A stretch of 64,000 nucleotides of DNA from Candidatus Bathyarchaeia archaeon (GTDB lineage: Archaea; Thermoproteota; Bathyarchaeia; Bathyarchaeales; Bathycorpusculaceae). The position numbers were made by a program, and so were the translations under genes. The DNA lies in the NCBI GenBank assembly GCA_050012255.1, contig JBEKHN010000013.1, positions 1 to 64,000 on the forward strand, written 5' to 3'. The notes beneath the pieces are model-generated. The model was given only the letters and a program-made list of their open reading frames with translations. It had not been told where the DNA came from and did not search any database. This document shows, piece by piece, positions 1 to 64,000 of this stretch (position 1 is its first letter; each line of letters starts with the position of its first letter).

Positions 1-2
1 AG

Positions 3-257
3 AAAATCAGGTTCGAACTCATCCTTGAACTCAAGGCTCTCGCTGAACAAGCGCAACAAAAAGCCATCGATACGCACCCTGCTAAAGTCGAAACGAAGCA
101 AAACTGGTCCCGCCTAGCAGCGTACATCAGCCAAGTCATCAACGGCATCGGCAAAACCTACGACGAAATCAAAACAGACAACGACCTGAAAACCCTCGAA
201 AACCTCATCAACGAAGTCAAACAAAAACAAGAGAAACTACAACAACCACAACAATAA
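3..257 (+). CDS. 5'-truncated helical hypothetical protein, possibly provirus-associated
   Basis: Open frame from window edge: KIRFELILELKALAEQ...NWSRLAAYISQVING...DLKTLENLINEVKQ, TAA at 255-257; absent from ORF track because there is no start codon in the window. Confidence 0.6.
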   Translation, partial: KIRFELILELKALAEQAQQKAIDTHPAKVETKQNWSRLAAYISQVINGIGKTYDEIKTDNDLKTLENLINEVKQKQEKLQQPQQ

Positions 258-286
258 AGGCCGGCGTGTTGGTCGTAACCCGTCTT
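256..286 (-). repeat. att-like duplicate of the RNase P RNA 3' end
   Basis: 28/31 match to 7902-7932 with a 20-bp exact core. Confidence 0.85.
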
Positions 287-671
287 ATATCCTTAGTAAT
301 TTCTTCATTTTGTTCTTTTTGTCCTTGGCTCTGCGTGTTTTCTTCGTTCATTGGTCTTCGTCTCCTTTTAGAATTTTTGAGACCTTTATTTCGGCCAAGA
401 TTTGGGCGTATCGCATTTCTTGTTTGGTTCTTTTAAGGGTTGTCCTCATATTTATCACATGAATTCATTTCTTGCGGTTGACGCGACGACGAAACAATAA
501 ACCTTTTGGGAGGGTGGGCGTTCCCGAAAGTGTTTATGTTTTGGAGGAGATGGTTTGCGTGGAAGTGTATGAGAAACCGTTACCTTGATGGGTTGGACTT
601 CTGGGCGGCTATGGTAATGGTGTCTCATGTTATCGTGTTGTTGTCTGGGGTCTGTGTGCGCGCTTCGAGGC

Positions 672-2000
672 TCAGGTCAGATGCCTTCTCCTGCAGACTA
701 TTGTTGCAAGTAGTGTGGCCATCATGAATAAGGATAGAATCAGCAGAAATGGAAACTCTGGGAGTATGTCTATCGATGTGACAGGTTGAGTAAAGGTGAA
801 ATATATTGTCGTACTGGTGCTGTTTGTAGTGATAATCGTGCTTGAGGATTGGTTCTCCTGAAGATCTACACGCCAAGGGTAGTTTGAGGAATTCAGCCAA
901 GCATGTGAAAATGTCATTCTGCAAAAACTACTTGTTTCGTTCTGACCACTGATTTCCGATAACCGTAGAATTAGATCCATGCCTATGGGGGAAAAGACAT
1001 CATCAGCATAAATTAGAATAACCTTTCCAATGGTTGCATTACTGATGATATCTACTTCATCGTACAAAGGATAAGAGAGACCAGAGCTTGAAACATTGAA
1101 ACTCTGGAAAGTACCCATCAAAGGATAATGGTCTGTGTTGTTTTCGTCAATGACATACGGTGTATCGCCTATGCCATCCTGACTGTTATCGGTTCCATTG
1201 TAGTCACTCCAGTAGTTTCCCTCAGCACCATTATCCCAAATTTGCTTTGATCCATCACCCTCTACCTGCCCCTGCCAACTTTGCATTGCTGAGAAATTGT
1301 TGTGAAAGAACATGTTGCCAGTAGTAGAAGTGAAACGAGCAGAAAAAGAATAGAATTGAATGTTCAATTCATTCTTGTCGAAACTGTTCTGAGAGAAGGT
1401 ATTGTTAGAGGAATCCCAGAGCAAAATGCCTTCCCTGTCCTTTGTCATGTTGTTACATGACACAACGTTTCCAGATGAAGAGACAATCGCGAGACCATAA
1501 TTGCAAAATGTGACGTTGTTGTCGGTAACGGCGTTGCCAGAGGAGAAGTAAAGCTGAGCACCCACATAAGCATCTAAATTGTTGTCAGACAAAGTGATGT
1601 TAGAAGAAAAGTGGACGTCAATGCCGGTAGGGAAGCTTCTTACGTTGGTGTTCATTATCTTCACATTGCTTACATTTGTCATGAAGACCCCAGATATCTG
1701 CGACCCGTTTCCAGCAAACCGCCATGGGCCTTGAACCGCGTATCCATTTCCATCGATGATTGTGTTGTTTCTTTCAACTATAATTCCATAATCGCTGGTG
1801 GAGATGTTGTCAGTCAAAGTGTAGGTGACGTTGTCGGTGGTGGAGATGGGTGAAGTCGGTGGGTATATTGAACCGTCTGCGTTGATGTAGATTGCACTAT
1901 CTGCTCTCGCCGATTGGATCCTAAATGAACCTCCTATTCCTGAGATGAAAATCAAAATGAAGATCATGCAAGTAGCCTTTCTCTTCAACAAGAGAAACAA
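672..2000 (-). CDS. Secreted NosD-like parallel beta-helix protein with PEF-CTERM-type anchor
   Basis: Signal peptide, SSxNxxxxN beta-helix repeats, GNYWSDY...DGIGDTPY motif, C-terminal PEF + TM helix + RRR. Confidence 0.85.
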   Translation of the reverse strand: MFLLLKRKATCMIFILIFISGIGGSFRIQSARADSAIYINADGSIYPPTSPISTTDNVTYTLTDNISTSDYGIIVERNNTIIDGNGYAVQGPWRFAGNGSQISGVFMTNVSNVKIMNTNVRSFPTGIDVHFSSNITLSDNNLDAYVGAQLYFSSGNAVTDNNVTFCNYGLAIVSSSGNVVSCNNMTKDREGILLWDSSNNTFSQNSFDKNELNIQFYSFSARFTSTTGNMFFHNNFSAMQSWQGQVEGDGSKQIWDNGAEGNYWSDYNGTDNSQDGIGDTPYVIDENNTDHYPLMGTFQSFNVSSSGLSYPLYDEVDIISNATIGKVILIYADDVFSPIGMDLILRLSEISGQNETSSFCRMTFSHAWLNSSNYPWRVDLQENQSSSTIITTNSTSTTIYFTFTQPVTSIDILPEFPFLLILSLFMMATLLATIVCRRRHLT

Positions 2001-2103
2001 CTCCTAATCAACTCTGAATGAAATCTTTAACTCTTAAGGCTGTTCATCGCGCGCGTATGAGATGCTTTCTAACTTTTCCTCTTTTTCAAAATGAGGGGAA
2101 AGC

Positions 2104-2424
2104 TTATGTCTCCGAGGACATCGTCCTTTCGTATCTCATCTGCCTCGAGCGTAGTTTGCTTTCTCTGTTTCTCTGTGCATGAGATGTTAGTTCTAGTAAT
2201 ATAGTCAAGATCGTCAGCACTAGCGAAGCCCAGAAGAGTGGACATCCGAGAAGAACAGCAAAGAAGGAATTCTTAATGGGATAGCAGAAGCAGAAAGTAT
2301 AGTCCACTGGACTCTGTGAACGCCATGTCAGATAGTTTGCAACGAACGTTATTATCCATAGAACGATCGTTGATAGTATTAGTGGAACGCGTATCTGGGC
2401 GTGTGCCTTATTGAATTCGGTCAT
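2104..2424 (-). CDS. Small two-TM membrane protein
   Basis: Two hydrophobic segments and a basic tail. Confidence 0.55.
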   Translation of the reverse strand: MTEFNKAHAQIRVPLILSTIVLWIITFVANYLTWRSQSPVDYTFCFCYPIKNSFFAVLLGCPLFWASLVLTILTILLELTSHAQRNRESKLRSRQMRYERTMSSET

Positions 2425-2517
2425 TCATCGCGCGACCGTCAAACCATTTTTACATCCTCGTCTGAAGGTGCTGACCCAACGTTAGTTTCAGGATGAGCGC
2501 GCGCTCCTTTAGTGGCT

Positions 2518-2646
2518 TTAACGTTTCTTGCCTTTGGCAGGAAGTTGCTGTCTCATCTGTTTCTTTTTCGCTTCTTTTTCCCGTTCTATCTTTTTCTGTT
2601 GTGCGATTTGAGTATTCTTTTGTTTACGTTTCATTACACTCGGCAT
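2518..2646 (-). CDS. Putative 42-aa Lys-rich small protein
   Basis: MPSVMKRKQKNTQIAQQKKIEREKEAKKKQMRQQLPAKGKKR*, translated by hand. Confidence 0.4.
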   Translation of the reverse strand: MPSVMKRKQKNTQIAQQKKIEREKEAKKKQMRQQLPAKGKKR

Positions 2647-2816
2647 AAATCTCAGCTACAAATTAACGATAAATAAGCAAGCTAAAACATATTTCTTTCG
2701 CATTAATGGAGGAAGCCAATAATATCCAAAGCTGACGCGTCTTTCTTTCATTTCATTGAAGAAGCCAACTTTGTGGTAAAAACAGAAAAAGAGTTTGCAA
2801 AGCTCTTTCTTGGGGC

Positions 2817-2909
2817 TTAAGAAATCTGTGTTTTGCTTTGCTTTTCCTTATGTTTCTTCCTTTTCTCGTCTCGCTCTTTCTTAGTTAACGGTTTGTCTTT
2901 TTTCGGCAT
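2817..2909 (-). CDS. Putative 30-aa Lys-rich small protein
   Basis: MPKKDKPLTKKERDEKRKKHKEKQSKTQIS*, with BRE/TATA-like CGAAAATTATTAAAG upstream. Confidence 0.4.
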   Translation of the reverse strand: MPKKDKPLTKKERDEKRKKHKEKQSKTQIS

Positions 2910-3022
2910 TTATGTTCCCAGAAGGTATGATATGCGTAATAGTGCTTTAATAATTTTCGAGCGCGCGCGTCGATCCACAAAACACTTTTAGACTGTAAGA
3001 TAAAGATGAGGATTAGACTATA

Positions 3023-3853
3023 ATGACACTTCATATTAACACGATAACACCAAACCATATTATTTCCGTTTCAGATAGACTTCTTTCAACATCCACTGGA
3101 TATATTGAAGACTCGACTGATAGATATAAGCATCTTATTCTGATAACCGATGATGCAAGGGTCATAGTAACCTTTTCAGGGTTTGCTGGAATTATCGGAA
3201 AAAACGGAGTGCTCGAAGAATCAACAATTGATTGGTTGACAACTGTAATCATGAATACAGGTCATGATGGTCATCACAGGTTGTGGGAAGACCATATTAA
3301 GGACATAAAAAATGATGCAGAGAAACGGATTGAAAAACTGCAATACATACACAAAATACCTCTAAGCAAATTGCAATTGGCAATATTTATTGCTGGAGAT
3401 TATAAAGGCGACCTTTTTGGTTTCATAATAGACAATAGTATAGAAAAAAATTGGACTTGGGCAAAAGTTGCTCGGACTTCATTTAGAACTGCATATAAAA
3501 ATTATAGTATGGAAAAGTTTGAAGATGGTTGTTATATAGCCTTCCTTGGGAATGAGAGACTTGCGATGAAACAAAGAGTGTTACTGCAGTTACTTAAGAG
3601 ATATGCTCGTAATGAGGATATAAAAAATATATTTCAAACATCTGTTAATATTATTAGGGCTGTTTCGGAAATGAGTGAGGGGTCTGTGGGTTGGAATTGT
3701 TCTGGTGTTAGAATAACAAGAAATAATCCTGGAATTGAAGCTTTTGATGATAGAGATACAAAAAAATATAGTATGGTTATGCCAAATTGTATTTCTTCTA
3801 CCTCCAAGTTTTCAGGTTGTGTGGGGAACATTAAAGGACGCAATTCAGATTAA
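3023..3853 (+). CDS. Ntn-hydrolase / proteasome-beta-like hypothetical protein
   Basis: After Met removal: Thr1, Asp17 (VSDR), Lys35 and a FSG motif; AT-rich gene. Confidence 0.6.
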   Translation: MTLHINTITPNHIISVSDRLLSTSTGYIEDSTDRYKHLILITDDARVIVTFSGFAGIIGKNGVLEESTIDWLTTVIMNTGHDGHHRLWEDHIKDIKNDAEKRIEKLQYIHKIPLSKLQLAIFIAGDYKGDLFGFIIDNSIEKNWTWAKVARTSFRTAYKNYSMEKFEDGCYIAFLGNERLAMKQRVLLQLLKRYARNEDIKNIFQTSVNIIRAVSEMSEGSVGWNCSGVRITRNNPGIEAFDDRDTKKYSMVMPNCISSTSKFSGCVGNIKGRNSD

Positions 3854-4010
3854 ACGATTAGCTTTTCTACCTGCTTAAAAATAGCGCGCGCGCTAGGAAA
3901 TGCAATCTGCTTTATGATCGTCAGAACACGTGTATGTTGAGTAAGGAAAGTAAATAAGGTAAAGTTTTGTATCAGTTAGAAGCCATCGATCGACTCGCGA
4001 TGGTGAAAAA

Positions 4011-5267
4011 ATGAAGTTGGCGGTTCTTGTTTGGGAATACCCTCCTATGATTGTTGGGGGATTAGGCACCTACGCTGCGGAGATTACTCGGAAGTTTGTT
4101 TTGGACGACAATGATGTGACCGTGTTTACGATGAATGATGACGCCGGTAGCTTGCCGACACGGGAGATTTGGCGCGGTATCGAGATTCACCGTCCGTTGC
4201 ACATTGACATTTCCGATTCTCTGCCTGACGTTGTTGCAGAAGACATAAGGAAGTGGGGAATGGGGAAAGGAATACAATTCTTCTCTAAAATTCTTGTCTA
4301 TAATTATTTGAGTGCGTCGAAGCTGGTTAATGAACTGATCAGGAAAGAAGATTTCAAGTATGACATAGTGGTCGCTCATGACTGGCTTTCTGCCATAGGA
4401 GGGATGACTGTGAAAAGGGAGGTTGGAATGCCATTCGCTTTTCATGTTCATTCAACCGAAAAGGGAAGAACTCTTGGGAACGGTTCGGTCACTAAAAGCA
4501 ACATTGAACTTCACGCCGCTCGAGTGGCCGACCTTATCGTGACAGTTTCTTATGCTATGAAGGATGAGTTGGTTGGACTTGGTTTTCCGAAGGAGAAAAT
4601 CCAGGTTTCCTATAACGGTGTCGACCCTGACAAGTACAATCCGAGCACGGTGACTCCTGATCAAGTCAAAAAGATCAGAGCTATGTATGACGTGAAGGAC
4701 GATGAGGAAATGATTCTTTTTATAGGTCGACTCGTCGGTGTGAAAGGTGTTGATAAACTGATTATGGCTTTGCCGCATATTTTGCAGAAGAATCCTAAGG
4801 CGAAGCTTGTTATCGTTGGTCTTGGCGACTTGCAGGAATACTTGATGAATCTGGTGAAAGCTACGAAGATGAGTGATTTCGTGAAGTTCAGGTTCGAATT
4901 CATTCCCGAGGAAGAACGTATTCTTCATTATGCTGCATGTGACGTTGCAGTTTTCCCAAGTTTCTATGAGCCCTTCGGAATAGTTGTTCTTGAAGCCATG
5001 GCGATGGAACGACCTGTTGTTGTTGGAGCTGCGGGTATAAGTGGGATGCGTGAAATCGTTGTCTGTTGCGGAGATGAGCAATGTGGTTATCACATAGATC
5101 CTAATAATCCGTCGGACATAGCATGGGGAATAAACAGCGTTTTGGAAAATGCTGACAAGAAAAAGTGGCTTGGAAAGAACGGTAGAAAGAGGGTTCTGAA
5201 CGAGTTTACTTGGGATAAGATCGCTGCAGAAACGTTGGGTTTGTACGAACAGATTCCTAAGTGCTAA
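4011..5267 (+). CDS. GT4 family glycosyltransferase (glycogen synthase-like)
   Basis: WEYPP..GGLG, HDW, GRL..KG and EPFGIVVLEAMA motifs. Confidence 0.92.
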   Translation: MKLAVLVWEYPPMIVGGLGTYAAEITRKFVLDDNDVTVFTMNDDAGSLPTREIWRGIEIHRPLHIDISDSLPDVVAEDIRKWGMGKGIQFFSKILVYNYLSASKLVNELIRKEDFKYDIVVAHDWLSAIGGMTVKREVGMPFAFHVHSTEKGRTLGNGSVTKSNIELHAARVADLIVTVSYAMKDELVGLGFPKEKIQVSYNGVDPDKYNPSTVTPDQVKKIRAMYDVKDDEEMILFIGRLVGVKGVDKLIMALPHILQKNPKAKLVIVGLGDLQEYLMNLVKATKMSDFVKFRFEFIPEEERILHYAACDVAVFPSFYEPFGIVVLEAMAMERPVVVGAAGISGMREIVVCCGDEQCGYHIDPNNPSDIAWGINSVLENADKKKWLGKNGRKRVLNEFTWDKIAAETLGLYEQIPKC

Positions 5268-5739
5268 GCTTGAGTTTTAGTCAGCCTCGGGGTTTTTCAT
5301 AAGACTTTGCCCCAACCAACTTCCATGGGCGATAGCAAAACGTTCAGCTAGTAATTCAGCTTGATATGTCTGGGATAAATTCGTTCAGGTCTTTAGCGCG
5401 CGCGCTTCACTTGAGCCTACAGGTTCTGTTCGCCTGTAGTTTGTCGTCAAATATCTCCTAGATCCTATTTCAACTTCTTGGATTGGACATCCTTTCTTCT
5501 GAAGGATGTTCCACCAGATTTTCTTCAGCTCTTCCTCATTCAAATAAAAGAGCACTCCTTCTGCCGCTGAACGCATAGTGGTAGAGAGTGACTTATATTA
5601 ATACTCGAACTTGTCGTGGAATGTTCCAAGCAGAAACGAAAGGTATTAGTCTTCGTGGCGAATCGTCTGGAACGTGCGAGTGAGCCGAAAGACTCACGAG
5701 CTGACTTTTTGTTGGATGAGCGCGAGCATGATGCGAGCT

Positions 5740-6810
5740 TCACTGTGGAGCTGGAAGTAGCGTAATGTAGCACGTGGATCTAACGAGTTCCGCGAGAATT
5801 TCGCTGTAGTGAGAGTAGAAATAGTTTGCCGTTGTTCCTCCTTCTAGATTGTGTGAAGAATAGTTGCGTATCATCAAGAGTATTCTTAAACACTTTTCTT
5901 GATCATTTTGACGAGTCAGCTCCAATGGTAGTTTCGTGTCAAGGTCACTCATTTGTGCTGCACTAGACGAGCTGACGTCAATCCCAGGAAACTTGGCTGC
6001 TATCAGACCTGCAAGTTTCCAACGTCTACTTCGAAGTTCCGTCTGAGACATTTTGCTCTTCAGAAGGTCTTCATTGAATAGACAGAAATCTTGGGTATAT
6101 GCAAGAAGGCGACCAGCTGTAAAACTATTCTCTTTATCCTTCCATATGTCCCAGTTTTGGAAGATTCTAGCAAATGTGCAATTAAAGAAGACTCTTTGAT
6201 CGTCGTTCAGTGAGTCTAGGAAAGTGGTTACGAACTGCTCAGGGTTTGGGACGACAGCAATTCCGAGCGTCGAAATTATTGTCTGGAGACGGGTCTTGAC
6301 GTAAAGAATTTCGAATTGAGTAAACAAATCTCGTCTTCTCAAATTGTACTCAGGGGTGTTTTCAGAATAGGGAGAGTCCTCAATCAGAGCCTTGAGAATG
6401 TTGGCGAAACCTTCGTCAAGTTTCATCTGTGCCGATTGTGCAACACCGAGGTTGGCGTAAATCATGCCCTTGTTAAAGGTAAAATTCTGAGTCTTTTCGA
6501 ATGCTTTCACTTGTGCCAGAAGAACATTATAGTACATTTCGTTGAGTGATGGATAAAATCTCCACATTGTAAGATACCAAAGATTGCTGGATGATCTCAC
6601 ATAGTAGTCTTTTTCGACATATGGATAAGGTGGTGTATGTCCGAGAGAACTGAATGGTGGCTTATGGTCAACATCCTTCCACTGGGTCATTCCATAGCTT
6701 AGTCTCCACTGTCCATATTGAAAGAGGAAGTTCATATCCGCCAGCAATTGTGAAGAGTTCTTGATGAAATCAGCTATTTCGTCGCTTTTTTCATGATATT
6801 TCTCGGCCAT
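5740..6810 (-). CDS. Hypothetical protein with TPR-like segment and C-terminal RxxxxH (HEPN-like) motif
   Basis: YANLGVAQ helical motif; RNYSSH near the C-terminus. Confidence 0.6.
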   Translation of the reverse strand: MAEKYHEKSDEIADFIKNSSQLLADMNFLFQYGQWRLSYGMTQWKDVDHKPPFSSLGHTPPYPYVEKDYYVRSSSNLWYLTMWRFYPSLNEMYYNVLLAQVKAFEKTQNFTFNKGMIYANLGVAQSAQMKLDEGFANILKALIEDSPYSENTPEYNLRRRDLFTQFEILYVKTRLQTIISTLGIAVVPNPEQFVTTFLDSLNDDQRVFFNCTFARIFQNWDIWKDKENSFTAGRLLAYTQDFCLFNEDLLKSKMSQTELRSRRWKLAGLIAAKFPGIDVSSSSAAQMSDLDTKLPLELTRQNDQEKCLRILLMIRNYSSHNLEGGTTANYFYSHYSEILAELVRSTCYITLLPAPQ

Positions 6811-6990
6811 CGTTTACACCCATAGAATCTAAATCACACTCGCTTGTTTTATGTAGCTATTGTCGCATTAATATTTCTTCAATTCAAGAAGTTTGAAACA
6901 CGATTGATCGTGAGAGTGCGAGTTCAATGCAAGCGCGACACTGATGACTTGAAGCGATTGATATGAAGGGTTGAAAGTAAGAAAGAAGGG

Positions 6991-7878
6991 TCATTTGCGT
7001 TTTCGGAACATCATTATGTTCTGTGGGGTTGTGCAGATGTACGTCCATCCGTTGTCTATTAGTTCGCCCGCTTCTTTTTCGTCTTTGGCTATTGCGTGGT
7101 GGTAGTTTTGGCTTTCTTCGTCGAATTCTACTACGTGGGTGTAAAGCATTGTGGAGTTTATGTTTCTGTGTCCGAGTTTTTCTTGTACGAGGGGTAGACT
7201 TTTCGTTTCTGTGAAAAGTTTTGTTGCGTAGTAGTGTCTGAAGGTGTGGAAGTGTATTTATTTGAGTCTTGGATTTTCTAGTTTTTTGGCTAGGGCTGTT
7301 TTTTGTCTGTCGAATGTCCAACGGATTCCACTTAGGTGGGTTTTGCCAAATAAGTATTCATTGGTTTTTGGTAGGGCGTTGAGTCTGCTAATGAGTTTGG
7401 CTGATATTCTTTGTTCTCTTGGTTTTCCGTGTTTTTCTGCTCGGCATTTGATAGTGCTTTTCTCTTCGTCTATGTCTGTCCATTTACATCTCCATAATTC
7501 ACCGATACGAAAGCCTGTTTCTTTGAGTGCTTGCAGTACGATGCTAACTTTTGTCGATGTTCCAGCTATCAAGGCATCAATTTCTTTTTCTGTTGGAACG
7601 AATGGCAAAGTTTCGTTTTTGTGGTATTTGGGTGGGGTCCATGAGATTCCTTTCATTTTACAGTATTCGAGATAGGCGTATGCGGCTATGCTCTTGTGTC
7701 CGTCGCTCCATTGTTTTCGATTGTGAATGAAAATAGCTACTTTTTCGGGATTCTCCAAATCTACGCCATGGTTAAGCATTGTTCGGAGGACTTTGAAACG
7801 TGTTCTGATGGTTTCTTCGGATAATGCAGTTTTCTGGCAATGGATAAGAAACTGGGTTAACATCCCATTCCTATCCAT
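6991..7878 (-). pseudogene. Tyrosine recombinase/integrase with internal TAA stop
   Basis: TGFRIGE, then in-frame TAA at 7258-7260 followed by IHFHTFRH..LGHRNINSTMLYTH..MFRKRK*; likely start is the ATG at 7878. Confidence 0.9.
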
Positions 7879-7903
7879 GCTAGACGGGGCGGGTTGTAGT
7901 GAA

Positions 7904-8222
7904 AAGCTGGCGTGTTGGTCGTAACCCGCCTTTTGTTCTAAGTGGCATTCGGCTAATCGGGCTACCCGCGCTTCCGGTAGACTCTTCATCAGCGTCTGCT
8001 TGCCCTTTCCACTTGCAGGACAGCCGTTTCACCGCTTCACACCCAGCATCCTCAACAACTTAACATGCATCACCGTCACCTGCTGAGCGGACGTTTCGTT
8101 TCTGCTCTGGAGCCAAGGTTCTCACCTTGCGTCCTTGCGGACGCTGCAACTCTACACGTGGGCGGAGTTTCCTCAAGCCTCTCACGTCGAGGCTCGAAAG
8201 CCACACACCAACTCGCCAGCCC
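7904..8222 (-). ncRNA. rnpB: Archaeal RNase P RNA
   Basis: Minus strand carries GAGGAAACTCCGCCC, AGAGCAGAAACG, TGAAACGGC, AGAACAAAAGGCGGGTTA; P1 formed by GCTGGCGAGTTGGT / ACCAACACGCCAGC; ends approximate. Confidence 0.92.
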
Positions 8223-8423
8223 AGTGTACACTGCGCGCTCGTGTGCAATAAGAATTTTGGAAACCACATCATCCTTACTTGGAAACGCACGTCCAGAATT
8301 CATTATCCCCAAGAAGAAGAGGACAGCCGCGCCTTGAACCGTCAAAGCTAACACTGTCCAACAGGGATCAACAGCGACGTCCACAACTTATTTAAGAATC
8401 AGTCAGCAACGGTCGATGGTCGA

Positions 8424-9785
8424 GTGCGACTAATCATGGAACGATGGAACCGAATAACGTTGTGTCTTCTTCTCATCAGCATGTTCACTCTAGCCTTGTG
8501 CATTCGGTCAGGCTTCGCCGCGTCAGGGTGGAGCCAAACCTACGGAGGATCAGGAGACGACGAGACCTATTCACTTGTTAAGACCAGCGACGGAGGCTAC
8601 GCGTTAGCGGGATACACAAACTCCAGCGGCGCCGGCAGCTACGACTTCTGGCTCGTCAAAACAGACTCTTCTGGAACGAAACAGTGGAACCAAACCTACG
8701 GGGGATCAAACGACGAAGGAGCCTTTTCGGTCATCCAGACCAACGACACGGGATACGCAGTAGCCGGGATCACAACTTCCTACGGTGCAGGCGAAACCGA
8801 CGCCTGGCTGGTCAAAACAGACTCTTCTGGAACCATGCAGTGGAGCCAAACCTACGGAGGATCAGGAGACGACGAGACCTATTCACTTGTTAAGACCAGC
8901 GACGGAGGCTACGCGTTAGCGGGATACACAAACTCCAGCGGCGCCGGCGGCGACGACTTCTGGCTGGTCAAGACCAACTCTTCGGGAAGCATGGTGTGGA
9001 ACCAGACGTATGGTGGGACAGGAGACGAACAGGCTTCCTCTGTTATCCAGACTAGCGACGGAGGCTACGCGTTAGCGGGGTACACGACCTCTTTCGGCGC
9101 CGGCGACTACGATTTCTGGTTGGTTAGAACCGACTCCTCGGGAAACATGCTGTGGAACCGAACCTACGGAAGCGCAGGGGACGATGAAGCAGAATGCGTG
9201 ATTCAGACCGGCGACGGCTACGCCTTAGCTGGGCTCACAAACTCTACTGGCGCAGGCGGCCTCGACTTCTGGTTGGTCAAAACCGACTCCAACGGAACGC
9301 CACAGTGGAACCGAACCTATGGAGGAGCAGGCGACGAAGCGGCAAACGCGTTATTACAAACAAGCGACACAGGCTACGCATTAGCAGGCTGGACGACCTC
9401 TTACGGCGCGGGCGGCTACGATTTCTGGCTTGTCAAAACCGACTCTTCTGGAACGATGCAGTGGAGCAAAACGTACGGGGGAGGAGGGGACGACGCGGCG
9501 TTCTCACTTGTTCTGACCAGCGATGGAGGCTACGCGTTAGCCGGTTTCACGGGTTCCTACGGCGCAGGAGACTATGATGGCTTCCTAGTTAAAACCGACT
9601 CCTCTGGAAACAGCGTCATGCCGCAGTCATCATCCTCCATCCCATATTTAGCCATCGTAATAGTCGCGATCATAGCGATCGTAGTGATAGTAGCAGTTGT
9701 CATAGTCCGCAGAAGGCGTCCGAAACCCGGCACGCCCACCGTCCAACAGGTATCGCCTGCAGATTCTGAAGTGAAACCGACTTGA
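8424..9785 (+). CDS. Membrane-anchored beta-propeller repeat surface protein
   Basis: Signal peptide, seven ~52-aa WxxTYGGxxDD..TSDGGYALAG..DFWLVKTDSSG repeats, C-terminal TM + RRRR. Confidence 0.88.
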   Translation: MRLIMERWNRITLCLLLISMFTLALCIRSGFAASGWSQTYGGSGDDETYSLVKTSDGGYALAGYTNSSGAGSYDFWLVKTDSSGTKQWNQTYGGSNDEGAFSVIQTNDTGYAVAGITTSYGAGETDAWLVKTDSSGTMQWSQTYGGSGDDETYSLVKTSDGGYALAGYTNSSGAGGDDFWLVKTNSSGSMVWNQTYGGTGDEQASSVIQTSDGGYALAGYTTSFGAGDYDFWLVRTDSSGNMLWNRTYGSAGDDEAECVIQTGDGYALAGLTNSTGAGGLDFWLVKTDSNGTPQWNRTYGGAGDEAANALLQTSDTGYALAGWTTSYGAGGYDFWLVKTDSSGTMQWSKTYGGGGDDAAFSLVLTSDGGYALAGFTGSYGAGDYDGFLVKTDSSGNSVMPQSSSSIPYLAIVIVAIIAIVVIVAVVIVRRRRPKPGTPTVQQVSPADSEVKPT

Positions 9786-9883
9786 GCATGTGCATGTACA
9801 TTTGCCTGCTTACCGATTTGAGTTGACGGGAAACATCTTATCTTTCCGAGGATGCAACTACTCTGCGAAGGAACCGCCTGATC

Positions 9884-10474
9884 ATGCCTAAACGTGTCAT
9901 GTTGCTGACCGGAACTCCCTGTGTCGGCAAAACCTCCGCAGCACGTCTGCTCACGGTCAAGCTCAACGCCTTATACGTCAACCTAACAGACCTGGCCGTG
10001 CGCAACAAACTTATCTCAGGAAAAGACGAGACGCGAAACACCATCATCGTTGACGAACCACGGATGAAAAAGAAAATCCGCAGCATCATCCAGAAAACAG
10101 ACAAGAAAGAAGTCGTCATCGACGGACACTACGCCGTCAACGTCGTTCCCAAGGAACTCGTGACCCGCGTCTTTGTTCTAAGGCGCGACCCCGTGGAACT
10201 GCGTGGACTCATGGAACACTGCGGATTCCAAGGTCGAAAGCTCTTCGAGAACCTGGCCTCCGAAGTGTTGGACGTCTGCTTGTTCGACGCTCTGAAAGCT
10301 GTTGGTGAGAGGAGAGTCTGCGAGTTAGATGTTACAGGCAAGAGTGTGGAGGAGACAGTCGAGCAGATTCTGTTTCTGCTACGCCATCCCAATGAATGTT
10401 GTGTGGGCGTGGTCGATTGGCTGGGCAAGCTTGAGAACGAAGGCTTGTTGGATGAATACGTGAAGCTTAATTGA
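9884..10474 (+). CDS. Adenylate kinase, archaeal Fap7/AK6-like
   Basis: GTPCVGKT P-loop and VIDGH motif. Confidence 0.88.
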   Translation: MPKRVMLLTGTPCVGKTSAARLLTVKLNALYVNLTDLAVRNKLISGKDETRNTIIVDEPRMKKKIRSIIQKTDKKEVVIDGHYAVNVVPKELVTRVFVLRRDPVELRGLMEHCGFQGRKLFENLASEVLDVCLFDALKAVGERRVCELDVTGKSVEETVEQILFLLRHPNECCVGVVDWLGKLENEGLLDEYVKLN

Positions 10475-10841
10475 CCATGTGTCTGAGGGTTATCTGCTGC
10501 TTCGTCAGCAGCGTAATCTTTCTTCTGTTCGCGTAAGACTTCGCGTGACCGCTGAACTTTCCACCTATGATTATCGGGCTCGAAAGTCCCACGTCTGAGG
10601 AGGCCTTGTCAATGTTAATTATGATGTTCACGCCTATGGTTCTGTTCCAGTCCCTTATCCAGACGCCTTGCGCCACTTGTCCCTTCTGAACTATGAGGTC
10701 GAACTTCTGCGAGATCCCGCTGAAACCCTCGAGCGATGTCTCGTCCTGCTCTATCTTGTAACCATCCTTCTTAAAATAACGTATCACATGCTGAAGCAGG
10801 TTCGGCTCCAGCTTCGGCCTGCTCTCTGCCTCACTGCTCAC
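10467..10841 (-). CDS. Restriction endonuclease-like (Mrr_cat fold) small protein
   Basis: GFSG...FDLIV and FSGHAKSYA..RKITLL patterns; catalytic ExK not evident. Confidence 0.6.
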   Translation of the reverse strand: MSSEAESRPKLEPNLLQHVIRYFKKDGYKIEQDETSLEGFSGISQKFDLIVQKGQVAQGVWIRDWNRTIGVNIIINIDKASSDVGLSSPIIIGGKFSGHAKSYANRRKITLLTKQQITLRHMVN

Positions 10842-10902
10842 CCGCTGTTCCCCCTCTTACGCATAGCGTTATCTAGCGCGACGTGGAAAAGGCTTTCGAT
10901 CA

Positions 10903-11109
10903 GTGGAACACATGGCATCGACCCTCGTAATCGTCTGCCCCAGATGCGGCGGTCTCCTGCTGGCGAAGACTGAAACGAAAACCAGAACCTGCCCCTACTG
11001 CGGTCACACGGTCGCCGTGCAGAAGGCAAGAAAGCTCGCTTCAGCGAAGAGTGCAAGCGAAGCATCAGCGATCCTGCGCAAAATGAAGAGCGAAGCAGCC
11101 AACAGATAA
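10903..11109 (+). CDS. Small zinc-ribbon protein (DUF1922-like)
   Basis: CPRCG...CPYCG. Confidence 0.75.
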   Translation: MEHMASTLVIVCPRCGGLLLAKTETKTRTCPYCGHTVAVQKARKLASAKSASEASAILRKMKSEAANR

Positions 11110-11284
11110 GCCGCCAGACCCGCAAAACCCTCGCGAAGCCAGGCCTCGCAAGCTAGACCTCAACGTTCTGGCACGTCGATGACATCAAGGATGTCGAGTC
11201 AACAGCGCCATGATGGCGAGGGCAACTTTTCAGACAGTTATCTCCACCAGCTCTCTTTTTCGCTTAAGCTGGTCAAGCTCCTCA

Positions 11285-11488
11285 GCGCGCTAGCATGTTC
11301 CTGAATTCTTTTGGGAAGCGGCTTGTGCCGCTCATTCTGCTCTTCAACCATATTTGGCTCATATAGCATACCCGAGGGGGAGGGTGTGAGCACGCAAGCA
11401 CCAAGCTGAACCCTGACAGTAACCATAGAGAAACATCATGCCTTTCCTCTTGAGCGGAATCTAGGAATTTAGGAACAAGCATGCGCGC
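11285..11488. mobile_element. MITE-like element type C, copy 1 (204 bp)
   Basis: Inverted ends GCGCGCTAGCATGTTCCTGAATTC / GAATTTAGGAACAAGCATGCGCGC; interior alignable to 58295-58494. Confidence 0.75.
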
Positions 11489-11546
11489 TATGCTAATAAG
11501 ACATGTTTCCCGATGTTGTGTTGGAAGTCACCTTTCTTGCTAGTGG

Positions 11547-12440
11547 TCAGTTGTCCTTCAGTTTCTTGCGCAGGATCTTTCTGACGTTTTCGACGCGAAA
11601 GCCCAAGCTTCGCAGCAGAGCGATGGAAGACACGTTTTTTTCCGAGGTTCCCAGCCGGACAGTGTTCATTCCTTTTTCGAACAGAAGGTTCATGGCTCGA
11701 GCCGTGAGCGCCGATGCGAGATGCTTGTTTCTGAACGCGGGAAGAGTGGTTGCGGGCCCCAGATAGCCCATTCTGCAGTGCAGATATTTGTTGTAGTCTG
11801 TGTCTGGTTTCGCCACGACCACTGAGACGATTTTTCCAGCGGCTTCGGCGACCTGAACCCATTCCTCGTCGAACGGCGGGTCCTCAGCCTTCCACCTTTC
11901 AAGGTCTCCCAGTTCGAGCCTCTCCCATCCGAACCCCGCATTAACGGTCTCAACGAACTCGGCTTCCTCGCCGGGCCTCAAGGTTCTGAGCGTTATTGCC
12001 TCATCAACTTCGGGAACACGCGTCGGGCCGCGAAGCTCCACCGTCATGCGCTGAAACCCCGGTTCCAGCACGTAGCCTCGACTCTCCCACTCCTTAATTT
12101 CAGGGTTCCTTTCATCTATCATCCTCATGAGCGAGTCGCCCTCCGCGTTCCTCTCAGCCTCGCTCACAAGCATGTCCCTAACGACCTTGCCTTCCGGGGC
12201 TTTGCGAGTGGCGAGCCAGTGAACGTCCTCTCCCCTGTCATCTGCATGGGTTCCGATGAAGCCGACCACGCTTTCATCGTCTTCGGCCACCAGAACTCTG
12301 ATACGGCGCCTCTGAATCTCCGAGACAAATGTCTCCTCGTCAAAAGGGATAAACTCCGGAGAGCCTTCGTACTCCTCGTTCATCAGCTCCGCTAGGAACG
12401 GCAAATGCTTCCGGTCGAGGCTTGAAATCTTGACGGTCAT
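11547..12440 (-). CDS. Tandem GNAT acetyltransferase
   Basis: Two GNAT-like halves; TLPAFRNKHLASAL and N..SIALLRSLGF motifs. Confidence 0.85.
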   Translation of the reverse strand: MTVKISSLDRKHLPFLAELMNEEYEGSPEFIPFDEETFVSEIQRRRIRVLVAEDDESVVGFIGTHADDRGEDVHWLATRKAPEGKVVRDMLVSEAERNAEGDSLMRMIDERNPEIKEWESRGYVLEPGFQRMTVELRGPTRVPEVDEAITLRTLRPGEEAEFVETVNAGFGWERLELGDLERWKAEDPPFDEEWVQVAEAAGKIVSVVVAKPDTDYNKYLHCRMGYLGPATTLPAFRNKHLASALTARAMNLLFEKGMNTVRLGTSEKNVSSIALLRSLGFRVENVRKILRKKLKDN

Positions 12441-12582
12441 GTTCGCGTCAAGCAGAGTTGAAAGAACCTATAAACCTTTAGCCGGTGCGAGGACGCTCAA
12501 CGTGCGCTATTGCCGAGGCCCTGCAGCAACGCTTATTATTCTCGCTCTACGACATTCTTAGGTCAAAAATGAAGGTGAAAGA

Positions 12583-12984
12583 ATGGACCACACAGTCGTT
12601 CATTTCGAAATTCCCGCAAACGACACCGAGAAGATGAAGAAGTTCTATTCAGGAGTCTTCGGATGGAAAATCGAGAAAGGCAGCGAAGAGATGAGCGACG
12701 GCATGGAATATTGGCTTCTGGGAACCGTACCAGTGGACAAGCAGATGAGACCATTGCGACCAGGAATCAACGGAGGCCTCTACAAGAAAACGAAAGAAAC
12801 AAAAGACATGAAGCCCGTCATCTACATCCAAGTCGAGTCCGCCGACGATTACATCGAGAAAATCAAGAAGCTCGGCGGAAAAATCATCGTCCCAAAACAA
12901 GAAGTCCCACAGGTAGGCTGGACCGCAATAGCCGTGGACCCTGAAGGAAACCAATTCGCCATAATGCAACCGATGCACTCATAA
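12583..12984 (+). CDS. VOC/glyoxalase family protein
   Basis: VVHFEIPA, FYSGVFGW, DPEGNQFAI. Confidence 0.9.
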   Translation: MDHTVVHFEIPANDTEKMKKFYSGVFGWKIEKGSEEMSDGMEYWLLGTVPVDKQMRPLRPGINGGLYKKTKETKDMKPVIYIQVESADDYIEKIKKLGGKIIVPKQEVPQVGWTAIAVDPEGNQFAIMQPMHS

Positions 12985-12989
12985 CCGCA

Positions 12990-13006
12990 CTTTTTTTCTT
13001 TTTTTT
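12990..13006 (+). terminator. Poly-T archaeal terminator-like tract
   Basis: Long T tract a few nt after the VOC stop codon. Confidence 0.5.
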
Positions 13007-13167
13007 ACGAGAGCGAACTCACCTTCACATGCATCGTTGCTCAGATCACGGAATTTAAGAAGAATTGCCATAGAGCGGGCGCTGAGCATTAACGACTCTC
13101 AACGACAGCAAGCCATCAGCAAACCGATAGAGATAAACTGCTTAAAAAAAAGAGAACAATGAGTATA

Positions 13168-13355
13168 GCGCGCGCCATTAAAAGTTACTACCCTTGTCGA
13201 GACTCTGCGCTAAGGGCTCAGCACGCGCTCGGCCTCAAGCCCGCACAAATCCACTAGGGCCTTCTCCAACGCCTACGTGCAGTACTAACACCCTAGGGGG
13301 GAGGGGGAGGGTGGAATAGAAGGGGAAAAACGCGAATACAGGGATGTAGCGTTTC
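13168..13355 (+). repeat. Dispersed non-coding repeat B, copy 1
   Basis: Reverse-complement homologue at 23114-23298; starts at GCGCGCGC; contains GGGGGGAGGGGGAGGGTGG. Confidence 0.85.
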
Positions 13356-13483
13356 TAATTCTCACCATCATCAGTTATAAAGTGCGCTTGCCCAAGGAAA
13401 GAGGAACAGAAAAGGATTAATGCACGGTTGAACAAGTGTTGTGCGGTGTCTGAAGTGAGGAATAGCGTTCTCTGTTCGTAAGA

Positions 13484-13499
13484 ACAAAACCTTTAATAC
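13484..13499 (+). promoter_or_regulatory. BRE/TATA-like promoter of leuS (probably leaderless)
   Basis: ACAAAACCTTTAATAC about 26 nt before the ATG at 13525. Confidence 0.5.
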
Positions 13500-13524
13500 T
13501 AAACATCCCAACTCAGACAGTTTC

Positions 13525-16443
13525 ATGGAATTTTCAAGAAAAATCGAAGAGAAATGGCAGAAGAAATGGGAGAAAGCCAGGATCTTCGAAGCAGACCCAG
13601 ATCCGTCGAAGCCTAAGTACTACGTGACCGTGGCTTATCCGTACCCCAACAGTCCGCAGCACATCGGCCACGGAAGAACGTACACGCTCGCAGATGTGCA
13701 CGCGCGGTACATGCGGATGCGCGGCTACAACGTCCTCCTGCCCATGGCTTTTCACTACACGGGCACGCCTGTCCTGGCCATGGCTAAACGGCTCGCAGAC
13801 AACGACAAGGGCCTCATCAGCGACTTCGTCAACGTCTACAAGATCCCAAGAGAAAAACTGAAAGATCTATCTGACCCGATGGCGATGGCCCGCTACTTCC
13901 ACCAAGAAATCAAGAATGGAATGAAAGAAATAGGCTACTCAATCGACTGGAGACGCGAGTTCACAACCATAGACCCGCACTACAACCGCTTCATCGAGTG
14001 GCAGTTCCAAAAACTCCGTCAGGGCGGCTACATAAGCCGTGGAAGCCACCCCGTCGGCTGGTGCCCCAAAGACGGAAACCCAGTGGGCCAGCACGACACG
14101 GTCGGCGACGTGGAACCGGAAATAGGCGAATTCACACTGATAAAGTTCAGACAAGACAGCCTGGTCTATCCGGCGGCCACACTGCGCCCCGAAACAGTCT
14201 TCGGCGTCACAAACATCTGGCTCAACCCCAACAGCACGTATGTGAGAGCCAACGTTGACGGCGAACAGTGGATAATCAGCCAAGAAAGCGCTAAAAAACT
14301 TGTCCACCTCAGCCGAAACGTCAAGGTCACAGCAACCGTCGAAGGAAAAATGCTCATAGGAAAGCACGTTGAAAACCCAGCCACCAACACTAGTATCCTG
14401 ATACTGCCAGCCGACTTCGTCGACCCAAAGAACGCCACCGGCGTAGTCATGTCCGTCCCAGCGCACGCCCCATACGACTACGTCGCCCTAGAAAACATCA
14501 AAAAAACACCAAACAAACTCAAAGACTACGGAATACCAGCCGAAACCATAGACTCAGTCAAACCCATCGGAATGATCGAGGTTCCAGGCTACTCAGAGAT
14601 ACCCGCTGCAGACGCGGTCAAGAAGATGAAGATCCAAGAACAGACCGACCCGAAGCTTGAGGACGCAACGAAGGAAGTCTACAGACACGAGTATCACAAC
14701 GGCAGACTGAAACGAAACACCGGCAAATACACAGGCACATCAGTGGCCGAAGCCAAGGACAGAGTGAAAAGAGACCTGATCCAAGATGGCAAAGCCACAA
14801 CCATGTACGAACTGCTGAACAGACCGGTCTTCTGCCGCTGCAAGACAGAGTGCATAGTCAAAATCTTCGAAGACCAATGGTTCATCGACTACGGAAAACC
14901 AGAGTGGAAAGCACTGGCGCACAGGAACCTCGACAAGATGGAGATACTGCCAGAAGAACTGCGCCAAGAGTTCAGCAACGTGATCGACTGGCTGCATGAG
15001 AAAGCCTGCGCAAGAAAATCAGGCATGGGCACCCGGCTCCCCTGGGACAAAGAATGGATAATAGAATCACTCTCCGACTCCACCATCTACATGGCATACT
15101 ACACGATAGTCAAACACATCAAAGCAAACAGGCTCCAGCCGGGCCAACTGACAGACGAAGTCTTCGACCACATTTTCCTCGGAAAAGGCGAAGCAAAGAA
15201 AATAGCTGAAAAAGTCAACCTAGACACCAAAGTCTTAGAGCAGATGCGCAGCGAATTCACGTACTTCTACCCATTAGACAGCCGCCACTCAGGACGAGAC
15301 CTAGTTCCCAACCACCTGACCTTCATGATATTCAACCACACCGCCATATTCCCCGAAGGCCTGTGGCCACGCCAGATAGCAACCAACGGCAGCGTGATGA
15401 TGGAAGGCTCAAAGATGAGCAAGTCCTTCGGAAACATAATCCCACTCAGGGAAGGCCTGAAGAAGTACGGTGCAGACCCCGTAAGGCTCAGCGTCATGTC
15501 AACCGCAGAACTGCTACAGGACGCCGACTTCAGCCCCACAATCGCCAAGGCGATGCGCGACAGGGTTGAACGCCTCATCAAGTTTGCTTCCAAACTCATG
15601 AAAGCTTCGGAAAAAAGAAAGACCACAAGGCAGCCGCTCACAGCCATAGACAGGTGGATGCTGAGCCGACTGCAGGAACACGTCAAGAAAGCGACTGAAG
15701 CCATGGACAAACTCGCCGTGCGCAAGGCAATACACGGCGTCATGTACGGGCTGGACCAAGATTTCCAGTGGTATCAAAGACGCACGGCACAACACAGCGG
15801 AAAGAGAAAGCTCGCAATCGCGCAGGTGCACCATCAGGTCACAGAAGCTCAGGTCAGAATGCTAGCCCCAGTCGCTCCACACACATGCGAAGAGCTGTGG
15901 GAGATGATGGGCGGCGAAGGCTTCGTTTCACTCAGCTCATGGCCAATTCCAGACGAGTCAAAAGTGGATATTCGAGCCGAGGAAAATGAGGCTCTCATCA
16001 CGAGCGTATTGGAAGACACGTTGAACATCACAAAAGCAACAGGGGCAACACCGAAGAAAATATTCTACTACGTAGCTGCCAGTTGGAAGTGGCAAACTTG
16101 GCTAAAAGCCTTGGAACGATCCATGTCAGCGAAGATCTCACAGAAAGACCTGATGAAAGAGCTGATGGCAAACGGTGAAATGAGAGCAAAGGCTGAAAAA
16201 GTGTCCAAGTTCACTGCGCAAATCACAGATGACTTGAACAGGATGGCAGAAGAAAGAAAGAAAAGACTGGTGCAGATCAAGCTAGTGGACGAAGCCCAAG
16301 CCTTGAAAGAAGCCAAGAACTTCTTCGAGAAAGAACTCAACGCTGAAGTAAGCATATATGATGAAGAGGACGCAGAACGCTACGACCCGAGGACGAGGGC
16401 GCAAGTCGCCAAACCGGGTCGCCCTGCAATCTTCATAGAATAA
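13525..16443 (+). CDS. leuS: Leucine--tRNA ligase (archaeal type)
   Basis: AYPYPNSPQHIGH, TLRPET, KMSKS, KPGRPAIFIE C-terminus. Confidence 0.97.
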   Translation: MEFSRKIEEKWQKKWEKARIFEADPDPSKPKYYVTVAYPYPNSPQHIGHGRTYTLADVHARYMRMRGYNVLLPMAFHYTGTPVLAMAKRLADNDKGLISDFVNVYKIPREKLKDLSDPMAMARYFHQEIKNGMKEIGYSIDWRREFTTIDPHYNRFIEWQFQKLRQGGYISRGSHPVGWCPKDGNPVGQHDTVGDVEPEIGEFTLIKFRQDSLVYPAATLRPETVFGVTNIWLNPNSTYVRANVDGEQWIISQESAKKLVHLSRNVKVTATVEGKMLIGKHVENPATNTSILILPADFVDPKNATGVVMSVPAHAPYDYVALENIKKTPNKLKDYGIPAETIDSVKPIGMIEVPGYSEIPAADAVKKMKIQEQTDPKLEDATKEVYRHEYHNGRLKRNTGKYTGTSVAEAKDRVKRDLIQDGKATTMYELLNRPVFCRCKTECIVKIFEDQWFIDYGKPEWKALAHRNLDKMEILPEELRQEFSNVIDWLHEKACARKSGMGTRLPWDKEWIIESLSDSTIYMAYYTIVKHIKANRLQPGQLTDEVFDHIFLGKGEAKKIAEKVNLDTKVLEQMRSEFTYFYPLDSRHSGRDLVPNHLTFMIFNHTAIFPEGLWPRQIATNGSVMMEGSKMSKSFGNIIPLREGLKKYGADPVRLSVMSTAELLQDADFSPTIAKAMRDRVERLIKFASKLMKASEKRKTTRQPLTAIDRWMLSRLQEHVKKATEAMDKLAVRKAIHGVMYGLDQDFQWYQRRTAQHSGKRKLAIAQVHHQVTEAQVRMLAPVAPHTCEELWEMMGGEGFVSLSSWPIPDESKVDIRAEENEALITSVLEDTLNITKATGATPKKIFYYVAASWKWQTWLKALERSMSAKISQKDLMKELMANGEMRAKAEKVSKFTAQITDDLNRMAEERKKRLVQIKLVDEAQALKEAKNFFEKELNAEVSIYDEEDAERYDPRTRAQVAKPGRPAIFIE

Positions 16444-16481
16444 AATATATCAACTAAGCCCGTCTTTTTAGTTCCGAAAAT

Positions 16482-16592
16482 GGATCCGTAGCGCAGCATG
16501 GATGCAGGTTACGCCATAAAGCGCGTCGGCCTTCTAAAGCCGAGGCTGAGGAAAGCCGAAAGTCCTGGGTTCAAATCCCAGCGGATCCGCCA
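16482..16592 (+). tRNA. tRNA-Arg(TCT) with two introns (D-loop 16504-16519; anticodon loop 16537-16553)
   Basis: Acceptor GGATCCG/CGGATCC + G + CCA, T-arm CTGGG-TTCAAAT-CCCAG; removing two BHB-type introns gives a normal cloverleaf. Confidence 0.9.
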
Positions 16593-16856
16593 ATTAAACT
16601 CAGCCAATTTTGTCATGGTGAACGCTTTCTGTCAAATCATAATTGGATCACATATTGAACCGTGTAGGGCACCCGCACGCACATTCACAACCGTAGGACC
16701 TAGATGGCCCCAGTATGTGTTCCCAAGCTTCCCTTTTTCAGCCGCAAGAGGGTCAGTGCGCGTGTAAACAACGCTTCGCAAGCCCAGAGCACCTAACATC
16801 CATAGGCGAAGCTGACCAGAAGCGCAACCCACCTCGCAGAAAAGATTAGGAGACAA

Positions 16857-17051
16857 GCGCGCTGCCTTCTCCCTTTATTGTGCGTTCGCACTTGAACTGC
16901 CCACTCGGCTCAGCATCCGACCTGAACAGCCTCACCGTTTTCAAGGATGCTCGTTAACTGTATATGTAAAGTGTATATGCAAAGTGTATATGCAAATTGT
17001 ATATGCTTTTAAATTCGTGTTTTTTGCGAATTTAGGGACAAGCCAGCGCGC
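16857..17051. repeat. GCGCGC-bounded element A, copy 1, with four 13-bp tandem units
   Basis: (AAAGTGTATATGC)x~4 at ~16958-17006; right end GAATTTAGGGACAAGCCAGCGCGC resembles the C/D termini. Confidence 0.8.
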
Positions 17052-17190
17052 TAACTGTTCTTCTTGTGAAAGCGGAAATTATAAATCAGTAATGAAATAA
17101 TAGAGTGTAATCACTTCAGTATTTGACTCATCTCTGTATAAGGGGGGTAGGATTACGAGCACTCACGCAGAAGACTTAAAACTTCGCCTA

Positions 17191-17913
17191 ATGACGATCG
17201 AGCTGCTTAGGACTGCAAAGTATAAGAGAAACATCACCTACCGCGAACTGGCCTCAAAAACCGGTTTGCCCGTCACCGTGCTAAGTAGATACGCAAAGGG
17301 ACACGTCCTTCCAAACACCTCGAGGGCGAAGCAGCTGTGGAAGGTTCTCACGAAACTCGTTGGCCTTGAAACCGAGCTTCGTAGCAGAATAAAGTTTGAT
17401 GAAGAAGGATACTTCGACAACACGGAAATCATAGGCGATTTCAACATCCTCCAGCAGGCGGCAAACCACGCGCTCGCCGACTTTGCTGGAAAAAGAGTGA
17501 CAAGAGTTCTCTCCGCAGCCGTGGACGGCATCCCGCTGGCAACAATGGTTGCCAACGCCCTCGGCGTGAACCTGGTGATCGCGAAGCGAAGCAAGGAGGT
17601 CGGCGTCAAGGCCTTCCTTGAGGAAACATACGTTCTCATGAAGGGATCAGGCGTCACGAACACGCTTTACATTCCCAAAGAAGCCATCAGGAAGCGCGAC
17701 AGCGTCCTGATCGTGGACGACATGATCAAGTCGGGCGAAACGCAGGCCGCATTGGTGAACTTGGTTCGGAAAGCGAAAGCTGAGATGTCAGGAGTTTTCT
17801 TCCTCATAGCCGTCGGCGACGAGTGGAAGAAGACCCTCAAGCTTTCAGGCGAATGCCCGATAGAAGTGATCACGTACGTCAAGCCGCCGTACGACCAGAG
17901 CACGCGCTACTAG
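17191..17913 (+). CDS. HTH + phosphoribosyltransferase domain protein (PurR/APRT-like)
   Basis: YRELASKTGLPVTVLSRY HTH; VLIVDDMIKSGET PRPP-binding motif. Confidence 0.88.
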   Translation: MTIELLRTAKYKRNITYRELASKTGLPVTVLSRYAKGHVLPNTSRAKQLWKVLTKLVGLETELRSRIKFDEEGYFDNTEIIGDFNILQQAANHALADFAGKRVTRVLSAAVDGIPLATMVANALGVNLVIAKRSKEVGVKAFLEETYVLMKGSGVTNTLYIPKEAIRKRDSVLIVDDMIKSGETQAALVNLVRKAKAEMSGVFFLIAVGDEWKKTLKLSGECPIEVITYVKPPYDQSTRY

Positions 17914-18603
17914 CTAGAGAAACGGGGGACTTTTCCCCTTTCTGAAATAATCCTTGCCCAGTCTTAGCAGGGCAGTTTCAAAGTTGACGAAAGACTTTCC
18001 GCTGAGCTCGTTTCTCGCCCAGAAAACCTTCAGCTGCCTCAAAGCGTCTTCCGCAGTTGCCTCTTTCTTCACGATTCCAAACCGTTTCGCCGCCTCGACG
18101 ACCAGTGGCGTCGGACTGGGATCAGCTTTCCGCCAAAACCCACGCAGTTCTCTCAGGAAAACGCTCACAGTTACGTCACCGATGCCCTTACCCAAGGCTT
18201 TCAGCCTCCTCTCCAAGTCGCGAGCATCAAAGGCCTGAACGTGGATCAGGTTAAGGCTTCCCCGGTACGTTTCGGTCAGGTTTCGCATAACCTCCAGCAG
18301 CTTGTCCGCAGTCTTAAAGTCGTAGCGCGTGTAGCTTCCTTCGTCCAGGATCTTGACAAGCCCATCCCAACCTCTGTCAAGTATCTTCTTAGGCGTCAAG
18401 GCATCATACTTTTCGAAGCACTTGTAGGTCTTGATGACAGAGGATTCAGTTATCGGCGCACCGAAAAGCAAAGACGCCAGGAACCACTTGAAAACCTCTC
18501 TATCGTTCCCCGACGAGAGATTTATGCCTAGAGTTTCGGAGTATTTCTGCCCTAGGCTTTCAACAAGAGCTTTGACACTTTCCTTTTTCAATACGTTTTT
18601 CAC
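17914..18603 (-). CDS. HhH-GPD-like DNA glycosylase-fold protein
   Basis: FKWFLASLLFG, RYDFKTA, LGKGIGDVTVSVFLRE helix-hairpin-helix. Confidence 0.7.
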   Translation of the reverse strand: MKNVLKKESVKALVESLGQKYSETLGINLSSGNDREVFKWFLASLLFGAPITESSVIKTYKCFEKYDALTPKKILDRGWDGLVKILDEGSYTRYDFKTADKLLEVMRNLTETYRGSLNLIHVQAFDARDLERRLKALGKGIGDVTVSVFLRELRGFWRKADPSPTPLVVEAAKRFGIVKKEATAEDALRQLKVFWARNELSGKSFVNFETALLRLGKDYFRKGKSPPFL

Positions 18604-18656
18604 CTACCAACAAGGCTTATACGGTCAAGCCATAAACGGTTTACGAGGATGAAACT

Positions 18657-19676
18657 GTGCGGACCATAGAATGGCGCAAAGGAACGGTTGCAACGATAGA
18701 CCAGACAAAGCTTCCAGACGAAGAAACGCGCATCATCATCAAGAACTGCGGCGAAATGGCTGAAGCAATAAGGTCGATGAGAATAAGGGGTGCGCCTCTC
18801 CTGGGCGTTGCAGCTGCTTTTGCGCTGGCCTTGACAGCTTTTGACTCGAAAGCAAAGAGTAAGGAGGAATTGATTGACGAGTTGGAGGAGGCAGCAGACA
18901 CCATCAGACGAACAAGGCCGACTGCTGTCAACCTTTTCTGGGCCCTGGACAGGATCCTGACCAAAGCTAAAGCACTGCCTGGAAACCGTGATGCCATAGC
19001 CGGCTTCGTGGTAGAGGAAGCAAAGAAGATAGCTGATGAGGACGCGGCGGCAAACCGGGCGATTGGCAAGTATGGCGCGGAGCTCGTTCATGACGGAGAC
19101 GTCATACTGACGCACTGCAACGCTGGGGCTTTGGCTACAGTCGAGTATGGCACTGCTCTCGGCGTTATTCGAGCAGCTTGGGAACAGGGAAAACGCATCA
19201 AAGTGATCGCGGCTGAGACTCGCCCGCTCTTGCAGGGCGCACGACTGTCAGTTTACGAGCTTAAGAAAGAGGGTATACCGGTCACGTTGATCACCGACAA
19301 CATGGTCGGATACCTGATGTATAAGAAGATGGTCAATAAGGTCTTGGTCGGTGCAGACAGGATAGTCAGAGACGCGGTAATTAACAAGGTTGGAACGTTC
19401 ACAGTCGCTGTTCTGGCCAGAGAGCATAAGGTTCCCTTTTACGTTGCCGCACCAAGCTCAACGTTCGACCTTGTTCACACTTCAAGACAGGTTGTTATCG
19501 AGGAACGAAAGCCAGAGGAGGTCACCCACATAGGCTCAAAGCGCATCACCGTCGAGGGAGTGGACGTGCTAAACCCGGCTTTCGACATAACTCCACTCAA
19601 GTACGTGACAGCGATAATCTGTGAAAAAGGCGTGTTACCACCGGAATATTTCAGGGAGCACAAAGCCAACCGCTAA
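18657..19676 (+). CDS. mtnA: Methylthioribose-1-phosphate isomerase (eIF-2B alpha family)
   Basis: IRGAP, RPTAVNL, THCNAGALAT, ETRP..QG, NPAFD. Confidence 0.92.
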   Translation: MRTIEWRKGTVATIDQTKLPDEETRIIIKNCGEMAEAIRSMRIRGAPLLGVAAAFALALTAFDSKAKSKEELIDELEEAADTIRRTRPTAVNLFWALDRILTKAKALPGNRDAIAGFVVEEAKKIADEDAAANRAIGKYGAELVHDGDVILTHCNAGALATVEYGTALGVIRAAWEQGKRIKVIAAETRPLLQGARLSVYELKKEGIPVTLITDNMVGYLMYKKMVNKVLVGADRIVRDAVINKVGTFTVAVLAREHKVPFYVAAPSSTFDLVHTSRQVVIEERKPEEVTHIGSKRITVEGVDVLNPAFDITPLKYVTAIICEKGVLPPEYFREHKANR

Positions 19677-19703
19677 TAGGAAGATACGATAACTTCATGA
19701 CAG

Positions 19704-20273
19704 TTGTGGAATTGGATGAGCAAGAAAGAAAAGCTAACCAACAGCGGCTCAGAACTCAAGATTAAGGGCTTACTCGTTGAAAATGGGGTTCGAGTCACTG
19801 AAAAGGAGTCCGTAGACGAGCTCTCGTCAAGAGGTTACGGTGTGGTCGAAGGCAAAGAGCTGCTGCTCACCTTCTACGAGGCTCTCTACCTCTTGGACAA
19901 GCAGATGCTGGAAGCCGAGGATGAACAAGGTAAGAAGGTGAACTTTCAAAGTCTAGTGGAACTCTACGAGAGCCTCAACGAGAACGCTTGGGCAGGATAC
20001 CTAGTTTACCGAGACCTTAGAAGCCGCGGATACGTGGTCCGAGAAGGATTCGGTTCAAGAGTTGACTTCCGCGTCTACGACCGAGGAGACTACAGCAAAG
20101 CCACCGCAAAATATCTGATCATAAGCGTTCAGGAGGGAAAACCGACCTCGCTCGAAGACCTCATAGGCTCGTTGACAGAAAGCCTAAGTCTGAAGAAGGA
20201 GCTGGTTTTGGCCGTCATCAACCGCAGAGGAGAAACAGTTTATTATTCAGTCTCAGAATTGAACCTAAAATGA
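19704..20273 (+). CDS. endA: tRNA splicing endonuclease subunit, probably structural
   Basis: EALYL, YLVYRDLRSRGYVVREG, DFRVY; catalytic His not seen. Confidence 0.8.
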   Translation: MWNWMSKKEKLTNSGSELKIKGLLVENGVRVTEKESVDELSSRGYGVVEGKELLLTFYEALYLLDKQMLEAEDEQGKKVNFQSLVELYESLNENAWAGYLVYRDLRSRGYVVREGFGSRVDFRVYDRGDYSKATAKYLIISVQEGKPTSLEDLIGSLTESLSLKKELVLAVINRRGETVYYSVSELNLK

Positions 20274-20291
20274 TGCCGAGGAAAATGAGGA

Positions 20292-21581
20292 ATGCCTGAG
20301 TTCAAAACCCTGCGCGGAATGAGAGACCTCTTGCCCGAAGACGCCAAGATGATGATTTACATTGAAGACCAGGCCAGAAAAACAGCTCGACTCTACGGGT
20401 ACAAAGAGATCATAACACCGGTCGTAGAATCCTACGAGCTTCTCGCAGCCAAAGCAGGCGACGAAGTCAGGTCTAGAATGTTTGCCTTCAAAGACCTGGG
20501 CGGACGAGACGTCGCGTTGCGACCGGAGTTCACGGCTTCAATAGCAAGGCTTGTCGCCACGACCATGAGGAACGAGCCTAAACCGTTCAGACTCTTCTGC
20601 ATGGGCACCGTGTACCGATACGACGAGCCACAGCGCGGGCGGTACAGAGAGATCTGGCAGTCCAACTACGAACTCGTAGGTTCAAGCAGACCTGAGGCAG
20701 ACGCTGAAATAATCATGCTGACTGATGGTCTGATGCGGGAAGCTGGCCTGAAGAGGTTCGATGTGAAAGTCGGCCACGTTGGGGTCCTGAGAGGAATACT
20801 AGGCCAAGAAAGAGTGGGAGAAAGAGAGCAAAGCGCAATTATGCAGCTAATGGACAAAAAGGAGTATGATAATGCCCTGAAGCTGGTAGAAAGTGCCGGC
20901 GCCTCACACAGATGCTTAGAGGTTCTGCGCCAACTGGTCGAATGTAGAGGAACTGACGTTACAGAGGTTGTGAACAGGATAGAAGAGCTTGTTAAAAACT
21001 GCGAAAAGTCCGTAATAGCAGCGGAAAACCTGCGGGAAACTCTGAAGCTTATCTCAGAGAGCGGATGCAAGATCAACGTGACCGTTGACGCAGGCTTCGC
21101 CCGTGGGCTCGAGTACTACACGGGAATGATCTTTGAAGTCTACGTGCCAAGCATTGACGTCGCCCTCGGAGGCGGCGGGAGATATGACAAGCTTGTCGAG
21201 TTGTTCGGAGGCGAACCTACACCGGCTGTGGGAGTTGCCCATGGAATTGACCGCATAGTGCTTGCGATGAAGATGCAGAAGACTGTGCTGAGAACAGGAA
21301 ATGAGAAGACGGTCGTTGTCGTTCCAATCAAAGAAGAGTTGAGAGCTGAGGCCTTGAAGATTTCGCGGATGCTCAGAGATGCTGGTGTGCTGGTTGAGGT
21401 TGAAGTAATGGGACGAAGGATGGCCAAGGCGTTGGAGGATGCTGACAGAAGCAAAATGGATTATGCGATAATCGTTGGAGAAAGAGAGCTAAGTGAAGGG
21501 GCCGTCGTTGTTCGTGACCTGGCTAAGAGACAGCAGAGCACGGTGAAAGTTGAAAGAATAATAGATTTAATAAAGGGCTGA
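20292..21581 (+). CDS. hisS: Histidine--tRNA ligase
   Basis: RGMRD, LRPEFT, ARGLEYYTG, GGGRYD. Confidence 0.97.
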   Translation: MPEFKTLRGMRDLLPEDAKMMIYIEDQARKTARLYGYKEIITPVVESYELLAAKAGDEVRSRMFAFKDLGGRDVALRPEFTASIARLVATTMRNEPKPFRLFCMGTVYRYDEPQRGRYREIWQSNYELVGSSRPEADAEIIMLTDGLMREAGLKRFDVKVGHVGVLRGILGQERVGEREQSAIMQLMDKKEYDNALKLVESAGASHRCLEVLRQLVECRGTDVTEVVNRIEELVKNCEKSVIAAENLRETLKLISESGCKINVTVDAGFARGLEYYTGMIFEVYVPSIDVALGGGGRYDKLVELFGGEPTPAVGVAHGIDRIVLAMKMQKTVLRTGNEKTVVVVPIKEELRAEALKISRMLRDAGVLVEVEVMGRRMAKALEDADRSKMDYAIIVGERELSEGAVVVRDLAKRQQSTVKVERIIDLIKG

Positions 21582-21587
21582 AGACTT

Positions 21588-22061
21588 CTAACGCGTACGC
21601 GCTTCTCTCCTGAGGAAGTCGCCTATGTCTGATATGTTCTTTATGACAACACTCTCCTCTTCCCTGCCTAGGTCAGAGACTACTCTGCCGAAGCCCAGGC
21701 ATTCACCATGACAGTTCAGCACTAGAACGTGATCGCCCTTTCTCCCTGGGCCAGTAACCTTCACTATTCCTCGTTTGAACACGTCTCTTCCACAGATGAA
21801 CAACCACTCCGTCTTCATGTTGACGACAACTCTGTTTGCTTTCTTTTCTGCCATCATTCTCAACAGTTCAAAGCCGGGGAAGAATCTTCCATTCTTAACT
21901 TTCCCAAGGTACGCGCCGGCGTAGAAAAAGTCCTTCAAAGTCAACTTCTTCAAACTCGCGCTCAAGAGGAAATATCTGCTGCTCTTCTTCACGATCAGAC
22001 TCTCGTCTAGGCTTATGCTTGCTCCAAACAGGCTGACAAAATCATCTATTGGCTTCATCAT
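21588..22061 (-). CDS. NIP7-like PUA-domain ribosome biogenesis protein
   Basis: EWLFICGRDV and DIGDFLRRE; start reassigned to MMKP at 22061, overlapping the upstream stop. Confidence 0.8.
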   Translation of the reverse strand: MMKPIDDFVSLFGASISLDESLIVKKSSRYFLLSASLKKLTLKDFFYAGAYLGKVKNGRFFPGFELLRMMAEKKANRVVVNMKTEWLFICGRDVFKRGIVKVTGPGRKGDHVLVLNCHGECLGFGRVVSDLGREEESVVIKNISDIGDFLRREARTR

Positions 22062-22948
22062 GCAGATTCGCTCTTCAAAAGTTTGCACACGAAGAAGCCC
22101 TGCGTCTGCCCCGGCCAGATCCTCATACAATTCCGCACTGAACCGTCCAGATGCTTTCCGAAGACTTCTGTCAGCCCTTCCTGTCCGTAACCACTGATTT
22201 TTTCAACTTTCATGTTTAGGCTCCTGATCGCCCAGTCGATGTTCAGCTCATTTTCTTCAGGCTCCAGGGAGCATGTGGAATAGATGATTTCTCCATCGTT
22301 TTCCAGCATCTTGACCGTTTCTGTCAGTATCTCTCTTTGCAGCGCCGCGTTTCTTTTCACGTCTTTGATCGTTCTTCTTTTGAACCAGTTCCTGTCTGTT
22401 GCGAAGTTTCCTGAGCATGGCATGTCGAGAAGTATTCGGTCATAGCTTGTTTCCAGCTGTGATACGCGTCTTGCATCTAGCTGGTAGACTATTGTGTTCT
22501 TGATTTGACATCTTTCCAGCTGGTTTGATAAGGCAGTGAGTCTCTGCCGGTTAATGTCGAGAGCCACTATTGCACCTGTGTTGCGCATGAGGTCTGCTAG
22601 CTGAGTGGTTTTGCCTCCCGGAGCCGCGCAGGCGTCGAGCACTGTCTTGTCCTTCAGTTCTGTGAACAGCGTGGCTGGGATCTGAGCGGCTGCTTCTTGG
22701 ATTGAGTACAAGCCTGAGAGATACGCGGTTGTTGCGCCAGCAGAGAAACGTGACTCTTCAACCCAATAACCAGTCTTGAGAAAGGGAACCTTTGTGAGCA
22801 CTAGCCCTAGGTCCTGCAGTCTTTTCACGAGGTCCGGCGGTTTCTTGACGTTAGCAGAGTTGATTCTGATCGTTTTCTTGAGTTCAACGGTGTGGTATTT
22901 CCAGCCTAGTTTTCTGTAGCGGTCTGTGAAGAATTCTTTACTTGACAT
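22058..22948 (-). CDS. RsmB/NOP2 family RNA m5C methyltransferase
   Basis: DACAAPGGKT, DMPCSG, YSTCS; start reassigned to MSSKEFF. Confidence 0.92.
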   Translation of the reverse strand: MSSKEFFTDRYRKLGWKYHTVELKKTIRINSANVKKPPDLVKRLQDLGLVLTKVPFLKTGYWVEESRFSAGATTAYLSGLYSIQEAAAQIPATLFTELKDKTVLDACAAPGGKTTQLADLMRNTGAIVALDINRQRLTALSNQLERCQIKNTIVYQLDARRVSQLETSYDRILLDMPCSGNFATDRNWFKRRTIKDVKRNAALQREILTETVKMLENDGEIIYSTCSLEPEENELNIDWAIRSLNMKVEKISGYGQEGLTEVFGKHLDGSVRNCMRIWPGQTQGFFVCKLLKSESA

Positions 22949-22994
22949 CAACGATAGTTTGGAGAGCTGTTCATAAAAGGTTGATGCAGGCGAA

Positions 22995-23097
22995 GCCCGC
23001 TGGCTGGTCGTTAAATTCGCAAAAAGCGCATAATTAAAAGCATATACATTTTGCATATACACTTTGCATATACACTTGACGAGCATTGTTGAAAACG
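22995..23097. repeat. Element A, copy 2 (inverted relative to copy 1), three 13-bp units
   Basis: GCCCGCTGGCTGGTCGTTAAATTCGC...(TTGCATATACACT)n matches the reverse complement of ~16936-17051. Confidence 0.8.
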
Positions 23098-23113
23098 CTG
23101 TTCTTCTAGATGG

Positions 23114-23298
23114 GAAACGCTACATCCCTGTATTCGCGTTTTCACCTCGTCTATTCCACCCTCCCCCTCCCCCCTAGGGTACTAGTACTGCACATAGGCG
23201 CTCGTGAAGGCCCTAGTGGCTAAGCGCGGGTCCGAGGCCAAGTGTGTGCTGAAGGCTTCACAGGGAGTCTGCGCAAGGGTCGTAACTTTTCAATGCGC
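23114..23298 (-). repeat. Dispersed repeat B, copy 2
   Basis: GAAACGCTACATCCCTGTATTCGCGTTTT...CTATTCCACCCTCCCCCTCCCCCCTAGGGT is the reverse complement of copy 1. Confidence 0.85.
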
Positions 23299-23525
23299 TT
23301 CGCCGTCACCTCGTCTTCTGATTCTATGTGCTTTGACCGTTAGCTTTCTAGGCGTGCCCTGAACCTTGGTCTGTCTCTTTCCAATGTTGTTCAGACGAGA
23401 TCTGTGACCTCCCGGTTCTTGGCGGTTTGGTTCTTGTGTTGCGTTGTTTTTATGAGCGTGTTAGCTTCTTTTATGACTGCTGTGCAAGTCTTAAATTATT
23501 AGGGAATGATTAGACGCTAAGGGGT

Positions 23526-23978
23526 TTGATGAGCGAGCGATATGCTTTCGTCATGATGGTCAGGGAGAAATGGTGGGTTGAGTTTTGCAGGCGTAGCCAA
23601 GAAGGAAAGAAGGTTCATTCCTTTGTCATCAGGGGAGCGGCACCGCCTAAGAGCACTTTGCTCATTCATTTTTACGTGACCAAGCCCGTCAGCGCAATCG
23701 CTGGTTACGCTCACTTCATCGAGCGCATGGTGGGAAACCCGCAAGAGTTATGGGGCAGGTTCTGCGGTGAATCGGTTCTCGGTTCCGAGGCTCGATATGA
23801 AGAATTTGTTGGCAATGCGTCGAAAGTCTCTTTTGTCAGGTTCAAGGATTTGAGTGTAGCCTTGAACCCGGTATCTCTCAGCCGTCTTCTCATGCTTCTA
23901 GGTGTCAAGAGGCTTTCGAGAAAAGGTTTCTACGTCAACAAGGATACGTCTGATACGCTGATATCAATGATGGAATAA
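23526..23978 (+). CDS. ASCH/PUA-like hypothetical protein
   Basis: FYVTKPVSAIAGYA pattern typical of ASCH-like domains. Confidence 0.55.
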   Translation: MMSERYAFVMMVREKWWVEFCRRSQEGKKVHSFVIRGAAPPKSTLLIHFYVTKPVSAIAGYAHFIERMVGNPQELWGRFCGESVLGSEARYEEFVGNASKVSFVRFKDLSVALNPVSLSRLLMLLGVKRLSRKGFYVNKDTSDTLISMME

Positions 23979-24151
23979 GCAGAAAGGATTCCTGTCCGTT
24001 CACTGATGTTCCCGCAATCATCGGCAAAAAGTTAATAGGTCGCCGTTTTTACATGCATGTAGCTCATTTAGGCGTGAAAACCTAATATGTTTGTTGAACT
24101 CCTCAGGAGCCACATCTGCGTTAGGCAATCTTCTTTTAGGGTAAAGAGGGT

Positions 24152-26374
24152 TTGACGATGGTAAAGTACAGGCAGGTTGAGGAAATTCAGAAGTTGATGA
24201 ATTATCCAGACATGATCAGGAACACAAGCATCATCGCCCACGTGGATCATGGAAAAACCACTCTTTCAGACAGTCTTCTGGCCGCTGCAGGCATAATAAG
24301 CGAGCAGAGGGCAGGTCAACAGCTTGCCCTTGACTCGTGGGAGCTTGAGCAGAAGAGACAGATGACCGTGTTTGCTTCAAACATCAGCCTAGCTCACACG
24401 TTCGAGGGAAAAGAGTACCTGATCAACCTGATCGACACGCCGGGGCACATTGACTTCAGCGGAGCAGTGACGAGAAGTCTGCGAGCCGTTGACGGAGCGC
24501 TGGTCGTCGTGGACGCTGTTGAAGGGCCCATGACCCAGACTGAAACGGTTCTGATGCAAGCCCTGCGTGAAAGGGTTAAGCCGATTCTCTTCATAAACAA
24601 GGTCGACAGGCTCATTAAGGAGATAAAGCTCACGCCGGAAGAGATACAGCGGAAGTTCGCCAAGATAATTACAAGAGTGAACAATCTCATCGAAAAGTAT
24701 GCGCCGGCCGAACAAAAGAAGGACTGGCAAGTTAAGGCTGAGGACGGGTCAGTAGCCTTCGGCTCAGCCCTTCACAAGTGGGGATTAAACCTGCCTCACA
24801 TGAAAGCCAAAGGCGTAACCTTCAAGGACATCGTTGACGCTTACCTCGGAGAAAAGGAGGAGATTGACAGGAAAGTCGACGCGTTAAGTAAGAGGGCGGC
24901 GCTTGCCGAGCCTATATTAGACATGTTCATCGAACACCTGCCCAATCCGTTAGAGGCACAAGCGTTCAGACAGAGCCAAATCTGGCCAGGAGACCCGAAC
25001 AGCCCAGTGGGCAAGGGCATGGCCAAAGTGGACCCAAAGGGGCCCCTTTTGATGTGCATCTCAACGATTGAAGTTGACCCTAACCGCGGAGTCGTTGCCA
25101 TCGGACGCGTTTTCAGCGGCACGGTTGAGAAGGGTAAAGTCGTTCAACTCATCACGGCCAGGGCGAAAGGTCCGATTCAACAGGTCTTCATGAGCATGGC
25201 CGCTGACAGGGTGATAATAGACAGGGTTCCAGCTGGAAACATAGCTGCACTTTCTGGGCTACCGTCCATGCACGTCGGCGAAACCGTCGCCGAAGACGGT
25301 GTGGAAACACATGCGTTCGAAGGGTTGAAGTATGTTTCAGACCCAGTGGTCACCGTCGCCGTGGAGCCTGTCGACGTCACGGAACTACCGCTCTTCGACA
25401 AGGTTATGCGCAGGCTGACAACCGAGGACCCGAACTTGCACTTCCTCATAAACAAGGAGAGCGGAGAGTACCTCCTCAGCGGCATGGGGGAACTGCACCT
25501 GGAAATTACGGCTTATCGAATGCAGGAAGCAAACCTCAAGGTGAAGACTAGCAAACCAATAGTGATTTACCGCGAGACGATCAGCCACGACTACAAGGGA
25601 CCGCCAGTGATGGGGAAAAGTCCCAACAAACATAACAAACTGTGGGTCACACTAGAAAAGCTGCCGGAAGAGGTGATCGAAGCGATGAAGGCTGGAAAGA
25701 TATCCGAGATGCAGACTAAAGACGAAAGAGTCAAGATCCTTAAGGGGTTCGGTTGGGAAACAGACGACGCTAAGGGCGTCGTGGCGATCGAGGGCAACAA
25801 CATTCTCGTCAACAGGATAAGGGGAAGACAATACGTAGAAGAAGTGATGGACCACATCAAATCAGGCTTCCGCGAGGCAACGTTCACCTCGGTGTTAGCA
25901 AAAGAACCCGCGTATGGGCTGAAGGTCAACCTGGAGGACATCACGGTTCACGAGGACCCGGTGCACCGAGGACCAGCACAGATACTGCCCATGACTTGGC
26001 GGCCAATCTGGTGTTCCTTTCTGCTGAGCGACCCGAAGCTACTCGAACCGCTCATAAGTTTCGAATGCAAGGTTCCAAACCAGTTCGTGAGCAGCGTCAT
26101 CGCGACGGTTCAGAAACGCCGGGGCAAAATCTTGGACATGACAAACGAGGAAGACATGATCATCGTCAAAGCAGAGATGCCCGTGTCTGAATCCTTCGGT
26201 TTGGCTGAAGAGCTGCGTTCATCAACGGAGGGCAGAGCCTTCTGGGCCACACAGTTCAGCCGATGGGCCCAGGTTCCCGAGCAGATGCAGCCTGAAATAG
26301 TGAGTCAGATCCGCGAGCGCAGAGGTTTATCGCCGACTCCGCCGAGAGCAGAGGAGTTCTTCGAGGAAGCATAA
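24152..26374 (+). CDS. fusA: Elongation factor EF-2 (possibly a paralogue)
   Basis: AHVDHGKTT, DTPGH, NKVD, HEDPVHRGPAQ diphthamide loop. Confidence 0.93.
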   Translation: MTMVKYRQVEEIQKLMNYPDMIRNTSIIAHVDHGKTTLSDSLLAAAGIISEQRAGQQLALDSWELEQKRQMTVFASNISLAHTFEGKEYLINLIDTPGHIDFSGAVTRSLRAVDGALVVVDAVEGPMTQTETVLMQALRERVKPILFINKVDRLIKEIKLTPEEIQRKFAKIITRVNNLIEKYAPAEQKKDWQVKAEDGSVAFGSALHKWGLNLPHMKAKGVTFKDIVDAYLGEKEEIDRKVDALSKRAALAEPILDMFIEHLPNPLEAQAFRQSQIWPGDPNSPVGKGMAKVDPKGPLLMCISTIEVDPNRGVVAIGRVFSGTVEKGKVVQLITARAKGPIQQVFMSMAADRVIIDRVPAGNIAALSGLPSMHVGETVAEDGVETHAFEGLKYVSDPVVTVAVEPVDVTELPLFDKVMRRLTTEDPNLHFLINKESGEYLLSGMGELHLEITAYRMQEANLKVKTSKPIVIYRETISHDYKGPPVMGKSPNKHNKLWVTLEKLPEEVIEAMKAGKISEMQTKDERVKILKGFGWETDDAKGVVAIEGNNILVNRIRGRQYVEEVMDHIKSGFREATFTSVLAKEPAYGLKVNLEDITVHEDPVHRGPAQILPMTWRPIWCSFLLSDPKLLEPLISFECKVPNQFVSSVIATVQKRRGKILDMTNEEDMIIVKAEMPVSESFGLAEELRSSTEGRAFWATQFSRWAQVPEQMQPEIVSQIRERRGLSPTPPRAEEFFEEA

Positions 26375-26478
26375 AAAAAGACAAACGCTCTTTCTCCACT
26401 TTTCATCCGTATCACTGTCCCCACTCGCTTTCAGCAAACTTTATTGATTTTGACGAGCATAGTTCTTGACGAATTGCT

Positions 26479-27075
26479 ATGATAGTCGGCATCTGTGGCA
26501 GTCCGAGAAGACAGGCAACGGAGCACGTGTTAAGGGAAGCCTTGAACATGCTTGAAAAGAAGGGTTTCCAGACAGAATTCTTCACGGTCAGAGGCAAGAA
26601 CATCGGGTTTTGTCAGCACTGCGACTATTGCATGAGAAGCAAAGAGTGCAAGCTGAAGGATGACATGTACACGCTTTATCCTTCACTCAGGGATGCTGAG
26701 GGACTGGTGATTGCGACGCCCGTTTACAACGGCGGAATAAGCGCACAGACAAAGGCGGTCATGGACAGATGCAGGGCTCTGTTTGCAGCTGACAAGAACG
26801 CTTTCAGGCGCAAAGTCGGGATGGCCATCGCCGTCGGAGGAGACAGGGCTGGAGGACAGGAGTTGGCGATCCAGCAGATCATAACGTTCTATGTTTTGAA
26901 CGGGGTCATTCCCGTCAGCGGAGGCGCCTTCGGAGCGAACCTCGGTGCGACCTTCTGGTCAAAGGACACGTTGAGAGACGTAAAGCAGGATGAGGAAGGC
27001 TTCAGAAGTCTGAGAAAGACGGTGACGAAGTTCGCGGAGTTTCTGAGAGAGTCTGAGGAGAGAAAACGAGTTTAG
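26479..27075 (+). CDS. Iron-sulfur flavoprotein (Isf family)
   Basis: GSPR, CxxCxxCxxxxxC, TPVY. Confidence 0.9.
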   Translation: MIVGICGSPRRQATEHVLREALNMLEKKGFQTEFFTVRGKNIGFCQHCDYCMRSKECKLKDDMYTLYPSLRDAEGLVIATPVYNGGISAQTKAVMDRCRALFAADKNAFRRKVGMAIAVGGDRAGGQELAIQQIITFYVLNGVIPVSGGAFGANLGATFWSKDTLRDVKQDEEGFRSLRKTVTKFAEFLRESEERKRV

Positions 27076-27125
27076 AGCGTGGAACCACGAGCGGAGATCT
27101 GGCTAAAGCAGAAAAGAAGAGGAAA

Positions 27126-27683
27126 GTGGCGTGGGGGATCACAGGCAGTGGAGACAGACTGGGAGAAACACTCAACGTCATGAAGGAGATAAAAGAGCGA
27201 TACAAAAACGAGGTTGACATAAGAGTTTATCTTTCAAAGGCCGGGGAACAAGTCGTCAGATGGTACAAACTGTACGATCAGCTGAAGCAGAACTTTGAAA
27301 AGGTTTGGGTTGAGTTCAATTCTAACTCGCCCTTTCTTGCCGGCGACTTGGAATTGCGGAAGTACGAGTTCTTGTTGATTGCGCCTTCAACATCCAACAC
27401 CGTGGCGAAAATTGCAGCCGGAATATCTGACACGCTGCTTTGCAACTCGGCAATCATGGCCTTGAAAGCCTCCGTTCCCGTGTACATTATGCCAAGCGAT
27501 TACAAGGAAGGAACAGTGGTCACAAGGCTTCCGAATGGAAGAGATTTCACGTTGAGGGTGAGAAGGGAAGACGCAGAAAACACGAGAAAGTTGGCCAGTA
27601 TGGACTGCGTGTTCGTGCTTGAAAAGCCTGAAGATGTTAATCAGGTCTTCAGGAGGCACTTCGGTCCAAGAAAGAGTAAATGA
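27126..27683 (+). CDS. afpA: Archaeoflavoprotein AfpA
   Basis: AWGITGSG, SKAGEQV, SNTVAKI, MPSD. Confidence 0.88.
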   Translation: MAWGITGSGDRLGETLNVMKEIKERYKNEVDIRVYLSKAGEQVVRWYKLYDQLKQNFEKVWVEFNSNSPFLAGDLELRKYEFLLIAPSTSNTVAKIAAGISDTLLCNSAIMALKASVPVYIMPSDYKEGTVVTRLPNGRDFTLRVRREDAENTRKLASMDCVFVLEKPEDVNQVFRRHFGPRKSK

Positions 27684-27703
27684 GAAGTCTTGGTGCATGA
27701 ACA

Positions 27704-27973
27704 ATGGTCAACTTTGCAGTGCTCGTGCTCCCGTTGATTGCCGGATTATTCTTCGGTTACTTGCTTCGCGAAAGAAAGAAAGTTAACCTCGCCAAAGTCA
27801 CGCTGGGCATCATTTTGATCCTGATCTTCTCACTTGGGTTCACCATAGGATCAAACAACGAACTGCTGGGTTCAATGTCCAGCGTCGGGCTCAGCGCGCT
27901 TCTAATGGCGTTGCTTGCCATCGGGTTCAGCGTGCTTTTTGTAGCCTTGATAAGGAGACGGGTGAGAATATGA
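27704..27973 (+). CDS. LysO/DUF340 transporter, small subunit
   Basis: Three TM helices; overlaps the start of the next gene. Confidence 0.7.
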   Translation: MVNFAVLVLPLIAGLFFGYLLRERKKVNLAKVTLGIILILIFSLGFTIGSNNELLGSMSSVGLSALLMALLAIGFSVLFVALIRRRVRI

Positions 27974-28578
27974 TTAAATTCATTCTCGCAGCCCTTACGA
28001 TCGGAGTAGTTGCCGGCTACGTAAACAACAATCTGACCTCCTTCGTTGCGAGCAACTGGGTTACCGATTACTTGTTCAGCGCTTCTCTTTTTGTGTCGCT
28101 GTTCGTGATGGGACTGTCGTTTGGAATTGATAAGGAGGCTGTGGCCAAGCTGAGGAGCAAGGGCCTCAAGATCCTTGTTGTTCCCGTCGTTGTTGCTTTG
28201 GGAAGCATCCTGGGTGGGCTAATCGGCGGATTGATTCTCAGACTCGACATATATGCATCTATGGCTGTAACTGCCGGGTACGGTTGGTACACCTTAACGG
28301 GCCCCTTGATCAAATCGATTCTGGGAACCCAATGGGCCGCTATGGGGTTTGCAGTCAACTTCTTAAGAGAACTGCTGACGATATTCACGGTCTCATTGAT
28401 GGTAAAGGTTGACAAGTATGCGCCGATCGCCTCTGGTGGAGCAACAACGATGGATACAACGTTACCTGTGATCGTGCGCTATTGCGGATCTGACGTGTTG
28501 GTAACGGCGTTTTCAAGTGGTTTCGCATTAAGCATGATCGCACCGTTTACAGTGGTGGCATTGGCCTCGTTGAAGTAG
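27970..28578 (+). CDS. LysO/DUF340 family exporter
   Basis: GYGWYTLTG, NFLRE, GGATTMDTTLP. Confidence 0.88.
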   Translation: MIKFILAALTIGVVAGYVNNNLTSFVASNWVTDYLFSASLFVSLFVMGLSFGIDKEAVAKLRSKGLKILVVPVVVALGSILGGLIGGLILRLDIYASMAVTAGYGWYTLTGPLIKSILGTQWAAMGFAVNFLRELLTIFTVSLMVKVDKYAPIASGGATTMDTTLPVIVRYCGSDVLVTAFSSGFALSMIAPFTVVALASLK

Positions 28579-28603
28579 CACGGCACCAAATAGCTTTAAG
28601 TAC

Positions 28604-29791
28604 ATGCCATCATCTGACGGAATATTCAAGGCGCGTGGCAGTGTGAGCTTCGATTTCAAGCGAAGATTAGTCAGCCTTCAAGAAAGGATGGAAGAGCTCG
28701 ACTTAGACCTGGTTGTGTACGGGTCATGCCAGAATTTTCAATATTTGACAGGACTTCTGTTTGACTGGCGTCATGGAACAGACCTTGCAAGCCAAGCAAA
28801 CAACATCTTTGTACCTAGAAAGGGGCAACCGATTCTCACGCTTGGCGAGGAATGGTCAAAACAAGCTGCTCAGACCTGGGTAAGAGAAATCAGGACGCCG
28901 GAAGAGAAAGACAGTTTTGAGAGACTGGTTCGAAAAGTCATATCGGACTTGGGATTGAACGTAAAGAAAGTTGGAATTGGAGACCATGTCTGGGGATCAA
29001 CCGTCATAGAAATCGCTAAAACGGTGAAAAGCAGGGTTTTCCACAAGGCTGAACATCTCATGGACCATGTTAGAATGATCAAGGATCCTGGAGAAGTTTG
29101 TAAGCTGAGGAAAGTCGCCGAGCTGACTGACAAAGCGGTCGAGGCGGTCACGCAAAAGATTAAGAAAGGTGTGACTCAGCGACAGATGCAGATCGAGGTT
29201 GAGTTTGAAGGCAGACGTTTGGGGGCGTCGGACGTTTCCTTCCCGGCTACGGTTGGCTTCGTCAAGTCTGGGTCTGAGATCTCGCCAAACCCGTTTACCT
29301 ACCCGAAAGAGAAAGGTTTGGTGCCGGGCACTTCGATAGCTTTTGACGTAGGGTTTGTGCTTGAGGGGTACTGCTCCGACTTTGGAAGAAGCTTCTACTT
29401 TGGACCTGCTGGCAGAGAGGTGGAGAAGGCATACGAAGCTTTGCAACAGTCAGTTGTCGAAACGGTGGAAAAAATGAAGGAAGGAAGCATGCGGGTCTGC
29501 GAGATCTTCCCAGCAATAGAAAAGACGCTGGACAGATTGGGCTACGGCGACTACTTGCGCGCTCGGTTACAAACGAAATCAGTCGGACACAACATTGGTG
29601 TCGAAGTGCATGAGCCCCCATGGCTGAGCCCTGAGTATGACGAAAGACTGCAATCGAACATGGTAATGGCTTTGGAGCCTAAGGTCTGGCACAAAGGCGA
29701 ATACTACCTTCGAGTAGAAGATATGGTACTAGTGGGACAACGAAAGACAGAATTCTTGACGAACTTCGACAGAAAACTCTTCGAGTTGTAA
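28604..29791 (+). CDS. M24 family Xaa-Pro peptidase
   Basis: GYCSDFGR, GHNIGVEVHE, EP, RVED. Confidence 0.92.
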   Translation: MPSSDGIFKARGSVSFDFKRRLVSLQERMEELDLDLVVYGSCQNFQYLTGLLFDWRHGTDLASQANNIFVPRKGQPILTLGEEWSKQAAQTWVREIRTPEEKDSFERLVRKVISDLGLNVKKVGIGDHVWGSTVIEIAKTVKSRVFHKAEHLMDHVRMIKDPGEVCKLRKVAELTDKAVEAVTQKIKKGVTQRQMQIEVEFEGRRLGASDVSFPATVGFVKSGSEISPNPFTYPKEKGLVPGTSIAFDVGFVLEGYCSDFGRSFYFGPAGREVEKAYEALQQSVVETVEKMKEGSMRVCEIFPAIEKTLDRLGYGDYLRARLQTKSVGHNIGVEVHEPPWLSPEYDERLQSNMVMALEPKVWHKGEYYLRVEDMVLVGQRKTEFLTNFDRKLFEL

Positions 29792-29832
29792 CGCGCGCGC
29801 TCCAGACGCGTGAAGAGGAGAGGTGGGTCGAA

Positions 29833-30426
29833 ATGACTGAGAGAAAAGGAAACCTAGAAGAAGAATTGAAACCATTCAAGGACCTGATTCCGAGCGACGT
29901 AGAGAAAGAACTGAAAAAGGCGATAAAAGAGAATGACGGAGACAAAATCAAGACTTTACTTGAAGAAAAAATCAACCCCATACTTGACAGCTACACAGCG
30001 AAAATCAAAAACCCTGACCTCAATGAGGGAGAGCAAACCTTATGGGTTCACGAAGTCACGAGAGGAATTTTTCACAAAGAGACAGTTGAAAAATGGATCA
30101 TTACAAACTTGAGAGCGCTGAAGTACTATCCAGTGACTAAGGAAAACCCGACACAGCGTTTAGACTCCGTCGGCCTGGCCGTCTGTGAACCAATAATCAT
30201 GAATCAGCATAGGGTCTCCAAGGGACAGCGAGTTGGCAACTTCACAGGAGTGTCCAGCGGCGTTTTTGCAGGTACAAGCGTAGGCTCAAGCACAAGTACA
30301 AGCACAACTTACGGAGATTTGGTTTTCTTTGTCAAGGGCACAGAAAAGCTTCGGTTTCTATGTATCAGTGATCCCCATGGCGTTCAACATATGATTCAAA
30401 CTATCAAGAAGCAAAGCAAACGTTAA
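29833..30426 (+). CDS. Hypothetical protein (PH-like C-terminal pattern)
   Basis: Clean ORF with SD-like GAGGTG; ITNLR..YGDLVF..ISDP pattern. Confidence 0.65.
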   Translation: MTERKGNLEEELKPFKDLIPSDVEKELKKAIKENDGDKIKTLLEEKINPILDSYTAKIKNPDLNEGEQTLWVHEVTRGIFHKETVEKWIITNLRALKYYPVTKENPTQRLDSVGLAVCEPIIMNQHRVSKGQRVGNFTGVSSGVFAGTSVGSSTSTSTTYGDLVFFVKGTEKLRFLCISDPHGVQHMIQTIKKQSKR

Positions 30427-30629
30427 GCCTCGACCCTGACCTTTCCCGCTTTGATTTCTTGCGGCAGTTCTTTCAGCGTTTCCAAATCCTCGCCGCTGAT
30501 GTCAAATTTTCCCGTTTCAGCAGGGTTGGTCCACCGCGGGCATGAAACTTGCGTTTCCGAACTGTGCATGCCAGGTACTGGTGCGTTATTGGACATGGAA
30601 TTTTCCTTAACCTTTTAACGAAAAGTCTA

Positions 30630-30911
30630 CTAGACTGGCTTCATTGACGATTCCTTTGGTTTAACTATCAACTCTTTGGGAATATCAACAGCCCTAACGA
30701 TGTTCTGGGAGTTTATCATATAAATAGGCGTTCCGTCAGGGTTGTGTTTCTTGAGTTTCTTGATTCCGAGAAGAATCAGTTTCACCTTTAGAGTCGATCC
30801 ATCCTTGAGTCTATACACATTCCAGTGTTCCTCTTTTTCTTCAAAGTCTACATCCTGACCTTCAGCCAAGTCTTGAGGCGTTATTGGTGGAGTTGCCATA
30901 AAACCACTCAC
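30630..30911 (-). CDS. Small uncharacterised protein (WNxYxL domain, single copy)
   Basis: EHWNVYRLKDGSTLKVKLIL..NPDGTPIY, homologous to both halves of 32063-32563. Confidence 0.75.
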   Translation of the reverse strand: MSGFMATPPITPQDLAEGQDVDFEEKEEHWNVYRLKDGSTLKVKLILLGIKKLKKHNPDGTPIYMINSQNIVRAVDIPKELIVKPKESSMKPV

Positions 30912-30997
30912 TTCGTTTAATGAACATGAGAATCTAGTTGTTCTTAAGACTTCTGGACAATCTCAGAGGCTCAAAAGGCTGCAACTGGCATTGGCTT

Positions 30998-31375
30998 TCA
31001 ATGTACTAATCCTTCAATGAACTTCGCTACTGCTGGCAAATCTTTGTTGACCAGATCGTTGGCTTCCTCTTCAGTTGGGTTGTCCTTGACACAACCGTAG
31101 CGAGAATTGACACTTATATCGTAAAGATTGTAATAGACATCAAAAATATCTTGTAATGATTCAGCAACTTCCTTATTCCTGTCTACATGACGCTGAAAAT
31201 GTATACCTAGCTTGGCATAATAAGCATCAACGAAGTGTAGAGCACTGTAGAAAGCAACAACAGCAACCCACTCGGGGCATTGTGCAACTAGTTTCAACAA
31301 GTAATTGAGAAGTATTTCTCTGTTCCTTCGCGCCTTGGCCAAGTTTTCCATCGCGCTCAACGCAAAGACTTTCAA
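30998..31375 (-). CDS. HEPN domain protein
   Basis: WVAVVAFYSALHFVDAY, H..R, SRY. Confidence 0.75.
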   Translation of the reverse strand: MKVFALSAMENLAKARRNREILLNYLLKLVAQCPEWVAVVAFYSALHFVDAYYAKLGIHFQRHVDRNKEVAESLQDIFDVYYNLYDISVNSRYGCVKDNPTEEEANDLVNKDLPAVAKFIEGLVH

Positions 31376-31382
31376 ACTGGGA

Positions 31383-31949
31383 TCACTGAACCTTCCGAAA
31401 TTCGGGAGGAACGACTTGCCTAGTTAGACGGCCTCTCCGCTTAACTATGTGTAGATCGAACAACAGTTCTGAATTGTTGCGCATTAATTTTCCTAATGAA
31501 ACATATACTTCGTGTTCTACATCTCGATTGCTTTCTGGAATGACTACCAATATCTCTATTATAAACCCAGGGTCATGGTCTGGATCATTTTCGATGTTAT
31601 AAAAAACATTCTCTATATTAGTTTGCAAATCTGCTGAAAAGGATTCAACAGCTCTTCTCGCAGAAACAAGACAAGAGGTATCAAGCGGGAGTACCTCGAC
31701 ATCTTTAAACTCAAGTGTTGGAAGCAATACAGTTGTCATCCAAGACTCAGTAAAGAGTCCAGAAGTAGGGAACGGGCATTTCTGAGGGACAAACAGATAG
31801 CATTTTCCACTTGAATTATCATAAATCTTGGAATCAGTTATCGTTACCTGCATGCATGTGTAGCTCAAAAGAAGATTTGCTTGATCCAACAAGTAGTCTG
31901 GAGATATTGCCCAAACCTCGGTTTCCTGCCCTTGAAGAACGGTTGACAT
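31383..31949 (-). CDS. Hypothetical protein with degenerate MNT-like C-terminal domain
   Basis: IEILVVI...FDLHIV strands; 7 nt upstream of the HEPN gene. Confidence 0.5.
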   Translation of the reverse strand: MSTVLQGQETEVWAISPDYLLDQANLLLSYTCMQVTITDSKIYDNSSGKCYLFVPQKCPFPTSGLFTESWMTTVLLPTLEFKDVEVLPLDTSCLVSARRAVESFSADLQTNIENVFYNIENDPDHDPGFIIEILVVIPESNRDVEHEVYVSLGKLMRNNSELLFDLHIVKRRGRLTRQVVPPEFRKVQ

Positions 31950-32062
31950 AGTGAATATCCTATGTTACAGACCTACTGATTTAATATTTATTGCTTATTA
32001 ATGAGTATTGTGGGATAGTAACTCAAATAAACCTATATCGAACACAGGAATATTAGAGAAAT

Positions 32063-32563
32063 ATGATTAGAATAGGGGAGTATCTAGGTTTTAAATCCTC
32101 CAAAGAGGACTGGAATCTCTACAAGTTAGAGGATGATGTCTTACTCAAAATGAAGCTTGTTCTGATCAAGGTTATTCTAAGGGAAATAGATGAAAATGGA
32201 AATCCTGGTTACGAGACAAACCATCAGGTCGTAATAGGTATAATCCCTCCCCTCATTGCTCTTGGAAAACCCGCCGACAGGATCTATTCACCAAAGGAGA
32301 TAATGGATTCAATCACTATAAATGATGTGAAGATTGCTGAGGTAATTCATGAAGATTGGAACGAATATTTGCTTGACGACACGGCACGACTAAGTATTAA
32401 ACTTGTTCTGACCCAAGTTAGCAAGACAAACCTATTCGATCAAAAAGGTGAACCAATTTACAACATTCAGCATCAGACTATACTAAAAGGTAATGTACCG
32501 CTAGATCTGAGACACGCTTATCAAAAGCGCTATGAGCAAGTTCTCAAGGGACTACCCCCTTAG
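32063..32563 (+). CDS. Uncharacterised protein with a tandem WNxYxL domain
   Basis: EDWNLYKLEDDVLLKMKLVL..DENGNPGY and EDWNEYLLDDTARLSIKLVL..DQKGEPIY. Confidence 0.8.
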   Translation: MIRIGEYLGFKSSKEDWNLYKLEDDVLLKMKLVLIKVILREIDENGNPGYETNHQVVIGIIPPLIALGKPADRIYSPKEIMDSITINDVKIAEVIHEDWNEYLLDDTARLSIKLVLTQVSKTNLFDQKGEPIYNIQHQTILKGNVPLDLRHAYQKRYEQVLKGLPP

Positions 32564-32990
32564 GATTCAACTTCTCTAAGACTTTGCGTAGTCTTTTCGT
32601 TTTAAGCCATTGAAAGCGTAGCAATAATATTCTGATTCTTGCCAAAGAAATGGCTAGGAGAAAATGAGAGCGACCCCAATCAGCACACCACCCAGACCCC
32701 ACAGACCAAAACCGCACAAGAGAAAATAGAAAAGAAAAGGGAACCACCATGGCGGTACAACAAGCACAATAAGAAAACTTGAAAGCAGAAAACCGATACC
32801 AAGCATAAGCAGGTTGGAACCTATTCCGCCTATTTTGTCTTGCCAAGCTTTGTCCACATTAAGAAGACGCAATGAAATTAGCTCCCAAAAACTTCCTAAG
32901 GGAAGAGATAGCCATGTCCAATAATGTCCAATAATGCACCAGTACCGCATGCCCAAAAGGCTTATTAGCGGATGTATTTCCGTGGTATCC

Positions 32991-34106
32991 ATGGAATCTG
33001 CCAACGTTGTGATTGTAGGGGCAGGCGTCGTAGGTCTGGCTGTTGCCGCCAGCGTTTCTGAGAATAGTGACGGTGTGTACGTTTTTGAAAAGAACGCGCG
33101 GTACGGCCAAGAGACGAGCAGCCACAATAGTGCTGTCATCCATTCGGGCATCCATTATCGTAACAATTCTTTGAAAGCGAAGTTGTGCGTGAAAGGAAAC
33201 ACGATGCTGTATGAACTTTGCGAGAAATATCAGATTCCCTTCAAGAGGCTGGGGAAGTTGACTGTGGCCATTGGGGAAGAAGAGGTTGATGAGCTTGAGA
33301 AGCTGATGAGGATGGGCACAGACAATGGTGTAGAAGGCCTAGAGTTCCTAGACGGAGAAGATGTTAGGAAGTTGGAACCGAACGTTGAGGTTGAGAAGGC
33401 TCTTCTTTCACCGTCAACTGGCATAATCGAGCCAGATGAGTTGATGAATCATTTCTATACGCGCATGCGCAAAAACAACGCGGTCTTGGCAACGGAGACT
33501 GAGCTTCAAAGCTTGAAGAAGGTCGATGATCGTTATGAAGTGGGAGGGGTGAGCATGGGTGAGAAGTTTCACGTCACCGCCAAGACCGTCGTGAACTGTG
33601 CTGGGCTGTATTCCGACAGAGTCGCAGCCATGGCAGGGCTAGACGTGGACAAGATTGGATACAGGCTTTACCCGTGTAAGGGAGACTATTTCAGGGTGGC
33701 TGGAAAACCTCTTGTCAAAATGCTTGTTTATCCAGTTCCGAAGGGGCCCGGCCTAGGCATCCACTTGACGCCTGACCTGGGTGGGTCGATTAGGCTGGGA
33801 CCGAACGCTTACTACGTTGACAAGATTGATTACACTGTCGAGTCTAACGAGAAAGAGTTTCGAGAAGACGTGACAAGGTTTGTGCCGAAGATCCGGGAGT
33901 TTCAGATTCATGAGGATTCTTCTGGGATAAGACCGAAGCTTGAGGGGCCGCAGGACGGTTTTAAGGATTTTGTCATAAGGCACGAGGCTGACCGGGGCCT
34001 TTTCGGTTTCATTAACCTAGTCGGCATAGAGTCCCCAGGTCTCACAGCTGCTCCAGCAATAGGCGAACTTGTCGCTGAAATGATAGAGAGCGAAATCAAG
34101 AAATAG
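32991..34106 (+). CDS. FAD-dependent oxidoreductase (L-2-hydroxyglutarate oxidase-like)
   Basis: GAGVVG, TSSHNSAVIHSG, GIHLT, GIESPGLT; start moved to MESANV. Confidence 0.9.
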   Translation: MESANVVIVGAGVVGLAVAASVSENSDGVYVFEKNARYGQETSSHNSAVIHSGIHYRNNSLKAKLCVKGNTMLYELCEKYQIPFKRLGKLTVAIGEEEVDELEKLMRMGTDNGVEGLEFLDGEDVRKLEPNVEVEKALLSPSTGIIEPDELMNHFYTRMRKNNAVLATETELQSLKKVDDRYEVGGVSMGEKFHVTAKTVVNCAGLYSDRVAAMAGLDVDKIGYRLYPCKGDYFRVAGKPLVKMLVYPVPKGPGLGIHLTPDLGGSIRLGPNAYYVDKIDYTVESNEKEFREDVTRFVPKIREFQIHEDSSGIRPKLEGPQDGFKDFVIRHEADRGLFGFINLVGIESPGLTAAPAIGELVAEMIESEIKK

Positions 34107-34204
34107 GGCCCTGATCCGTACCGACACTGCCAGCACGTTTCGGGAACGTTCGAGGTAGATTTATCTTCTAGAAACTACTTCTATATAATAGTGGGGAGAA
34201 GGGT

Positions 34205-34471
34205 ATGGACCTGACTTTCCCATCTAGAAGAAGAAGCTCTTTGGTTATTTCTATAGCAATTCTCAAGGCTGCAAAGAATGGCATTAGGAAAACGCGTTTG
34301 CTCAGTTCGGTTTCTTTGAGTTATGTACAATCCATCAGGTACGTTGAGTTTCTGAAGGCGCATGGTTTTGTGAAGGAATGTGATGGTTCGTTTCGGACCA
34401 CTGATGAAGGATTGGAGTTGATAGAGGAGTTTGAGTCTTCGTCGTTGATACGCAGTGTTCTAGCCACTTAG
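34205..34471 (+). CDS. Small winged-helix DNA-binding protein
   Basis: RRSS..IL..KTRL....LSY....Y...L...G...TTDEG pattern. Confidence 0.75.
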   Translation: MDLTFPSRRRSSLVISIAILKAAKNGIRKTRLLSSVSLSYVQSIRYVEFLKAHGFVKECDGSFRTTDEGLELIEEFESSSLIRSVLAT

Positions 34472-34580
34472 GGCTGACTTATGGCATTTCGCAAGTTCCC
34501 CTTTTTTCTATGACTTGAGTCTAAAGGAGTTAAACAGTGCTCAAGGAATACGACTGACTAGAAATGGTTCTCTTTAGGCG

Positions 34581-34671
34581 GCGCGCGCAGAGGAGCTTAC
34601 ACGTTTTGCAAATACGTTTTGCATATACACTTTGCATATACAGTTGGCTAGGATTGTTGAAAAGCGCGCGC
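34581..34671. repeat. Element A, short copy 3, bounded by GCGCGCGC on both sides
   Basis: TTTGCATATACAC units followed by GATTGTTGAAAA as in copy 2. Confidence 0.7.
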
Positions 34672-34778
34672 TAAAAATTGAAAACTCTTATGGGCCCGTC
34701 TCTAATCGCCAAACGAAAGTTTACAGGGAGACAAACCAAACAAAGAGTTTACAGAACCTGGTTTTGAACCTTGAATTA

Positions 34779-34857
34779 TGGTGCGGTCGCCGGGATTTGA
34801 ACCCGGGATCGCAAGCTTGGAGGGCTTGCGTCCTAAACCAGACTAGACGACGACCGC
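34779..34857 (-). tRNA. tRNA-Gly(TCC)
   Basis: GCGGTCG acceptor, CAAGC-CCTCCAA-GCTTG, GGTTCAAATCC, encoded CCA. Confidence 0.95.
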
Positions 34858-34906
34858 TCTGTTTTGTGCAGTACATTAGCATGGGTGGGCTAGATAAGAT
34901 TTCTTT

Positions 34907-35572
34907 TCATTCCCTGCCGGGTTTTTCCTCTGGCTTGAACAGTTTTTTCTCATACTTCGGTATCGGCCTGAAACTTCCATGAAGGGCAGGCATGGATGTT
35001 CGCTGCCTTTCGAGATTCCTGATTCGAGCGTACAGCTTCGAAACCCTTGTCTTGGAAGGTATCTTGGATCTGGGAATCTTCACGTGAACCGGGGTGAATG
35101 GTTTCTTGATTTCCGCGAATGCACGTTTCCTTCTGGTCTGCACCTGCTTCACTTTTCTGAATAGAACGCAACCCTCTTTCAGATTGACTTCCCGAACTTC
35201 CCAGCCGGCGTCCAGCCAACCGTGAGCGTGCGGACTGCTCATCGAGTTGTCCCACCATTTCTCGCTGCGGTACGCGCTCATCGGCAAGTTCTCGCCAATT
35301 ATACCATCAATTCGTGCAAAACTAAGCTTGACGCTTTCGGTGAAGGCTCCTCTAAACCGCAGGTAACCCGTAAGACCAACATACTTGGAAACGGTCGTTC
35401 GCGAAACAACTCTTCTTGCACAGTTCAGACAGAACAATCTGGTTGGGTCACCCGTCACGACGTCAGGGACCATGCAGTCCCTACAGTAAAGCCGTCCGCA
35501 CCTCTGGCACCGCCTGAGATAACTTGTTCGAAGCACCCTCTTGCAGATTCCGCACTCGTCCTTAAACGGCAT
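34907..35572 (-). CDS. Zinc-finger hypothetical protein
   Basis: Four N-terminal CxxC pairs, then LSF..I...LP.SA...WW.N...W..AGW domain. Confidence 0.8.
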   Translation of the reverse strand: MPFKDECGICKRVLRTSYLRRCQRCGRLYCRDCMVPDVVTGDPTRLFCLNCARRVVSRTTVSKYVGLTGYLRFRGAFTESVKLSFARIDGIIGENLPMSAYRSEKWWDNSMSSPHAHGWLDAGWEVREVNLKEGCVLFRKVKQVQTRRKRAFAEIKKPFTPVHVKIPRSKIPSKTRVSKLYARIRNLERQRTSMPALHGSFRPIPKYEKKLFKPEEKPGRE

Positions 35573-35969
35573 CTAAGCCTCCCCCATCTACCAGGTGACC
35601 ATACGTGACTAAGGAGAAGCTTTTGATATAAATGGGAGGGCAAGTCCAAACACTTCCAATACAAGAGGCATACGTTGGGTTCAAATTTGCGGAGCGCAAT
35701 GCCACGATACCTTCGTGCATGACTTTGAAGTTATGCACGAAGGCTTAAAGGGTTCAATAAAGTTCAGGTCGGCGTGCTGAAGAGGGCATGCGATATAGAA
35801 AACGCGCGCGTTAGCGAAGATGTTGACGATGTTTCTTTGAGGCGCACGCGCTTTCCACTTTCACTCTACGCTCTCCGTTTTTCGAGAATGTTGTTTTGAC
35901 AAACTGCTTTTAACCTTCGCACCATGTGTTCTTCAATAAAGCTAATCTTGCTTTCACGGAGCGGAACAA

Positions 35970-36143
35970 ATGTCTGATGACTGCTTAACCAAGCCTTGCA
36001 GCGTATGCGGCAATAGCATTCAAGGTGCAAACTACCATTGTCCAATATGCAAGATTTGCATCTGCTTCGGCTGCGGAGTGAAAATGATAAGCAAAGAAAA
36101 CTACCCTCTTAAGTGCCCGAAGTGTGGCGCAAAACTTCAATAA
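35970..36143 (+). CDS. 57-aa Cys-rich zinc-finger micro-protein
   Basis: MSDDCLTKPCSVCGNSIQGANYHCPICKICICFGCGVKMISKENYPLKCPKCGAKLQ*; below the ORF-track cutoff. Confidence 0.7.
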   Translation: MSDDCLTKPCSVCGNSIQGANYHCPICKICICFGCGVKMISKENYPLKCPKCGAKLQ

Positions 36144-36150
36144 CAGCGCG

Positions 36151-38943
36151 CTATGGGTAGTGTTGGTTGAAGTGGCCTGAGAGTATGATGGCGTCATAGA
36201 TGTCCACGGTGCCGTCACTGTTTATGTCTGCGTTGGGGTTCCACTTTGCACTGCCTGGACTGGAGTTGAAGGCGCCAGATAGCAGTATGGCGTCGTAGAT
36301 GTCAACTGTGCCGTCACCGTTGATGTCGCCTGGGATGGTTACGAGCACTTGACCGCCCACAACCGTGTTGTCTACCGTGGTGTTCTCTCCAGGAACAGGG
36401 GCTACGACGGCAACGATGCGATACGTGCCCTTGACGAGAGTGGAAGTGTTGCCAACAATAGGTATGGTTGCGGAGTTTCTCGCCGACAACGTTAGGTTTG
36501 TGAATGAACCTATTACCGTGGTGTTTGCGTAGACGGTTATGTTGAGGGTTTCCTCGTAGTCACCCTGGTTGAAAGCGTCGACGTAGACTGTTGTCGTGAA
36601 GCCTTGCCCGATGAAGTTTTTGGACCATCTGACGCCCAGGGGAGCCACGGCGTGGATGAGAGCCATTTGGCCCATGACTGCGAATTCGCTAAGGTGCCAT
36701 ATCCTGGCCCATACGTATCCAGAATAGTTCTTACCTTCTATGCTTACATTGCCTACCACAAACCCTGTGTCATTCTCCACTATCCAGTCTGTCCCGTTCC
36801 AGTAGAACATGCGCAGAGTGGATTGGTCCACATATGTTGATACGACTTCTTGATCCGTGTAATAAACGCTGATGTTTATGGGAAATGTTATGTTCTCTGG
36901 CGGCACTGTTGTGTCGACAGTTACGCATTTAACGGAATGGACTTCTGTACCCTCTGTAGTTATTCCTTCCAGGTTGATGTCGCAGCTTGCTATAGTAAGA
37001 TTCCCTTCCGAAGTTGTGTTGATAAACACTACAGTGCCAGTTGAGCTAACCGCATCGACTGTATTCTCGCCTGAAGTCAGGGGCCAAGGTGGAATGATTT
37101 CCTTCCATTCTTCATAGAAACGATCAGCGTATGTTGAAAAGAGCGAGTTGCAGTACCAGCCTTGCACCCAATCCCTCATAAACTTGCGCTGTCTAGGCTG
37201 AAAAAGTGGAACTCCGGGGCAGTCTTCCCAATAGAGTTGCTGCAGGTCGTAGTAGATTTCTTGTCTTCTACTTGTGTTTGTTGTGATTATTCCTTCGTCA
37301 ACTAGAGCATCGATTGTCGAGTTCTTGTAGTTTTGAAAATCTGCGAATGTCCCATATTTCTCACTTGACATAAATGCCAATGCGAAATCATGAGGATCTG
37401 CGAAGTCACAAAGCCAGCCCCCGAAAAACAGTGTTAGTTCCTTTGCCTGGAGGAGGTTAAGGTATTCGTCCAAAGTGAAGTTTAGGATGTTGATGTGGAA
37501 CTTGGAGTTGAGACTCTCAACATCGCTTTTGACTATCTCGCATGCCTTCTGCATATAATGGGCCGAATCAGAAAAGTAGCAGATTGTCATGTTGAAACCA
37601 TTGGCCCAGAGCGTCCCATTCCATGCGGTTTGGAACAATGCTGCTGCTTCAGTCAGATTCTGTGCGTATTTCTCTTGGGATGGGTTGTAAAAGGCCAGCT
37701 CAGGGATTATTGGTGTGGCAGGTTGAAAAGCTTCTCCGAGCATGGCCTCATCTATCAGTTGGGTGTAGTTGAAAGCATAGGCAAAACCTCTCCTAACGTT
37801 TATGTCATTAAAGAAGTCTGGAGGGATGCCGCTTTCATTGATAGTTCCTGCTGGTAGCCCACCTAGAACACCTAGGTACGGGCTCGAGGTCGATATGTTA
37901 AACGTGAAAAGCATGGAGTAACACGACAGCTCAGGCAGAGGATACATGCATCTGACGCCTGGTTGTCCCAAGACTTCATTGATCGCTGCTCTTGGCACAT
38001 CCAGCATATCCAGCTCCCCAGCTAGAAACATGTCTCTACTCGCGTTCCAGTCAACTATCTTCTTGAAGGTTACTCTTTCAAGCCAACCTTTCGCGCCGAT
38101 TGCAGGCCAACGTCCCCAATAGCCCTTATAAATGATAATTGAGCATTCGACTCCCGATTTGATATAATCAAGCTTATAGGGCCCTGTTCCACACATGGCG
38201 TTGACATGTGGACCTGGTGGCGCCCTGTTTTGCTTGTTGATCGCCGTCGGTTGCCTGTTGTACGCGGTCCAATTGTCCCATGTTCCTGGCCAGTCTCCTA
38301 ACGCTATGCACCAGTCTTTGTTGACCACAAAACCATAGGCGGCCAGTATTTGCATGAAAGGTGGATAAGGATGAGCCAAGTGAAACGTTACAGTTGTGTC
38401 ATTTCGTGTAATTGCGTTATTAATCTGTGAAGAGTTTACGATGATGTTTCCTTGCGAGTCATGACTGCCAGGCAGCCCAAATAACGCGTCGTAGAAAAGC
38501 CAGGACGCATAACTAAGATTGTCATCTGTAACAAGTATTCTTTTGAAAGAGTATTCAACATCCGCTGTGGTAAGAGGATTCCCGTTCTGAAACGTGACTC
38601 CTTGCCTAATTGTGAACACATAAGTTAACCCGTCAGGACTTATTTGCCAAGAAGTCGCGAGTCCTGGAATGAAGCTGTCGATTTTCTCCCTGTCAAAGAA
38701 TATCAACGTTTCATAGACATTCAGGCACAACTGAAGCAATGGCGTGCCTCGTATAGTGGCAGGATCGACAAGACCAGGTACTCCGTCCCCTCCTATCACC
38801 ATGGAGTCCATATCGGCCACTGCTCGCAGGATGAACAGACTTGAAAGGCACGTCAGCATCAGGGATGCCACGATTAACAGGCAAACAAATCTTGTTCTAG
38901 TAAGTCCGAGCTTGTCTCTATGAACAGAAACAGTTCTTTTCAA
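36151..38943 (-). CDS. Family 5 (peptide/nickel) ABC substrate-binding protein with CARDB-like and dockerin-like C-terminal domains
   Basis: VYETL..LATSW..DG..Y.F.IR.GV.F, GTGPY, paired GDINGDGTVDIYD repeats. Confidence 0.9.
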   Translation of the reverse strand: MKRTVSVHRDKLGLTRTRFVCLLIVASLMLTCLSSLFILRAVADMDSMVIGGDGVPGLVDPATIRGTPLLQLCLNVYETLIFFDREKIDSFIPGLATSWQISPDGLTYVFTIRQGVTFQNGNPLTTADVEYSFKRILVTDDNLSYASWLFYDALFGLPGSHDSQGNIIVNSSQINNAITRNDTTVTFHLAHPYPPFMQILAAYGFVVNKDWCIALGDWPGTWDNWTAYNRQPTAINKQNRAPPGPHVNAMCGTGPYKLDYIKSGVECSIIIYKGYWGRWPAIGAKGWLERVTFKKIVDWNASRDMFLAGELDMLDVPRAAINEVLGQPGVRCMYPLPELSCYSMLFTFNISTSSPYLGVLGGLPAGTINESGIPPDFFNDINVRRGFAYAFNYTQLIDEAMLGEAFQPATPIIPELAFYNPSQEKYAQNLTEAAALFQTAWNGTLWANGFNMTICYFSDSAHYMQKACEIVKSDVESLNSKFHINILNFTLDEYLNLLQAKELTLFFGGWLCDFADPHDFALAFMSSEKYGTFADFQNYKNSTIDALVDEGIITTNTSRRQEIYYDLQQLYWEDCPGVPLFQPRQRKFMRDWVQGWYCNSLFSTYADRFYEEWKEIIPPWPLTSGENTVDAVSSTGTVVFINTTSEGNLTIASCDINLEGITTEGTEVHSVKCVTVDTTVPPENITFPINISVYYTDQEVVSTYVDQSTLRMFYWNGTDWIVENDTGFVVGNVSIEGKNYSGYVWARIWHLSEFAVMGQMALIHAVAPLGVRWSKNFIGQGFTTTVYVDAFNQGDYEETLNITVYANTTVIGSFTNLTLSARNSATIPIVGNTSTLVKGTYRIVAVVAPVPGENTTVDNTVVGGQVLVTIPGDINGDGTVDIYDAILLSGAFNSSPGSAKWNPNADINSDGTVDIYDAIILSGHFNQHYP

Positions 38944-39543
38944 TAGTCATACTTCCTCAACTTGGGGATCGATCAGTTGGTAGATATGATTTGTGGAACT
39001 TTGTTTCAGACTCCTAAGCCTTCGGCTCCCGTCTATGAGCGTCTCACAGTTTAAGTCATCCGAAGATGCTACTAAAATAGAAAAAAGAGAAAATTGCAGG
39101 AGACATCGCCACCGGCCATGGGGTTTGAATCCCACCCCCGCACAGAATTTGCCCCCTGGAGCCTTGCAATACAGGGGCATTGAGAAAAAAGCGGTTCCAC
39201 CGCGCCTACGCTTCGCAACATTAGACAAAATCAGAAGACAGTTCAACCACTATCTACTTATCAATGGCTACGTTGAACGAGTCAGCCGAGGGGGCCATGG
39301 ACCAACTGTGCGACCTCACCCCTGGCACCATTGAAAAATCTTGAACCTTCTTTTGAAAAATAGCTTGGTAAGTTGCACAGAAAACAACAAGCAGGGTACT
39401 TTTCAGCCCTCGCACCACAACCCCCACGTAGGGAGTTCAAAGTCCCTACCTAGGGGTTCTCAAGGTTTTTCCCTACCTACGGTTTTTCAACTTTTCAACG
39501 TGACGCTTTGGTTTTCTGAATCTGGGCCTTTTCCTTTGAGTTT

Positions 39544-39632
39544 GTGCGACGCGTGCGACTCGCTTTTGAGACCTGAAAACCCGACCGGGTCGGTGGAAAA
39601 CGAGGTCTGAAACCGAGTCGTACGCGTCGTGC
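39544..39632 (+). other. Long imperfect hairpin
   Basis: 39544-39562 pairs with 39614-39632 (three G-T wobbles); inner AGACCT/AGGTCT and CCGAC/GTCGG. Confidence 0.7.
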
Positions 39633-39643
39633 ACGATGTTGGC

Positions 39644-40216
39644 TCATGTTGGCCGTTGGACTATAAAGCCGCCACCCCTCAGCTTGTGGACTATCGTCCA
39701 GCCTTCTTGCAGGTGCTCTAAGAGCTCACTTTCTGGAATCTTCTTAAGACCGTGGTCCGTCGTGGTTGAGATATCAGTGCGCTTTGAGAAGAGCTTTATG
39801 CCGTAGGCTTTTATCTTGTCGTAATCTTCCTTTTCTAGCGGTGTGCCCGAGACCAGTTTCGTCTGGATTTCGCTTATTGCTTCTTGCTTCTTGAGCCTGT
39901 CCTCGACTGAGGTGGATGTCTCGCTTGTAAACTCTAAGAACGGAACAGCTTCGCGGAACTTCGCTCTTAGCTGCTCTATATTGGGTCTTACTGTAGGGGC
40001 TTTCCTCTCCTTTGCCTTTCTCCCGCGGATTTTCCTTGCCCAGTTCGTGCTTATCCCGATTTGCTCTAAGGCCGTATTGACCCATCGCCTGCCATCGTGC
40101 AGGGTGAATGGAACCCCAGCCTCATCACTGAGCCGAATAATCGTGTTGCCGAGCATTATGCATGGCAGCAGTTTGTAGGGTTTAACGGTATGCAACCAAA
40201 TATGGTCGTACGGCAT
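39644..40216 (-). pseudogene. C-terminal remnant of a tyrosine recombinase
   Basis: FTLHDGRR..TALE..NW...RGRK; the GEESPYS segment (candidate catalytic Tyr) lies in another frame at 39990-40010. Confidence 0.7.
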
Positions 40217-40261
40217 TACCTTTCTCCCCTAACTTTTCTTCGATCCAGTCTTTGTAGTCTA

Positions 40262-40445
40262 GCGCGCATGGTTGTTCCGAAATTGGCCTAAAATGGTTTT
40301 TATTCGCCATTTATCATTTAAGGGCATTTTTGGAATCCATATCTGTTCTTGATTTCTTTGGACATCTATCTTTATCGAACCCGGCAGAAACGTGCAACCA
40401 CGAATTTTGACCATTTTTGACCATTTTAGGAACACGCATGCGCGC
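40262..40445. mobile_element. MITE-like element type D, copy 1 (184 bp, TA flanks)
   Basis: GCGCGCATGGTTGTTCCGAAAT / ATTTTAGGAACACGCATGCGCGC; colinear with 48772-48955. Confidence 0.82.
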
Positions 40446-40527
40446 TAATCTCCTCTTCCTTGAAAGTGTACTTGAAATTCATAACGGAATTAAGGGCAAG
40501 TTGCACTAATGCATGTTGTGAAAGAGC

Positions 40528-40938
40528 TTGCTCTTTAGTGAGTACCTTCACGAGAAAGCCGAGGAATCAAGGCACAACGAGACCATCGGCTACCTGATAG
40601 TAATAATCGGGTCCTTGTTCTTCATCGGAGGGCTTCTCGTGACGGTGATCATGACTGTGATAACGGCTGAGAACCCAGAATGGTTCCTGATAATACCATA
40701 TTATTTGGCTCCCCACCCCTACAGCCTTCTCGGTTTGTCCATGACTTCTGTCGGCTTCACTCTCCTCATAATTGGAATAGCCTTGGGGATACACTACGCC
40801 AGAGAAAGGTCATGGTACATGCGAGAATTGCACAAGGCACATTCAATGGAGGAACAAAAACTGAAAGAGGAGAGAAAAAGCCTGACAAAAACAGTGTGGG
40901 CAGAACTGGCCGAAAACAAAGTGGAGAGTCCAGCTTAA
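40528..40938 (+). CDS. Two-TM membrane protein
   Basis: EYLHEKAEESRHNE N-terminus and two hydrophobic helices. Confidence 0.75.
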   Translation: MLFSEYLHEKAEESRHNETIGYLIVIIGSLFFIGGLLVTVIMTVITAENPEWFLIIPYYLAPHPYSLLGLSMTSVGFTLLIIGIALGIHYARERSWYMRELHKAHSMEEQKLKEERKSLTKTVWAELAENKVESPA

Positions 40939-40942
40939 TAGT

Positions 40943-42430
40943 CTAGCCCTTCATGACTGCCAACGGGACAAATCTCGCAACCTTCGTGGCTATGCCAACC
41001 TTGTCGCTAACGTCGACTACCATGTCAACATTCTTGTAGGCCGGATCGGCCTCCTCAGCCAAGACCACAGTGCTCGCAGAGCGCACATGGATGCCACGTT
41101 CCTCCAAAGCCTTCTTGACGTCGCCACCCCAGAAATTGCGTTTTGCGGCACTTCGACTCAACCTGCGACCAGCACCATGAGCAGTCGAACCGAACGTCAC
41201 CTGCATAGCCTTCTCTGCACCAACAAGAAGCCAAGAGCTGGTTCCCATGCTTCCAGGAATAAGCACAGGCTGCCCTGCGGAACGATAGGCTGCTGGGACC
41301 TCTGAATGACCAGGCGGAAACGCGCGGGTCGCACCTTTTCTGTGAACCCAAACCTTCTTCTGAACTCCATCGACGTTATGAGTCTCTATCTTCGCAATGT
41401 TGTGCGCAACGTCGTAGACGAGTTGCAACCCGAACTTCTCAGGGTCCTCATTGAAAACTTGCCGAAAACTCTCTCGAACCCAGTGCAGGATTGTCTGCCT
41501 ATTGACGAACGCGTAGTTGACCGCGCACGCCATGGCCTGATAATAGTCCTGTGCCTCCTGACTCTTTCCAGGCGCACACGCAAGCTCTCTATCGGGCAAC
41601 AACAGCTTGTATTTCTGAACCGCTCTTTCCATCACTCGCAGGTAATCCGAGCATACCTGATGACCAAGGCCCCTCGAACCGCAATGAATCATCAGCGTGA
41701 CCTGTCCTTCACGTTCGATCCCAAAGGTCTTAGCCGTTTTAGCGTCAACGATCTTGTCAACCCTTTGGATTTCCAAGAAATGGTTTCCAGAACCAAGGGT
41801 GCCGATTTGCGTCAGACCTCTGTTCTTCGCGTTTGATGACACCTTGTCAGGGTCAGCGTTCTTCATGCAGCCGCTTTCTTCGCAGTGTTCGGCGTCTTCA
41901 GGCCAACCGAGCCCATGGTCGATGGCCCAGTTGACGCCTTCTGTTGCAAGTCTGTCCAAATCGTGAAGCGATACTTTGAAGTCTTTTCTTCGGCTTCCGA
42001 GTCCACACGGAACGTTGTCAAAGATCGTGTTTGTGAGTTGAGCAAGCTTCGGCCTCACGTCTTGTTCTGAGAGGTTTGTCGTGACGAGGCGAACACCGCA
42101 GTTAATGTCATAACCTACTCCGCCGGGGCTGATCACTCCTTCTTCGTAGTCCGTTGCCGCAACGCCGCCGATTGGAAAACCATAACCCTCGTGACCGTCA
42201 GGCAAGGTTATAGCGTGCTTATAGATCCCCGGCAGATGGGCCACGTTTGCGCATTGCTGAAGAGTTCTGTCTGTCTGCATCTTCTCCAGCAAGTCTCTGT
42301 TAGCGTACACTATGCCCGGAACCCGCATGCCCGACTTGTACTTGGGAATGCGCCACGAGTAATCGTCTATTTTCTCAAGCGGAACCCTTTCCTTAGGGGC
42401 CCGTCCCTCTCCCTCTTCCATCTCTTTCAC
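40943..42430 (-). CDS. rtcB: RNA-splicing ligase RtcB
   Basis: PDGHEGYGFPIG, GYDINCG, GSGNHF, HRKGAT, STAHGAGR. Confidence 0.97.
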   Translation of the reverse strand: MKEMEEGEGRAPKERVPLEKIDDYSWRIPKYKSGMRVPGIVYANRDLLEKMQTDRTLQQCANVAHLPGIYKHAITLPDGHEGYGFPIGGVAATDYEEGVISPGGVGYDINCGVRLVTTNLSEQDVRPKLAQLTNTIFDNVPCGLGSRRKDFKVSLHDLDRLATEGVNWAIDHGLGWPEDAEHCEESGCMKNADPDKVSSNAKNRGLTQIGTLGSGNHFLEIQRVDKIVDAKTAKTFGIEREGQVTLMIHCGSRGLGHQVCSDYLRVMERAVQKYKLLLPDRELACAPGKSQEAQDYYQAMACAVNYAFVNRQTILHWVRESFRQVFNEDPEKFGLQLVYDVAHNIAKIETHNVDGVQKKVWVHRKGATRAFPPGHSEVPAAYRSAGQPVLIPGSMGTSSWLLVGAEKAMQVTFGSTAHGAGRRLSRSAAKRNFWGGDVKKALEERGIHVRSASTVVLAEEADPAYKNVDMVVDVSDKVGIATKVARFVPLAVMKG

Positions 42431-42495
42431 CTACTGCTACAGAAAAGTGACAAAGCGGAAATATAAACGATTTTGAAAGGCTAGACTGATGAGAG

Positions 42496-43440
42496 CTACT
42501 TTGCGGAAACATTGCCGTATTTTTCCGCAAACTTCAACGCGCCCTGCACACTGTGGTCAAACACCACTCCGCATAGAACCGGATGAGCTTTGACATATTT
42601 CACGGCTTTGCGGACAGATTCGTCGCTCTCAAGAATCTTGTCGCGAACGGCTTCAAAACCTTGCTTGTCACGCAGTCCTTGTTCTGCAATGGACACCCAA
42701 AGCTTCAGTTGGTTCGCGTACGCTCGAAGCTTCTCAACCGCGCCAATTGCCTTGCCAAAATGACTATAATACAGAGCTTTTGGATTGAGACCTATCAGCT
42801 TCTCCAAGGAAGCCAGTGAGGCGTCCAAGCGGAAAGGCGGAGGTATGGTGGGAACGACAACGTCGATGTCTTTCAAGTAAATGCCGGCAGCGTCTCCTGG
42901 GAAGATTCCGCCGCTGAATGTTTCGTAATAGCTCTGGTGGTGAGAAGCGTGTCCGAGGGTTTCCACAACTCTGAGTCTAACGTTGTTTCCAATGTCAACG
43001 GTCATGCCGTCTGCGGCCGCGATGATTCGCTCGGCCGGAACAGGCTCAGGCGCACCGTACAGTTCTGTTATCTCCTTTCCGAGAACTTCGCTTGACTGTT
43101 GCCAGAGTTTTTCGGGGTTCACGAGGTGAGGTGCGGCTGCAGGATGTACTATGACCTTTGCTTTCGGCAAGTTCCTCATGAGGGTTCCGACGCCTCCGCC
43201 ATGGTCCAGGTGGATATGGGTGACGGCAACATATGCGACATCTTCCGGTCTGACGTTAAGTTTCTCTAAGCCAGAAAGTAGGTTGGGCACCGAGGACGTA
43301 GGACCGGTTTCAACAATCGCCACCTGCTTTCCCTTTAGAACATAGCTGGCGATGAAATTCTCAAGTCCGCCTGGCGAAACGTCTACGAGAAATATGTGCT
43401 CCTCAAGTCTTGTCACGTTCATTTCAACATGAACCGCCAA
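42496..43440 (-). CDS. MBL-fold metallo-hydrolase
   Basis: THIHLDHGG, GHASHH, GD, HFG. Confidence 0.92.
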   Translation of the reverse strand: MAVHVEMNVTRLEEHIFLVDVSPGGLENFIASYVLKGKQVAIVETGPTSSVPNLLSGLEKLNVRPEDVAYVAVTHIHLDHGGGVGTLMRNLPKAKVIVHPAAAPHLVNPEKLWQQSSEVLGKEITELYGAPEPVPAERIIAAADGMTVDIGNNVRLRVVETLGHASHHQSYYETFSGGIFPGDAAGIYLKDIDVVVPTIPPPFRLDASLASLEKLIGLNPKALYYSHFGKAIGAVEKLRAYANQLKLWVSIAEQGLRDKQGFEAVRDKILESDESVRKAVKYVKAHPVLCGVVFDHSVQGALKFAEKYGNVSAK

Positions 43441-43523
43441 GTGTTGGTGAAGTCTTAGCTGCCGCTAACCGTTTAAACATTTTCCTAGAAGCAGAAAACC
43501 TGCAGATTCGAATCTGACCCTGA

Positions 43524-43751
43524 CTACTTGCGTAGCTGCTTCTTCTTCTCTCCCGGATCGGGCTCAGGCTCACCTGTGCCAAGAAGCACTCTGAGCGATC
43601 TGACTTCTTCTCTCAGCATGCTGACCTCACTCTCTAGGGCTTTAGCCTTAGAGTCGGCCATCTTCTTGAGCTCCTCAATCTCCAGCAGAAGATTCTTGCG
43701 CTCATTTTCCAAAGTCCTGAGATGCTCTACCATGCTCTTAAGATTGCTCAT
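43524..43751 (-). CDS. Small coiled-coil protein
   Basis: Heptad pattern from MSNLKS. Confidence 0.65.
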   Translation of the reverse strand: MSNLKSMVEHLRTLENERKNLLLEIEELKKMADSKAKALESEVSMLREEVRSLRVLLGTGEPEPDPGEKKKQLRK

Positions 43752-43837
43752 GAACTTGACTCCCTGTTCTCCCCGTCGATACAAACCGATTTGACAAATT
43801 TAAAGATTCTTGCAGAAGCCACGTTGGTGGAAGCGTT

Positions 43838-44287
43838 CTATATGTCAAGTATGAACCTCAGCGTGACCTCACTGGGGTGCTTGACGATTTCCATACGGTG
43901 ATAAGTCACAGCTTTAACACCTACCTTCTGGAGGTGTTTGCTTGGGTCGAATTCTTCTCCCCATATTCTCGCATTAAGCACGAGCCGATCCTGAATTTGG
44001 CCTAGGTGCCAGACTTCGAATTTAGAGTAGAGCATCCCGCTCACGTCAAACTTCACAAGCAAAGCTTCAAGCCAGTTGTAGAGGAGAGCGAACTCGTCTT
44101 CACCGGTCACCTCAACCCTGTCTTCCACCTTGGGACTTACCTTTTCAACCTCTGTCATGACGTCAAACATGGCAAGCGCAGCGTTTTCAAAAGCTATCGC
44201 CAGGTCCTTTCCGTAAGCGGCTATGTAGGCATCTGCCGTGTGCTCTAGAAATTCGAAGCCTTTCTTCTCGCCCATTTCTTCAACCAC
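43838..44287 (-). CDS. Archease
   Basis: EHTAD, KAVTYH, terminal LDI; close to rtcB. Confidence 0.93.
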   Translation of the reverse strand: MVEEMGEKKGFEFLEHTADAYIAAYGKDLAIAFENAALAMFDVMTEVEKVSPKVEDRVEVTGEDEFALLYNWLEALLVKFDVSGMLYSKFEVWHLGQIQDRLVLNARIWGEEFDPSKHLQKVGVKAVTYHRMEIVKHPSEVTLRFILDI

Positions 44288-44510
44288 GGAAATATTGAAC
44301 GAGCTAATCTAAAAACAGTTTTGCTCACAGCTGAGAGCGATTTACTCACAGATTCTTGGAAGTTTCTGACACAGACTGGTGAAAAGTAGGTTGTCTCCGA
44401 CTTGCTCGGAACAGCTTAAACATTGGACAGAACCTTTTCTTTGAGCCTCCTTCACACACTACTGCTCTCGCCACATTTTTCTTCAAATACTTCATAGAGA
44501 GGCTCAGTAG

Positions 44511-44980
44511 CTAGCAAAGGCTTTGAGTAAGCTCCAGAAGAATCTCGACAGCTTTTCTGACAAAAACCGTGCACCTTTCCTCGAAGACATTTGTCCTGAC
44601 AGCTTTGTCCCACTGCTCGGGAACCGACAGATCAAATCCGATGAGTTTTTACACAAGACGCTTCCGTTCTGCGCCTCAAATTGATCGTAGAATTTCTGAG
44701 CGGTCTCATACGCCTTCAATCGCTCTTTCATCAAAGGCTCATTAGTTCCACATTTTAGGCTTATAGCCATCACGCCGCCAGTCAAAGCTCCGCAGACAGA
44801 TCCGCATCTTCCGATTCCTCCTCCGAAACCCGTGGCAATCTTGGGAACTAATTCATTCTTCAAATGCCAGTGCTCCAACATCGTTAGGAGGACACTCTGA
44901 GCACAGTTGTAGCCTCGTTTGAAATGTTCTGCGGCTCTTTCACCGAGCCCATTGCCATGATCCAAAGGTTCGATACTCAC
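44511..44980 (-). pseudogene. C_GCAxxG_C_C family protein, frameshifted
   Basis: YNCAQS, GFGGG, CGALTG; restoring 1 nt near 44646-44650 gives CKELIGFDL..ERCTVFV..* ending at 44511. Confidence 0.75.
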
Positions 44981-44985
44981 CCTGG

Positions 44986-46029
44986 TTAGAAGTATTTCGG
45001 AACCTTCTTGACAGCGGCGACACAGAGCTTAACAACGTTCTCTGAGTCAGTTAGGCTGAGCAGCGATGTTGGGCTGTGAATGTAGCGTGTTGGAACGGAT
45101 ATGGTGCCACTTGGGACCCCTTCCTTCGCCAAAGATATGCGGCTTGCGTCTGTCCCCCCTGGCAATCCTGCTTCGAGCTGGTACGGAATCTTGTTTTCCT
45201 CCGCCGCATCGACCAGCAGTCTCAACACTTTGGGATGAGTTATAAGCCCATAGTCTGCAACACTGAGTGACGGCCCCTTGCCAACCTTCATGGGTGCGTC
45301 AGCTTCTTTAACTCCGGGCATGTCTCCGGCTATCGTTACGTCAAGCGCGATACCGACGTCAGGGTATATTCCGTAAGCGGACGTCATTGCTCCCCTGCAG
45401 CCGACCTCTTCTTGCACTGTCCCGACAGCATACACCGTGCATTCTGTTTTTTCAAGACGTTTCATCACTTCAACCATAACAGCGCAACCTATCCGGTCAT
45501 CGAAGGCCTTGCCGATCACGATGTCTTTTCCAATCCGCGCGAATTTTACGTCAAACTCAACGGGGTCTCCGATCTTTACCCCCATTTTCCAAGCTTCTTC
45601 TTGGCTTCTTGCCCCGATGTCGATGAACAGTTCATCGCTGGCAATGACTCTCTTACGTTCGTCTTCTTTCTGTATGTGCGGAGGCTTAGATCCAATTATG
45701 CCATGCAGCGGCCCCTTCTCGGCGTAGACCATGACTTTTTGAGCAAGCAGAACGCGGTCGTCTATCCCGCCTATCTTCATGAATTGCAGAAAGCCCTCTT
45801 TCGAAATGGTTTTAACAAGGAGACCTATTTCGTCCATGTGGCCGGCAAGCATCACTCTCGGAGCATTCTTCTTTCCTTCCTTTACAGCTATCACATTCCC
45901 AAGCTTGTCCTCCTTGATTTCGTCAACGTAGGGTTTCAAGAACTTCTGAATCAAACTTCTAACTTCTTCCTCTCTGCCCGCAACTCCACAAGCGTTTGAC
46001 AACTTCTCTAATATTTCAGAAAGCGTCAT
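44986..46029 (-). CDS. M42 family aminopeptidase (TET)
   Basis: GHMDEIG, KAFDDR, QEEVG, GGTDA, RYIHSP. Confidence 0.95.
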   Translation of the reverse strand: MTLSEILEKLSNACGVAGREEEVRSLIQKFLKPYVDEIKEDKLGNVIAVKEGKKNAPRVMLAGHMDEIGLLVKTISKEGFLQFMKIGGIDDRVLLAQKVMVYAEKGPLHGIIGSKPPHIQKEDERKRVIASDELFIDIGARSQEEAWKMGVKIGDPVEFDVKFARIGKDIVIGKAFDDRIGCAVMVEVMKRLEKTECTVYAVGTVQEEVGCRGAMTSAYGIYPDVGIALDVTIAGDMPGVKEADAPMKVGKGPSLSVADYGLITHPKVLRLLVDAAEENKIPYQLEAGLPGGTDASRISLAKEGVPSGTISVPTRYIHSPTSLLSLTDSENVVKLCVAAVKKVPKYF

Positions 46030-46309
46030 TCCAAATCCTCTTGAAGACTAACCAGTCTCTGCTGTTTCATATTAAACAATTGCGGTGACTCTTCCCCGCA
46101 AAAAGAAAAAAGTCAAACAGAAGCAGCCCAAGAAAATTGTATAGCAAAAATTTCTGTACTGATTCTGGCGCCTAGAATTGTGGTTCAATGCCCCCAGAAC
46201 TGAAAAAATGACCAGTGAGCTTTCTTTGCGTGATTAAAGTCCACAAATGCCCAAAAGAACGGCAATTCTTAAACCTCACTTGCTCTAACGATTAGGTCAA
46301 GGTGTTGCT

Positions 46310-47272
46310 TTGCCAGAGTCGCAGTTCAAGAAGGTGTTCATTTTTCTTGACACTGATAAACATGCGAGTCCTTTTGATATACTAACAACCGTGGATATTT
46401 TCCCTGAAGCTGAAATTCTGAAATATGAGAACGTCACCGTCGAGGACGCTGAAAAAATAGTCTACGACACGATATTTCCACGAGGGCCTGAAGGCGCAAA
46501 GTACACGAAAATCTTCATAAACGGACGCGATTTCAGAATAGCAAACGAGATTCTAGAGAAAATTGAGAAGTGTATGTTCCCCCCGTTTGAAGTCGCAGTC
46601 ATAATCGACCCTAGAGGCGCGTACACCACAGCCACGGCAGCGGTCGCAAAAACGCTGGAACTCTCTCTCGCAAGAGGTCTCGGAGACTTTGACAAGAAAA
46701 AGATCACGGTGCTGGCTGGAACAGGACCAGTCGGGCAAACAGCCGCAAGACTCTACGCGGCTGAAAGAGCCGAGGTAATCGTGACTTCCCGCTCCCTCCA
46801 GAAGGCCTGTTCTGTAGCGACCAAAATAAACGAGGAACTTGAAGTTGAAAGAGTTCGAGGCGTGGAAGCCCAAACCCCCGAAGACGTGGGAAAAGCTATT
46901 GAAAACGCTGACATGGTTCTCTCGGCAGGAGCTGCAGGAACAGAACTTCTTCCTCTAGAAGTGCTCAAAAAATGTGGAAAGAAATGCAGCATAGTGGCAG
47001 ACATCAACGCCATTCCACCCATGGGGGTTGAAGGACTAAATCCTAACGCTGATGGAAAAGAGATTTTGCCCAACATTTTCGGAATTGGCGCGTTGGCAAT
47101 TGGGAAACTCAAGAACAAGGTTGAAGCGGCACTCATCAAAAAGGCGGCTGAAGAACCGAAAGGAAGCTTCGACTACAGAACAGCTTACGAAATCGCCAAG
47201 AGCACTGTAGCGGCAAAGAAAGAAGAAAAGAAACGACTAGAAGCCGAAACGCCGAAGCACTGGCTACCTTAA
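46310..47272 (+). CDS. NAD(P)-dependent methylene-H4MPT dehydrogenase (MtdA/MtdB-like)
   Basis: SPFD, IFPRGP, DPRGAYTTA, GTGPVG, DINAIPP.G. Confidence 0.85.
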   Translation: MPESQFKKVFIFLDTDKHASPFDILTTVDIFPEAEILKYENVTVEDAEKIVYDTIFPRGPEGAKYTKIFINGRDFRIANEILEKIEKCMFPPFEVAVIIDPRGAYTTATAAVAKTLELSLARGLGDFDKKKITVLAGTGPVGQTAARLYAAERAEVIVTSRSLQKACSVATKINEELEVERVRGVEAQTPEDVGKAIENADMVLSAGAAGTELLPLEVLKKCGKKCSIVADINAIPPMGVEGLNPNADGKEILPNIFGIGALAIGKLKNKVEAALIKKAAEEPKGSFDYRTAYEIAKSTVAAKKEEKKRLEAETPKHWLP

Positions 47273-47320
47273 CGCATCTCATTCGCGAGGGGAAGTTGTA
47301 CCGCTTGCCAGCGCAGGGGT

Positions 47321-47617
47321 TCAGAGCTGAAGGCTACCTGTGTTGAACCGTTCTATGGCACGTTCGAGAGCGTCGACCCATACCCCAAGCTCTGGTTTAT
47401 TTTCGACAGCAACAACCTTTCCCCTATGGTCAACCGTCATTTCAACGACGTTCTTCAAGATTATCATCGGCTTCTCGGAGGCCCTTCCATCCTCTTCTTT
47501 GCGTGGAACCATGACCAAGTCTGCGCCATCAGCCTTGAGAAAAGTGTTCCTGTCCAAGAAGAAGCCGTTTAAATAGCAATTCCTGAGCTTCACCTTCAAA
47601 CGGCGCAACTCGCTCAT
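47321..47617 (-). CDS. Hypothetical protein
   Basis: ATG-initiated 98-aa ORF filling an intergenic gap. Confidence 0.55.
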   Translation of the reverse strand: MSELRRLKVKLRNCYLNGFFLDRNTFLKADGADLVMVPRKEEDGRASEKPMIILKNVVEMTVDHRGKVVAVENKPELGVWVDALERAIERFNTGSLQL

Positions 47618-47764
47618 CCACGATGCCTTCTACTGGTTTGATAGTTGAAAGGACTCTTAAGGCTTTGATAATCGAACCGAGCAAAACCTCAAGAGATATG
47701 TGGATTGTTTTTTAGTTTTTGTTTAACCAATTGTTAAATCTCAAAATCGCTTGTAAGAAAAGAA

Positions 47765-48115
47765 GTGAAGAATCAACGAGAGGAGCTTCTCTCTATGAGC
47801 ATAGAAAGGCAGATTGTTTCATACCTGATGAAGTATGGAAACACTAGAGAAATTGATCTGATAAGTTATGGTGTGCAGAATTTTGTTCGACCCCCTGAAA
47901 AAATGAAGAAGATAATAGACCGAATGGCTGTAAAGGGCAAGATTCACCGCATCGTCCACAACAAGCTCAAGCCACCCGAAGTGTACATAGGCCTAGAAGA
48001 GTCTCTCCCTATTCACCCGATGATAGAGGACCAAATCGCCAACGATGAAGCTAGGAGGATTCTTGAAGAAGCAGCTTCAGTGGCGGAACATACAAGTGGA
48101 GATGGACGTCCATAG
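47765..48115 (+). CDS. Hypothetical winged-helix-like protein
   Basis: IVSYL..G..E.DL....KGKIHRI pattern. Confidence 0.6.
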   Translation: MKNQREELLSMSIERQIVSYLMKYGNTREIDLISYGVQNFVRPPEKMKKIIDRMAVKGKIHRIVHNKLKPPEVYIGLEESLPIHPMIEDQIANDEARRILEEAASVAEHTSGDGRP

Positions 48116-48278
48116 AGTCTGACGCTTGCACCATGGCGTTACTGATTCAGCTTCAGAGCTAGTCAGTTTTGAAAATAGTCATCGCCAACAGGGAACAATG
48201 TGGAGTTTCGGACACTTTCGCCCAGATGCTCACTTTAATGGCGATGTACCTTCAAGGCCCCCTTTTCGCGCCGGTCTT

Positions 48279-48476
48279 TCAAGCAGGGTGCCGACGTAGG
48301 ATTAGAAGAAATGTTGCTGCTCCGGAAATGCATGCACACCATGCAAGCCAATAGTTCGAACCAATGTGATCAAGAGCATCAATAGTGGTTTCGTTGACAC
48401 CTAGAATTATGGTAACGAGGCCTACTGCCAACAGGAAGATGTACAATGTTTGATGGAGTTTACGTCCAGTCTCCAA
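48279..48476 (-). CDS. Small two-TM protein
   Basis: Two hydrophobic segments. Confidence 0.4.
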   Translation of the reverse strand: METGRKLHQTLYIFLLAVGLVTIILGVNETTIDALDHIGSNYWLAWCACISGAATFLLILRRHPA

Positions 48477-48678
48477 TGCCTACCCTCTCCTTCGTAATGT
48501 GTAACTGTGCCAGTTATAAAATACTGCTATTGAATGCTTGATACAAGGCTTGACTCGCATATACTGTATTTTAAAGAGATTTCCGAAGACCAGCTCCTTC
48601 AAAGCCCAGCACGCGCCAACAAGAACTCGATTCACTACAATGCTTAACCCACTTCTTGAAAAGCTTAGTCCTCCGTAG

Positions 48679-48771
48679 CTGGTCGCCTTTGAAGGCGGCG
48701 AGTACCATACAGCAACCGCTGAAAGCCTCAAGGAAGATGAAGAAGTACTCAAAGCTGGGTTTGAGTTTGTA
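48679..48771 (+). pseudogene. Integrase C-terminal tail fragment
   Basis: LVAFEGGEYHTATAESLKEDEEVLKAGFEFV resembles VEFDEESQNYHHAIAKDEKEAGELIDNGWTYI of the 6991-7878 integrase; cut at GCGCGC. Confidence 0.6.
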
Positions 48772-48955
48772 GCGCGCATGCTTGTTCCGAAATTGGCCTA
48801 AAATGGTTTTTATTCGGGTTTCATGGTTTAGGCAGGGTTTTGGGCTCCCTATCTGTCCTTGATCGTCATAGGTACTTGTTTTCCTCGAGAGCGGCAGAAA
48901 CGTGCAAAATGGAATTATGATCATTCTTGACCATTTTAGGAACACGCATGCGCGC
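48772..48955. mobile_element. MITE-like element type D, copy 2 (184 bp, TA flanks)
   Basis: Same length and termini as 40262-40445, diverged middle. Confidence 0.82.
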
Positions 48956-49216
48956 TATATATGAGCTCGGAATGAATCTGAACGAGTCCATAGTCTCTTC
49001 AACGAGAAGTTGCACTTCTTCAACCTATTTTCCGTATAGGAATCTGACCTGTCCCTCTTCAACGAGGATCTGGGGATAGGGGAAAATGAGCTGTGCACTG
49101 CAAGTGCAGCATCTGTAGCGAGTGTAGCGGACATCTAGCAATACTCAAACTTGATAGACTTGACCCGAGTCAAGTCATGCTGCTGGTATCCCACGTGGCA
49201 TAATCGCACGCGATGT

Positions 49217-49441
49217 TCAGCCTTTTTGTCTTTTCAAATTTTTCCATAAGTCTGAGACCCGTCCAGCTTTTACGAGTTTCCACTTGCCGAAAAGGTCCTT
49301 CTTATAGAAATGATATAAACCGCAGCCCGTGCATTGCATGATTCGCTTATTGTTCTCAAAATCAACTTCATAGAGGTTTAGGGATGAACCGCGATCAGCG
49401 CAGTTGCCCACAATGGTTTTCTTTGCCTTACTTTCCACCAA
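49217..49441 (-). CDS. Small zinc-ribbon-like protein
   Basis: CADR (degenerate CxxC) and CTGC. Confidence 0.6.
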   Translation of the reverse strand: MVESKAKKTIVGNCADRGSSLNLYEVDFENNKRIMQCTGCGLYHFYKKDLFGKWKLVKAGRVSDLWKNLKRQKG

Positions 49442-49654
49442 ACTTGCTTCCTAAAGCAGAATGAATTAGAGTAAGGGAGCTGAATGTTTGAAGCTTACTG
49501 ATTGTTAGCCGACTTTGGCCATAAACGATGAACAATGTGCGCCAAGCTTATCATTCTGTGGAACCATCAACGAAATGCTTTGCCCGTTCAAGCACGCCCC
49601 AAGCCCGAGATCTTTTTAGATGCCCAAATGAAAAAGAATGGAAATACTATACTG

Positions 49655-50398
49655 TCATCCAAGCAGCTTCTTTTTTCCCTTTTCGTATTCCTCTTTTGTT
49701 ATTCCGCCACTCTCATAAAGAGTTTTTAGCTTCTTGATCTCATCTGCCATTGACCCTGAAGCACTGGGCCCTGTCTTTCCAGCCATTGCCTCCAGAGATC
49801 CTGCCATTTTTTGCTGTTGGAAAACAGATCTCCAGTCCCTTAGTTTGCCCACTAGTGTTTCTCTCGCCTGGTTGGGGTTAGCCACATCCCACAGCATGTT
49901 TCCTCTGCCCTTGACTACGTGAGGCGTCGCAGTTGCTCCACCACCGAAAACTCCTCCGCGAATTAAACCGCCGCCTCTGACGGTAGCACCAACTTCAAGA
50001 CCTGTGGTTGTTACAAATACCAATGAACCGCAATTGAAAATCCTTGCTAGCATACCTTGATTAATATGTACATCACTTATTTGGTCAAATATCACTTCCC
50101 TCGTGTAGTTCCCAAAAACCCAAGACTTATCGATGCGAACTGACCTGTCAGTTATATGGTAGGTGAAAGCATTCTTACTAAGGTAGTACACGCCAAAGTA
50201 CAAAAATGCAATAAGAGCAAAAAAACCATAAAAATACGCTCCGAAGGTTCCAGTCCAAAACAGAATAAAGAGGAACAAGATCAAAACGATTGTGATGACC
50301 CCGAAATATATCGCAAACTTAACTAGCGTCTTCTTCATGAACGGTTTACCTGTCCAAAGCTCTGGAGGCGGCGGAGCAGGATAAGATGAATCAGACAC
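49655..50398 (-). CDS. Membrane protein with bacterial PH domain and SHOCT tail
   Basis: Two TM helices, YHITDR, QGMLARIFNCG, LKTLYESGGITKEEYEKGKKKLL. Confidence 0.85.
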   Translation of the reverse strand: MSDSSYPAPPPPELWTGKPFMKKTLVKFAIYFGVITIVLILFLFILFWTGTFGAYFYGFFALIAFLYFGVYYLSKNAFTYHITDRSVRIDKSWVFGNYTREVIFDQISDVHINQGMLARIFNCGSLVFVTTTGLEVGATVRGGGLIRGGVFGGGATATPHVVKGRGNMLWDVANPNQARETLVGKLRDWRSVFQQQKMAGSLEAMAGKTGPSASGSMADEIKKLKTLYESGGITKEEYEKGKKKLLG

Positions 50399-51158
50399 GT
50401 TTTTCCCTCAATAACTAATCTTGCTACCGCATTCTGCTGCATACGAATATAAAGCTTTTCACATTGATGATTCTTCCAAGTTTTTTCTTCGAGAACTCCG
50501 CACGCCTATGCCACGCGACGATCCCGTGACGCTAGTCTACGCGGTCGCTTCCGCATGAACACAAACTCGACTGCGACTTACAAACGGTTGGTCATTTGAA
50601 ATGGATACTCCCCCATGTCAGACTCACCAAGAACATGGAGGAAGATAAGAAACTAACCGAAGTTGGCCCTGGGTACCTTTCCGAAAGGACCAGCCAAAAG
50701 ACCCAATAAACGGAAACAGACTGGGGGTTTCCATAAGAGGCCGGCGTTTGGTTGTAACTTCACCTGAAGTGGAGACGTCTCCCGATAAGCCGAACAACGT
50801 TGATATAACATCAGTGTCCAAAATTTATGAGAGTGAAAAAGAAGCGCGCGCTTGATGGACGCAGGGATTAATGCGGCGCTTGTATCCTGCTGCTTTACCA
50901 GTGACTACAAAGGTCTAGTGGAAGTGCCACGACGTAGAAAAATTACCGCCAGCGTATCTAATCATAAGCATATTATTAGTCGGAGGCATAATCTGTTCCA
51001 CGTTCTTGACTAGCGAAACCTATGCTCAAGGAAACGAGATAATAATCGTTGGCGCCGATTACAACTCGACAAGCACTATTGAAACACCAGACATCAACAT
51101 CACTATCCCTGCGAGAATATTTATTGAATATGCTGATTATGCTTCTGTCGACGCGCGC

Positions 51159-51303
51159 CCAACCAGGACGTGGAACCTGCACCGTCAAAGCCGTGACCAC
51201 CCTGGAAGAGGCAGAAAAGCTTATCGCTTTAGGCTACGAATTCCATTGTCACGCACAGGACGGAGCTAACCTGTTCCGGAAGAAGGTAATGGGACTTGAC
51301 TGA
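51159..51303 (+). pseudogene. Integrase C-terminal tail fragment
   Basis: TVKAVTTLEEAEKLIALGYEF...LFRKK matches the tail pattern of the island integrase; begins at CGCGCGC 51152-51158. Confidence 0.6.
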
Positions 51304-52261
51304 CTTAAGCAAGCACATTGTGGGCTACGACGAGAAGACTCAGTGCTGGAAGCTGGATTTCGGTACGCATTCCATAGAGATTCAGGACACCTTCGCCGAA
51401 ATGTTTCCGATGTGGGTTGGAAGAGTCTTGATAACAGGCGATACTGAGAAGTGGGCTTTAGCGGCGGCCACGAGCGCAACCGGCCTGGCGACGAGTGTCA
51501 TTATGTCGCCAGCAGAGGCAGGGATAGAAGGAACGGTTTCTTCAGACAAGACTCCCGACAATCGAGCGGGTGTCTTGATGCAGGTGTACCACAACAACAG
51601 GTTTCAGCTGAAAGCGCAGATGATACTGCGTATAGGTCAGTGCGTTATGACGTGTCCGACAGTCTCTGCTTTCAACGCATTGCCAAACGCTAAGAGAAGG
51701 CTGAAGGTTGGTCGGAGCCTAAGGCTGTTCGGCGATGGTTTCCAAAGAAAGGGTATGGTTGGAGAAAGGAAGGTCTGGAGAATTCCGGTGATGGAAGGGG
51801 ACTTCATCGTTGAAGACAAGTTTGGAGTTGCACAGGCTGCGGCGGGCGGCAACTTTCTGATAATGTCAAGAGACAAGTCCTCAGGACTTCAGGCTGCGGA
51901 AGAAGCCGTAAAAGCAATCAAGGCCAGGCCAAACGAGGTGATCTTGCCTTTTCCTGGCGGAATCTGCCGCTCAGGTTCCAAAGCCGGCTCGCTCAAGTAC
52001 AAGCTTAAGGCATCGACAAACCATCCCTTCTGTCCAAGATTGAGGACACTTATCGCCGATTCACAGGTGCCTGAAGACGTGAATTGCGTCTACGAGATCG
52101 TCATTAATGGTTTAACGTTGGAAGCTGTCAAGAAGGCCATGGGAGACGGCGTTAAGGCCGCTGCGAGCGTGCCGGGCGTCGTGAAGATCTCAGCGGGCAA
52201 CTACGGAGGCAAGCTTGGTCCGTACAAGGCATTCCTGAAAGAAGTTTTAGAAGTGGCCTGA
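51296..52261 (+). CDS. ftr: Formylmethanofuran--H4MPT N-formyltransferase
   Basis: DTFAE, EAGIE, RIGQC.MTCPT, PFPGGICRSGSK, AGNYGGKLG. Confidence 0.95.
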   Translation: MTDLSKHIVGYDEKTQCWKLDFGTHSIEIQDTFAEMFPMWVGRVLITGDTEKWALAAATSATGLATSVIMSPAEAGIEGTVSSDKTPDNRAGVLMQVYHNNRFQLKAQMILRIGQCVMTCPTVSAFNALPNAKRRLKVGRSLRLFGDGFQRKGMVGERKVWRIPVMEGDFIVEDKFGVAQAAAGGNFLIMSRDKSSGLQAAEEAVKAIKARPNEVILPFPGGICRSGSKAGSLKYKLKASTNHPFCPRLRTLIADSQVPEDVNCVYEIVINGLTLEAVKKAMGDGVKAAASVPGVVKISAGNYGGKLGPYKAFLKEVLEVA

Positions 52262-52332
52262 AGCCTGCTCCCAAAATCTTATCTGATGCATTGTAATGTA
52301 GGTTTAAGACAAAAAACCATTTGTGAGAACAG

Positions 52333-53598
52333 TTGAGTACCTCCAAGAAGACTTCTCTGGAACTGTTCAGGCTGAAAAGGACACTGATGACGCTGGCCAG
52401 CAAGGAGGGGCGGGGAACCGAGCTTGTTTCACTCTACGTCCCGCCTGGAAAGCAGATAAGCGATGTCATAAACACCCTCAGAGACGAGTACGGAACTGCA
52501 TCGAACATAAAGTCCACGACCACGCGCAAGAACGTTATGGACGCCATCGTGAAGGTTCAACAACGCCTCAAGCTTTTCAAAGAACCACCCGAAAACGGAC
52601 TCGTGATATTCTGCGGAGCAATCCCACAGAACGGCGCGGGCAGCGAGCGAATAGAGACTTACGTGATCGTACCTCCAGAGCCGATACACGTGTACCTTTA
52701 CAGGTGCGACGCAAGATTCCATACTGAATACCTGCAGGAAATGCTGAGAGAAAAGGAAACGTACGGCATCCTCCTCATAGATTCCTCGGGCGCCACGCTT
52801 GCCACGCTGCAGGGCAGAAGACTTGAAATTATCAGGGAATTGACGTCCGGTGTACCGGGAAAAACTCGAGCCGGAGGACAGTCAGCCAGAAGATACGAAA
52901 GACTGCGAGAGATGAGGCTTCAAGAGTATTTTACGCGGGTAGGCGAACACGCTAACGAGACGTTTCTGCCCATTGAAAACTTGAAAGGACTGATAATAGG
53001 GGGCCCTGGACCCACGAAATACGACTTCGAAAAGGGAGAATACCTGAACTATATGCTGAAAAACAAGGTCATAGACACAATCGACACTGCTTATGTTGAG
53101 GAGCAGGGAGTAAAAGAAGTTGTTGAAAAAGCTCCTCAAGTAATGCGTAAGGTCCGTTACATCGAGGAGAGGAAGGTTGTCCAACAGTTCCTCTACGAGG
53201 TCGGCCACGACACTGGAAAGATAACGTACGGAGAAGAAGATGTCAGAAGGGCGCTGGAAACCGGTGCTGTTCACACTTTGCTGTTGTCAGAGGGACTGGA
53301 CATGACAAGGGTCACATTGAAATGCAATGCGTGTAGCTACCAGGAGCAGCACACGGTAAAGAACAAGGCTTTTGCAGAGTTTGAACAAAGCCTCATCGGC
53401 AAACCCTGCCCAAAATGCAAAGCTCCTGCCCTGAACATAGTTGACAGACAAGACCTCATAGACGATTTTGCCAAGCTTGCAGAATACACGAACGCGACGG
53501 TGGAGATAATATCCACAGAAACAGAAGAAGGCCAAATGCTCAAAAACTCTTTCGGCGGAGTAGCCGCAATACTTCGATTCAAGCTTCACGAACAATGA
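52333..53598 (+). CDS. prf1: Peptide chain release factor aRF1
   Basis: ASNIKS, YRCD, GGQS. Confidence 0.97.
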   Translation: MSTSKKTSLELFRLKRTLMTLASKEGRGTELVSLYVPPGKQISDVINTLRDEYGTASNIKSTTTRKNVMDAIVKVQQRLKLFKEPPENGLVIFCGAIPQNGAGSERIETYVIVPPEPIHVYLYRCDARFHTEYLQEMLREKETYGILLIDSSGATLATLQGRRLEIIRELTSGVPGKTRAGGQSARRYERLREMRLQEYFTRVGEHANETFLPIENLKGLIIGGPGPTKYDFEKGEYLNYMLKNKVIDTIDTAYVEEQGVKEVVEKAPQVMRKVRYIEERKVVQQFLYEVGHDTGKITYGEEDVRRALETGAVHTLLLSEGLDMTRVTLKCNACSYQEQHTVKNKAFAEFEQSLIGKPCPKCKAPALNIVDRQDLIDDFAKLAEYTNATVEIISTETEEGQMLKNSFGGVAAILRFKLHEQ

Positions 53599-53651
53599 GA
53601 CCAAAGAGCGCATTCATCTACAGTCTCGATCCGACGAGCCCAAAAAAATAA

Positions 53652-54815
53652 GTGTTGAACAAAGTCTACAATCTGCGGGGGCGTGCATTGAAACATCCGT
53701 CACTGTATCTGGACTGGTACATCCACGTGCCCAACGTTAAACACGATTTCCGCTCAAGCGGGATAGCATACTTCAAGCATACTCTGAACCTAGGCGAAGT
53801 TGATTTAAGCGTCAACTATACACACGGCAACCCTGAAGCCGTCAACCAGATAGCTCACTTGTACAGCGTAAGACCCGAAAACGTGTTCATCTCAGGCGAA
53901 GGAGCCTCAGGCCAGAACGCACGAATGATCAGATACTTTGCAGAAAGGAACTCTGAGAAGAGAGAGGCAATAGTGGAATACCCAACGTATGAACCTCTGC
54001 TGAGGACGGTTCAAGAACACTTCTCTCGCGTGAAAAGACTGGACAGGCAGGAAAAAGACGTGTACGCACTTGACGCGGATAGGCTTCGCAAAATCGTCTC
54101 GGCGAAAACGGGATTGCTCGTCTTGACAAATCCTCACGCTCCAAGCGGAGCAGTGTCCGGCTTGAGTGAGCTCAGAGAAGTGATGAACGTGGCTCTAGAA
54201 TACGGTTTTCACGTGTTGTGCGATGAGATCTACGGCGAATTTGACCGAAAGGCTGTCCCCACACTCTTCTCGGTTGACCCAAAGCTTGGTGTAGTGACGA
54301 CGAGTTTCACGAAAGCATACGGGCTTGGAGGCCTCAAGCTTGGGGTGGCATTAGCCGAAAAACAGCTGGTTGACGAACTCTACACGGACGTGTTGAACAC
54401 TGTAGGAAATGCCCCGAACATCGTGCAGCTCATTGGTGCAGAACTTCTAGCCAGAGGGAAAGAAAGGCTTCAGAGACACAAACAAGAATGGGGTCAGTTA
54501 AAGGAAGAAACTGAAAGGTGGTTTGGAGAAATGGGCCTGGAGTATTTTCCAAACAGGGTCGGCGTGACTTACTGGGTAAAAATGCCAATCAAGGACACGT
54601 ACAAGTGGGTTACTGAACAGACAGTACCGAAATACAGCTTGGCCCCCGTGCCCGGCGCGTTCTTTCTCTTCAGAAGCGGCTACAGACTTGTAAGGTCAAA
54701 CATGGTGAGGTTGGGCCTCGGAGGCATAAACCCGAAAGACAAGAACCTGACTGAGGCGCTTGAGGCGCTGGAAAAAGCATTAAAAGAATACAAATCTGAC
54801 ACCACGGACAGATAG
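53652..54815 (+). CDS. PLP-dependent aminotransferase class I/II
   Basis: TNPHAPSG, DEIY, SFTKAYGLGG. Confidence 0.9.
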   Translation: MLNKVYNLRGRALKHPSLYLDWYIHVPNVKHDFRSSGIAYFKHTLNLGEVDLSVNYTHGNPEAVNQIAHLYSVRPENVFISGEGASGQNARMIRYFAERNSEKREAIVEYPTYEPLLRTVQEHFSRVKRLDRQEKDVYALDADRLRKIVSAKTGLLVLTNPHAPSGAVSGLSELREVMNVALEYGFHVLCDEIYGEFDRKAVPTLFSVDPKLGVVTTSFTKAYGLGGLKLGVALAEKQLVDELYTDVLNTVGNAPNIVQLIGAELLARGKERLQRHKQEWGQLKEETERWFGEMGLEYFPNRVGVTYWVKMPIKDTYKWVTEQTVPKYSLAPVPGAFFLFRSGYRLVRSNMVRLGLGGINPKDKNLTEALEALEKALKEYKSDTTDR

Positions 54816-54942
54816 CAATACCGTTCGGACTGGTCAGATTCTGCGCGTTTGCGACCTTCCGATCTTTGTACTTTCGCAGGTTTCACCGTCTAAGTGTCGG
54901 AAAGTCTATTAAAGTAGGACATAGTAGGTTTCATGATACAAA

Positions 54943-55632
54943 TTGGCAGACAAAGATACGAGAGGCATCCGTTGCCCGTTCTGCGGCGCGCCATACAAAA
55001 AGCTCATTCCGACCGACGCCCTGCAGCTCAAATGCGACTATTGCGGAGCAACTTTCAGAACGCCTCCTCGCATCGGGGTTGAAATCCCAGAATGCGCCAA
55101 TCATCCTGAAAGGTACGCAGTGGGCGTTTGTAACGATTGCGGACAAAACTTCTGCAGAGAATGTCTGCACACTTACAATCTGAAGACGCAGAGTGACAGG
55201 GCCGTGTTGTACTTGTGCCCGGACTGTTTCAGGAAGAGGTATCTCGATAGAGCTAACGGTCACGTCCTTTCAGGCATGCTAATAATCGCGATGGGAACGT
55301 TCTTCACATTTCTCGCGCTGCCGTTCGTATTCGTCGTCGTAATAGGGTTAATCCAGGTTTTCTACGGTGTTTCACAGAGAAGTGAAGCATCACAGGAACT
55401 CGGAACTATTCAGCAAGGGGCCAAGACGAAGCAGATAGCAGAGCCTCCAGGCACAGAAGAGGCTGATGCTGAAACACTCTATAATGAACTATTTGATAAG
55501 TACACGGAGCGTTGGGGAGTCCGAACTGGAACAGAACTCCTTGACAATGAAATAAGGGCTTACACGTGGGCTGGAGTGAGCTTTGGGGAAGCCGTGAACA
55601 AGGTCTATGAGCGCCAGCAAAAGAAGCCTTAG
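54943..55632 (+). CDS. Multi-zinc-finger membrane protein
   Basis: CPFC, CDYC, B-box-like CxxH..CxxC..CxxC, two TM helices. Confidence 0.75.
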   Translation: MADKDTRGIRCPFCGAPYKKLIPTDALQLKCDYCGATFRTPPRIGVEIPECANHPERYAVGVCNDCGQNFCRECLHTYNLKTQSDRAVLYLCPDCFRKRYLDRANGHVLSGMLIIAMGTFFTFLALPFVFVVVIGLIQVFYGVSQRSEASQELGTIQQGAKTKQIAEPPGTEEADAETLYNELFDKYTERWGVRTGTELLDNEIRAYTWAGVSFGEAVNKVYERQQKKP

Positions 55633-55721
55633 CAGCATTCTCAAAAAACCATGCTTAAAGGGAAAGCAGCATCCACTGACATGTTGCAGTTGGAAGATTG
55701 TTCCATAAATGATTTAGACTT

Positions 55722-55988
55722 GTGGCGCCTAACACAGAATTGGAGGAGCGCAAATTGCAGACGAGTAGGTTCTTCACTGTCGACTTGACGAAGATCAAGG
55801 GAAAAGGCGATTTCAGCTGTCCGAGATGCGGAACGAAGATTTCTCCCGATGACAGAAGCGAGAAGACCTACAAGATCTTAGAAACTCACATGAGAGGAGA
55901 CGAGTTGGACAGCATAATGCTACAATGTAACAAGTGTGAGAGCCAGATACACCTGACTGGATTCCACGCGTTGAGTATGACAACGTGA
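55722..55988 (+). CDS. Small zinc-ribbon protein
   Basis: GDFSCPRCG..ISPDD..CNKC. Confidence 0.75.
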   Translation: MAPNTELEERKLQTSRFFTVDLTKIKGKGDFSCPRCGTKISPDDRSEKTYKILETHMRGDELDSIMLQCNKCESQIHLTGFHALSMTT

Positions 55989-56001
55989 CAGTCGTGTCGG
56001 C

Positions 56002-56522
56002 TCAAGGCTGGTTTCCGATACTTCCCAAGAGAGTGGCTAGGCTCTTCAAGGTCAAAGGGCGATAGTGAACCTCATCATCCAGACTGATCAGGAACCCATC
56101 CATGTCAGATATTTCCAAGAAGGGGTATTCTCTGAGTTTTTTCTTGTGATTTGCGTAATCAGAATAGTCTCTGCAGTACGCAGCGATAACCCCGTCGTCT
56201 CCTAAGTCTATCCCCCTCTCAAGCATGACTACTCCAAAACTGCTCTTTGCTAGGTCGAGCTGCGCCCTTTTCCTCGCCTTTTCCACTTCTTCAGGAGCGA
56301 GAGTTCTCCTGAGTTTGACGAAGGTTAAGCCTAGCAAGTGATAACCGATCTCTCGGAAATCGTGAATTATGGTGTATTCTTTGATGACACCTTCTTTTTC
56401 AGTCTTGACCTGAGCCTGGTCACCGTTGGCTGAGAGACTCCGAGCACCTTTGATAGCTCTCTGTCGCTTCTGCGACTGTTCTTCATAAGCTCGGAAACAA
56501 GCTTCAACTCGATTTCTTTCAT
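56002..56522 (-). pseudogene. Lrp/AsnC regulator, frameshifted
   Basis: MKEIELKLVSELMKNSRRSDRELSKVLGVSQPTVTRLRSRL from 56522 shifts frame near 56400 into EKEGVIKEYTII. Confidence 0.85.
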
Positions 56523-56775
56523 GTTTGCTTCCCATGTTACTTAGCCTCGAATGAGCGAATAACACTTTTGGGGAAACTCCACTGCGCGCGCTATAACTTG
56601 CGCAATGCTGCGGCCCTCATCAATTTTGACCTTGGAACAAGAGATTCACCGCTCGACGCCCAAATAATGGTTGAATGATGCTTCATTAGTAGAGAGCCTC
56701 GAGAATAGCAAGAGGCTCGAAGAGCTCGCTACTTTTATTTGGGTCGAGCCATTTACCAATAACATGTGATCTGCA

Positions 56776-57261
56776 ATGAGCAAGAACAACGAGCGATACG
56801 GAATATGTGGTGTTTACTGCGGTCAGTGTCCAAATGGCATTGGAAGAGTCAGGATGATGGCGGGGGAGTTGAAGAGGCTTGTTGACACGACTCGCTACGA
56901 TTGGATTAAGGATGTAGTGAAGTCATTCAGCTTTGACGAGTTCAGGAAGGGTCTAGAGTGGTTCTCTGATTCGCAGTGTCCCATGTGTCTGAATGGTGGA
57001 GGCGCGCCGTGCGAAAACAGAAAGTGCGCTCCCAAGAATGGCCTTCAAAGCTGCCTCCTATGTGGGGACTATCTAACGTGCAAGAACACCGAGTATCAGA
57101 GAGACGTGTACCCTTTCGTCGTCGAGAGTTACAGTCGCGTCAAACAAGTGGGCTTCGGGAAGCATCTGGAAGAGGAAGACGAAAGGGCACGAGCAGGCGT
57201 GGACCTGATGGGTCATCTGGAGCGAAGATGCTGCAAGGTAGTCAAACTAGAGGACAGGTAA
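56776..57261 (+). CDS. Cys-rich DUF3795-like protein
   Basis: CGVYCGQC, CPMC, C...CA......C..C...C. Confidence 0.8.
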   Translation: MSKNNERYGICGVYCGQCPNGIGRVRMMAGELKRLVDTTRYDWIKDVVKSFSFDEFRKGLEWFSDSQCPMCLNGGGAPCENRKCAPKNGLQSCLLCGDYLTCKNTEYQRDVYPFVVESYSRVKQVGFGKHLEEEDERARAGVDLMGHLERRCCKVVKLEDR

Positions 57262-57409
57262 CACGCACGAAAAACTCCCCGCTTGGATTTTTCTGATATT
57301 GCGTCGATGTTCGATTTCTCCAGGTCTCAACTTGTTTTGGGTTCAAAAGTTTAATACTCTGATTCTGACGGATCACTCATCGGTGAAATAACCTAGGCGG
57401 TCTGTTGAA

Positions 57410-58228
57410 TTGAGTTTGAAGAAGAGGATTAAGTCAAGTTTCGTGCCACTGTCCGACCTCATCTCCCTCAGGAAAAGGAAAGGGCTGATCACTGGTGCGG
57501 GAGCAGGCATCGGTAGGGCCATCGCCTACAGGTTTGCTGAAGCAGGTGCAGACCTGGAGCTTGTTGATATTAACGAAGAAAGCCTCAACGCGGTGAAACG
57601 AGAGCTCGATCAGTTCAACGTTGAGGTCAATGTTCACAAGGTCAATCTCGCTGAGAAAGAAGAGATAGATGCTTTGTGGAAGAGGCTAGATGGAAGAGAG
57701 CCCGACATTTTGGTGAATAACGCTGGCATATATCCTAGCAAGCCCTTCCTCGAAGTGGACGAAGCTTTCCTCAAGAAAGTCATGGAAATCAACCTGAACT
57801 CTGTTTTCTGGCTGTGCCAGCACATGATAAGGGCCAGGTTAAGGAAGGGCGGAGTGATCATAAACATGGGTTCAATCGAAGCTATTATGCCTCTGAAACA
57901 AGACTTGTGCCATTATGACATCAGCAAAGCAGGGATCATGGTTCTTTCAAGAGCTCTGGCCAGCGAGTACGGCAGACACGGTTTCAGGATAAACGTGCTC
58001 GTTCCGGGCGGAACATGGACGCAGGGAACCAAGAGCCTGGCGAAGGAAGCCGTGAAATTCAAGTTTAACGTCATCAAATCAGGCTTAGAGTATAACATGA
58101 GGACCCCCCTGGGCAGGTTGGCCAAGCCGGACGAGATCGCACGCATGGCACTAGTTCTCGCATGCGACTTGTCAAGTTACGTGAACGGAACACTGGTAGC
58201 CGTTGACGGAGGCTTTCTCTCAGCATAG
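57410..58228 (+). CDS. SDR family oxidoreductase
   Basis: TGAGAGIG, NNAG, YDISK, VDGG. Confidence 0.93.
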   Translation: MSLKKRIKSSFVPLSDLISLRKRKGLITGAGAGIGRAIAYRFAEAGADLELVDINEESLNAVKRELDQFNVEVNVHKVNLAEKEEIDALWKRLDGREPDILVNNAGIYPSKPFLEVDEAFLKKVMEINLNSVFWLCQHMIRARLRKGGVIINMGSIEAIMPLKQDLCHYDISKAGIMVLSRALASEYGRHGFRINVLVPGGTWTQGTKSLAKEAVKFKFNVIKSGLEYNMRTPLGRLAKPDEIARMALVLACDLSSYVNGTLVAVDGGFLSA

Positions 58229-58294
58229 CACCCTAGACTAGCGCAGTGGGGCTGCACGTCTCCATACCTAGTAGGGTTCAAGTTCGCTTCTTCC

Positions 58295-58494
58295 GCGCGC
58301 TAGTGCGTTCCCAAATTCTGCTGAAAAGCAGCTTGCGCTACTCATTTGCTCTTCAATTATATTTGGGTCATATAGCACACCCGAGGGGGAGGGTGTGAGC
58401 AAGCAAGCACCGAGCCGAACCGTGACAGTGATCATTGATCACCAGAAAACGTCACGTCTGCCTCTTGAACGGAATTGAGGAACACGCATACGGC
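58295..58494. mobile_element. MITE-like element type C, copy 2 (decayed right end)
   Basis: Colinear with 11285-11488, e.g. CATATAGCA.ACCCGAGGGGGAGGGTGTGAGCA. Confidence 0.75.
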
Positions 58495-58578
58495 TGCTTA
58501 ATTCTCAACCTTGCGCGAGAAGCAAGCTTTAAGAACTTGAAATAGCTGGTTTGCTAAGTTGTGTGGAGCTCTGTCCGA

Positions 58579-59043
58579 ATGAAAGTCTTGATCGTCTATG
58601 ATACAGTTTCGCCTGTGAAGGTGACGGCGAAGGTCGCTGAAACCATTCGTGAAGTCCTCAAGGAAAAAGGAATCGAGGTAGACTCCTTCTACGTCAAGGA
58701 TGTTGACAGCGCAGCGATCAAGGATTATGATTGTCTGATTGCTGGTGCACCCACAATGGCTTTCAGAGCTTCAAGCGGAATAATGCAGCTCCTCAACGGT
58801 TTCTCAGACATGGAGTTTTCTGGCAAGCTGGGAGCTGCCTTTGATACGCAACTGCAATCAAGGTTGAGTGGAAACGCAGCTGAAGGCATACAAAAGAAAC
58901 TCGAGAAACTGGGTTATAGGATGATCGCGCCTCCATTGGTGGCCTATGTTGCAGGCAAGACGAATAGTATGCAATTGAAAGAAGGAGAACTGGAGAAAGC
59001 GAAGAATTGGACGCTAGAAGTCGCCAAAGCGCTTTCCAAATAG
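58579..59043 (+). CDS. Flavodoxin-like protein
   Basis: MKVLIVYDT...TAKVAE, GAPT, AAFDT. Confidence 0.85.
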   Translation: MKVLIVYDTVSPVKVTAKVAETIREVLKEKGIEVDSFYVKDVDSAAIKDYDCLIAGAPTMAFRASSGIMQLLNGFSDMEFSGKLGAAFDTQLQSRLSGNAAEGIQKKLEKLGYRMIAPPLVAYVAGKTNSMQLKEGELEKAKNWTLEVAKALSK

Positions 59044-59165
59044 AGCTTAAGTCCTTCCTGTAAGTCTTTGTCTGCTATTGGCATGGTCTGGGCGGTTATG
59101 TGGCGCAAGGCCTTTTGTTGCCCTGCTGAACAGCATTGTCTAGCATGTTTAAGTTGGTGTGAAGG

Positions 59166-59963
59166 TTGGGCGAAGTTGGGACTTTTCAAGTGGTGACGAG
59201 GAATCGTGGTTGGGGAACTGAGATGCTTAACAGCGCGGCTGTGAAGAATCGTGTCTATGGGTTGATTGGGTTTGATGTGACTAAAGCCCGAGAGTACATT
59301 CGCAGTTACAAGGAGAATACGGGTGAGACGTTGTCTTTCACAGGGTGGATAATCAAGTGCATAGGGCAGGCTGTTAGTGAGGACAAACAAGTGCAAGCCT
59401 ACAGAAGGGGAAGAAATAGGTTCGTGATTTTCGATGATGTTGATGTTAGCATTGCTGTTGAGCGGGAGATTCTTGGGGAAAAGATTCCCGTGCCTTACGT
59501 CGTGAGGAAGGCGAACGAAAAGAGCTTCAGGCAGATTCACGATGAGATTCGAGCTGCCCAAGCACAGAAAGAAATGACTGGACCGGTACTTGGGAGCGAG
59601 AGAACACCACAAATTATGAATGTCTTCCGATTTTTGCCCAGCGTCCTCAGAAGAATAGGTTGGTGGAAGTTTAAGAGGGATCCGTTTCTGAAGAAACGAA
59701 TCATGGGGACAGTCGACGTAACAGCTGTAGGCATGTTCGGAAACATCGAAGGATGGCCCATCACCATAGGGTTCCATTCTCTGGAATTTGCTCTAGGAGG
59801 CATATCGAAGAAGCCGAAAGAGGTTGATGGTGGAACCGAACTCCGCGAATATCTCAGCGTGACCGTGATGTTTGATGAAGATGTTACCTACGGGGCTCCC
59901 GCAGCTCGATTCACTGCACGGCTCGCCGAAGTGATACAAGACGGTTACGGACTCCTCGAGTAA
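59166..59963 (+). CDS. Stand-alone 2-oxoacid dehydrogenase E2 catalytic-domain homologue
   Basis: FDVT.AR, GT..VTAVGMFG, FDEDVTYGAPAARF. Confidence 0.8.
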   Translation: MGEVGTFQVVTRNRGWGTEMLNSAAVKNRVYGLIGFDVTKAREYIRSYKENTGETLSFTGWIIKCIGQAVSEDKQVQAYRRGRNRFVIFDDVDVSIAVEREILGEKIPVPYVVRKANEKSFRQIHDEIRAAQAQKEMTGPVLGSERTPQIMNVFRFLPSVLRRIGWWKFKRDPFLKKRIMGTVDVTAVGMFGNIEGWPITIGFHSLEFALGGISKKPKEVDGGTELREYLSVTVMFDEDVTYGAPAARFTARLAEVIQDGYGLLE

Positions 59964-60039
59964 CAGATCAAATTAGCTTCACACTGCGAAGAAATGAGGT
60001 TTTCATCCTCCTATACCCTATTTGGTTCAGGTCCTATGA

Positions 60040-60114
60040 TGGGGCTGCCCGGATTTGAACCGGGGTCTAGAGAGCCCAAGTCTCCAAGCCTAGACCAAGC
60101 TAGCCGACAGCCCC
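60040..60114 (-). tRNA. tRNA-Pro(TGG)
   Basis: GGGGCTG/CAGCCCC acceptor, GGAGA-CTTGGGC-TCTCT, GGTTCAAATCC; CCA not encoded. Confidence 0.93.
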
Positions 60115-60263
60115 TTTTTTCTTGGCGTTAGAGCCATTGTTGATGGTGCAGTTTAAGGCTTTTGTTCAGGCAGTGCTTAACGTCAAAAGATTCATAGCTT
60201 CGACGTCCATTTTGTTAGGCTTACGAGATTTTCCTTTCGCACGATGCATTCAGACTTACTAGG

Positions 60264-60614
60264 CTAGAAAAAGGACTGTCGTTGTTTTTTGAGGCTGCAT
60301 TGGAGTATTTTTGGGCAGATTAGGCACTCGTCGGGGACGGGTATGTCCTTCGATACGGCGTTCACGAAACCTGAATAGTGGGCGCACTTCGCCGGTGAGT
60401 CGAAGACCTTTCCGTATTCAATTGCTCTGATGTCCACGACCTTCAGGTTCTCGATTTGCATGTCTATCTTGGACATGCAGTACGGGCAGGCGTAGAAAGT
60501 TTTTCTCGGAAGCGTGGAGGGGTCTGTGAGGATCGTTGGCCTCTCGAAGGACTTACCGCATCCCTTGTATGGACATTTCAGTTTTGTGGCATGGTGGAGA
60601 TGTAGTGGTGACAT
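60264..60614 (-). CDS. Zinc-finger hypothetical protein
   Basis: CPYKGC, YACPYC, CAHY.G...PDECLIC.....C; start set at MSPLHL. Confidence 0.75.
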   Translation of the reverse strand: MSPLHLHHATKLKCPYKGCGKSFERPTILTDPSTLPRKTFYACPYCMSKIDMQIENLKVVDIRAIEYGKVFDSPAKCAHYSGFVNAVSKDIPVPDECLICPKILQCSLKKQRQSFF

Positions 60615-60729
60615 CGCATATCCTTCTTTGGAGTGCCCGTTAATATCGTTAATATTAATATTTAATAAAGATTGCTGTTTAGGCGTGCAACAAAAATACA
60701 CAAACTCAACTTTGCCATCTCCTTCGAAG

Positions 60730-60803
60730 AGCCTCGGCCGGGCTTTGAACCCGGGGCCTGCGGTTTACGAGACCGCCGCTCTACCGAGCTGAGCTACCGA
60801 GGC
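60730..60803 (-). tRNA. tRNA-Thr(CGT)
   Basis: GCCTCGG/CCGAGGC acceptor, GCGGT-CTCGTAA-ACCGC, GGTTCAAAGCC. Confidence 0.94.
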
Positions 60804-60859
60804 ATGTGTCGCTTAGTAGTGAGGGGAACCCTTATTTTTAAGATGTTCGGAAATAGCCC

Positions 60860-61660
60860 TTGGACGCTGGGTCTATGGAAAATTTAAGCATGCTGGATAG
60901 AATTCTGGAAAGAACATCGATCAGGAGTTTCGAGAAAGACAAGAAAATCCCAGAGGAATGCGTGAAGAAGATACTTCTTGCTGGAATCAGAGCTCCCTCG
61001 GCCGGAAACATCCAGCCGAGAACCATAATAGTTGTGAAAGATGAAGTTGTAAGAGAGCAGTTGTATCAGCTTTGCGAAGGCCAGGCGTTCATGAAAGCCG
61101 CCCCTCTTTGGATCGTGATGTGTGTTGACCTCCACCGTCACCTAAGGGCTGCAGAGCTCACGGGTGTAAAGTATGATTACACGGGCGTTCTTCCTTACAC
61201 TTTGGGCGTTTTGGACGCCTCGTTGTCGCTTGAAAACATGGTCATAGCTGCTGAAGCCTTAGGGTTGGGAAGTGTGATGATTGGATCAGTCATTGAACAC
61301 CCAGAGGAAGCAAGAGAGATCCTGAAATTGCCCGAACATTGCCTGGCCTTCTGTATCCTGTGCGTTGGATACCCGAAGAGAAAATTCGGAACGAGAGAGA
61401 AATGGGACTACAGAGTGATAGTCTGCGAAGACCATTACAGGGATATTGACGCGACGGACGTTGCAGAGTACTGGAAGAAGTTTATGCTCAATGATTTGAA
61501 GCGTGGAGGGAAGGAAATCTCCCCCGAAATCATCGAAAGAATCTGCAACGAGAGAAATTATGGAAAGACTTACGCAAGTCACTACAAAGAAGAATTTGTC
61601 AGCGCTACGAACAGGAAGCTGACGGAGTTTCTCAAGAAGCAAGGACTACTCAAGGACTGA
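60860..61660 (+). CDS. Nitroreductase family protein
   Basis: RTSIRSF, APSAGNIQP, AEALGLGS, VGYP. Confidence 0.92.
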   Translation: MDAGSMENLSMLDRILERTSIRSFEKDKKIPEECVKKILLAGIRAPSAGNIQPRTIIVVKDEVVREQLYQLCEGQAFMKAAPLWIVMCVDLHRHLRAAELTGVKYDYTGVLPYTLGVLDASLSLENMVIAAEALGLGSVMIGSVIEHPEEAREILKLPEHCLAFCILCVGYPKRKFGTREKWDYRVIVCEDHYRDIDATDVAEYWKKFMLNDLKRGGKEISPEIIERICNERNYGKTYASHYKEEFVSATNRKLTEFLKKQGLLKD

Positions 61661-61681
61661 GTACCATTATGGTGGTTCTCA

Positions 61682-62671
61682 TTGGCAAGCGCTGAAGAGC
61701 TAGGAGAGCGGAGGATAATCGAGATCATACAAAGCCGCTTAGACCAGATGCCCAAAATGCCTGTGCCTTTCGGCGATGACGTATCCGCCTGCGAAATTGG
61801 AGGCGGCAACCTCGTCGTTTTGAAGACAGACATGCTTGTGGACAAGACCGATGTTCCTAAGGGCATGAATCTCTGGCAGGCAGCTCGAAAAGCCGTGGTT
61901 ATGAACGTCAGCGATTTCGCAGCGAAAGGTGTTAAGCCGATCGCTATGCTCGTTTCCCTTGGCATACCGAGAAGTCTGAGAGAGAGTGACGTCGAAGAAT
62001 TGGGGGCTGGTTTGAACGCTGGGGCACGTGAATACGGCGCATACGTGATCGGTGGAGACACGAGCGAGGCTTCAGACCTCGTGATCAGTCTTTCAGTTTT
62101 TGGGATGACGAGAAAGGGCAAACTAATGTTGCGGAGTGGAGCAAAACCCGGAGACCTCTTGGCCGTGACTGGTCCTTTTGGAAAGCCGCCTGCAGGCTTG
62201 AAGATCCTTGTCGACAATCTCAATGCGTCAAAAGAAATCAAGAAGACTCTTGTGGAGTCTGTTTTGATGCCGCATGCTCGGCTTGACGAGGGACTTGCCC
62301 TTAGTCAGACAGGAGCCGTCAGCGCGGCCATCGATTCAAGCGACGGCTTGGCCTGGAGTCTACATGAGATCGCGAGAGCAAGCAAAGTTGGAATATCGGT
62401 AAGCTCGTTGCCTGTAGCAAAGGAAGCGGCGAGGTTCGCAAGGATCAACAAGCTTGACCCTTCGGCGCTGGCGCTGTACGGAGGAGAAGAGTATGAGCTT
62501 ATCTTGACCGTTAAGCCCAGGCTGTGGGTTAAGGCTGAAAAGGCCGCTGAAAAAGTAGGTGGAAAACTCGTGAAAATTGGAAAAATAACGGCTGGGAAGA
62601 ATGTGCTAATGGAGACGCGTAGAAACCACGTTGTAATTCGGCCGAAAGGGTATGAACACTTCAAAACATGA
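61682..62671 (+). CDS. thiL: Thiamine-monophosphate kinase
   Basis: GDD, NVSDFAAKG, GGDT, DSSDGL, GGEEYEL. Confidence 0.95.
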   Translation: MASAEELGERRIIEIIQSRLDQMPKMPVPFGDDVSACEIGGGNLVVLKTDMLVDKTDVPKGMNLWQAARKAVVMNVSDFAAKGVKPIAMLVSLGIPRSLRESDVEELGAGLNAGAREYGAYVIGGDTSEASDLVISLSVFGMTRKGKLMLRSGAKPGDLLAVTGPFGKPPAGLKILVDNLNASKEIKKTLVESVLMPHARLDEGLALSQTGAVSAAIDSSDGLAWSLHEIARASKVGISVSSLPVAKEAARFARINKLDPSALALYGGEEYELILTVKPRLWVKAEKAAEKVGGKLVKIGKITAGKNVLMETRRNHVVIRPKGYEHFKT

Positions 62672-62908
62672 GTGCCGTTTTTTATTTTCTTAGCCTCTTA
62701 GCGCGCGGAGGTTGCTAAGAAACTCATAAGCGATATTGTTCAGCCAAAAGGTTCCGATCCCACAGTACAGATCTCTCCGTTCTTTTCTTGAAAAACCTCT
62801 GCCGCACGTTGAGTTTCCTGTGTTCTGAGAGAAAACTTATATGAGGGGGATTTTGGTTGTATTTCATTCTCGTGCCTGAGCTCAGAATTTTGGGCGATAA
62901 TTCAATCT

Positions 62909-63220
62909 TCAGCGCTTTCTGGTTTTCTTTTTCCTCTTTTTTACCTTTGCCACAGTGACTGAACGTGCTTGGTTCAGCCTTCGAATTTGAGCGTTCGGAA
63001 AGGCGCGCCCAATATCTCTTCGCAACTGCGCAATGTCCACTTGGCCATAAGTCTTAACGTCGACTATGGGCCTTTCGTCTTCGCCGTAGCTGACGGCGAC
63101 AGTGTATCCCGAACCTACTTCAACATGGTTTGGTTCCAGGATGAAGCTCACATCTTCTGAGTCTACCGTAACAGCATTCTCTGATCCGCGTTTGTTCTTT
63201 CGTTCAGCCATATTCGCCAC
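62909..63220 (-). CDS. Hypothetical protein
   Basis: 103-aa ORF with VKTYG motif and basic tail. Confidence 0.65.
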   Translation of the reverse strand: MANMAERKNKRGSENAVTVDSEDVSFILEPNHVEVGSGYTVAVSYGEDERPIVDVKTYGQVDIAQLRRDIGRAFPNAQIRRLNQARSVTVAKVKKRKKKTRKR

Positions 63221-63403
63221 AACATTCTAACACGCGAAAAGCGTAGATTAAAGCGTTATTAAGTCCAAATATGAATTACACATTTCAAGTCAGGACGTCT
63301 TGTGATTGCACGCGTCAGGACTCCATTCTCAGATTATTCTAGCGTGCATGACGTCATTTATCTGGAGAAGCTGTAAACGTTGGGCGGAGGCACTGAAGAG
63401 CGC

Positions 63404-63964
63404 TCAAGTGACTTTTCTTCTGTCCATCATGAAGTTCAGGATCGTTATGCACGAGGCTGCGAGGTAGGGTTGTTTCCCGAGGCTGATTTTTTCGCCGTAT
63501 CGCAACGCGTAGCCTTCGACTGTCTTTGGCAGACCGATGTGATCGCCTAGCACGAAGACTGGGTGTTCGCCTATCTCTACCCCTTCCGCATCCTTTCCAC
63601 TTTCCTCCAGCACGAATATTCTTGAATCATTCGCCTTTTCCTTTAACAAAGCTTCAAAGCTTACTTTTTGTGCAGTTATGCCTGGATGAGGCAAGCCTGA
63701 CAGCGTCCTTCGAAGAATGTCTACCCACGTTTCCTGATCAGTTCGCACATCATAGAGGGTTGCGCCGTCGACCTTCAAATGCAACGGCGGTTTTGGCGGC
63801 CCGCTAAGCACCGCGTTGAAGACCACATTTCTCCGCAGCCCATGTGAGAGGAACAGCGACGCAATAATACACTCGTGCACCACGTCCAATCGACCAGCAT
63901 CTCGCAGGTTTGTGAACTCAGCATCGGTCCTGCCCCTACGAGAATAGAGTATGAACTCTCGCAT
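63404..63964 (-). CDS. trmY: tRNA (pseudouridine54-N1)-methyltransferase
   Basis: AGRLD, LFLSHGLR, FVLGDHIG, ISLG SPOUT motifs. Confidence 0.9.
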   Translation of the reverse strand: MREFILYSRRGRTDAEFTNLRDAGRLDVVHECIIASLFLSHGLRRNVVFNAVLSGPPKPPLHLKVDGATLYDVRTDQETWVDILRRTLSGLPHPGITAQKVSFEALLKEKANDSRIFVLEESGKDAEGVEIGEHPVFVLGDHIGLPKTVEGYALRYGEKISLGKQPYLAASCITILNFMMDRRKVT

Positions 63965-64000
63965 TCACAGCCCTCAGAGCATGATGAGCGATTGCGAGAA

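What the first reader, a model, noticed from the sequence alone, without database searches (positions are those of the whole stretch)
256..8222. Integrative island using the RNase P RNA gene as its attachment site
Seen: the last ~30 nt of rnpB (3' strands of P4 and P1, 7902-7932) are repeated in direct orientation at 256-286 (20 bp exact, 28/31 overall), and a tyrosine integrase starts ~25 nt beyond the rnpB 3' end on the same strand. Established: this geometry is typical of integrase islands at tRNA or tmRNA 3' ends. Inference: this integrase targets rnpB, which to my knowledge is an uncommon target, and the 7.7 kb between the repeats is its cargo.
Basis: partly seen in the sequence, partly recalled or inferred. 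Interest (0 to 1): 0.85.

Follow-up and report, generated by a model that had tools for sequence, protein, structure and literature searches.

The report
Integrase island in RNase P gene
A 7.6 kb piece of foreign DNA sits at the end of the gene for the RNA part of RNase P in an uncultured Bathyarchaeia archaeon, and related integrases sit at this same spot in many relatives, so this essential RNA gene serves as a docking site for mobile DNA much as tRNA genes do.

Summary
rnpB lies at 7910-8216 (minus strand, 191 bits). Its last 20 nt recur exactly at 263-282, 35/42 over 256-297 (0 expected by chance).

A tyrosine integrase starts 31 nt beyond the rnpB 3' end. The 7.6 kb between the repeats has 41.7% GC against 49.1% for the rest of the window.

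Comparison supports rnpB as the attachment site:
- All 5 congeneric genomes with rnpB assembled carry an integrase at this spot, with different cargo and further partial rnpB copies.
- rnpB lies directly upstream in 13 of 80 integrase loci from species genomes.
- The rnpB 3' core lies upstream in 45 of 80 metagenome loci, and 15 of those have a second copy 3.3-10.4 kb downstream.
- rnpB-linked integrases form two supported clades apart from tRNA-linked relatives.

Three corrections apply. The integrase here has an in-frame TAA at codon 207, so the island is probably locked. The island is a mosaic. It is probably the newest unit of a tandem array running into contig C27.

Eight literature searches found no description of rnpB as an integration target. 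I rate it a new variant of a known kind.

The parts
7910..8216 (-). rnpB, archaeal RNase P RNA, complete; host gene whose 3' end is the attachment site
   Evidence: RF00373 191 bits, model 1-288/288; single copy in the genome
7909..7928 (.). Proximal att core (attL-like): the last 19 nt of rnpB plus 1 nt, identical to 263-282. Weaker similarity extends over 7902-7943.
   Evidence: Alignment with congeners G001 and G009 ends at 7906/7905.
263..282 (.). Distal att core (attR-like): a partial copy of the rnpB 3' end. Weaker similarity extends over 256-297. On the element side it carries the conserved ATTACTAAGG motif.
6991..7878 (-). Tyrosine integrase pseudogene: 295 codons with an in-frame TAA at 7258-7260. 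R, HxxR, H and Y are all present in the frame.
   Evidence: translation; PF00589 80.1 bits; 76% identical to the uninterrupted G007 homologue, which has Gln at the stop position. Logan contig record 6 of run X1 covers 4539-7935 with 0 differences; it may be the same data.
7888..7895 (.). Arm motif GGCGGGTT (AACCCGCC in rnpB sense). It is the inverted repeat of the rnpB-internal copy at 7923-7930, with a 27-nt spacer. Candidate integrase-binding dyad.
   Evidence: Sequence. AACCC[G/A]CC follows rnpB at 12-14 nt in 13 of the 14 clade-1 junctions printed (L064 degenerate; clade-2 rows L112, L032, L036 and L118rc lack it).
5740..6810 (-). Cargo ORF of 356 aa with no family match. It has a possible HEPN Rx4H motif (IRNYSSH).
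   Evidence: No hit in Pfam, PHROGs, PADLOC or NCBIfam. HEPN_LA2681 clusters score 0.82-0.85 in the Atlas, a lead only. The motif reading is recalled.
4011..5267 (+). Cargo GT4 glycosyltransferase. The segment 3880-5701 is 98.7% identical to a segment inside the second rnpB-linked island of congener G001.
   Evidence: PF00534 134.8 bits; (flanks are only about 91-93% identical); paralogues at 76-77% on C1 and C3
3023..3853 (+). Cargo ORF of 276 aa, unknown, flanked by inverted GCGCGCGC-containing repeats (2953-2969 and 3885-3901)
   Evidence: (I19)
2503..2960 (.). 458-nt block, 95-98% identical in 5 congeners and always inside an rnpB-linked island. Function unknown.
   Evidence: no covariation
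672..2000 (-). Cargo secreted NosD-like beta-helix protein (442 aa). It lies in a 1.6 kb stretch that is absent between the conserved distal-arm pieces in G001 and G004.
   Evidence: PF05048 63.5 bits. Own 2054-2121 and 339-444 lie about 125 nt apart in L032 and L033.
1..262 (+). Left flank: the 3' end of a multi-copy gene. It is not plain chromosome, because the contig start joins C27 or C36 in the assembly graph.

Best explanation
Window 263-7928 is an integrative element that entered the chromosome of a Bathyarchaeia archaeon by tyrosine-integrase site-specific recombination. [quoted passage not shown]

The element's attP carried its own copy of that 3' end, so rnpB stayed complete. The crossover lay inside the 20-nt identity. 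On the rnpB side the sequence 5' of the core is host RNA gene and the sequence 3' of it is element, namely the integrase arm with the AACCCGCC motif. At the distal copy the 5' side is element (ATTACTAAGG...GACGGG) and the 3' side is what lay downstream of rnpB before.

Repeated use of the restored site builds tandem arrays. Here the array probably continues on contig C27, which holds two more core copies.

This copy is now probably immobile, because its integrase carries a nonsense codon before the catalytic HxxR, H and Y residues. Its cargo is a mosaic of modules shared with islands of congeners.

Shown: the anatomy, the comparative pattern and the integrase phylogeny. Inferred: the recombination event itself, the crossover position, the attP form and the loss of activity.
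For: Anatomy:
- rnpB is complete.
- The 20-nt repeat is exact, with 0 expected by chance.
- The integrase starts 31 nt from the rnpB end.
- GC is 0.417 inside against 0.491 outside.

Congeners:
- 5 of 5 with rnpB assembled have an integrase at the same place. Three are clade 1 and two are clade 2, about 32% identical to clade 1.
- Synteny breaks at the core or at the integrase stop codon.
- Extra exact core copies lie downstream: G001 at 6.1 and 15.3 kb, G004 at 10.1 and about 20 kb, and G009 at 10.4 kb with 1 mismatch.
- In G001 and G004 the first extra copy is followed by a second integrase.

Another family of the order: G030 has a 4.9 kb island bounded by rnpB and a 25-nt exact copy that matches G030's own rnpB variant.

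Wider sampling:
- 13 of 80 genome-contig loci have rnpB 23-42 nt upstream on the same strand, and 1 has it in convergent orientation.
- 45 of 80 metagenome loci have the core within 100 nt upstream of the integrase, and 15 have a second copy 3.3-10.4 kb downstream. There were 0 hits on the opposite strand.
- 13 full-length rnpB and 1 cut by a contig end were confirmed among 15 loci scanned.

Tree of 66 integrases (18 of the 80 loci dropped for stops or short length, 4 rows added): rnpB-linked rows form two clades with SH-aLRT 99 and 100. The rnpB label needs 3 changes against a shuffled mean of 12.1.

Mobility: a 1.8 kb cargo segment is 98.7% identical to G001, whose flanks are 90.9-92.7% identical.
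Against: - No excised circle, attP junction or empty attB of this element was seen. Only Logan contigs could be laid, and the one 286->7906 joint has a 21-nt side, which is the repeat itself.
- No empty site exists in the genus.
- The integrase is broken here. Four of the 13 rnpB-linked genome loci are also broken, and G007's integrase has His at the catalytic Tyr. Much of what is seen is therefore decay, not activity.
- No replication, capsid or transfer gene was recognised in the cargo, so the vehicle is unknown.
- The left neighbour of the window is ambiguous between C27 and C36.
- Metagenome loci include near-duplicates (L175/L177, L240/L241). L170 has the window's own 7,646-nt spacing and is not independent.
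Confidence: 0.85

Rival explanations
1. The recombinase next to rnpB is a resident chromosomal gene, a divergent XerA-type dimer-resolution recombinase. It is kept beside rnpB by vertical descent, and the repeat is incidental.
For: It is the best match in this genome to the archaeal XerA model NF040815 (95.8 bits), and no gene in the genome reaches that model's cut-off. All six genomes of the genus have a recombinase at this position.
Against: - The score is far below the 220-bit cut-off.
- Two clades only about 32% identical occupy the same position in congeners, and second copies follow second att copies.
- 23 of 30 rnpB loci of the order lack it within the fetched downstream flank (at most 1.5 kb; two of them have almost no downstream sequence).
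- Several copies are pseudogenes.
- Its nearest relatives flank tRNA genes.
- The downstream DNA is variable and low in GC.
Confidence: 0.04
2. The 7.6 kb is not one element. It is the fused remains of two or more elements and later insertions, so the pair 263/7909 does not mark the ends of a single integration event.
For: - Modules are bounded by GCGCGCGC (4 sites in the island; 12 matches in the window against 0.71 expected).
- The GT module is shared at 98.7% with an island of G001 that carries a different integrase.
- A 1.6 kb stretch holding the NosD-like gene interrupts otherwise adjacent distal-arm pieces.
- The 458-nt block sits in the 1st, 2nd or 3rd unit of the array in different congeners.
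Against: Islands of similar size (3.3-10.4 kb) with the same two ends recur in 15 metagenome loci. These ends are the integrase arm with AACCCGCC and the distal arm with ATTACTAAGG. This rival modifies the main explanation rather than replacing it, because integration at rnpB is still required.
Confidence: 0.3
3. Assembly or binning artefact: the island or the repeat comes from mis-joined strains of a metagenome.
For: The genome is a MAG with 5% contamination. The contig starts 262 nt from the distal repeat at a graph fork. Many metagenome contigs break inside rnpB.
Against: - Logan contigs of run X1 tile 138-7935 with overlaps; records 2, 3, 5 and 6 have 0 differences and depths of 12-17. One 383-nt record (2579-2960, depth 425) has 9 differences and probably comes from relatives. 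This may be the same data.
- A separate metagenome contig (L170) shows the same 7,646-nt spacing.
- The same architecture recurs in single-contig and long-contig genomes: G001, and L192 on a 1.4 Mb contig.
Confidence: 0.02

Closest known systems
Genomic islands and proviruses integrated in the 3' part of tRNA and tmRNA genes (the class catalogued by Islander/TIGER; sublocation classes of Williams 2002, recalled and not read here)
   Same: A tyrosine integrase lies at one end next to the RNA gene. A direct repeat of the gene's 3' end lies at the far end. The gene is restored by the element's own copy. Content is sporadic among relatives, tandem arrays form, and target specificity tracks integrase phylogeny.
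   Different: The target is the RNase P RNA gene, not a tRNA or tmRNA. The passages I saw of the TIGER/Islander resource note (PMC12424338) name only tRNA/tmRNA, coding and intergenic sites.
pNOB8-type archaeal integrases, whose gene stays whole on integration, as opposed to SSV1-type integrases that split their own gene (classification recalled)
   Same: The att core lies outside the integrase ORF, 31 nt upstream of its start, so the gene is not split by integration.
   Different: There is only distant sequence similarity to any named family. The best NCBIfam match is XerA at 88-96 bits, below its cut-off. A conserved C-terminal extension of about 45 aa ends in FRKRK.
tRNA-linked integrases of the same Bathyarchaeia family
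   Same: They share 33-43% identity, the same C-terminal FRKRK tail, and an inverted copy of an RNA-gene stem sequence in the arm next to the core.
   Different: They mostly lie convergent with the tRNA: 31 of 80 have the tRNA 3' end 21-171 nt after the integrase stop. The rnpB clades are mostly co-directional, with the integrase start next to the RNA 3' end.

Membership tests
Tyrosine recombinase / phage integrase (Pfam PF00589) | Profile match above the curated cut-off | tested here: met
   80.1 bits against a 27.1 cut-off for the window's frame read through; 67.9 bits for the G007 homologue
Tyrosine recombinase / phage integrase (Pfam PF00589) | Catalytic R...HxxR...H/W...Y present | tested here: met
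   GFRIGE, HTFRH, GHRN and MLYTH appear in the frame. R124, R215, H216 and H238 are invariant in alignment A1. The assignment of these residues to catalytic roles is recalled.
Tyrosine recombinase / phage integrase (Pfam PF00589) | Uninterrupted reading frame (a working enzyme) | tested here: not met
   In-frame TAA at 7258-7260, codon 207
RNA-gene-targeting integrative island (tRNA/tmRNA type) | Integrase gene adjacent to the 3' end of a structured RNA gene | tested here: met
   31 nt from rnpB; recurs in 13 of 80 and 45 of 80 loci
RNA-gene-targeting integrative island (tRNA/tmRNA type) | Direct repeat of the gene's 3' end at the far boundary, with the gene left intact | tested here: met
   20-nt exact repeat and a full-length rnpB
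RNA-gene-targeting integrative island (tRNA/tmRNA type) | Presence or absence and variable content among relatives, breaking at the att core | tested here: met
   Breakpoints at own 7905/7906 or at the integrase stop. 23 of 30 rnpB loci of the order lack the integrase within the fetched downstream flank. No empty site was found within the genus.
RNA-gene-targeting integrative island (tRNA/tmRNA type) | Target is a tRNA or tmRNA gene | tested here: not met
   The target is RF00373 RNase P RNA
RNA-gene-targeting integrative island (tRNA/tmRNA type) | Excision and integration observed (attP circle, empty attB) | tested here: inconclusive
   Only contigs could be laid, and no reliable joint was found. 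L239 has an integrase preceded by a 36-nt partial rnpB copy without rnpB, which is either an attP or a tandem junction.
Archaeal XerA (NCBIfam NF040815) | Score above the equivalog cut-off (220 bits) | tested here: not met
   95.8 bits for the window's gene and 87.9 bits for the G004 homologue
SSV1-type integrase | attP inside the integrase gene, so that integration splits it | tested here: not met
   The core lies upstream of the start codon, and the whole ORF lies on one side. The definition is recalled.

The most novel reading that the evidence does not exclude
The RNase P RNA gene is a regular, previously undescribed attachment site for two clades of a Bathyarchaeia-wide integrase family. 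Other members of that family use tRNA genes and sit beside 5S and 23S rRNA genes. The family may recognise a dyad whose one half is a conserved stem sequence of the RNA (GGCGGGTT, the P4 3' strand, resembling the GCGGGTT of tRNA T-stems). That would allow jumps between structured-RNA genes. Repeated integration would then turn the rnpB flank into a 20-35 kb accretion zone where modules, often bounded by GCGCGCGC, are shuffled between elements.
Probability: 0.5. Interest if true: 0.72.

Novelty: new variant of a known kind. Interest (0 to 1): 0.62.

Why it matters
Site-specific integration into the 3' ends of tRNA and tmRNA genes is a textbook rule for finding mobile DNA. Tools such as Islander search only those genes, according to the passages I saw of PMC12424338.

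If rnpB is used in the same way across a large, uncultured and globally abundant archaeal class, three things follow. Island finders miss a whole class of elements. The rnpB flank becomes a simple handle for harvesting Bathyarchaeia mobile elements from metagenomes. The intact integrases with a defined 20-25 nt attB, in a gene found in nearly every archaeon, become candidate tools for inserting DNA into archaea that have no genetic system.

The finding also shows that an element can target the strand of the ribozyme's catalytic-core helix, provided it restores that strand.

Tried and rejected
Excision or empty-site junction. The look-up of sequencing runs offered only Logan contigs. I laid X1, X2, X4 and X5.
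- The only 263/7909-type joint (286->7906 in X1) has a 21-nt side, which equals the repeat itself, so I do not count it.
- Other joints (441->2054, 5702->7906, 2121->7904) have sides of 32 nt or less and probably come from related organisms.
- Depth is one figure per contig, so I draw nothing from it beyond noting that the island contigs (12-17) and flank contigs (9-12) in X1 are similar.

Free viral form. The search for related loci in IMG/VR gave 44 loci, the best 32% identical over part of the protein. There were no close relatives and no use for attP.

Circular metagenome contigs. None of the 80 has a terminal overlap of 20-200 nt.

Ancestral neighbour of rnpB. ORFs downstream of integrase-free rnpB loci in other genera hit many different contigs of this genome. 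Two of them hit C10:830-2909, but C10 has no att remnant, so no syntenic empty site could be reconstructed.

Integrase remnants on C27 or C36. None was found, so the older array units are inferred from core copies only.

Cargo function. Pfam, PHROGs, PADLOC and NCBIfam gave nothing for three of the five cargo ORFs scanned. The Atlas gave only a sub-0.9 HEPN lead.

The 458-nt block as an RNA. RNAalifold found 0 compensatory pairs because the sequences are too alike. I make no claim.

Literature. Eight searches and passages of 11 papers gave no report of rnpB as an integration site. Williams 2002 and Mageeney 2020 are not held. The TIGER/Islander database itself could list such islands.

Full report
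**What is there**

The window is the first 64 kb of contig C13 of a 2.35 Mb, 38-contig genome. Rfam finds one archaeal RNase P RNA gene at 7910-8216 on the minus strand. It scores 191 bits and covers the whole model, and it is the only copy in the genome. All the closest integrase loci in the species-genome collection are titled Bathyarchaeia or Bathyarchaeota MAGs, so I take the organism to be a Bathyarchaeia archaeon.

**The repeat**

- The last 19 nt of rnpB plus one more base (7909-7928) recur exactly at 263-282 in direct orientation.
- Weaker similarity extends to 35/42 over 256-297 against 7902-7943.
- With up to three mismatches the 20-mer has only these two matches in 64 kb, and none of 100 shuffles gave any match.
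- A 14-nt seed of the core has four exact hits in the genome, and the identity runs 17 nt in all four. Two are the hits above. The other two are at C27:9578 and C27:12974, in the same orientation.
- The repeat is therefore not a dispersed element.

**The integrase**

- On the rnpB strand an ATG at 7878, 31 nt past the RNA's 3' end, opens a frame that matches Pfam Phage_integrase at 80.1 bits.
- The frame is interrupted by TAA at 7258-7260, codon 207.
- It then continues in the same frame through HTFRH, GHRN and MLYTH to a stop at 6991-6993.
- The uninterrupted homologue of congener G007, 76% identical, has Gln at that position.
- Logan's contig of run X1 covers 4539-7935 without a difference, though that run may be the window's own data.
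- I read the gene as a recent nonsense pseudogene.

**The interior**

The interior (287-7878) has 41.7% GC against 49.1% for 8217-64000. It encodes:
- a NosD-like secreted beta-helix protein;
- a small membrane protein;
- two proteins without any family;
- a GT4 glycosyltransferase.

No replication, capsid or transfer gene was recognised.

**Relatives within the genus**

Of 10 other genomes of the genus, 5 have rnpB assembled. All 5 carry an integrase directly 3' of it.
- G004, G007 and G008 have the window's type (clade 1). G008's copy is frameshifted.
- G001 and G009 have a type only about 32% identical (clade 2). G009's copy is frameshifted.
- Alignment of the window with G001 and G009 runs at 91-93% through the upstream genes and rnpB and stops at own 7906 and 7905, exactly at the core.
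- With G004, G007 and G008 it runs on through the integrase and stops at its stop codon (own 6988-6993). Beyond that the content differs in every genome.

Further copies of the rnpB 3' core lie downstream:
- in G001 at 6.1 and 15.3 kb, plus a 2-mismatch copy at about 37 kb;
- in G004 at 10.1 and about 20 kb;
- in G009 at 10.4 kb (1 mismatch);
- in G007 at about 35 kb (2 mismatches).

In G001 and G004 the second copy is followed at once by a second integrase. These are tandem arrays of the kind produced when a restored attachment site is used again.

**Outside the genus**

- Of the 30 rnpB loci fetched from the order, only 7 have a family integrase within the fetched flank of at most 1.5 kb 3' of rnpB. 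These are the 6 of the genus and G030, a genome of another family. Two of the other 23 have almost no downstream sequence.
- G030 has a 4.9 kb island between rnpB and a 25-nt exact copy. That copy matches G030's own rnpB variant (GTTACGTCCAGCACAC, not GTTACGACCAACACGC).

In the species-genome collection I scanned the 80 best of 204 integrase relatives with Rfam (tally):

| Neighbouring RNA gene | Loci |
|---|---|
| rnpB 23-42 nt upstream, same strand | 13 |
| rnpB convergent | 1 |
| tRNA convergent, downstream of the integrase | 31 |
| tRNA on the same strand, downstream | 8 |
| tRNA in other positions | 2 |
| 23S rRNA 5' end | 2 |
| 5S rRNA | 1 |
| No RNA gene within 300 nt | 22 |

Several of the last group are cut by contig ends. 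Some of the 13 may be the same genomes as G004, G007 and G008.

In JGI metagenome contigs:
- 45 of the best 80 loci have the core (at most 4 mismatches in 25) within 100 nt upstream of the integrase.
- 15 of those have a second copy 3.3-10.4 kb downstream.
- There were 0 hits on the opposite strand.
- 6 further loci have under 60 nt of upstream sequence.
- L170 has the window's own 7,646-nt spacing and is not independent. L175/L177 and L240/L241 look like duplicates.
- Rfam confirmed 13 full-length rnpB and one cut by a contig end among 15 of these loci. It found none in L239, whose integrase is preceded only by a 36-nt partial copy, which is either an attP or a tandem junction.

**Phylogeny**

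A quick IQ-TREE tree was built from 66 integrases. Eighteen of the 80 loci were dropped for internal stops or short length, and four rows were added, the window's own with X at the stop.
- All rnpB-linked rows fall in two clades with SH-aLRT 99 and 100.
- The only other members of those clades are the second units of tandem arrays.
- The tRNA-linked rows cluster elsewhere.
- The rnpB label needs 3 changes against a shuffled mean of 12.1.
- Target choice thus follows integrase descent, as expected for site-specific integrases. Whether the two clades are sisters is not resolved.

**Junction anatomy**

At the rnpB side, the sequence 5' of the core is the RNA gene and the sequence 3' of it is element. 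In 13 of the 14 clade-1 junctions printed, the arm carries AACCC[G/A]CC 12-14 nt after the RNA end. This is the inverted repeat of GGCGGGTT just inside rnpB. In the window these sit at 7888-7895 and 7923-7930, 27 nt apart.

At the distal side, most of the junctions printed carry ATTACTAAGG or a one-base variant 5-6 nt before a slightly altered copy of the core (GACGGGTTAC...). This holds for about 11 of the 16 metagenome junctions, for the window and for one copy each in G001 and G030. The sequence after the core (CGGCCTTT...) resembles the native CAGCCC/CGGCCC that follows rnpB in integrase-free genomes.

This is the pattern expected if the crossover lies within the 20-nt identity and the element's attP mimics the rnpB 3' end.

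**Wider context in this genome**

- The window's first 127 nt equal the last 127 nt of both C27 and C36.
- The shared piece is the 3' end of a multi-copy gene, so the left neighbour is ambiguous.
- C27 is favoured for three reasons. It holds the other two core copies in the right orientation. Its segment 15542-19213 is colinear with DNA 8.5-12 kb downstream of rnpB in G007. Its core copy at 9578 has an orthologue about 35 kb downstream of rnpB on the same contig in G007.
- If C27 is the neighbour, the array runs: rnpB, 7.6 kb, core, about 6.9 kb (AbiEi/AbiEii, PIN, a 786-aa secreted protein), core, 3.4 kb, core.
- No integrase remnant is left in those older units.

**Mosaicism and mobility**

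- Own 3880-5701 (the glycosyltransferase and a 46-nt element) is 98.7% identical to a segment of G001's second island, which carries a clade-2 integrase. Flanking chromosomal DNA is only 90.9-92.7% identical.
- Module borders coincide with GCGCGCGC. There are 4 such sites in the island and 12 matches in the window against 0.71 expected.
- The island is therefore a patchwork that has exchanged parts recently.

**What it is not**

- It is not XerA: it scores 88-96 bits against a 220-bit cut-off.
- It is not an SSV-type split integrase, because the core lies outside the ORF.
- No close relative is present in IMG/VR.

**Prior knowledge**

Eight full-text searches and passages of eleven papers gave no description of rnpB as an integration site. 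The papers included a TIGER/Islander resource note, two Bathyarchaeia papers (one on viruses, one on MAGs) and a 2026 archaeal provirus survey. The key subscription-era papers and all supplementary tables could not be seen, so priority is not settled.

**Verdict**

- This copy's integrase is dead.
- The cargo is a mosaic.
- The island is probably the newest unit of a longer array.

Integration at the 3' end of a structured RNA gene is a known mechanism. [quoted passage not shown]

Noticed in passing
window 2503-2960: A sharply bounded 458-nt block is 95-98% identical in 5 congeners, more conserved than rnpB. It is single-copy, was found only in this genus among 41 genomes searched, and always lies inside an rnpB-linked island, in the 1st, 2nd or 3rd unit. 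By my reading of the alignment its minus strand holds two tiny, very basic ORFs of about 30 and 36 aa. Logan contig depth in four runs is as high as that of rnpB.
   Followed up: partly
window 2497-2504, 2961-2968, 3884-3893, 5396-5405: GCGCGCGC sits at the borders of island modules and at junctions in relatives. It has 12 matches in the window against 0.71 expected by shuffling, and 6 of the matches (4 sites) fall in the 7.6 kb island. It may be a recombination or restriction-related breakpoint motif.
   Followed up: partly
window 5656-5701: A 46-nt element with a short hairpin occurs once in this genome. It recurs 1-4 times per locus in the islands of all 5 congeners, at 87-96% identity.
   Followed up: partly
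L050; L075, L076: Members of the same integrase family lie 60 nt before a 5S rRNA gene and about 225 nt before the 5' end of 23S rRNA genes. Other structured-RNA genes may also serve as targets.
   Followed up: no
L051-L114 (31 tRNA-convergent loci): In 16 of 31 loci the 45 nt after the tRNA hold an inverted copy (at least 8 of 9) of the T-stem 5' strand (...GGGT). This parallels the GGCGGGTT/AACCCGCC dyad at rnpB. The mean best match is 7.2 against 6.3 in shuffles, and the loci are not independent.
   Followed up: partly
L034:3241-4131 (G007): This uninterrupted integrase has His where the others have the catalytic Tyr (MVHTH against MVYTH). It may be inactive despite its open frame.
   Followed up: no
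L032:3167-3200, L036, L112, L118 (clade-2 junctions): In clade-2 elements the arm after the core carries a direct, imperfect repeat of the rnpB segment about 25 nt upstream of the core (for example CCGAATGCCACAAA and CCGAATACCACAAA), instead of the clade-1 inverted motif.
   Followed up: no
L006 (G021): rnpB is followed by CAGCCCCTAGCGAAACCCGCC, which is the clade-1 arm motif, but there is no integrase within 1.5 kb. This may be a scar of a lost element.
   Followed up: no
window 8424-9785: A secreted protein of 453 aa is built of about seven 52-aa (156-nt) repeats (WxQTYGGxGDD...GGYALAGYT). It lies directly 5' of rnpB. It is present in G007 but absent at this place in G001.
   Followed up: no
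C27 (L002) 13415-16411: An AbiEi/AbiEii type IV toxin-antitoxin pair and a putative PIN-like/antitoxin pair (read from the sequence, not scanned) lie in the segment between two core copies, which is typical island cargo. Congener G004's island holds a PAPS-reductase-domain protein that matches BrxP and SspD defence models.
   Followed up: partly
C27:6043-6226 and window 16857-17052, 22994-23096, 34608-34663: A dispersed repeat of about 185 nt has many copies (75-95% identical) on at least 11 other contigs.
   Followed up: no
window 5740-6810: The unknown 356-aa cargo protein ends with IRNYSSH, which fits the HEPN Rx4H motif. Atlas neighbours include HEPN_LA2681 clusters at 0.82-0.85, a lead only.
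   Followed up: partly
L165-L244: Many metagenome contigs begin inside rnpB, 50-270 nt before the integrase. Five of 10 congeneric MAGs lack rnpB. The hot spot seems to break assemblies, which would hide it from surveys.
   Followed up: no

Follow-up and report, generated by a model that had tools for sequence, protein, structure and literature searches.

When an element of the Tc1/mariner type is excised, a short palindrome flanked by TA-like sequence stays behind at the formerly occupied site. To our knowledge, footprints of cut-and-paste excision are not a known genome-wide feature of prokaryotes, and the additions made by known Ku-LigD joining are short and have no defined sequence. A review credits the polymerase domain of LigD with terminal transferase activity and with gap filling (PMC8656161); our search of the literature found no report of an end-joining polymerase adding alternating GC. 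The HIP1 palindrome (GCGATCGC) is described as 15-300-fold over-represented, located both within and between ORFs, conserved by selection and periodic (PMC5861425), and published abstracts present it as recognised by methyltransferases. GC clusters of yeast mitochondria are described as palindromic and intergenic, with rapid turnover, and are treated as mobile; they measure tens of nt (42 nt, for example) and have putative target duplications (PMC4478555). In the archaeal genus considered here, new joints formed after loss, gain or swap of DNA often carry a self-complementary filler of alternating GC, about 6-10 nt long. This filler, A(GC)4T and sometimes (GC)3 or (GC)5, is best read, with a probability of about 0.45, as a neutral scar, specific to the genus, left by illegitimate joining of DNA.

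The window analysed is a 64,000-nt stretch from the genome (G000) of a peat-derived Candidatus Bathyarchaeia archaeon. The initial annotation had listed 25 alternating GC runs in it, 12 of 8-10 nt and 13 of 6-7 nt, and all 25 are found where they had been placed. The window holds 36 runs of at least 6 nt in total; the 11 missing from that list are all 6-mers, and nine of them fall in gene calls. Matches to GCGCGCGC number 12, against 0.71 expected from 100 dinucleotide-preserving shuffles. The genome-wide count against a Markov background that had been proposed as a check confirms the observation, and makes it stronger than originally stated. GCGCGCGC is found 434 times in G000 against about 25 expected (order-2 model, z = 80), is over-represented about 17-fold and ranks first among octamers, while the GCGC tetramer is not enriched (8306 vs 8053). 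The lengths of GC runs have a second mode at 8-10 nt genome-wide, and drop from 63 runs of 10 nt to only two of 11 nt, the longest observed. A second mode with a sharp upper limit is absent from every other alternating dinucleotide in G000. The excess of GCGCGCGC is genus-wide (359 copies in G009, 254 in G008, 128 in G004), and most sister genera lack the motif. The genomes are metagenome-assembled, and contig ends of G000 are often located in MITEs, but chance, base composition or assembly artefacts have a negligible probability of accounting for these figures. No shuffle exceeds four matches in the window, independent assemblies contain one and the same scar (at C2:161957, common to G001 and G007), the motif is also present in a single-contig genome, and runs and alternative alleles are confirmed by contigs of other samples.

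Runs of at least 8 nt are non-coding in 352 of 393 cases (about 90%); the other 41 fall in gene calls, though 76% of G000 is coding according to our own crude calls (1909 genes). By the same calls all 12 window runs of this length are non-coding, and the remark that none lies inside a long housekeeping CDS therefore holds. The type of spacer has no effect, as 0.56-0.76 runs per kb are found in upstream, downstream, convergent and divergent spacers alike, and the sequence more than 2 nt away from the runs looks random on both sides. A palindrome with a 17-fold excess and a mostly intergenic location may be taken for a selected functional element similar to HIP1, such as a protein binding site, a Z-DNA or nucleoid element, or a transcription signal. 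This is very improbable, given the lack of spacer preference, the absence of the motif from most sister genera and its presence at deletion joints, some of which lie in former gene space. Conservation is not above neutral either. Comparison was made with G001, a single-contig relative about 92% identical (1.68 of 2.35 Mb compared): it has unchanged copies of 14 of the 33 GCGCGCGC words that lie in alignable DNA, vs 53.5% of random non-coding 8-mers. Motif sites are thus conserved no better than random 8-mers, and the fillers decay like neutral sequence. The analogy to HIP1, drawn in the initial annotation, is limited to abundance.

Six of the 12 window runs of at least 8 nt are located within 4 nt of the edge of an alignment block shared with G001, and five more fall inside window-specific segments. 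Runs and variable segments of the window are given below, with the strand where one applies.

2048-2055: CGCGCGCG, between ORFs 672-2000 (minus strand) and 2104-2424 (minus strand), in island 298-7901; no counterpart in the compared part of G001 (1.68 of 2.35 Mb).
2497-2504: (GC)4, left edge of block 2503-2960, which G001 shares at 97.6%.
2961-2969: 9-nt run, right edge of block 2503-2960; in G001 the run is missing and unrelated sequence follows.
2970-3883, plus strand: window-specific segment with a GC run on each side, holding ORF 3023-3853.
3884-3893: (GC)5, present in both genomes, left edge of block 3880-5701, which G001 shares at 98.7%; to its left the two sequences differ.
5396-5405: (GC)5, downstream of a GT4 glycosyltransferase gene, identical in G001; the only window run of at least 8 nt inside a conserved block.
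11283-11490: MITE, about 208 nt long, with IS5-type terminal inverted repeats and a GCGCGC at either end; some 20 copies similar to it exist in G001.
13168-13175: (GC)4 marking a synteny breakpoint; a repeat of about 180 nt (13172-13352) starts at it.
16855-17053: MITE-like element with GCGCGC at both ends, of a family with 13-nt repeats; G001 and G007 retain just the last 20 nt or so.
29792-29800: 9-nt run that immediately follows the stop codon of ORF 28604-29791; contigs from other samples contain it too; G001 carries a 3001-nt insertion immediately beside its own run, and the G007 copy is decayed (CGCGGCCGT).
34581-34671: (GC)4 at 34581 and at 34664, on either side of 13-nt tandem repeats; the surrounding 614 nt, adjoining tRNA-Gly, are window-specific, and G001 has about 10 kb opposite, beginning CGCGCGC.
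35634-40446: insertion of 4813 nt, absent from G001, G007 and a contig of run X5; it contains the run 35803-35810, a repeat (36146-36344, about 190 nt) and an SBP_bac_5/dockerin gene, and its right end is a MITE (40260-40447).
48770-48957: MITE, 188 nt long, whose 46-nt terminal inverted repeats start with TAGCGCGC; position 48772 is an end of this MITE.
50844-51158: (GC)4 at 50844 and 7-nt run at 51152, within window-specific segment 48611-51384.
56584-56591: (GC)4; G001 has here 231 nt, which include a (GC)5, and G007 lacks the entire 56011-56666.
58294-58300: 7-nt run, left end of a MITE, retained in G001; edge of an alignment block in G007.
62701-62707: 7-nt run, placed in the loop of a small inverted repeat; G001 and G007 both have a GC-poor sequence there, which is 4 nt shorter.

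Alternative alleles at 34156 and 35633 are found in contigs of other samples, and a module of about 300 nt, 35856-36153, is repeated, with further copies elsewhere. The bracketing of a single gene by the runs at 2961 and 3884 is real. Segment 2970-3883 is replaced in G001 by a different sequence of 2081 nt, and the shared blocks end at 2960 and restart at 3880, at the runs. The gene had been labelled Ntn, but for ORF 3023-3853 no Pfam family was found that would confirm the label.

The alignment of relatives, also suggested beforehand, associates the runs with indels. The short allele carries a (GC)3-5 filler (GC run of at least 6 nt) in 25 of the 77 large clean indels that separate G000 from G001, whereas 2000 trials with random non-coding windows gave a mean of 1.7 and a maximum of 7. 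Five other alternating dinucleotides are found in the short alleles of 0-1 of the 77 indels. Similarly, 33 of 393 runs are located at most 10 nt from the end of an alignment, vs 7.6 expected. Joints feature small losses and added nucleotides, target duplication is absent, and the run occupies the place of the deleted DNA, also at joints in former gene space. Neither the short allele nor the ends of the long allele have a GC run of at least 6 nt in 42 of the 77 indels, and several short alleles among these resemble decayed runs. Among the 25 indels with a scar, 19 have a long allele whose two ends are both free of GC runs; these deletions have therefore not occurred between two pre-existing sites.

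Polarity was attempted at 10 indel loci. Distant members of the genus are collinear with the long allele at four of them (C8:12774, C2:161957, C12:15367 and C23:1859), where the filler is accordingly a deletion scar; at a fifth, deletion is deduced because G007 has a different deletion that overlaps it. The long allele is derived at one locus, C19:4135, whose flanks are 20-97 nt apart in four distant genomes; the 2.6-kb segment of G000 is thus an insertion. Fillers also arise de novo, with losses ranging from 0-12 nt up to several kb. A pure +8 GCGCGCGC in G000 is missing from both G001 and G007, and G001 has (GC)5 in place of GGACG, which five other genomes retain in some form. Existing sites may be re-used, breaking again or taking insertions, including copies of IS5-family IS and MITEs with (GC)3 on each flank. 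At C8 the deletions of G001 and G007 have the same right boundary and left boundaries about 104 nt apart, and in G001 a 1750-nt element bounded by TIRs has entered a pre-existing (GC)4, a polarised case.

Loci of this sort are those expected if (GC)n were the recognition or crossover site of a dedicated recombinase, or of a nuclease cutting the runs, by which gene cassettes are moved. Segments with runs on both sides, as 2970-3883, the re-used C8 site, the 1750-nt element and the 2.6-kb insertion at C19:4135, where G001 has (GC)4, would all fit, and so would runs common to two genomes with one flank differing, observed at 3884 and at C6:56174. Such a system is nonetheless unlikely, since deleted segments mostly lack end runs and new runs appear at run-free sites. 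No candidate enzyme for a site-specific GC-run system was found, and none of the gene families tried co-occurs with the motif. Local tyrosine recombinases had been put forward as drivers; the only one in the window is a pseudogene (7132-7590), and its island is delimited by 42-nt att repeats of its own at the RNase P RNA gene rather than by GC runs. Genes for C5 cytosine methyltransferases (PF00145) were found in only two of 11 genus genomes searched, G000 and G007, and do not appear to follow the motif. The interpretation given in the initial annotation is partly supported: runs do mark joints of variable DNA, as at the six block edges of the window, but the notion of a recombinase crossover core is unsupported. 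An integron-like cassette system would have its core site at both ends of a mobile segment, with one copy staying behind after loss, and a dedicated recombinase beside or co-occurring with the sites; the same 19 of 25 indels lack the end sites, and no such recombinase was found in the window or among the families tried.

Copies of an IS5-family IS and of related MITEs terminate in GCGCGC. The parent IS, 1080 bp long, has DUF772 and DDE_Tnp_1 domains and the signature Y-2-R-3-E-6-K. At G001:389080-390159 the two domains are found in two frames (E 7.6e-11 and 5.2e-15, respectively), and the transposase has open frames of 341 aa in G003 and 329 aa in G009. MITEs are about 190 nt long, with inverted repeats of 46-47 nt. 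The end pattern GCGCGC + TGTYCC..AAAT has 55 matches in G000, and clustering of flanks assigns 83 of them to one family, 67 of which adjoin 6-nt runs. Some segments are swapped for a MITE in the other genome, as at C9:49979. The MITE at C22:25996 of G000 is a derived insertion without target duplication, in which 3 nt of the target were replaced; no GC run is present at the site in G001, G007, G010 and G003. Duplications are seen only within the GC run, and measure 4 nt at C3:43055 and 6-7 nt at C2:86887.

All runs could be footprints or solo ends of such cut-and-paste elements. An inserted element that was later excised, or that lost its interior by deletion between the two terminal GCGCGC, would leave TA(GC)3-5TA; deletions would result from ends integrating far apart, or from IS-mediated adjacent deletion and later excision. 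The abundance of the elements, the parent IS and the MITE swaps are in keeping with this, as are filled and empty alleles of the type TA(GC)3-MITE-(GC)3TA in G000 vs TA(GC)4TA in G001 and G010, and two identical element ends would be expected to yield a palindromic scar, constant in size and flanked by A/T. The origin from footprints is rather doubtful because the elements do not follow the motif. The end pattern is present in only six of 11 genus genomes searched, with one match in G009 and none in G008 and G004, despite the many GCGCGCGC of these genomes, and the transposase query had no match in G004, G008, G002, G005 and G010. Samples of 400 kb each from G008 and G004 agree with G000 in their run-length profile and A..T flanks, and have no repeat family beside the runs (clustered flanks were 4 of 324 and 0 of 164, respectively). 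Perfect 8-mers decay at the neutral rate, and old footprints should therefore have vanished. Moreover, end runs are missing from most long alleles of the scar-bearing indels, and the element of the polarised case entered a (GC)4 that already existed. Fillers are independent of any present-day repeat family.

If the fillers are neutral scars of illegitimate joining, both ends of a double-strand break would be processed alike, which would make the joint palindromic, and joining might be carried out by the Ku, LigD-polymerase and ligase-phosphoesterase proteins of the genus, together with a putative genus-specific factor. G000 has a Ku, LigD Prim-Pol and Lig-PE operon at C10:11503-14557; among the 11 genus genomes searched, Ku is found in eight and Prim-Pol in nine. 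Of 30 genomes outside the genus only G016 and G040 have the operon, and both are motif-poor (seven and one GCGCGCGC, respectively); the operon thus cannot be sufficient. Its presence fails to predict the motif across genomes, and the link between the two is a mere correlation among related genomes. Tailing by a polymerase accounts for the 8-nt length and the A/T flanks no better than would a source of fixed sequence, for example transposon ends. A tentative variant is an undescribed mode of break sealing, in which the same sequence-defined tail or adaptor (about AGCGC) would be set on each end and joined head to head, stamping joints with GCGCGCGC, a barcode that would break again and attract mobile elements. 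If true, every illegitimate joint, be it a deletion, an insertion or a gene swap, would bear the palindromic GCGCGCGC barcode.

Compared to known systems, the joints resemble products of Ku-LigD joining in their small losses, added nucleotides and lack of target duplication, and the genus encodes Ku, a LigD polymerase domain and a ligase with phosphoesterase; they differ in the fixed alternating-GC filler of about 8 nt, for which no description was found in the literature. The flanked elements are IS5-like: their transposase is a DDE enzyme of IS4/IS5 type, and they have terminal inverted repeats and exist in many copies. However, every copy is flanked here by GCGCGC, any duplication is confined to the GC run, and the solo motif outnumbers the elements and is found also in genomes that lack them. 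Unlike Tc1/mariner footprints, the motif is present also where no matching element was found. It shares with HIP1 the nature of an 8-bp GC-rich palindrome hyper-abundant in one lineage, here about 17-fold, but is 90% non-coding, neutrally conserved and located at indel joints, and C5 methyltransferases (found in two of 11 genus genomes searched) do not appear to accompany it. As in yeast mitochondria, GC-rich palindromes are scattered through intergenic DNA; in contrast to the yeast clusters, the unit is only 8-10 nt long, has random flanks and replaces deleted DNA.

The octamer GCGCGCGC, i.e. (GC)4, occurs 434 times in the genome hosting the window (G000; 2.35 Mb in 38 contigs, 48% G+C), against 25-31 copies expected under Markov backgrounds of orders 1-3, and no other octamer in this genome approaches its over-representation. 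The window carries 12 copies, 0.71 being expected from shuffled sequences. All the 25 alternating GC runs listed in the initial annotation were found, along with 11 additional 6-mers, 9 of which fall within conserved genes. Maximal runs of 6, 7, 8, 9, 10, 11 and 12 nt number 517, 171, 201, 123, 63, 2 and 2, respectively, in G000, and feature a discrete 8-10 nt unit that has no counterpart among other alternating dinucleotides. The unit starts with G (GCGCGCGC in 176 runs vs CGCGCGCG in 25). Runs of at least 8 nt are preceded by A in 245 and followed by T in 222 of 393 instances, and flanks look random beyond 2 nt on either side. The preference for intergenic DNA is pronounced, as 352/393 of these runs are non-coding according to our own crude gene calls (1909 genes, coding 76% of G000), and 67 spacers host two or more runs. 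A promoter or terminator role was discarded, because upstream, downstream, convergent and divergent spacers are alike, and distances to gene ends are not fixed. Solo runs are not the visible part of a longer repeat, as outer flanks are random, and flank clusters are found mainly beside 6-nt runs. Mismatch repair biased towards GCGC was similarly dismissed, the tetramer itself not being enriched in G000.

The motif excess is a feature of the whole genus, a lineage of uncultured soil and peat archaea common worldwide. The 11 genus genomes searched (G000 among them) all host 29-464 copies of GCGCGCGC, vs 0-30 in most of the remaining genera in the family and order. Exceptions are G024 (227 copies vs 209 of a control word) and G030 (53 vs 26), both lacking Ku. 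Descriptions of the motif, or of MITEs in Bathyarchaeia, were not found in the literature searched, supplementary files aside.

The runs had been proposed to mark joints of accessory DNA, and comparison with the close relative G001 (a single contig of 2,346,764 bases) bears this out. Six of the 12 window runs of at least 8 nt (2497, 2961, 3884, 13168, 29792, 56584) lie at most 4 nt from the edge of a block shared with G001, and five (2048, 34581, 34664, 35803, 50844) within window-specific segments; only run 5396 is in a conserved block. The segment 2970-3883, flanked by two runs, is replaced in G001 by a different 2081 nt. At 29792 G001 has 3001 additional nt, adjoining a run of its own, and 231 nt at the position of the window (GC)4 at 56584. 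ORFs 3023-3853, 5740-6810, 31383-31949 and 56002-56565 matched no Pfam family. Misassembly is not the cause of these joints, because contigs from other samples (four sequencing runs, covering parts of the window) carry both runs and variant alleles. Runs 29792 and 34581 are spanned; 34664 has a (GC)3 variant; in another variant, 34156 is joined to 34605 via 24 nt beginning G-GCGCGCGC; at 35633 a further contig carries the empty allele of a 4.8-kb insertion.

Other variable regions were noted in the window. The spacer beside tRNA-Gly (34779-34857; region 34158-34857) is a hot spot, at which the window has 614 nt, vs about 10 kb in G001 and in G007, the second close relative. An ORF at 8424-9785 contains 156-nt tandem repeats (8588-9664); G001 lacks 1330 nt of it (8409-9738).

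G001 and G007 are about 92-93% identical to G000 in syntenic DNA. G000 and the first 1.68 Mb of G001 yielded 272 non-redundant alignments, covering 1.08 Mb. A run of at least 6 nt is found inside 10 nt of 71/535 alignment ends, and 33 of the 393 longer runs are no more than 10 nt from such an end, 7.6 being expected. Breakpoints were tested on 77 clean indels, defined as at most 25 nt in one genome and at least 100 nt in the other. The short allele contains a GC run of at least 6 nt in 25 of these, and of at least 8 nt in 18; each of five other alternating dinucleotides scored 0-1 in the same set, and random non-coding windows gave a mean of 1.7 and a maximum of 7 in 2000 trials. In typical cases, long alleles of 3289 and 1121 nt face GCGCGC, one of 2565 nt faces TAGCGCGCGCG, and one of 1405 nt TGCGCGCGAGC.

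The initial annotation had interpreted the motif as a crossover core analogous to HIP1. This is not supported, since in 19 of the 25 run-bearing indels both ends of the long allele are free of GC runs, and new runs appear at run-free sites. A pure +8 GCGCGCGC is found in G000 and is missing in G001 and G007; G001 has (GC)5 in place of a GGACG retained in some form by five other genomes; several patches of 8-12 nt have been swapped for a run. Polarity was attempted at 10 loci, and was not settled at C5:2889, C5:12605, C3:87710 and C6:52178 (contig:position in G000). At C8:12774, C2:161957, C12:15367 and C23:1859 the allele with GC filler is a derived deletion, because the long allele is found, in the same context, in distant members of the genus. 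At C12:14507 G007 shows an overlapping but different deletion, without filler, and a long ancestor is therefore implied. At C19:4135 flanks are 20-97 nt apart in four distant genomes, and the 2.6 kb of G000 are therefore an insertion. The C2:161957 scar is common to G001 and G007, with one base different. The C8 deletions of these two genomes share the right boundary and have left boundaries about 104 nt apart, which suggests a second break at a scar already there. Three alleles between the same flanks were observed at C3:87710-90276: G000 has 2565 nt, G001 has TAGCGCGCGCG, and G007 has 11 unrelated nt, TCTTCCCCCAT. In alignable DNA 14/33 GCGCGCGC words are identical in G001, vs 53.5% of random non-coding 8-mers. 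Since identity is no better than that of random 8-mers, the excess is maintained by production, not by conservation. The best reading of the data is that runs are neutral scars of illegitimate joining, at sites reused by breaks and by IS5-type elements.

The main rival is that runs are the footprint of elements with GCGCGC ends, and such elements do occur. The 6-nt runs 11285/11483, 40262/40440 and 48772/48950 terminate MITEs about 190-210 nt long, with inverted repeats of about 47 nt in those at 40260-40447 and 48770-48957; runs 16857/17046 are ends of a second MITE-like family. The parent of the MITEs, encoding DUF772 and DDE_Tnp_1 domains, was found in three genus genomes (genome:contig:positions):

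G001:C1:389080-390159, G003:C204 and G009:C18: 1080-bp IS5-family IS, both ends at or next to GCGCGC

The G001 copy is frameshifted, frames are open in G003 and G009, and all G000 copies have stop codons (C24:15324-15896). The end pattern of the IS was counted 55 times in G000, 26 in G001, 16 in G003, 11 in G007, 3 in G006 and once in G009, and was missing in the rest of the 41 genomes searched; a transposase query gave a similar picture. G008 and G004, hosting 254 and 128 GCGCGCGC, have neither the end pattern nor a transposase match. In 400-kb samples of both, the length profile and A..T flanks of the runs are unchanged, and flanking repeat families are almost absent. The motif does not follow the IS5-family IS and MITEs. 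Polarity was established for two insertions. A 1750-nt TIR-bounded element of G001 entered a (GC)4 already there, G000 and G007 being empty and both carrying (GC)4; no transposase-length ORF was seen in it by eye (the longest are 284, 118 and 107 aa). A MITE of G000 entered a site devoid of GC runs in G001, G007, G010 and G003, replacing 3 nt with no target duplication.

Other repeats populate the same DNA. Tandem 13-nt repeats (TTTGCATATACAC) at 23040-23108, 34595-34676 and 16966-17006 belong to a family of MITE-like elements, about 175 nt long and ending in GCGCGC, with about a dozen copies in G000. A family of about 180 nt (13172-13352 and, in reverse, 23140-23298) has more than 15 copies in G001, and the synteny break separating 1-13352 from the rest of the window falls in it. 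A repeat of about 190 nt (36146-36344), starting at a GCGCGC, is present in over 10 copies in G000, and also elsewhere in the genus, and overlaps the 3' end of a SBP_bac_5/dockerin ORF (36151-38943).

As to the machinery behind the putative joining scars, local tyrosine recombinases or a methylase had been suspected as drivers; neither is supported by the data. The relevant window features are:

7132-7590: tyrosine-integrase pseudogene, one internal TAA
7910-8216, minus strand: RNase P RNA gene, of archaeal type, with the right 42-nt repeat at its 3' end

Direct repeats of 42 nt, 83% alike (256-297 and 7902-7943), bound a probable integrated island (256-7943) of low G+C (38-45%), which includes NosD-like and GT4 glycosyltransferase genes. 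The integrase is a pseudogene bound to its own att repeats, and was rejected as acting on the runs. C5 methyltransferases (PF00145), candidates for GCGC or GCGCGC modification, do not track the motif, being found in just 2/11 genus genomes searched. A reverse transcriptase templating GC repeats was also rejected, as PF00078 is found in 0/41 genomes.

End joining is a plausible setting for the motif, judging from gene content. G000 has a complete operon (C10:11503-14557) encoding a LigD-type Prim-Pol, Ku and a ligase-phosphoesterase, with a DUF72 gene following it. The operon recurs in most genus genomes, with Ku found in 8/11 and Prim-Pol in 9/11; genomes lacking these genes belong to the less complete ones (63-89%). 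In G001 and G004, Prim-Pol is matched in two separate frames. Only two of the 30 outside genomes, G016 and G040, have the operon with gene order unchanged, and a third, G012, one weak sub-threshold Prim-Pol match. Despite the operon, G016 has 7 and G040 1 GCGCGCGC, and end joining alone therefore does not explain the filler.

If runs are scars of joints, illegitimate recombination could be read from them as from a record, with deletions, insertions and gene swaps counted and dated straight from sequence. They would also point to end joining with sequence-defined filler, a chemistry that is to our knowledge known from no domain of life; such an enzyme activity would interest DNA repair research and might serve as a tool. 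The runs would be a second case to set beside HIP1, and bear on why such palindromes exist, a question of long standing. In contrast with HIP1, the hyper-abundant palindrome described here appears to be maintained by continual neutral production, and not by selection.
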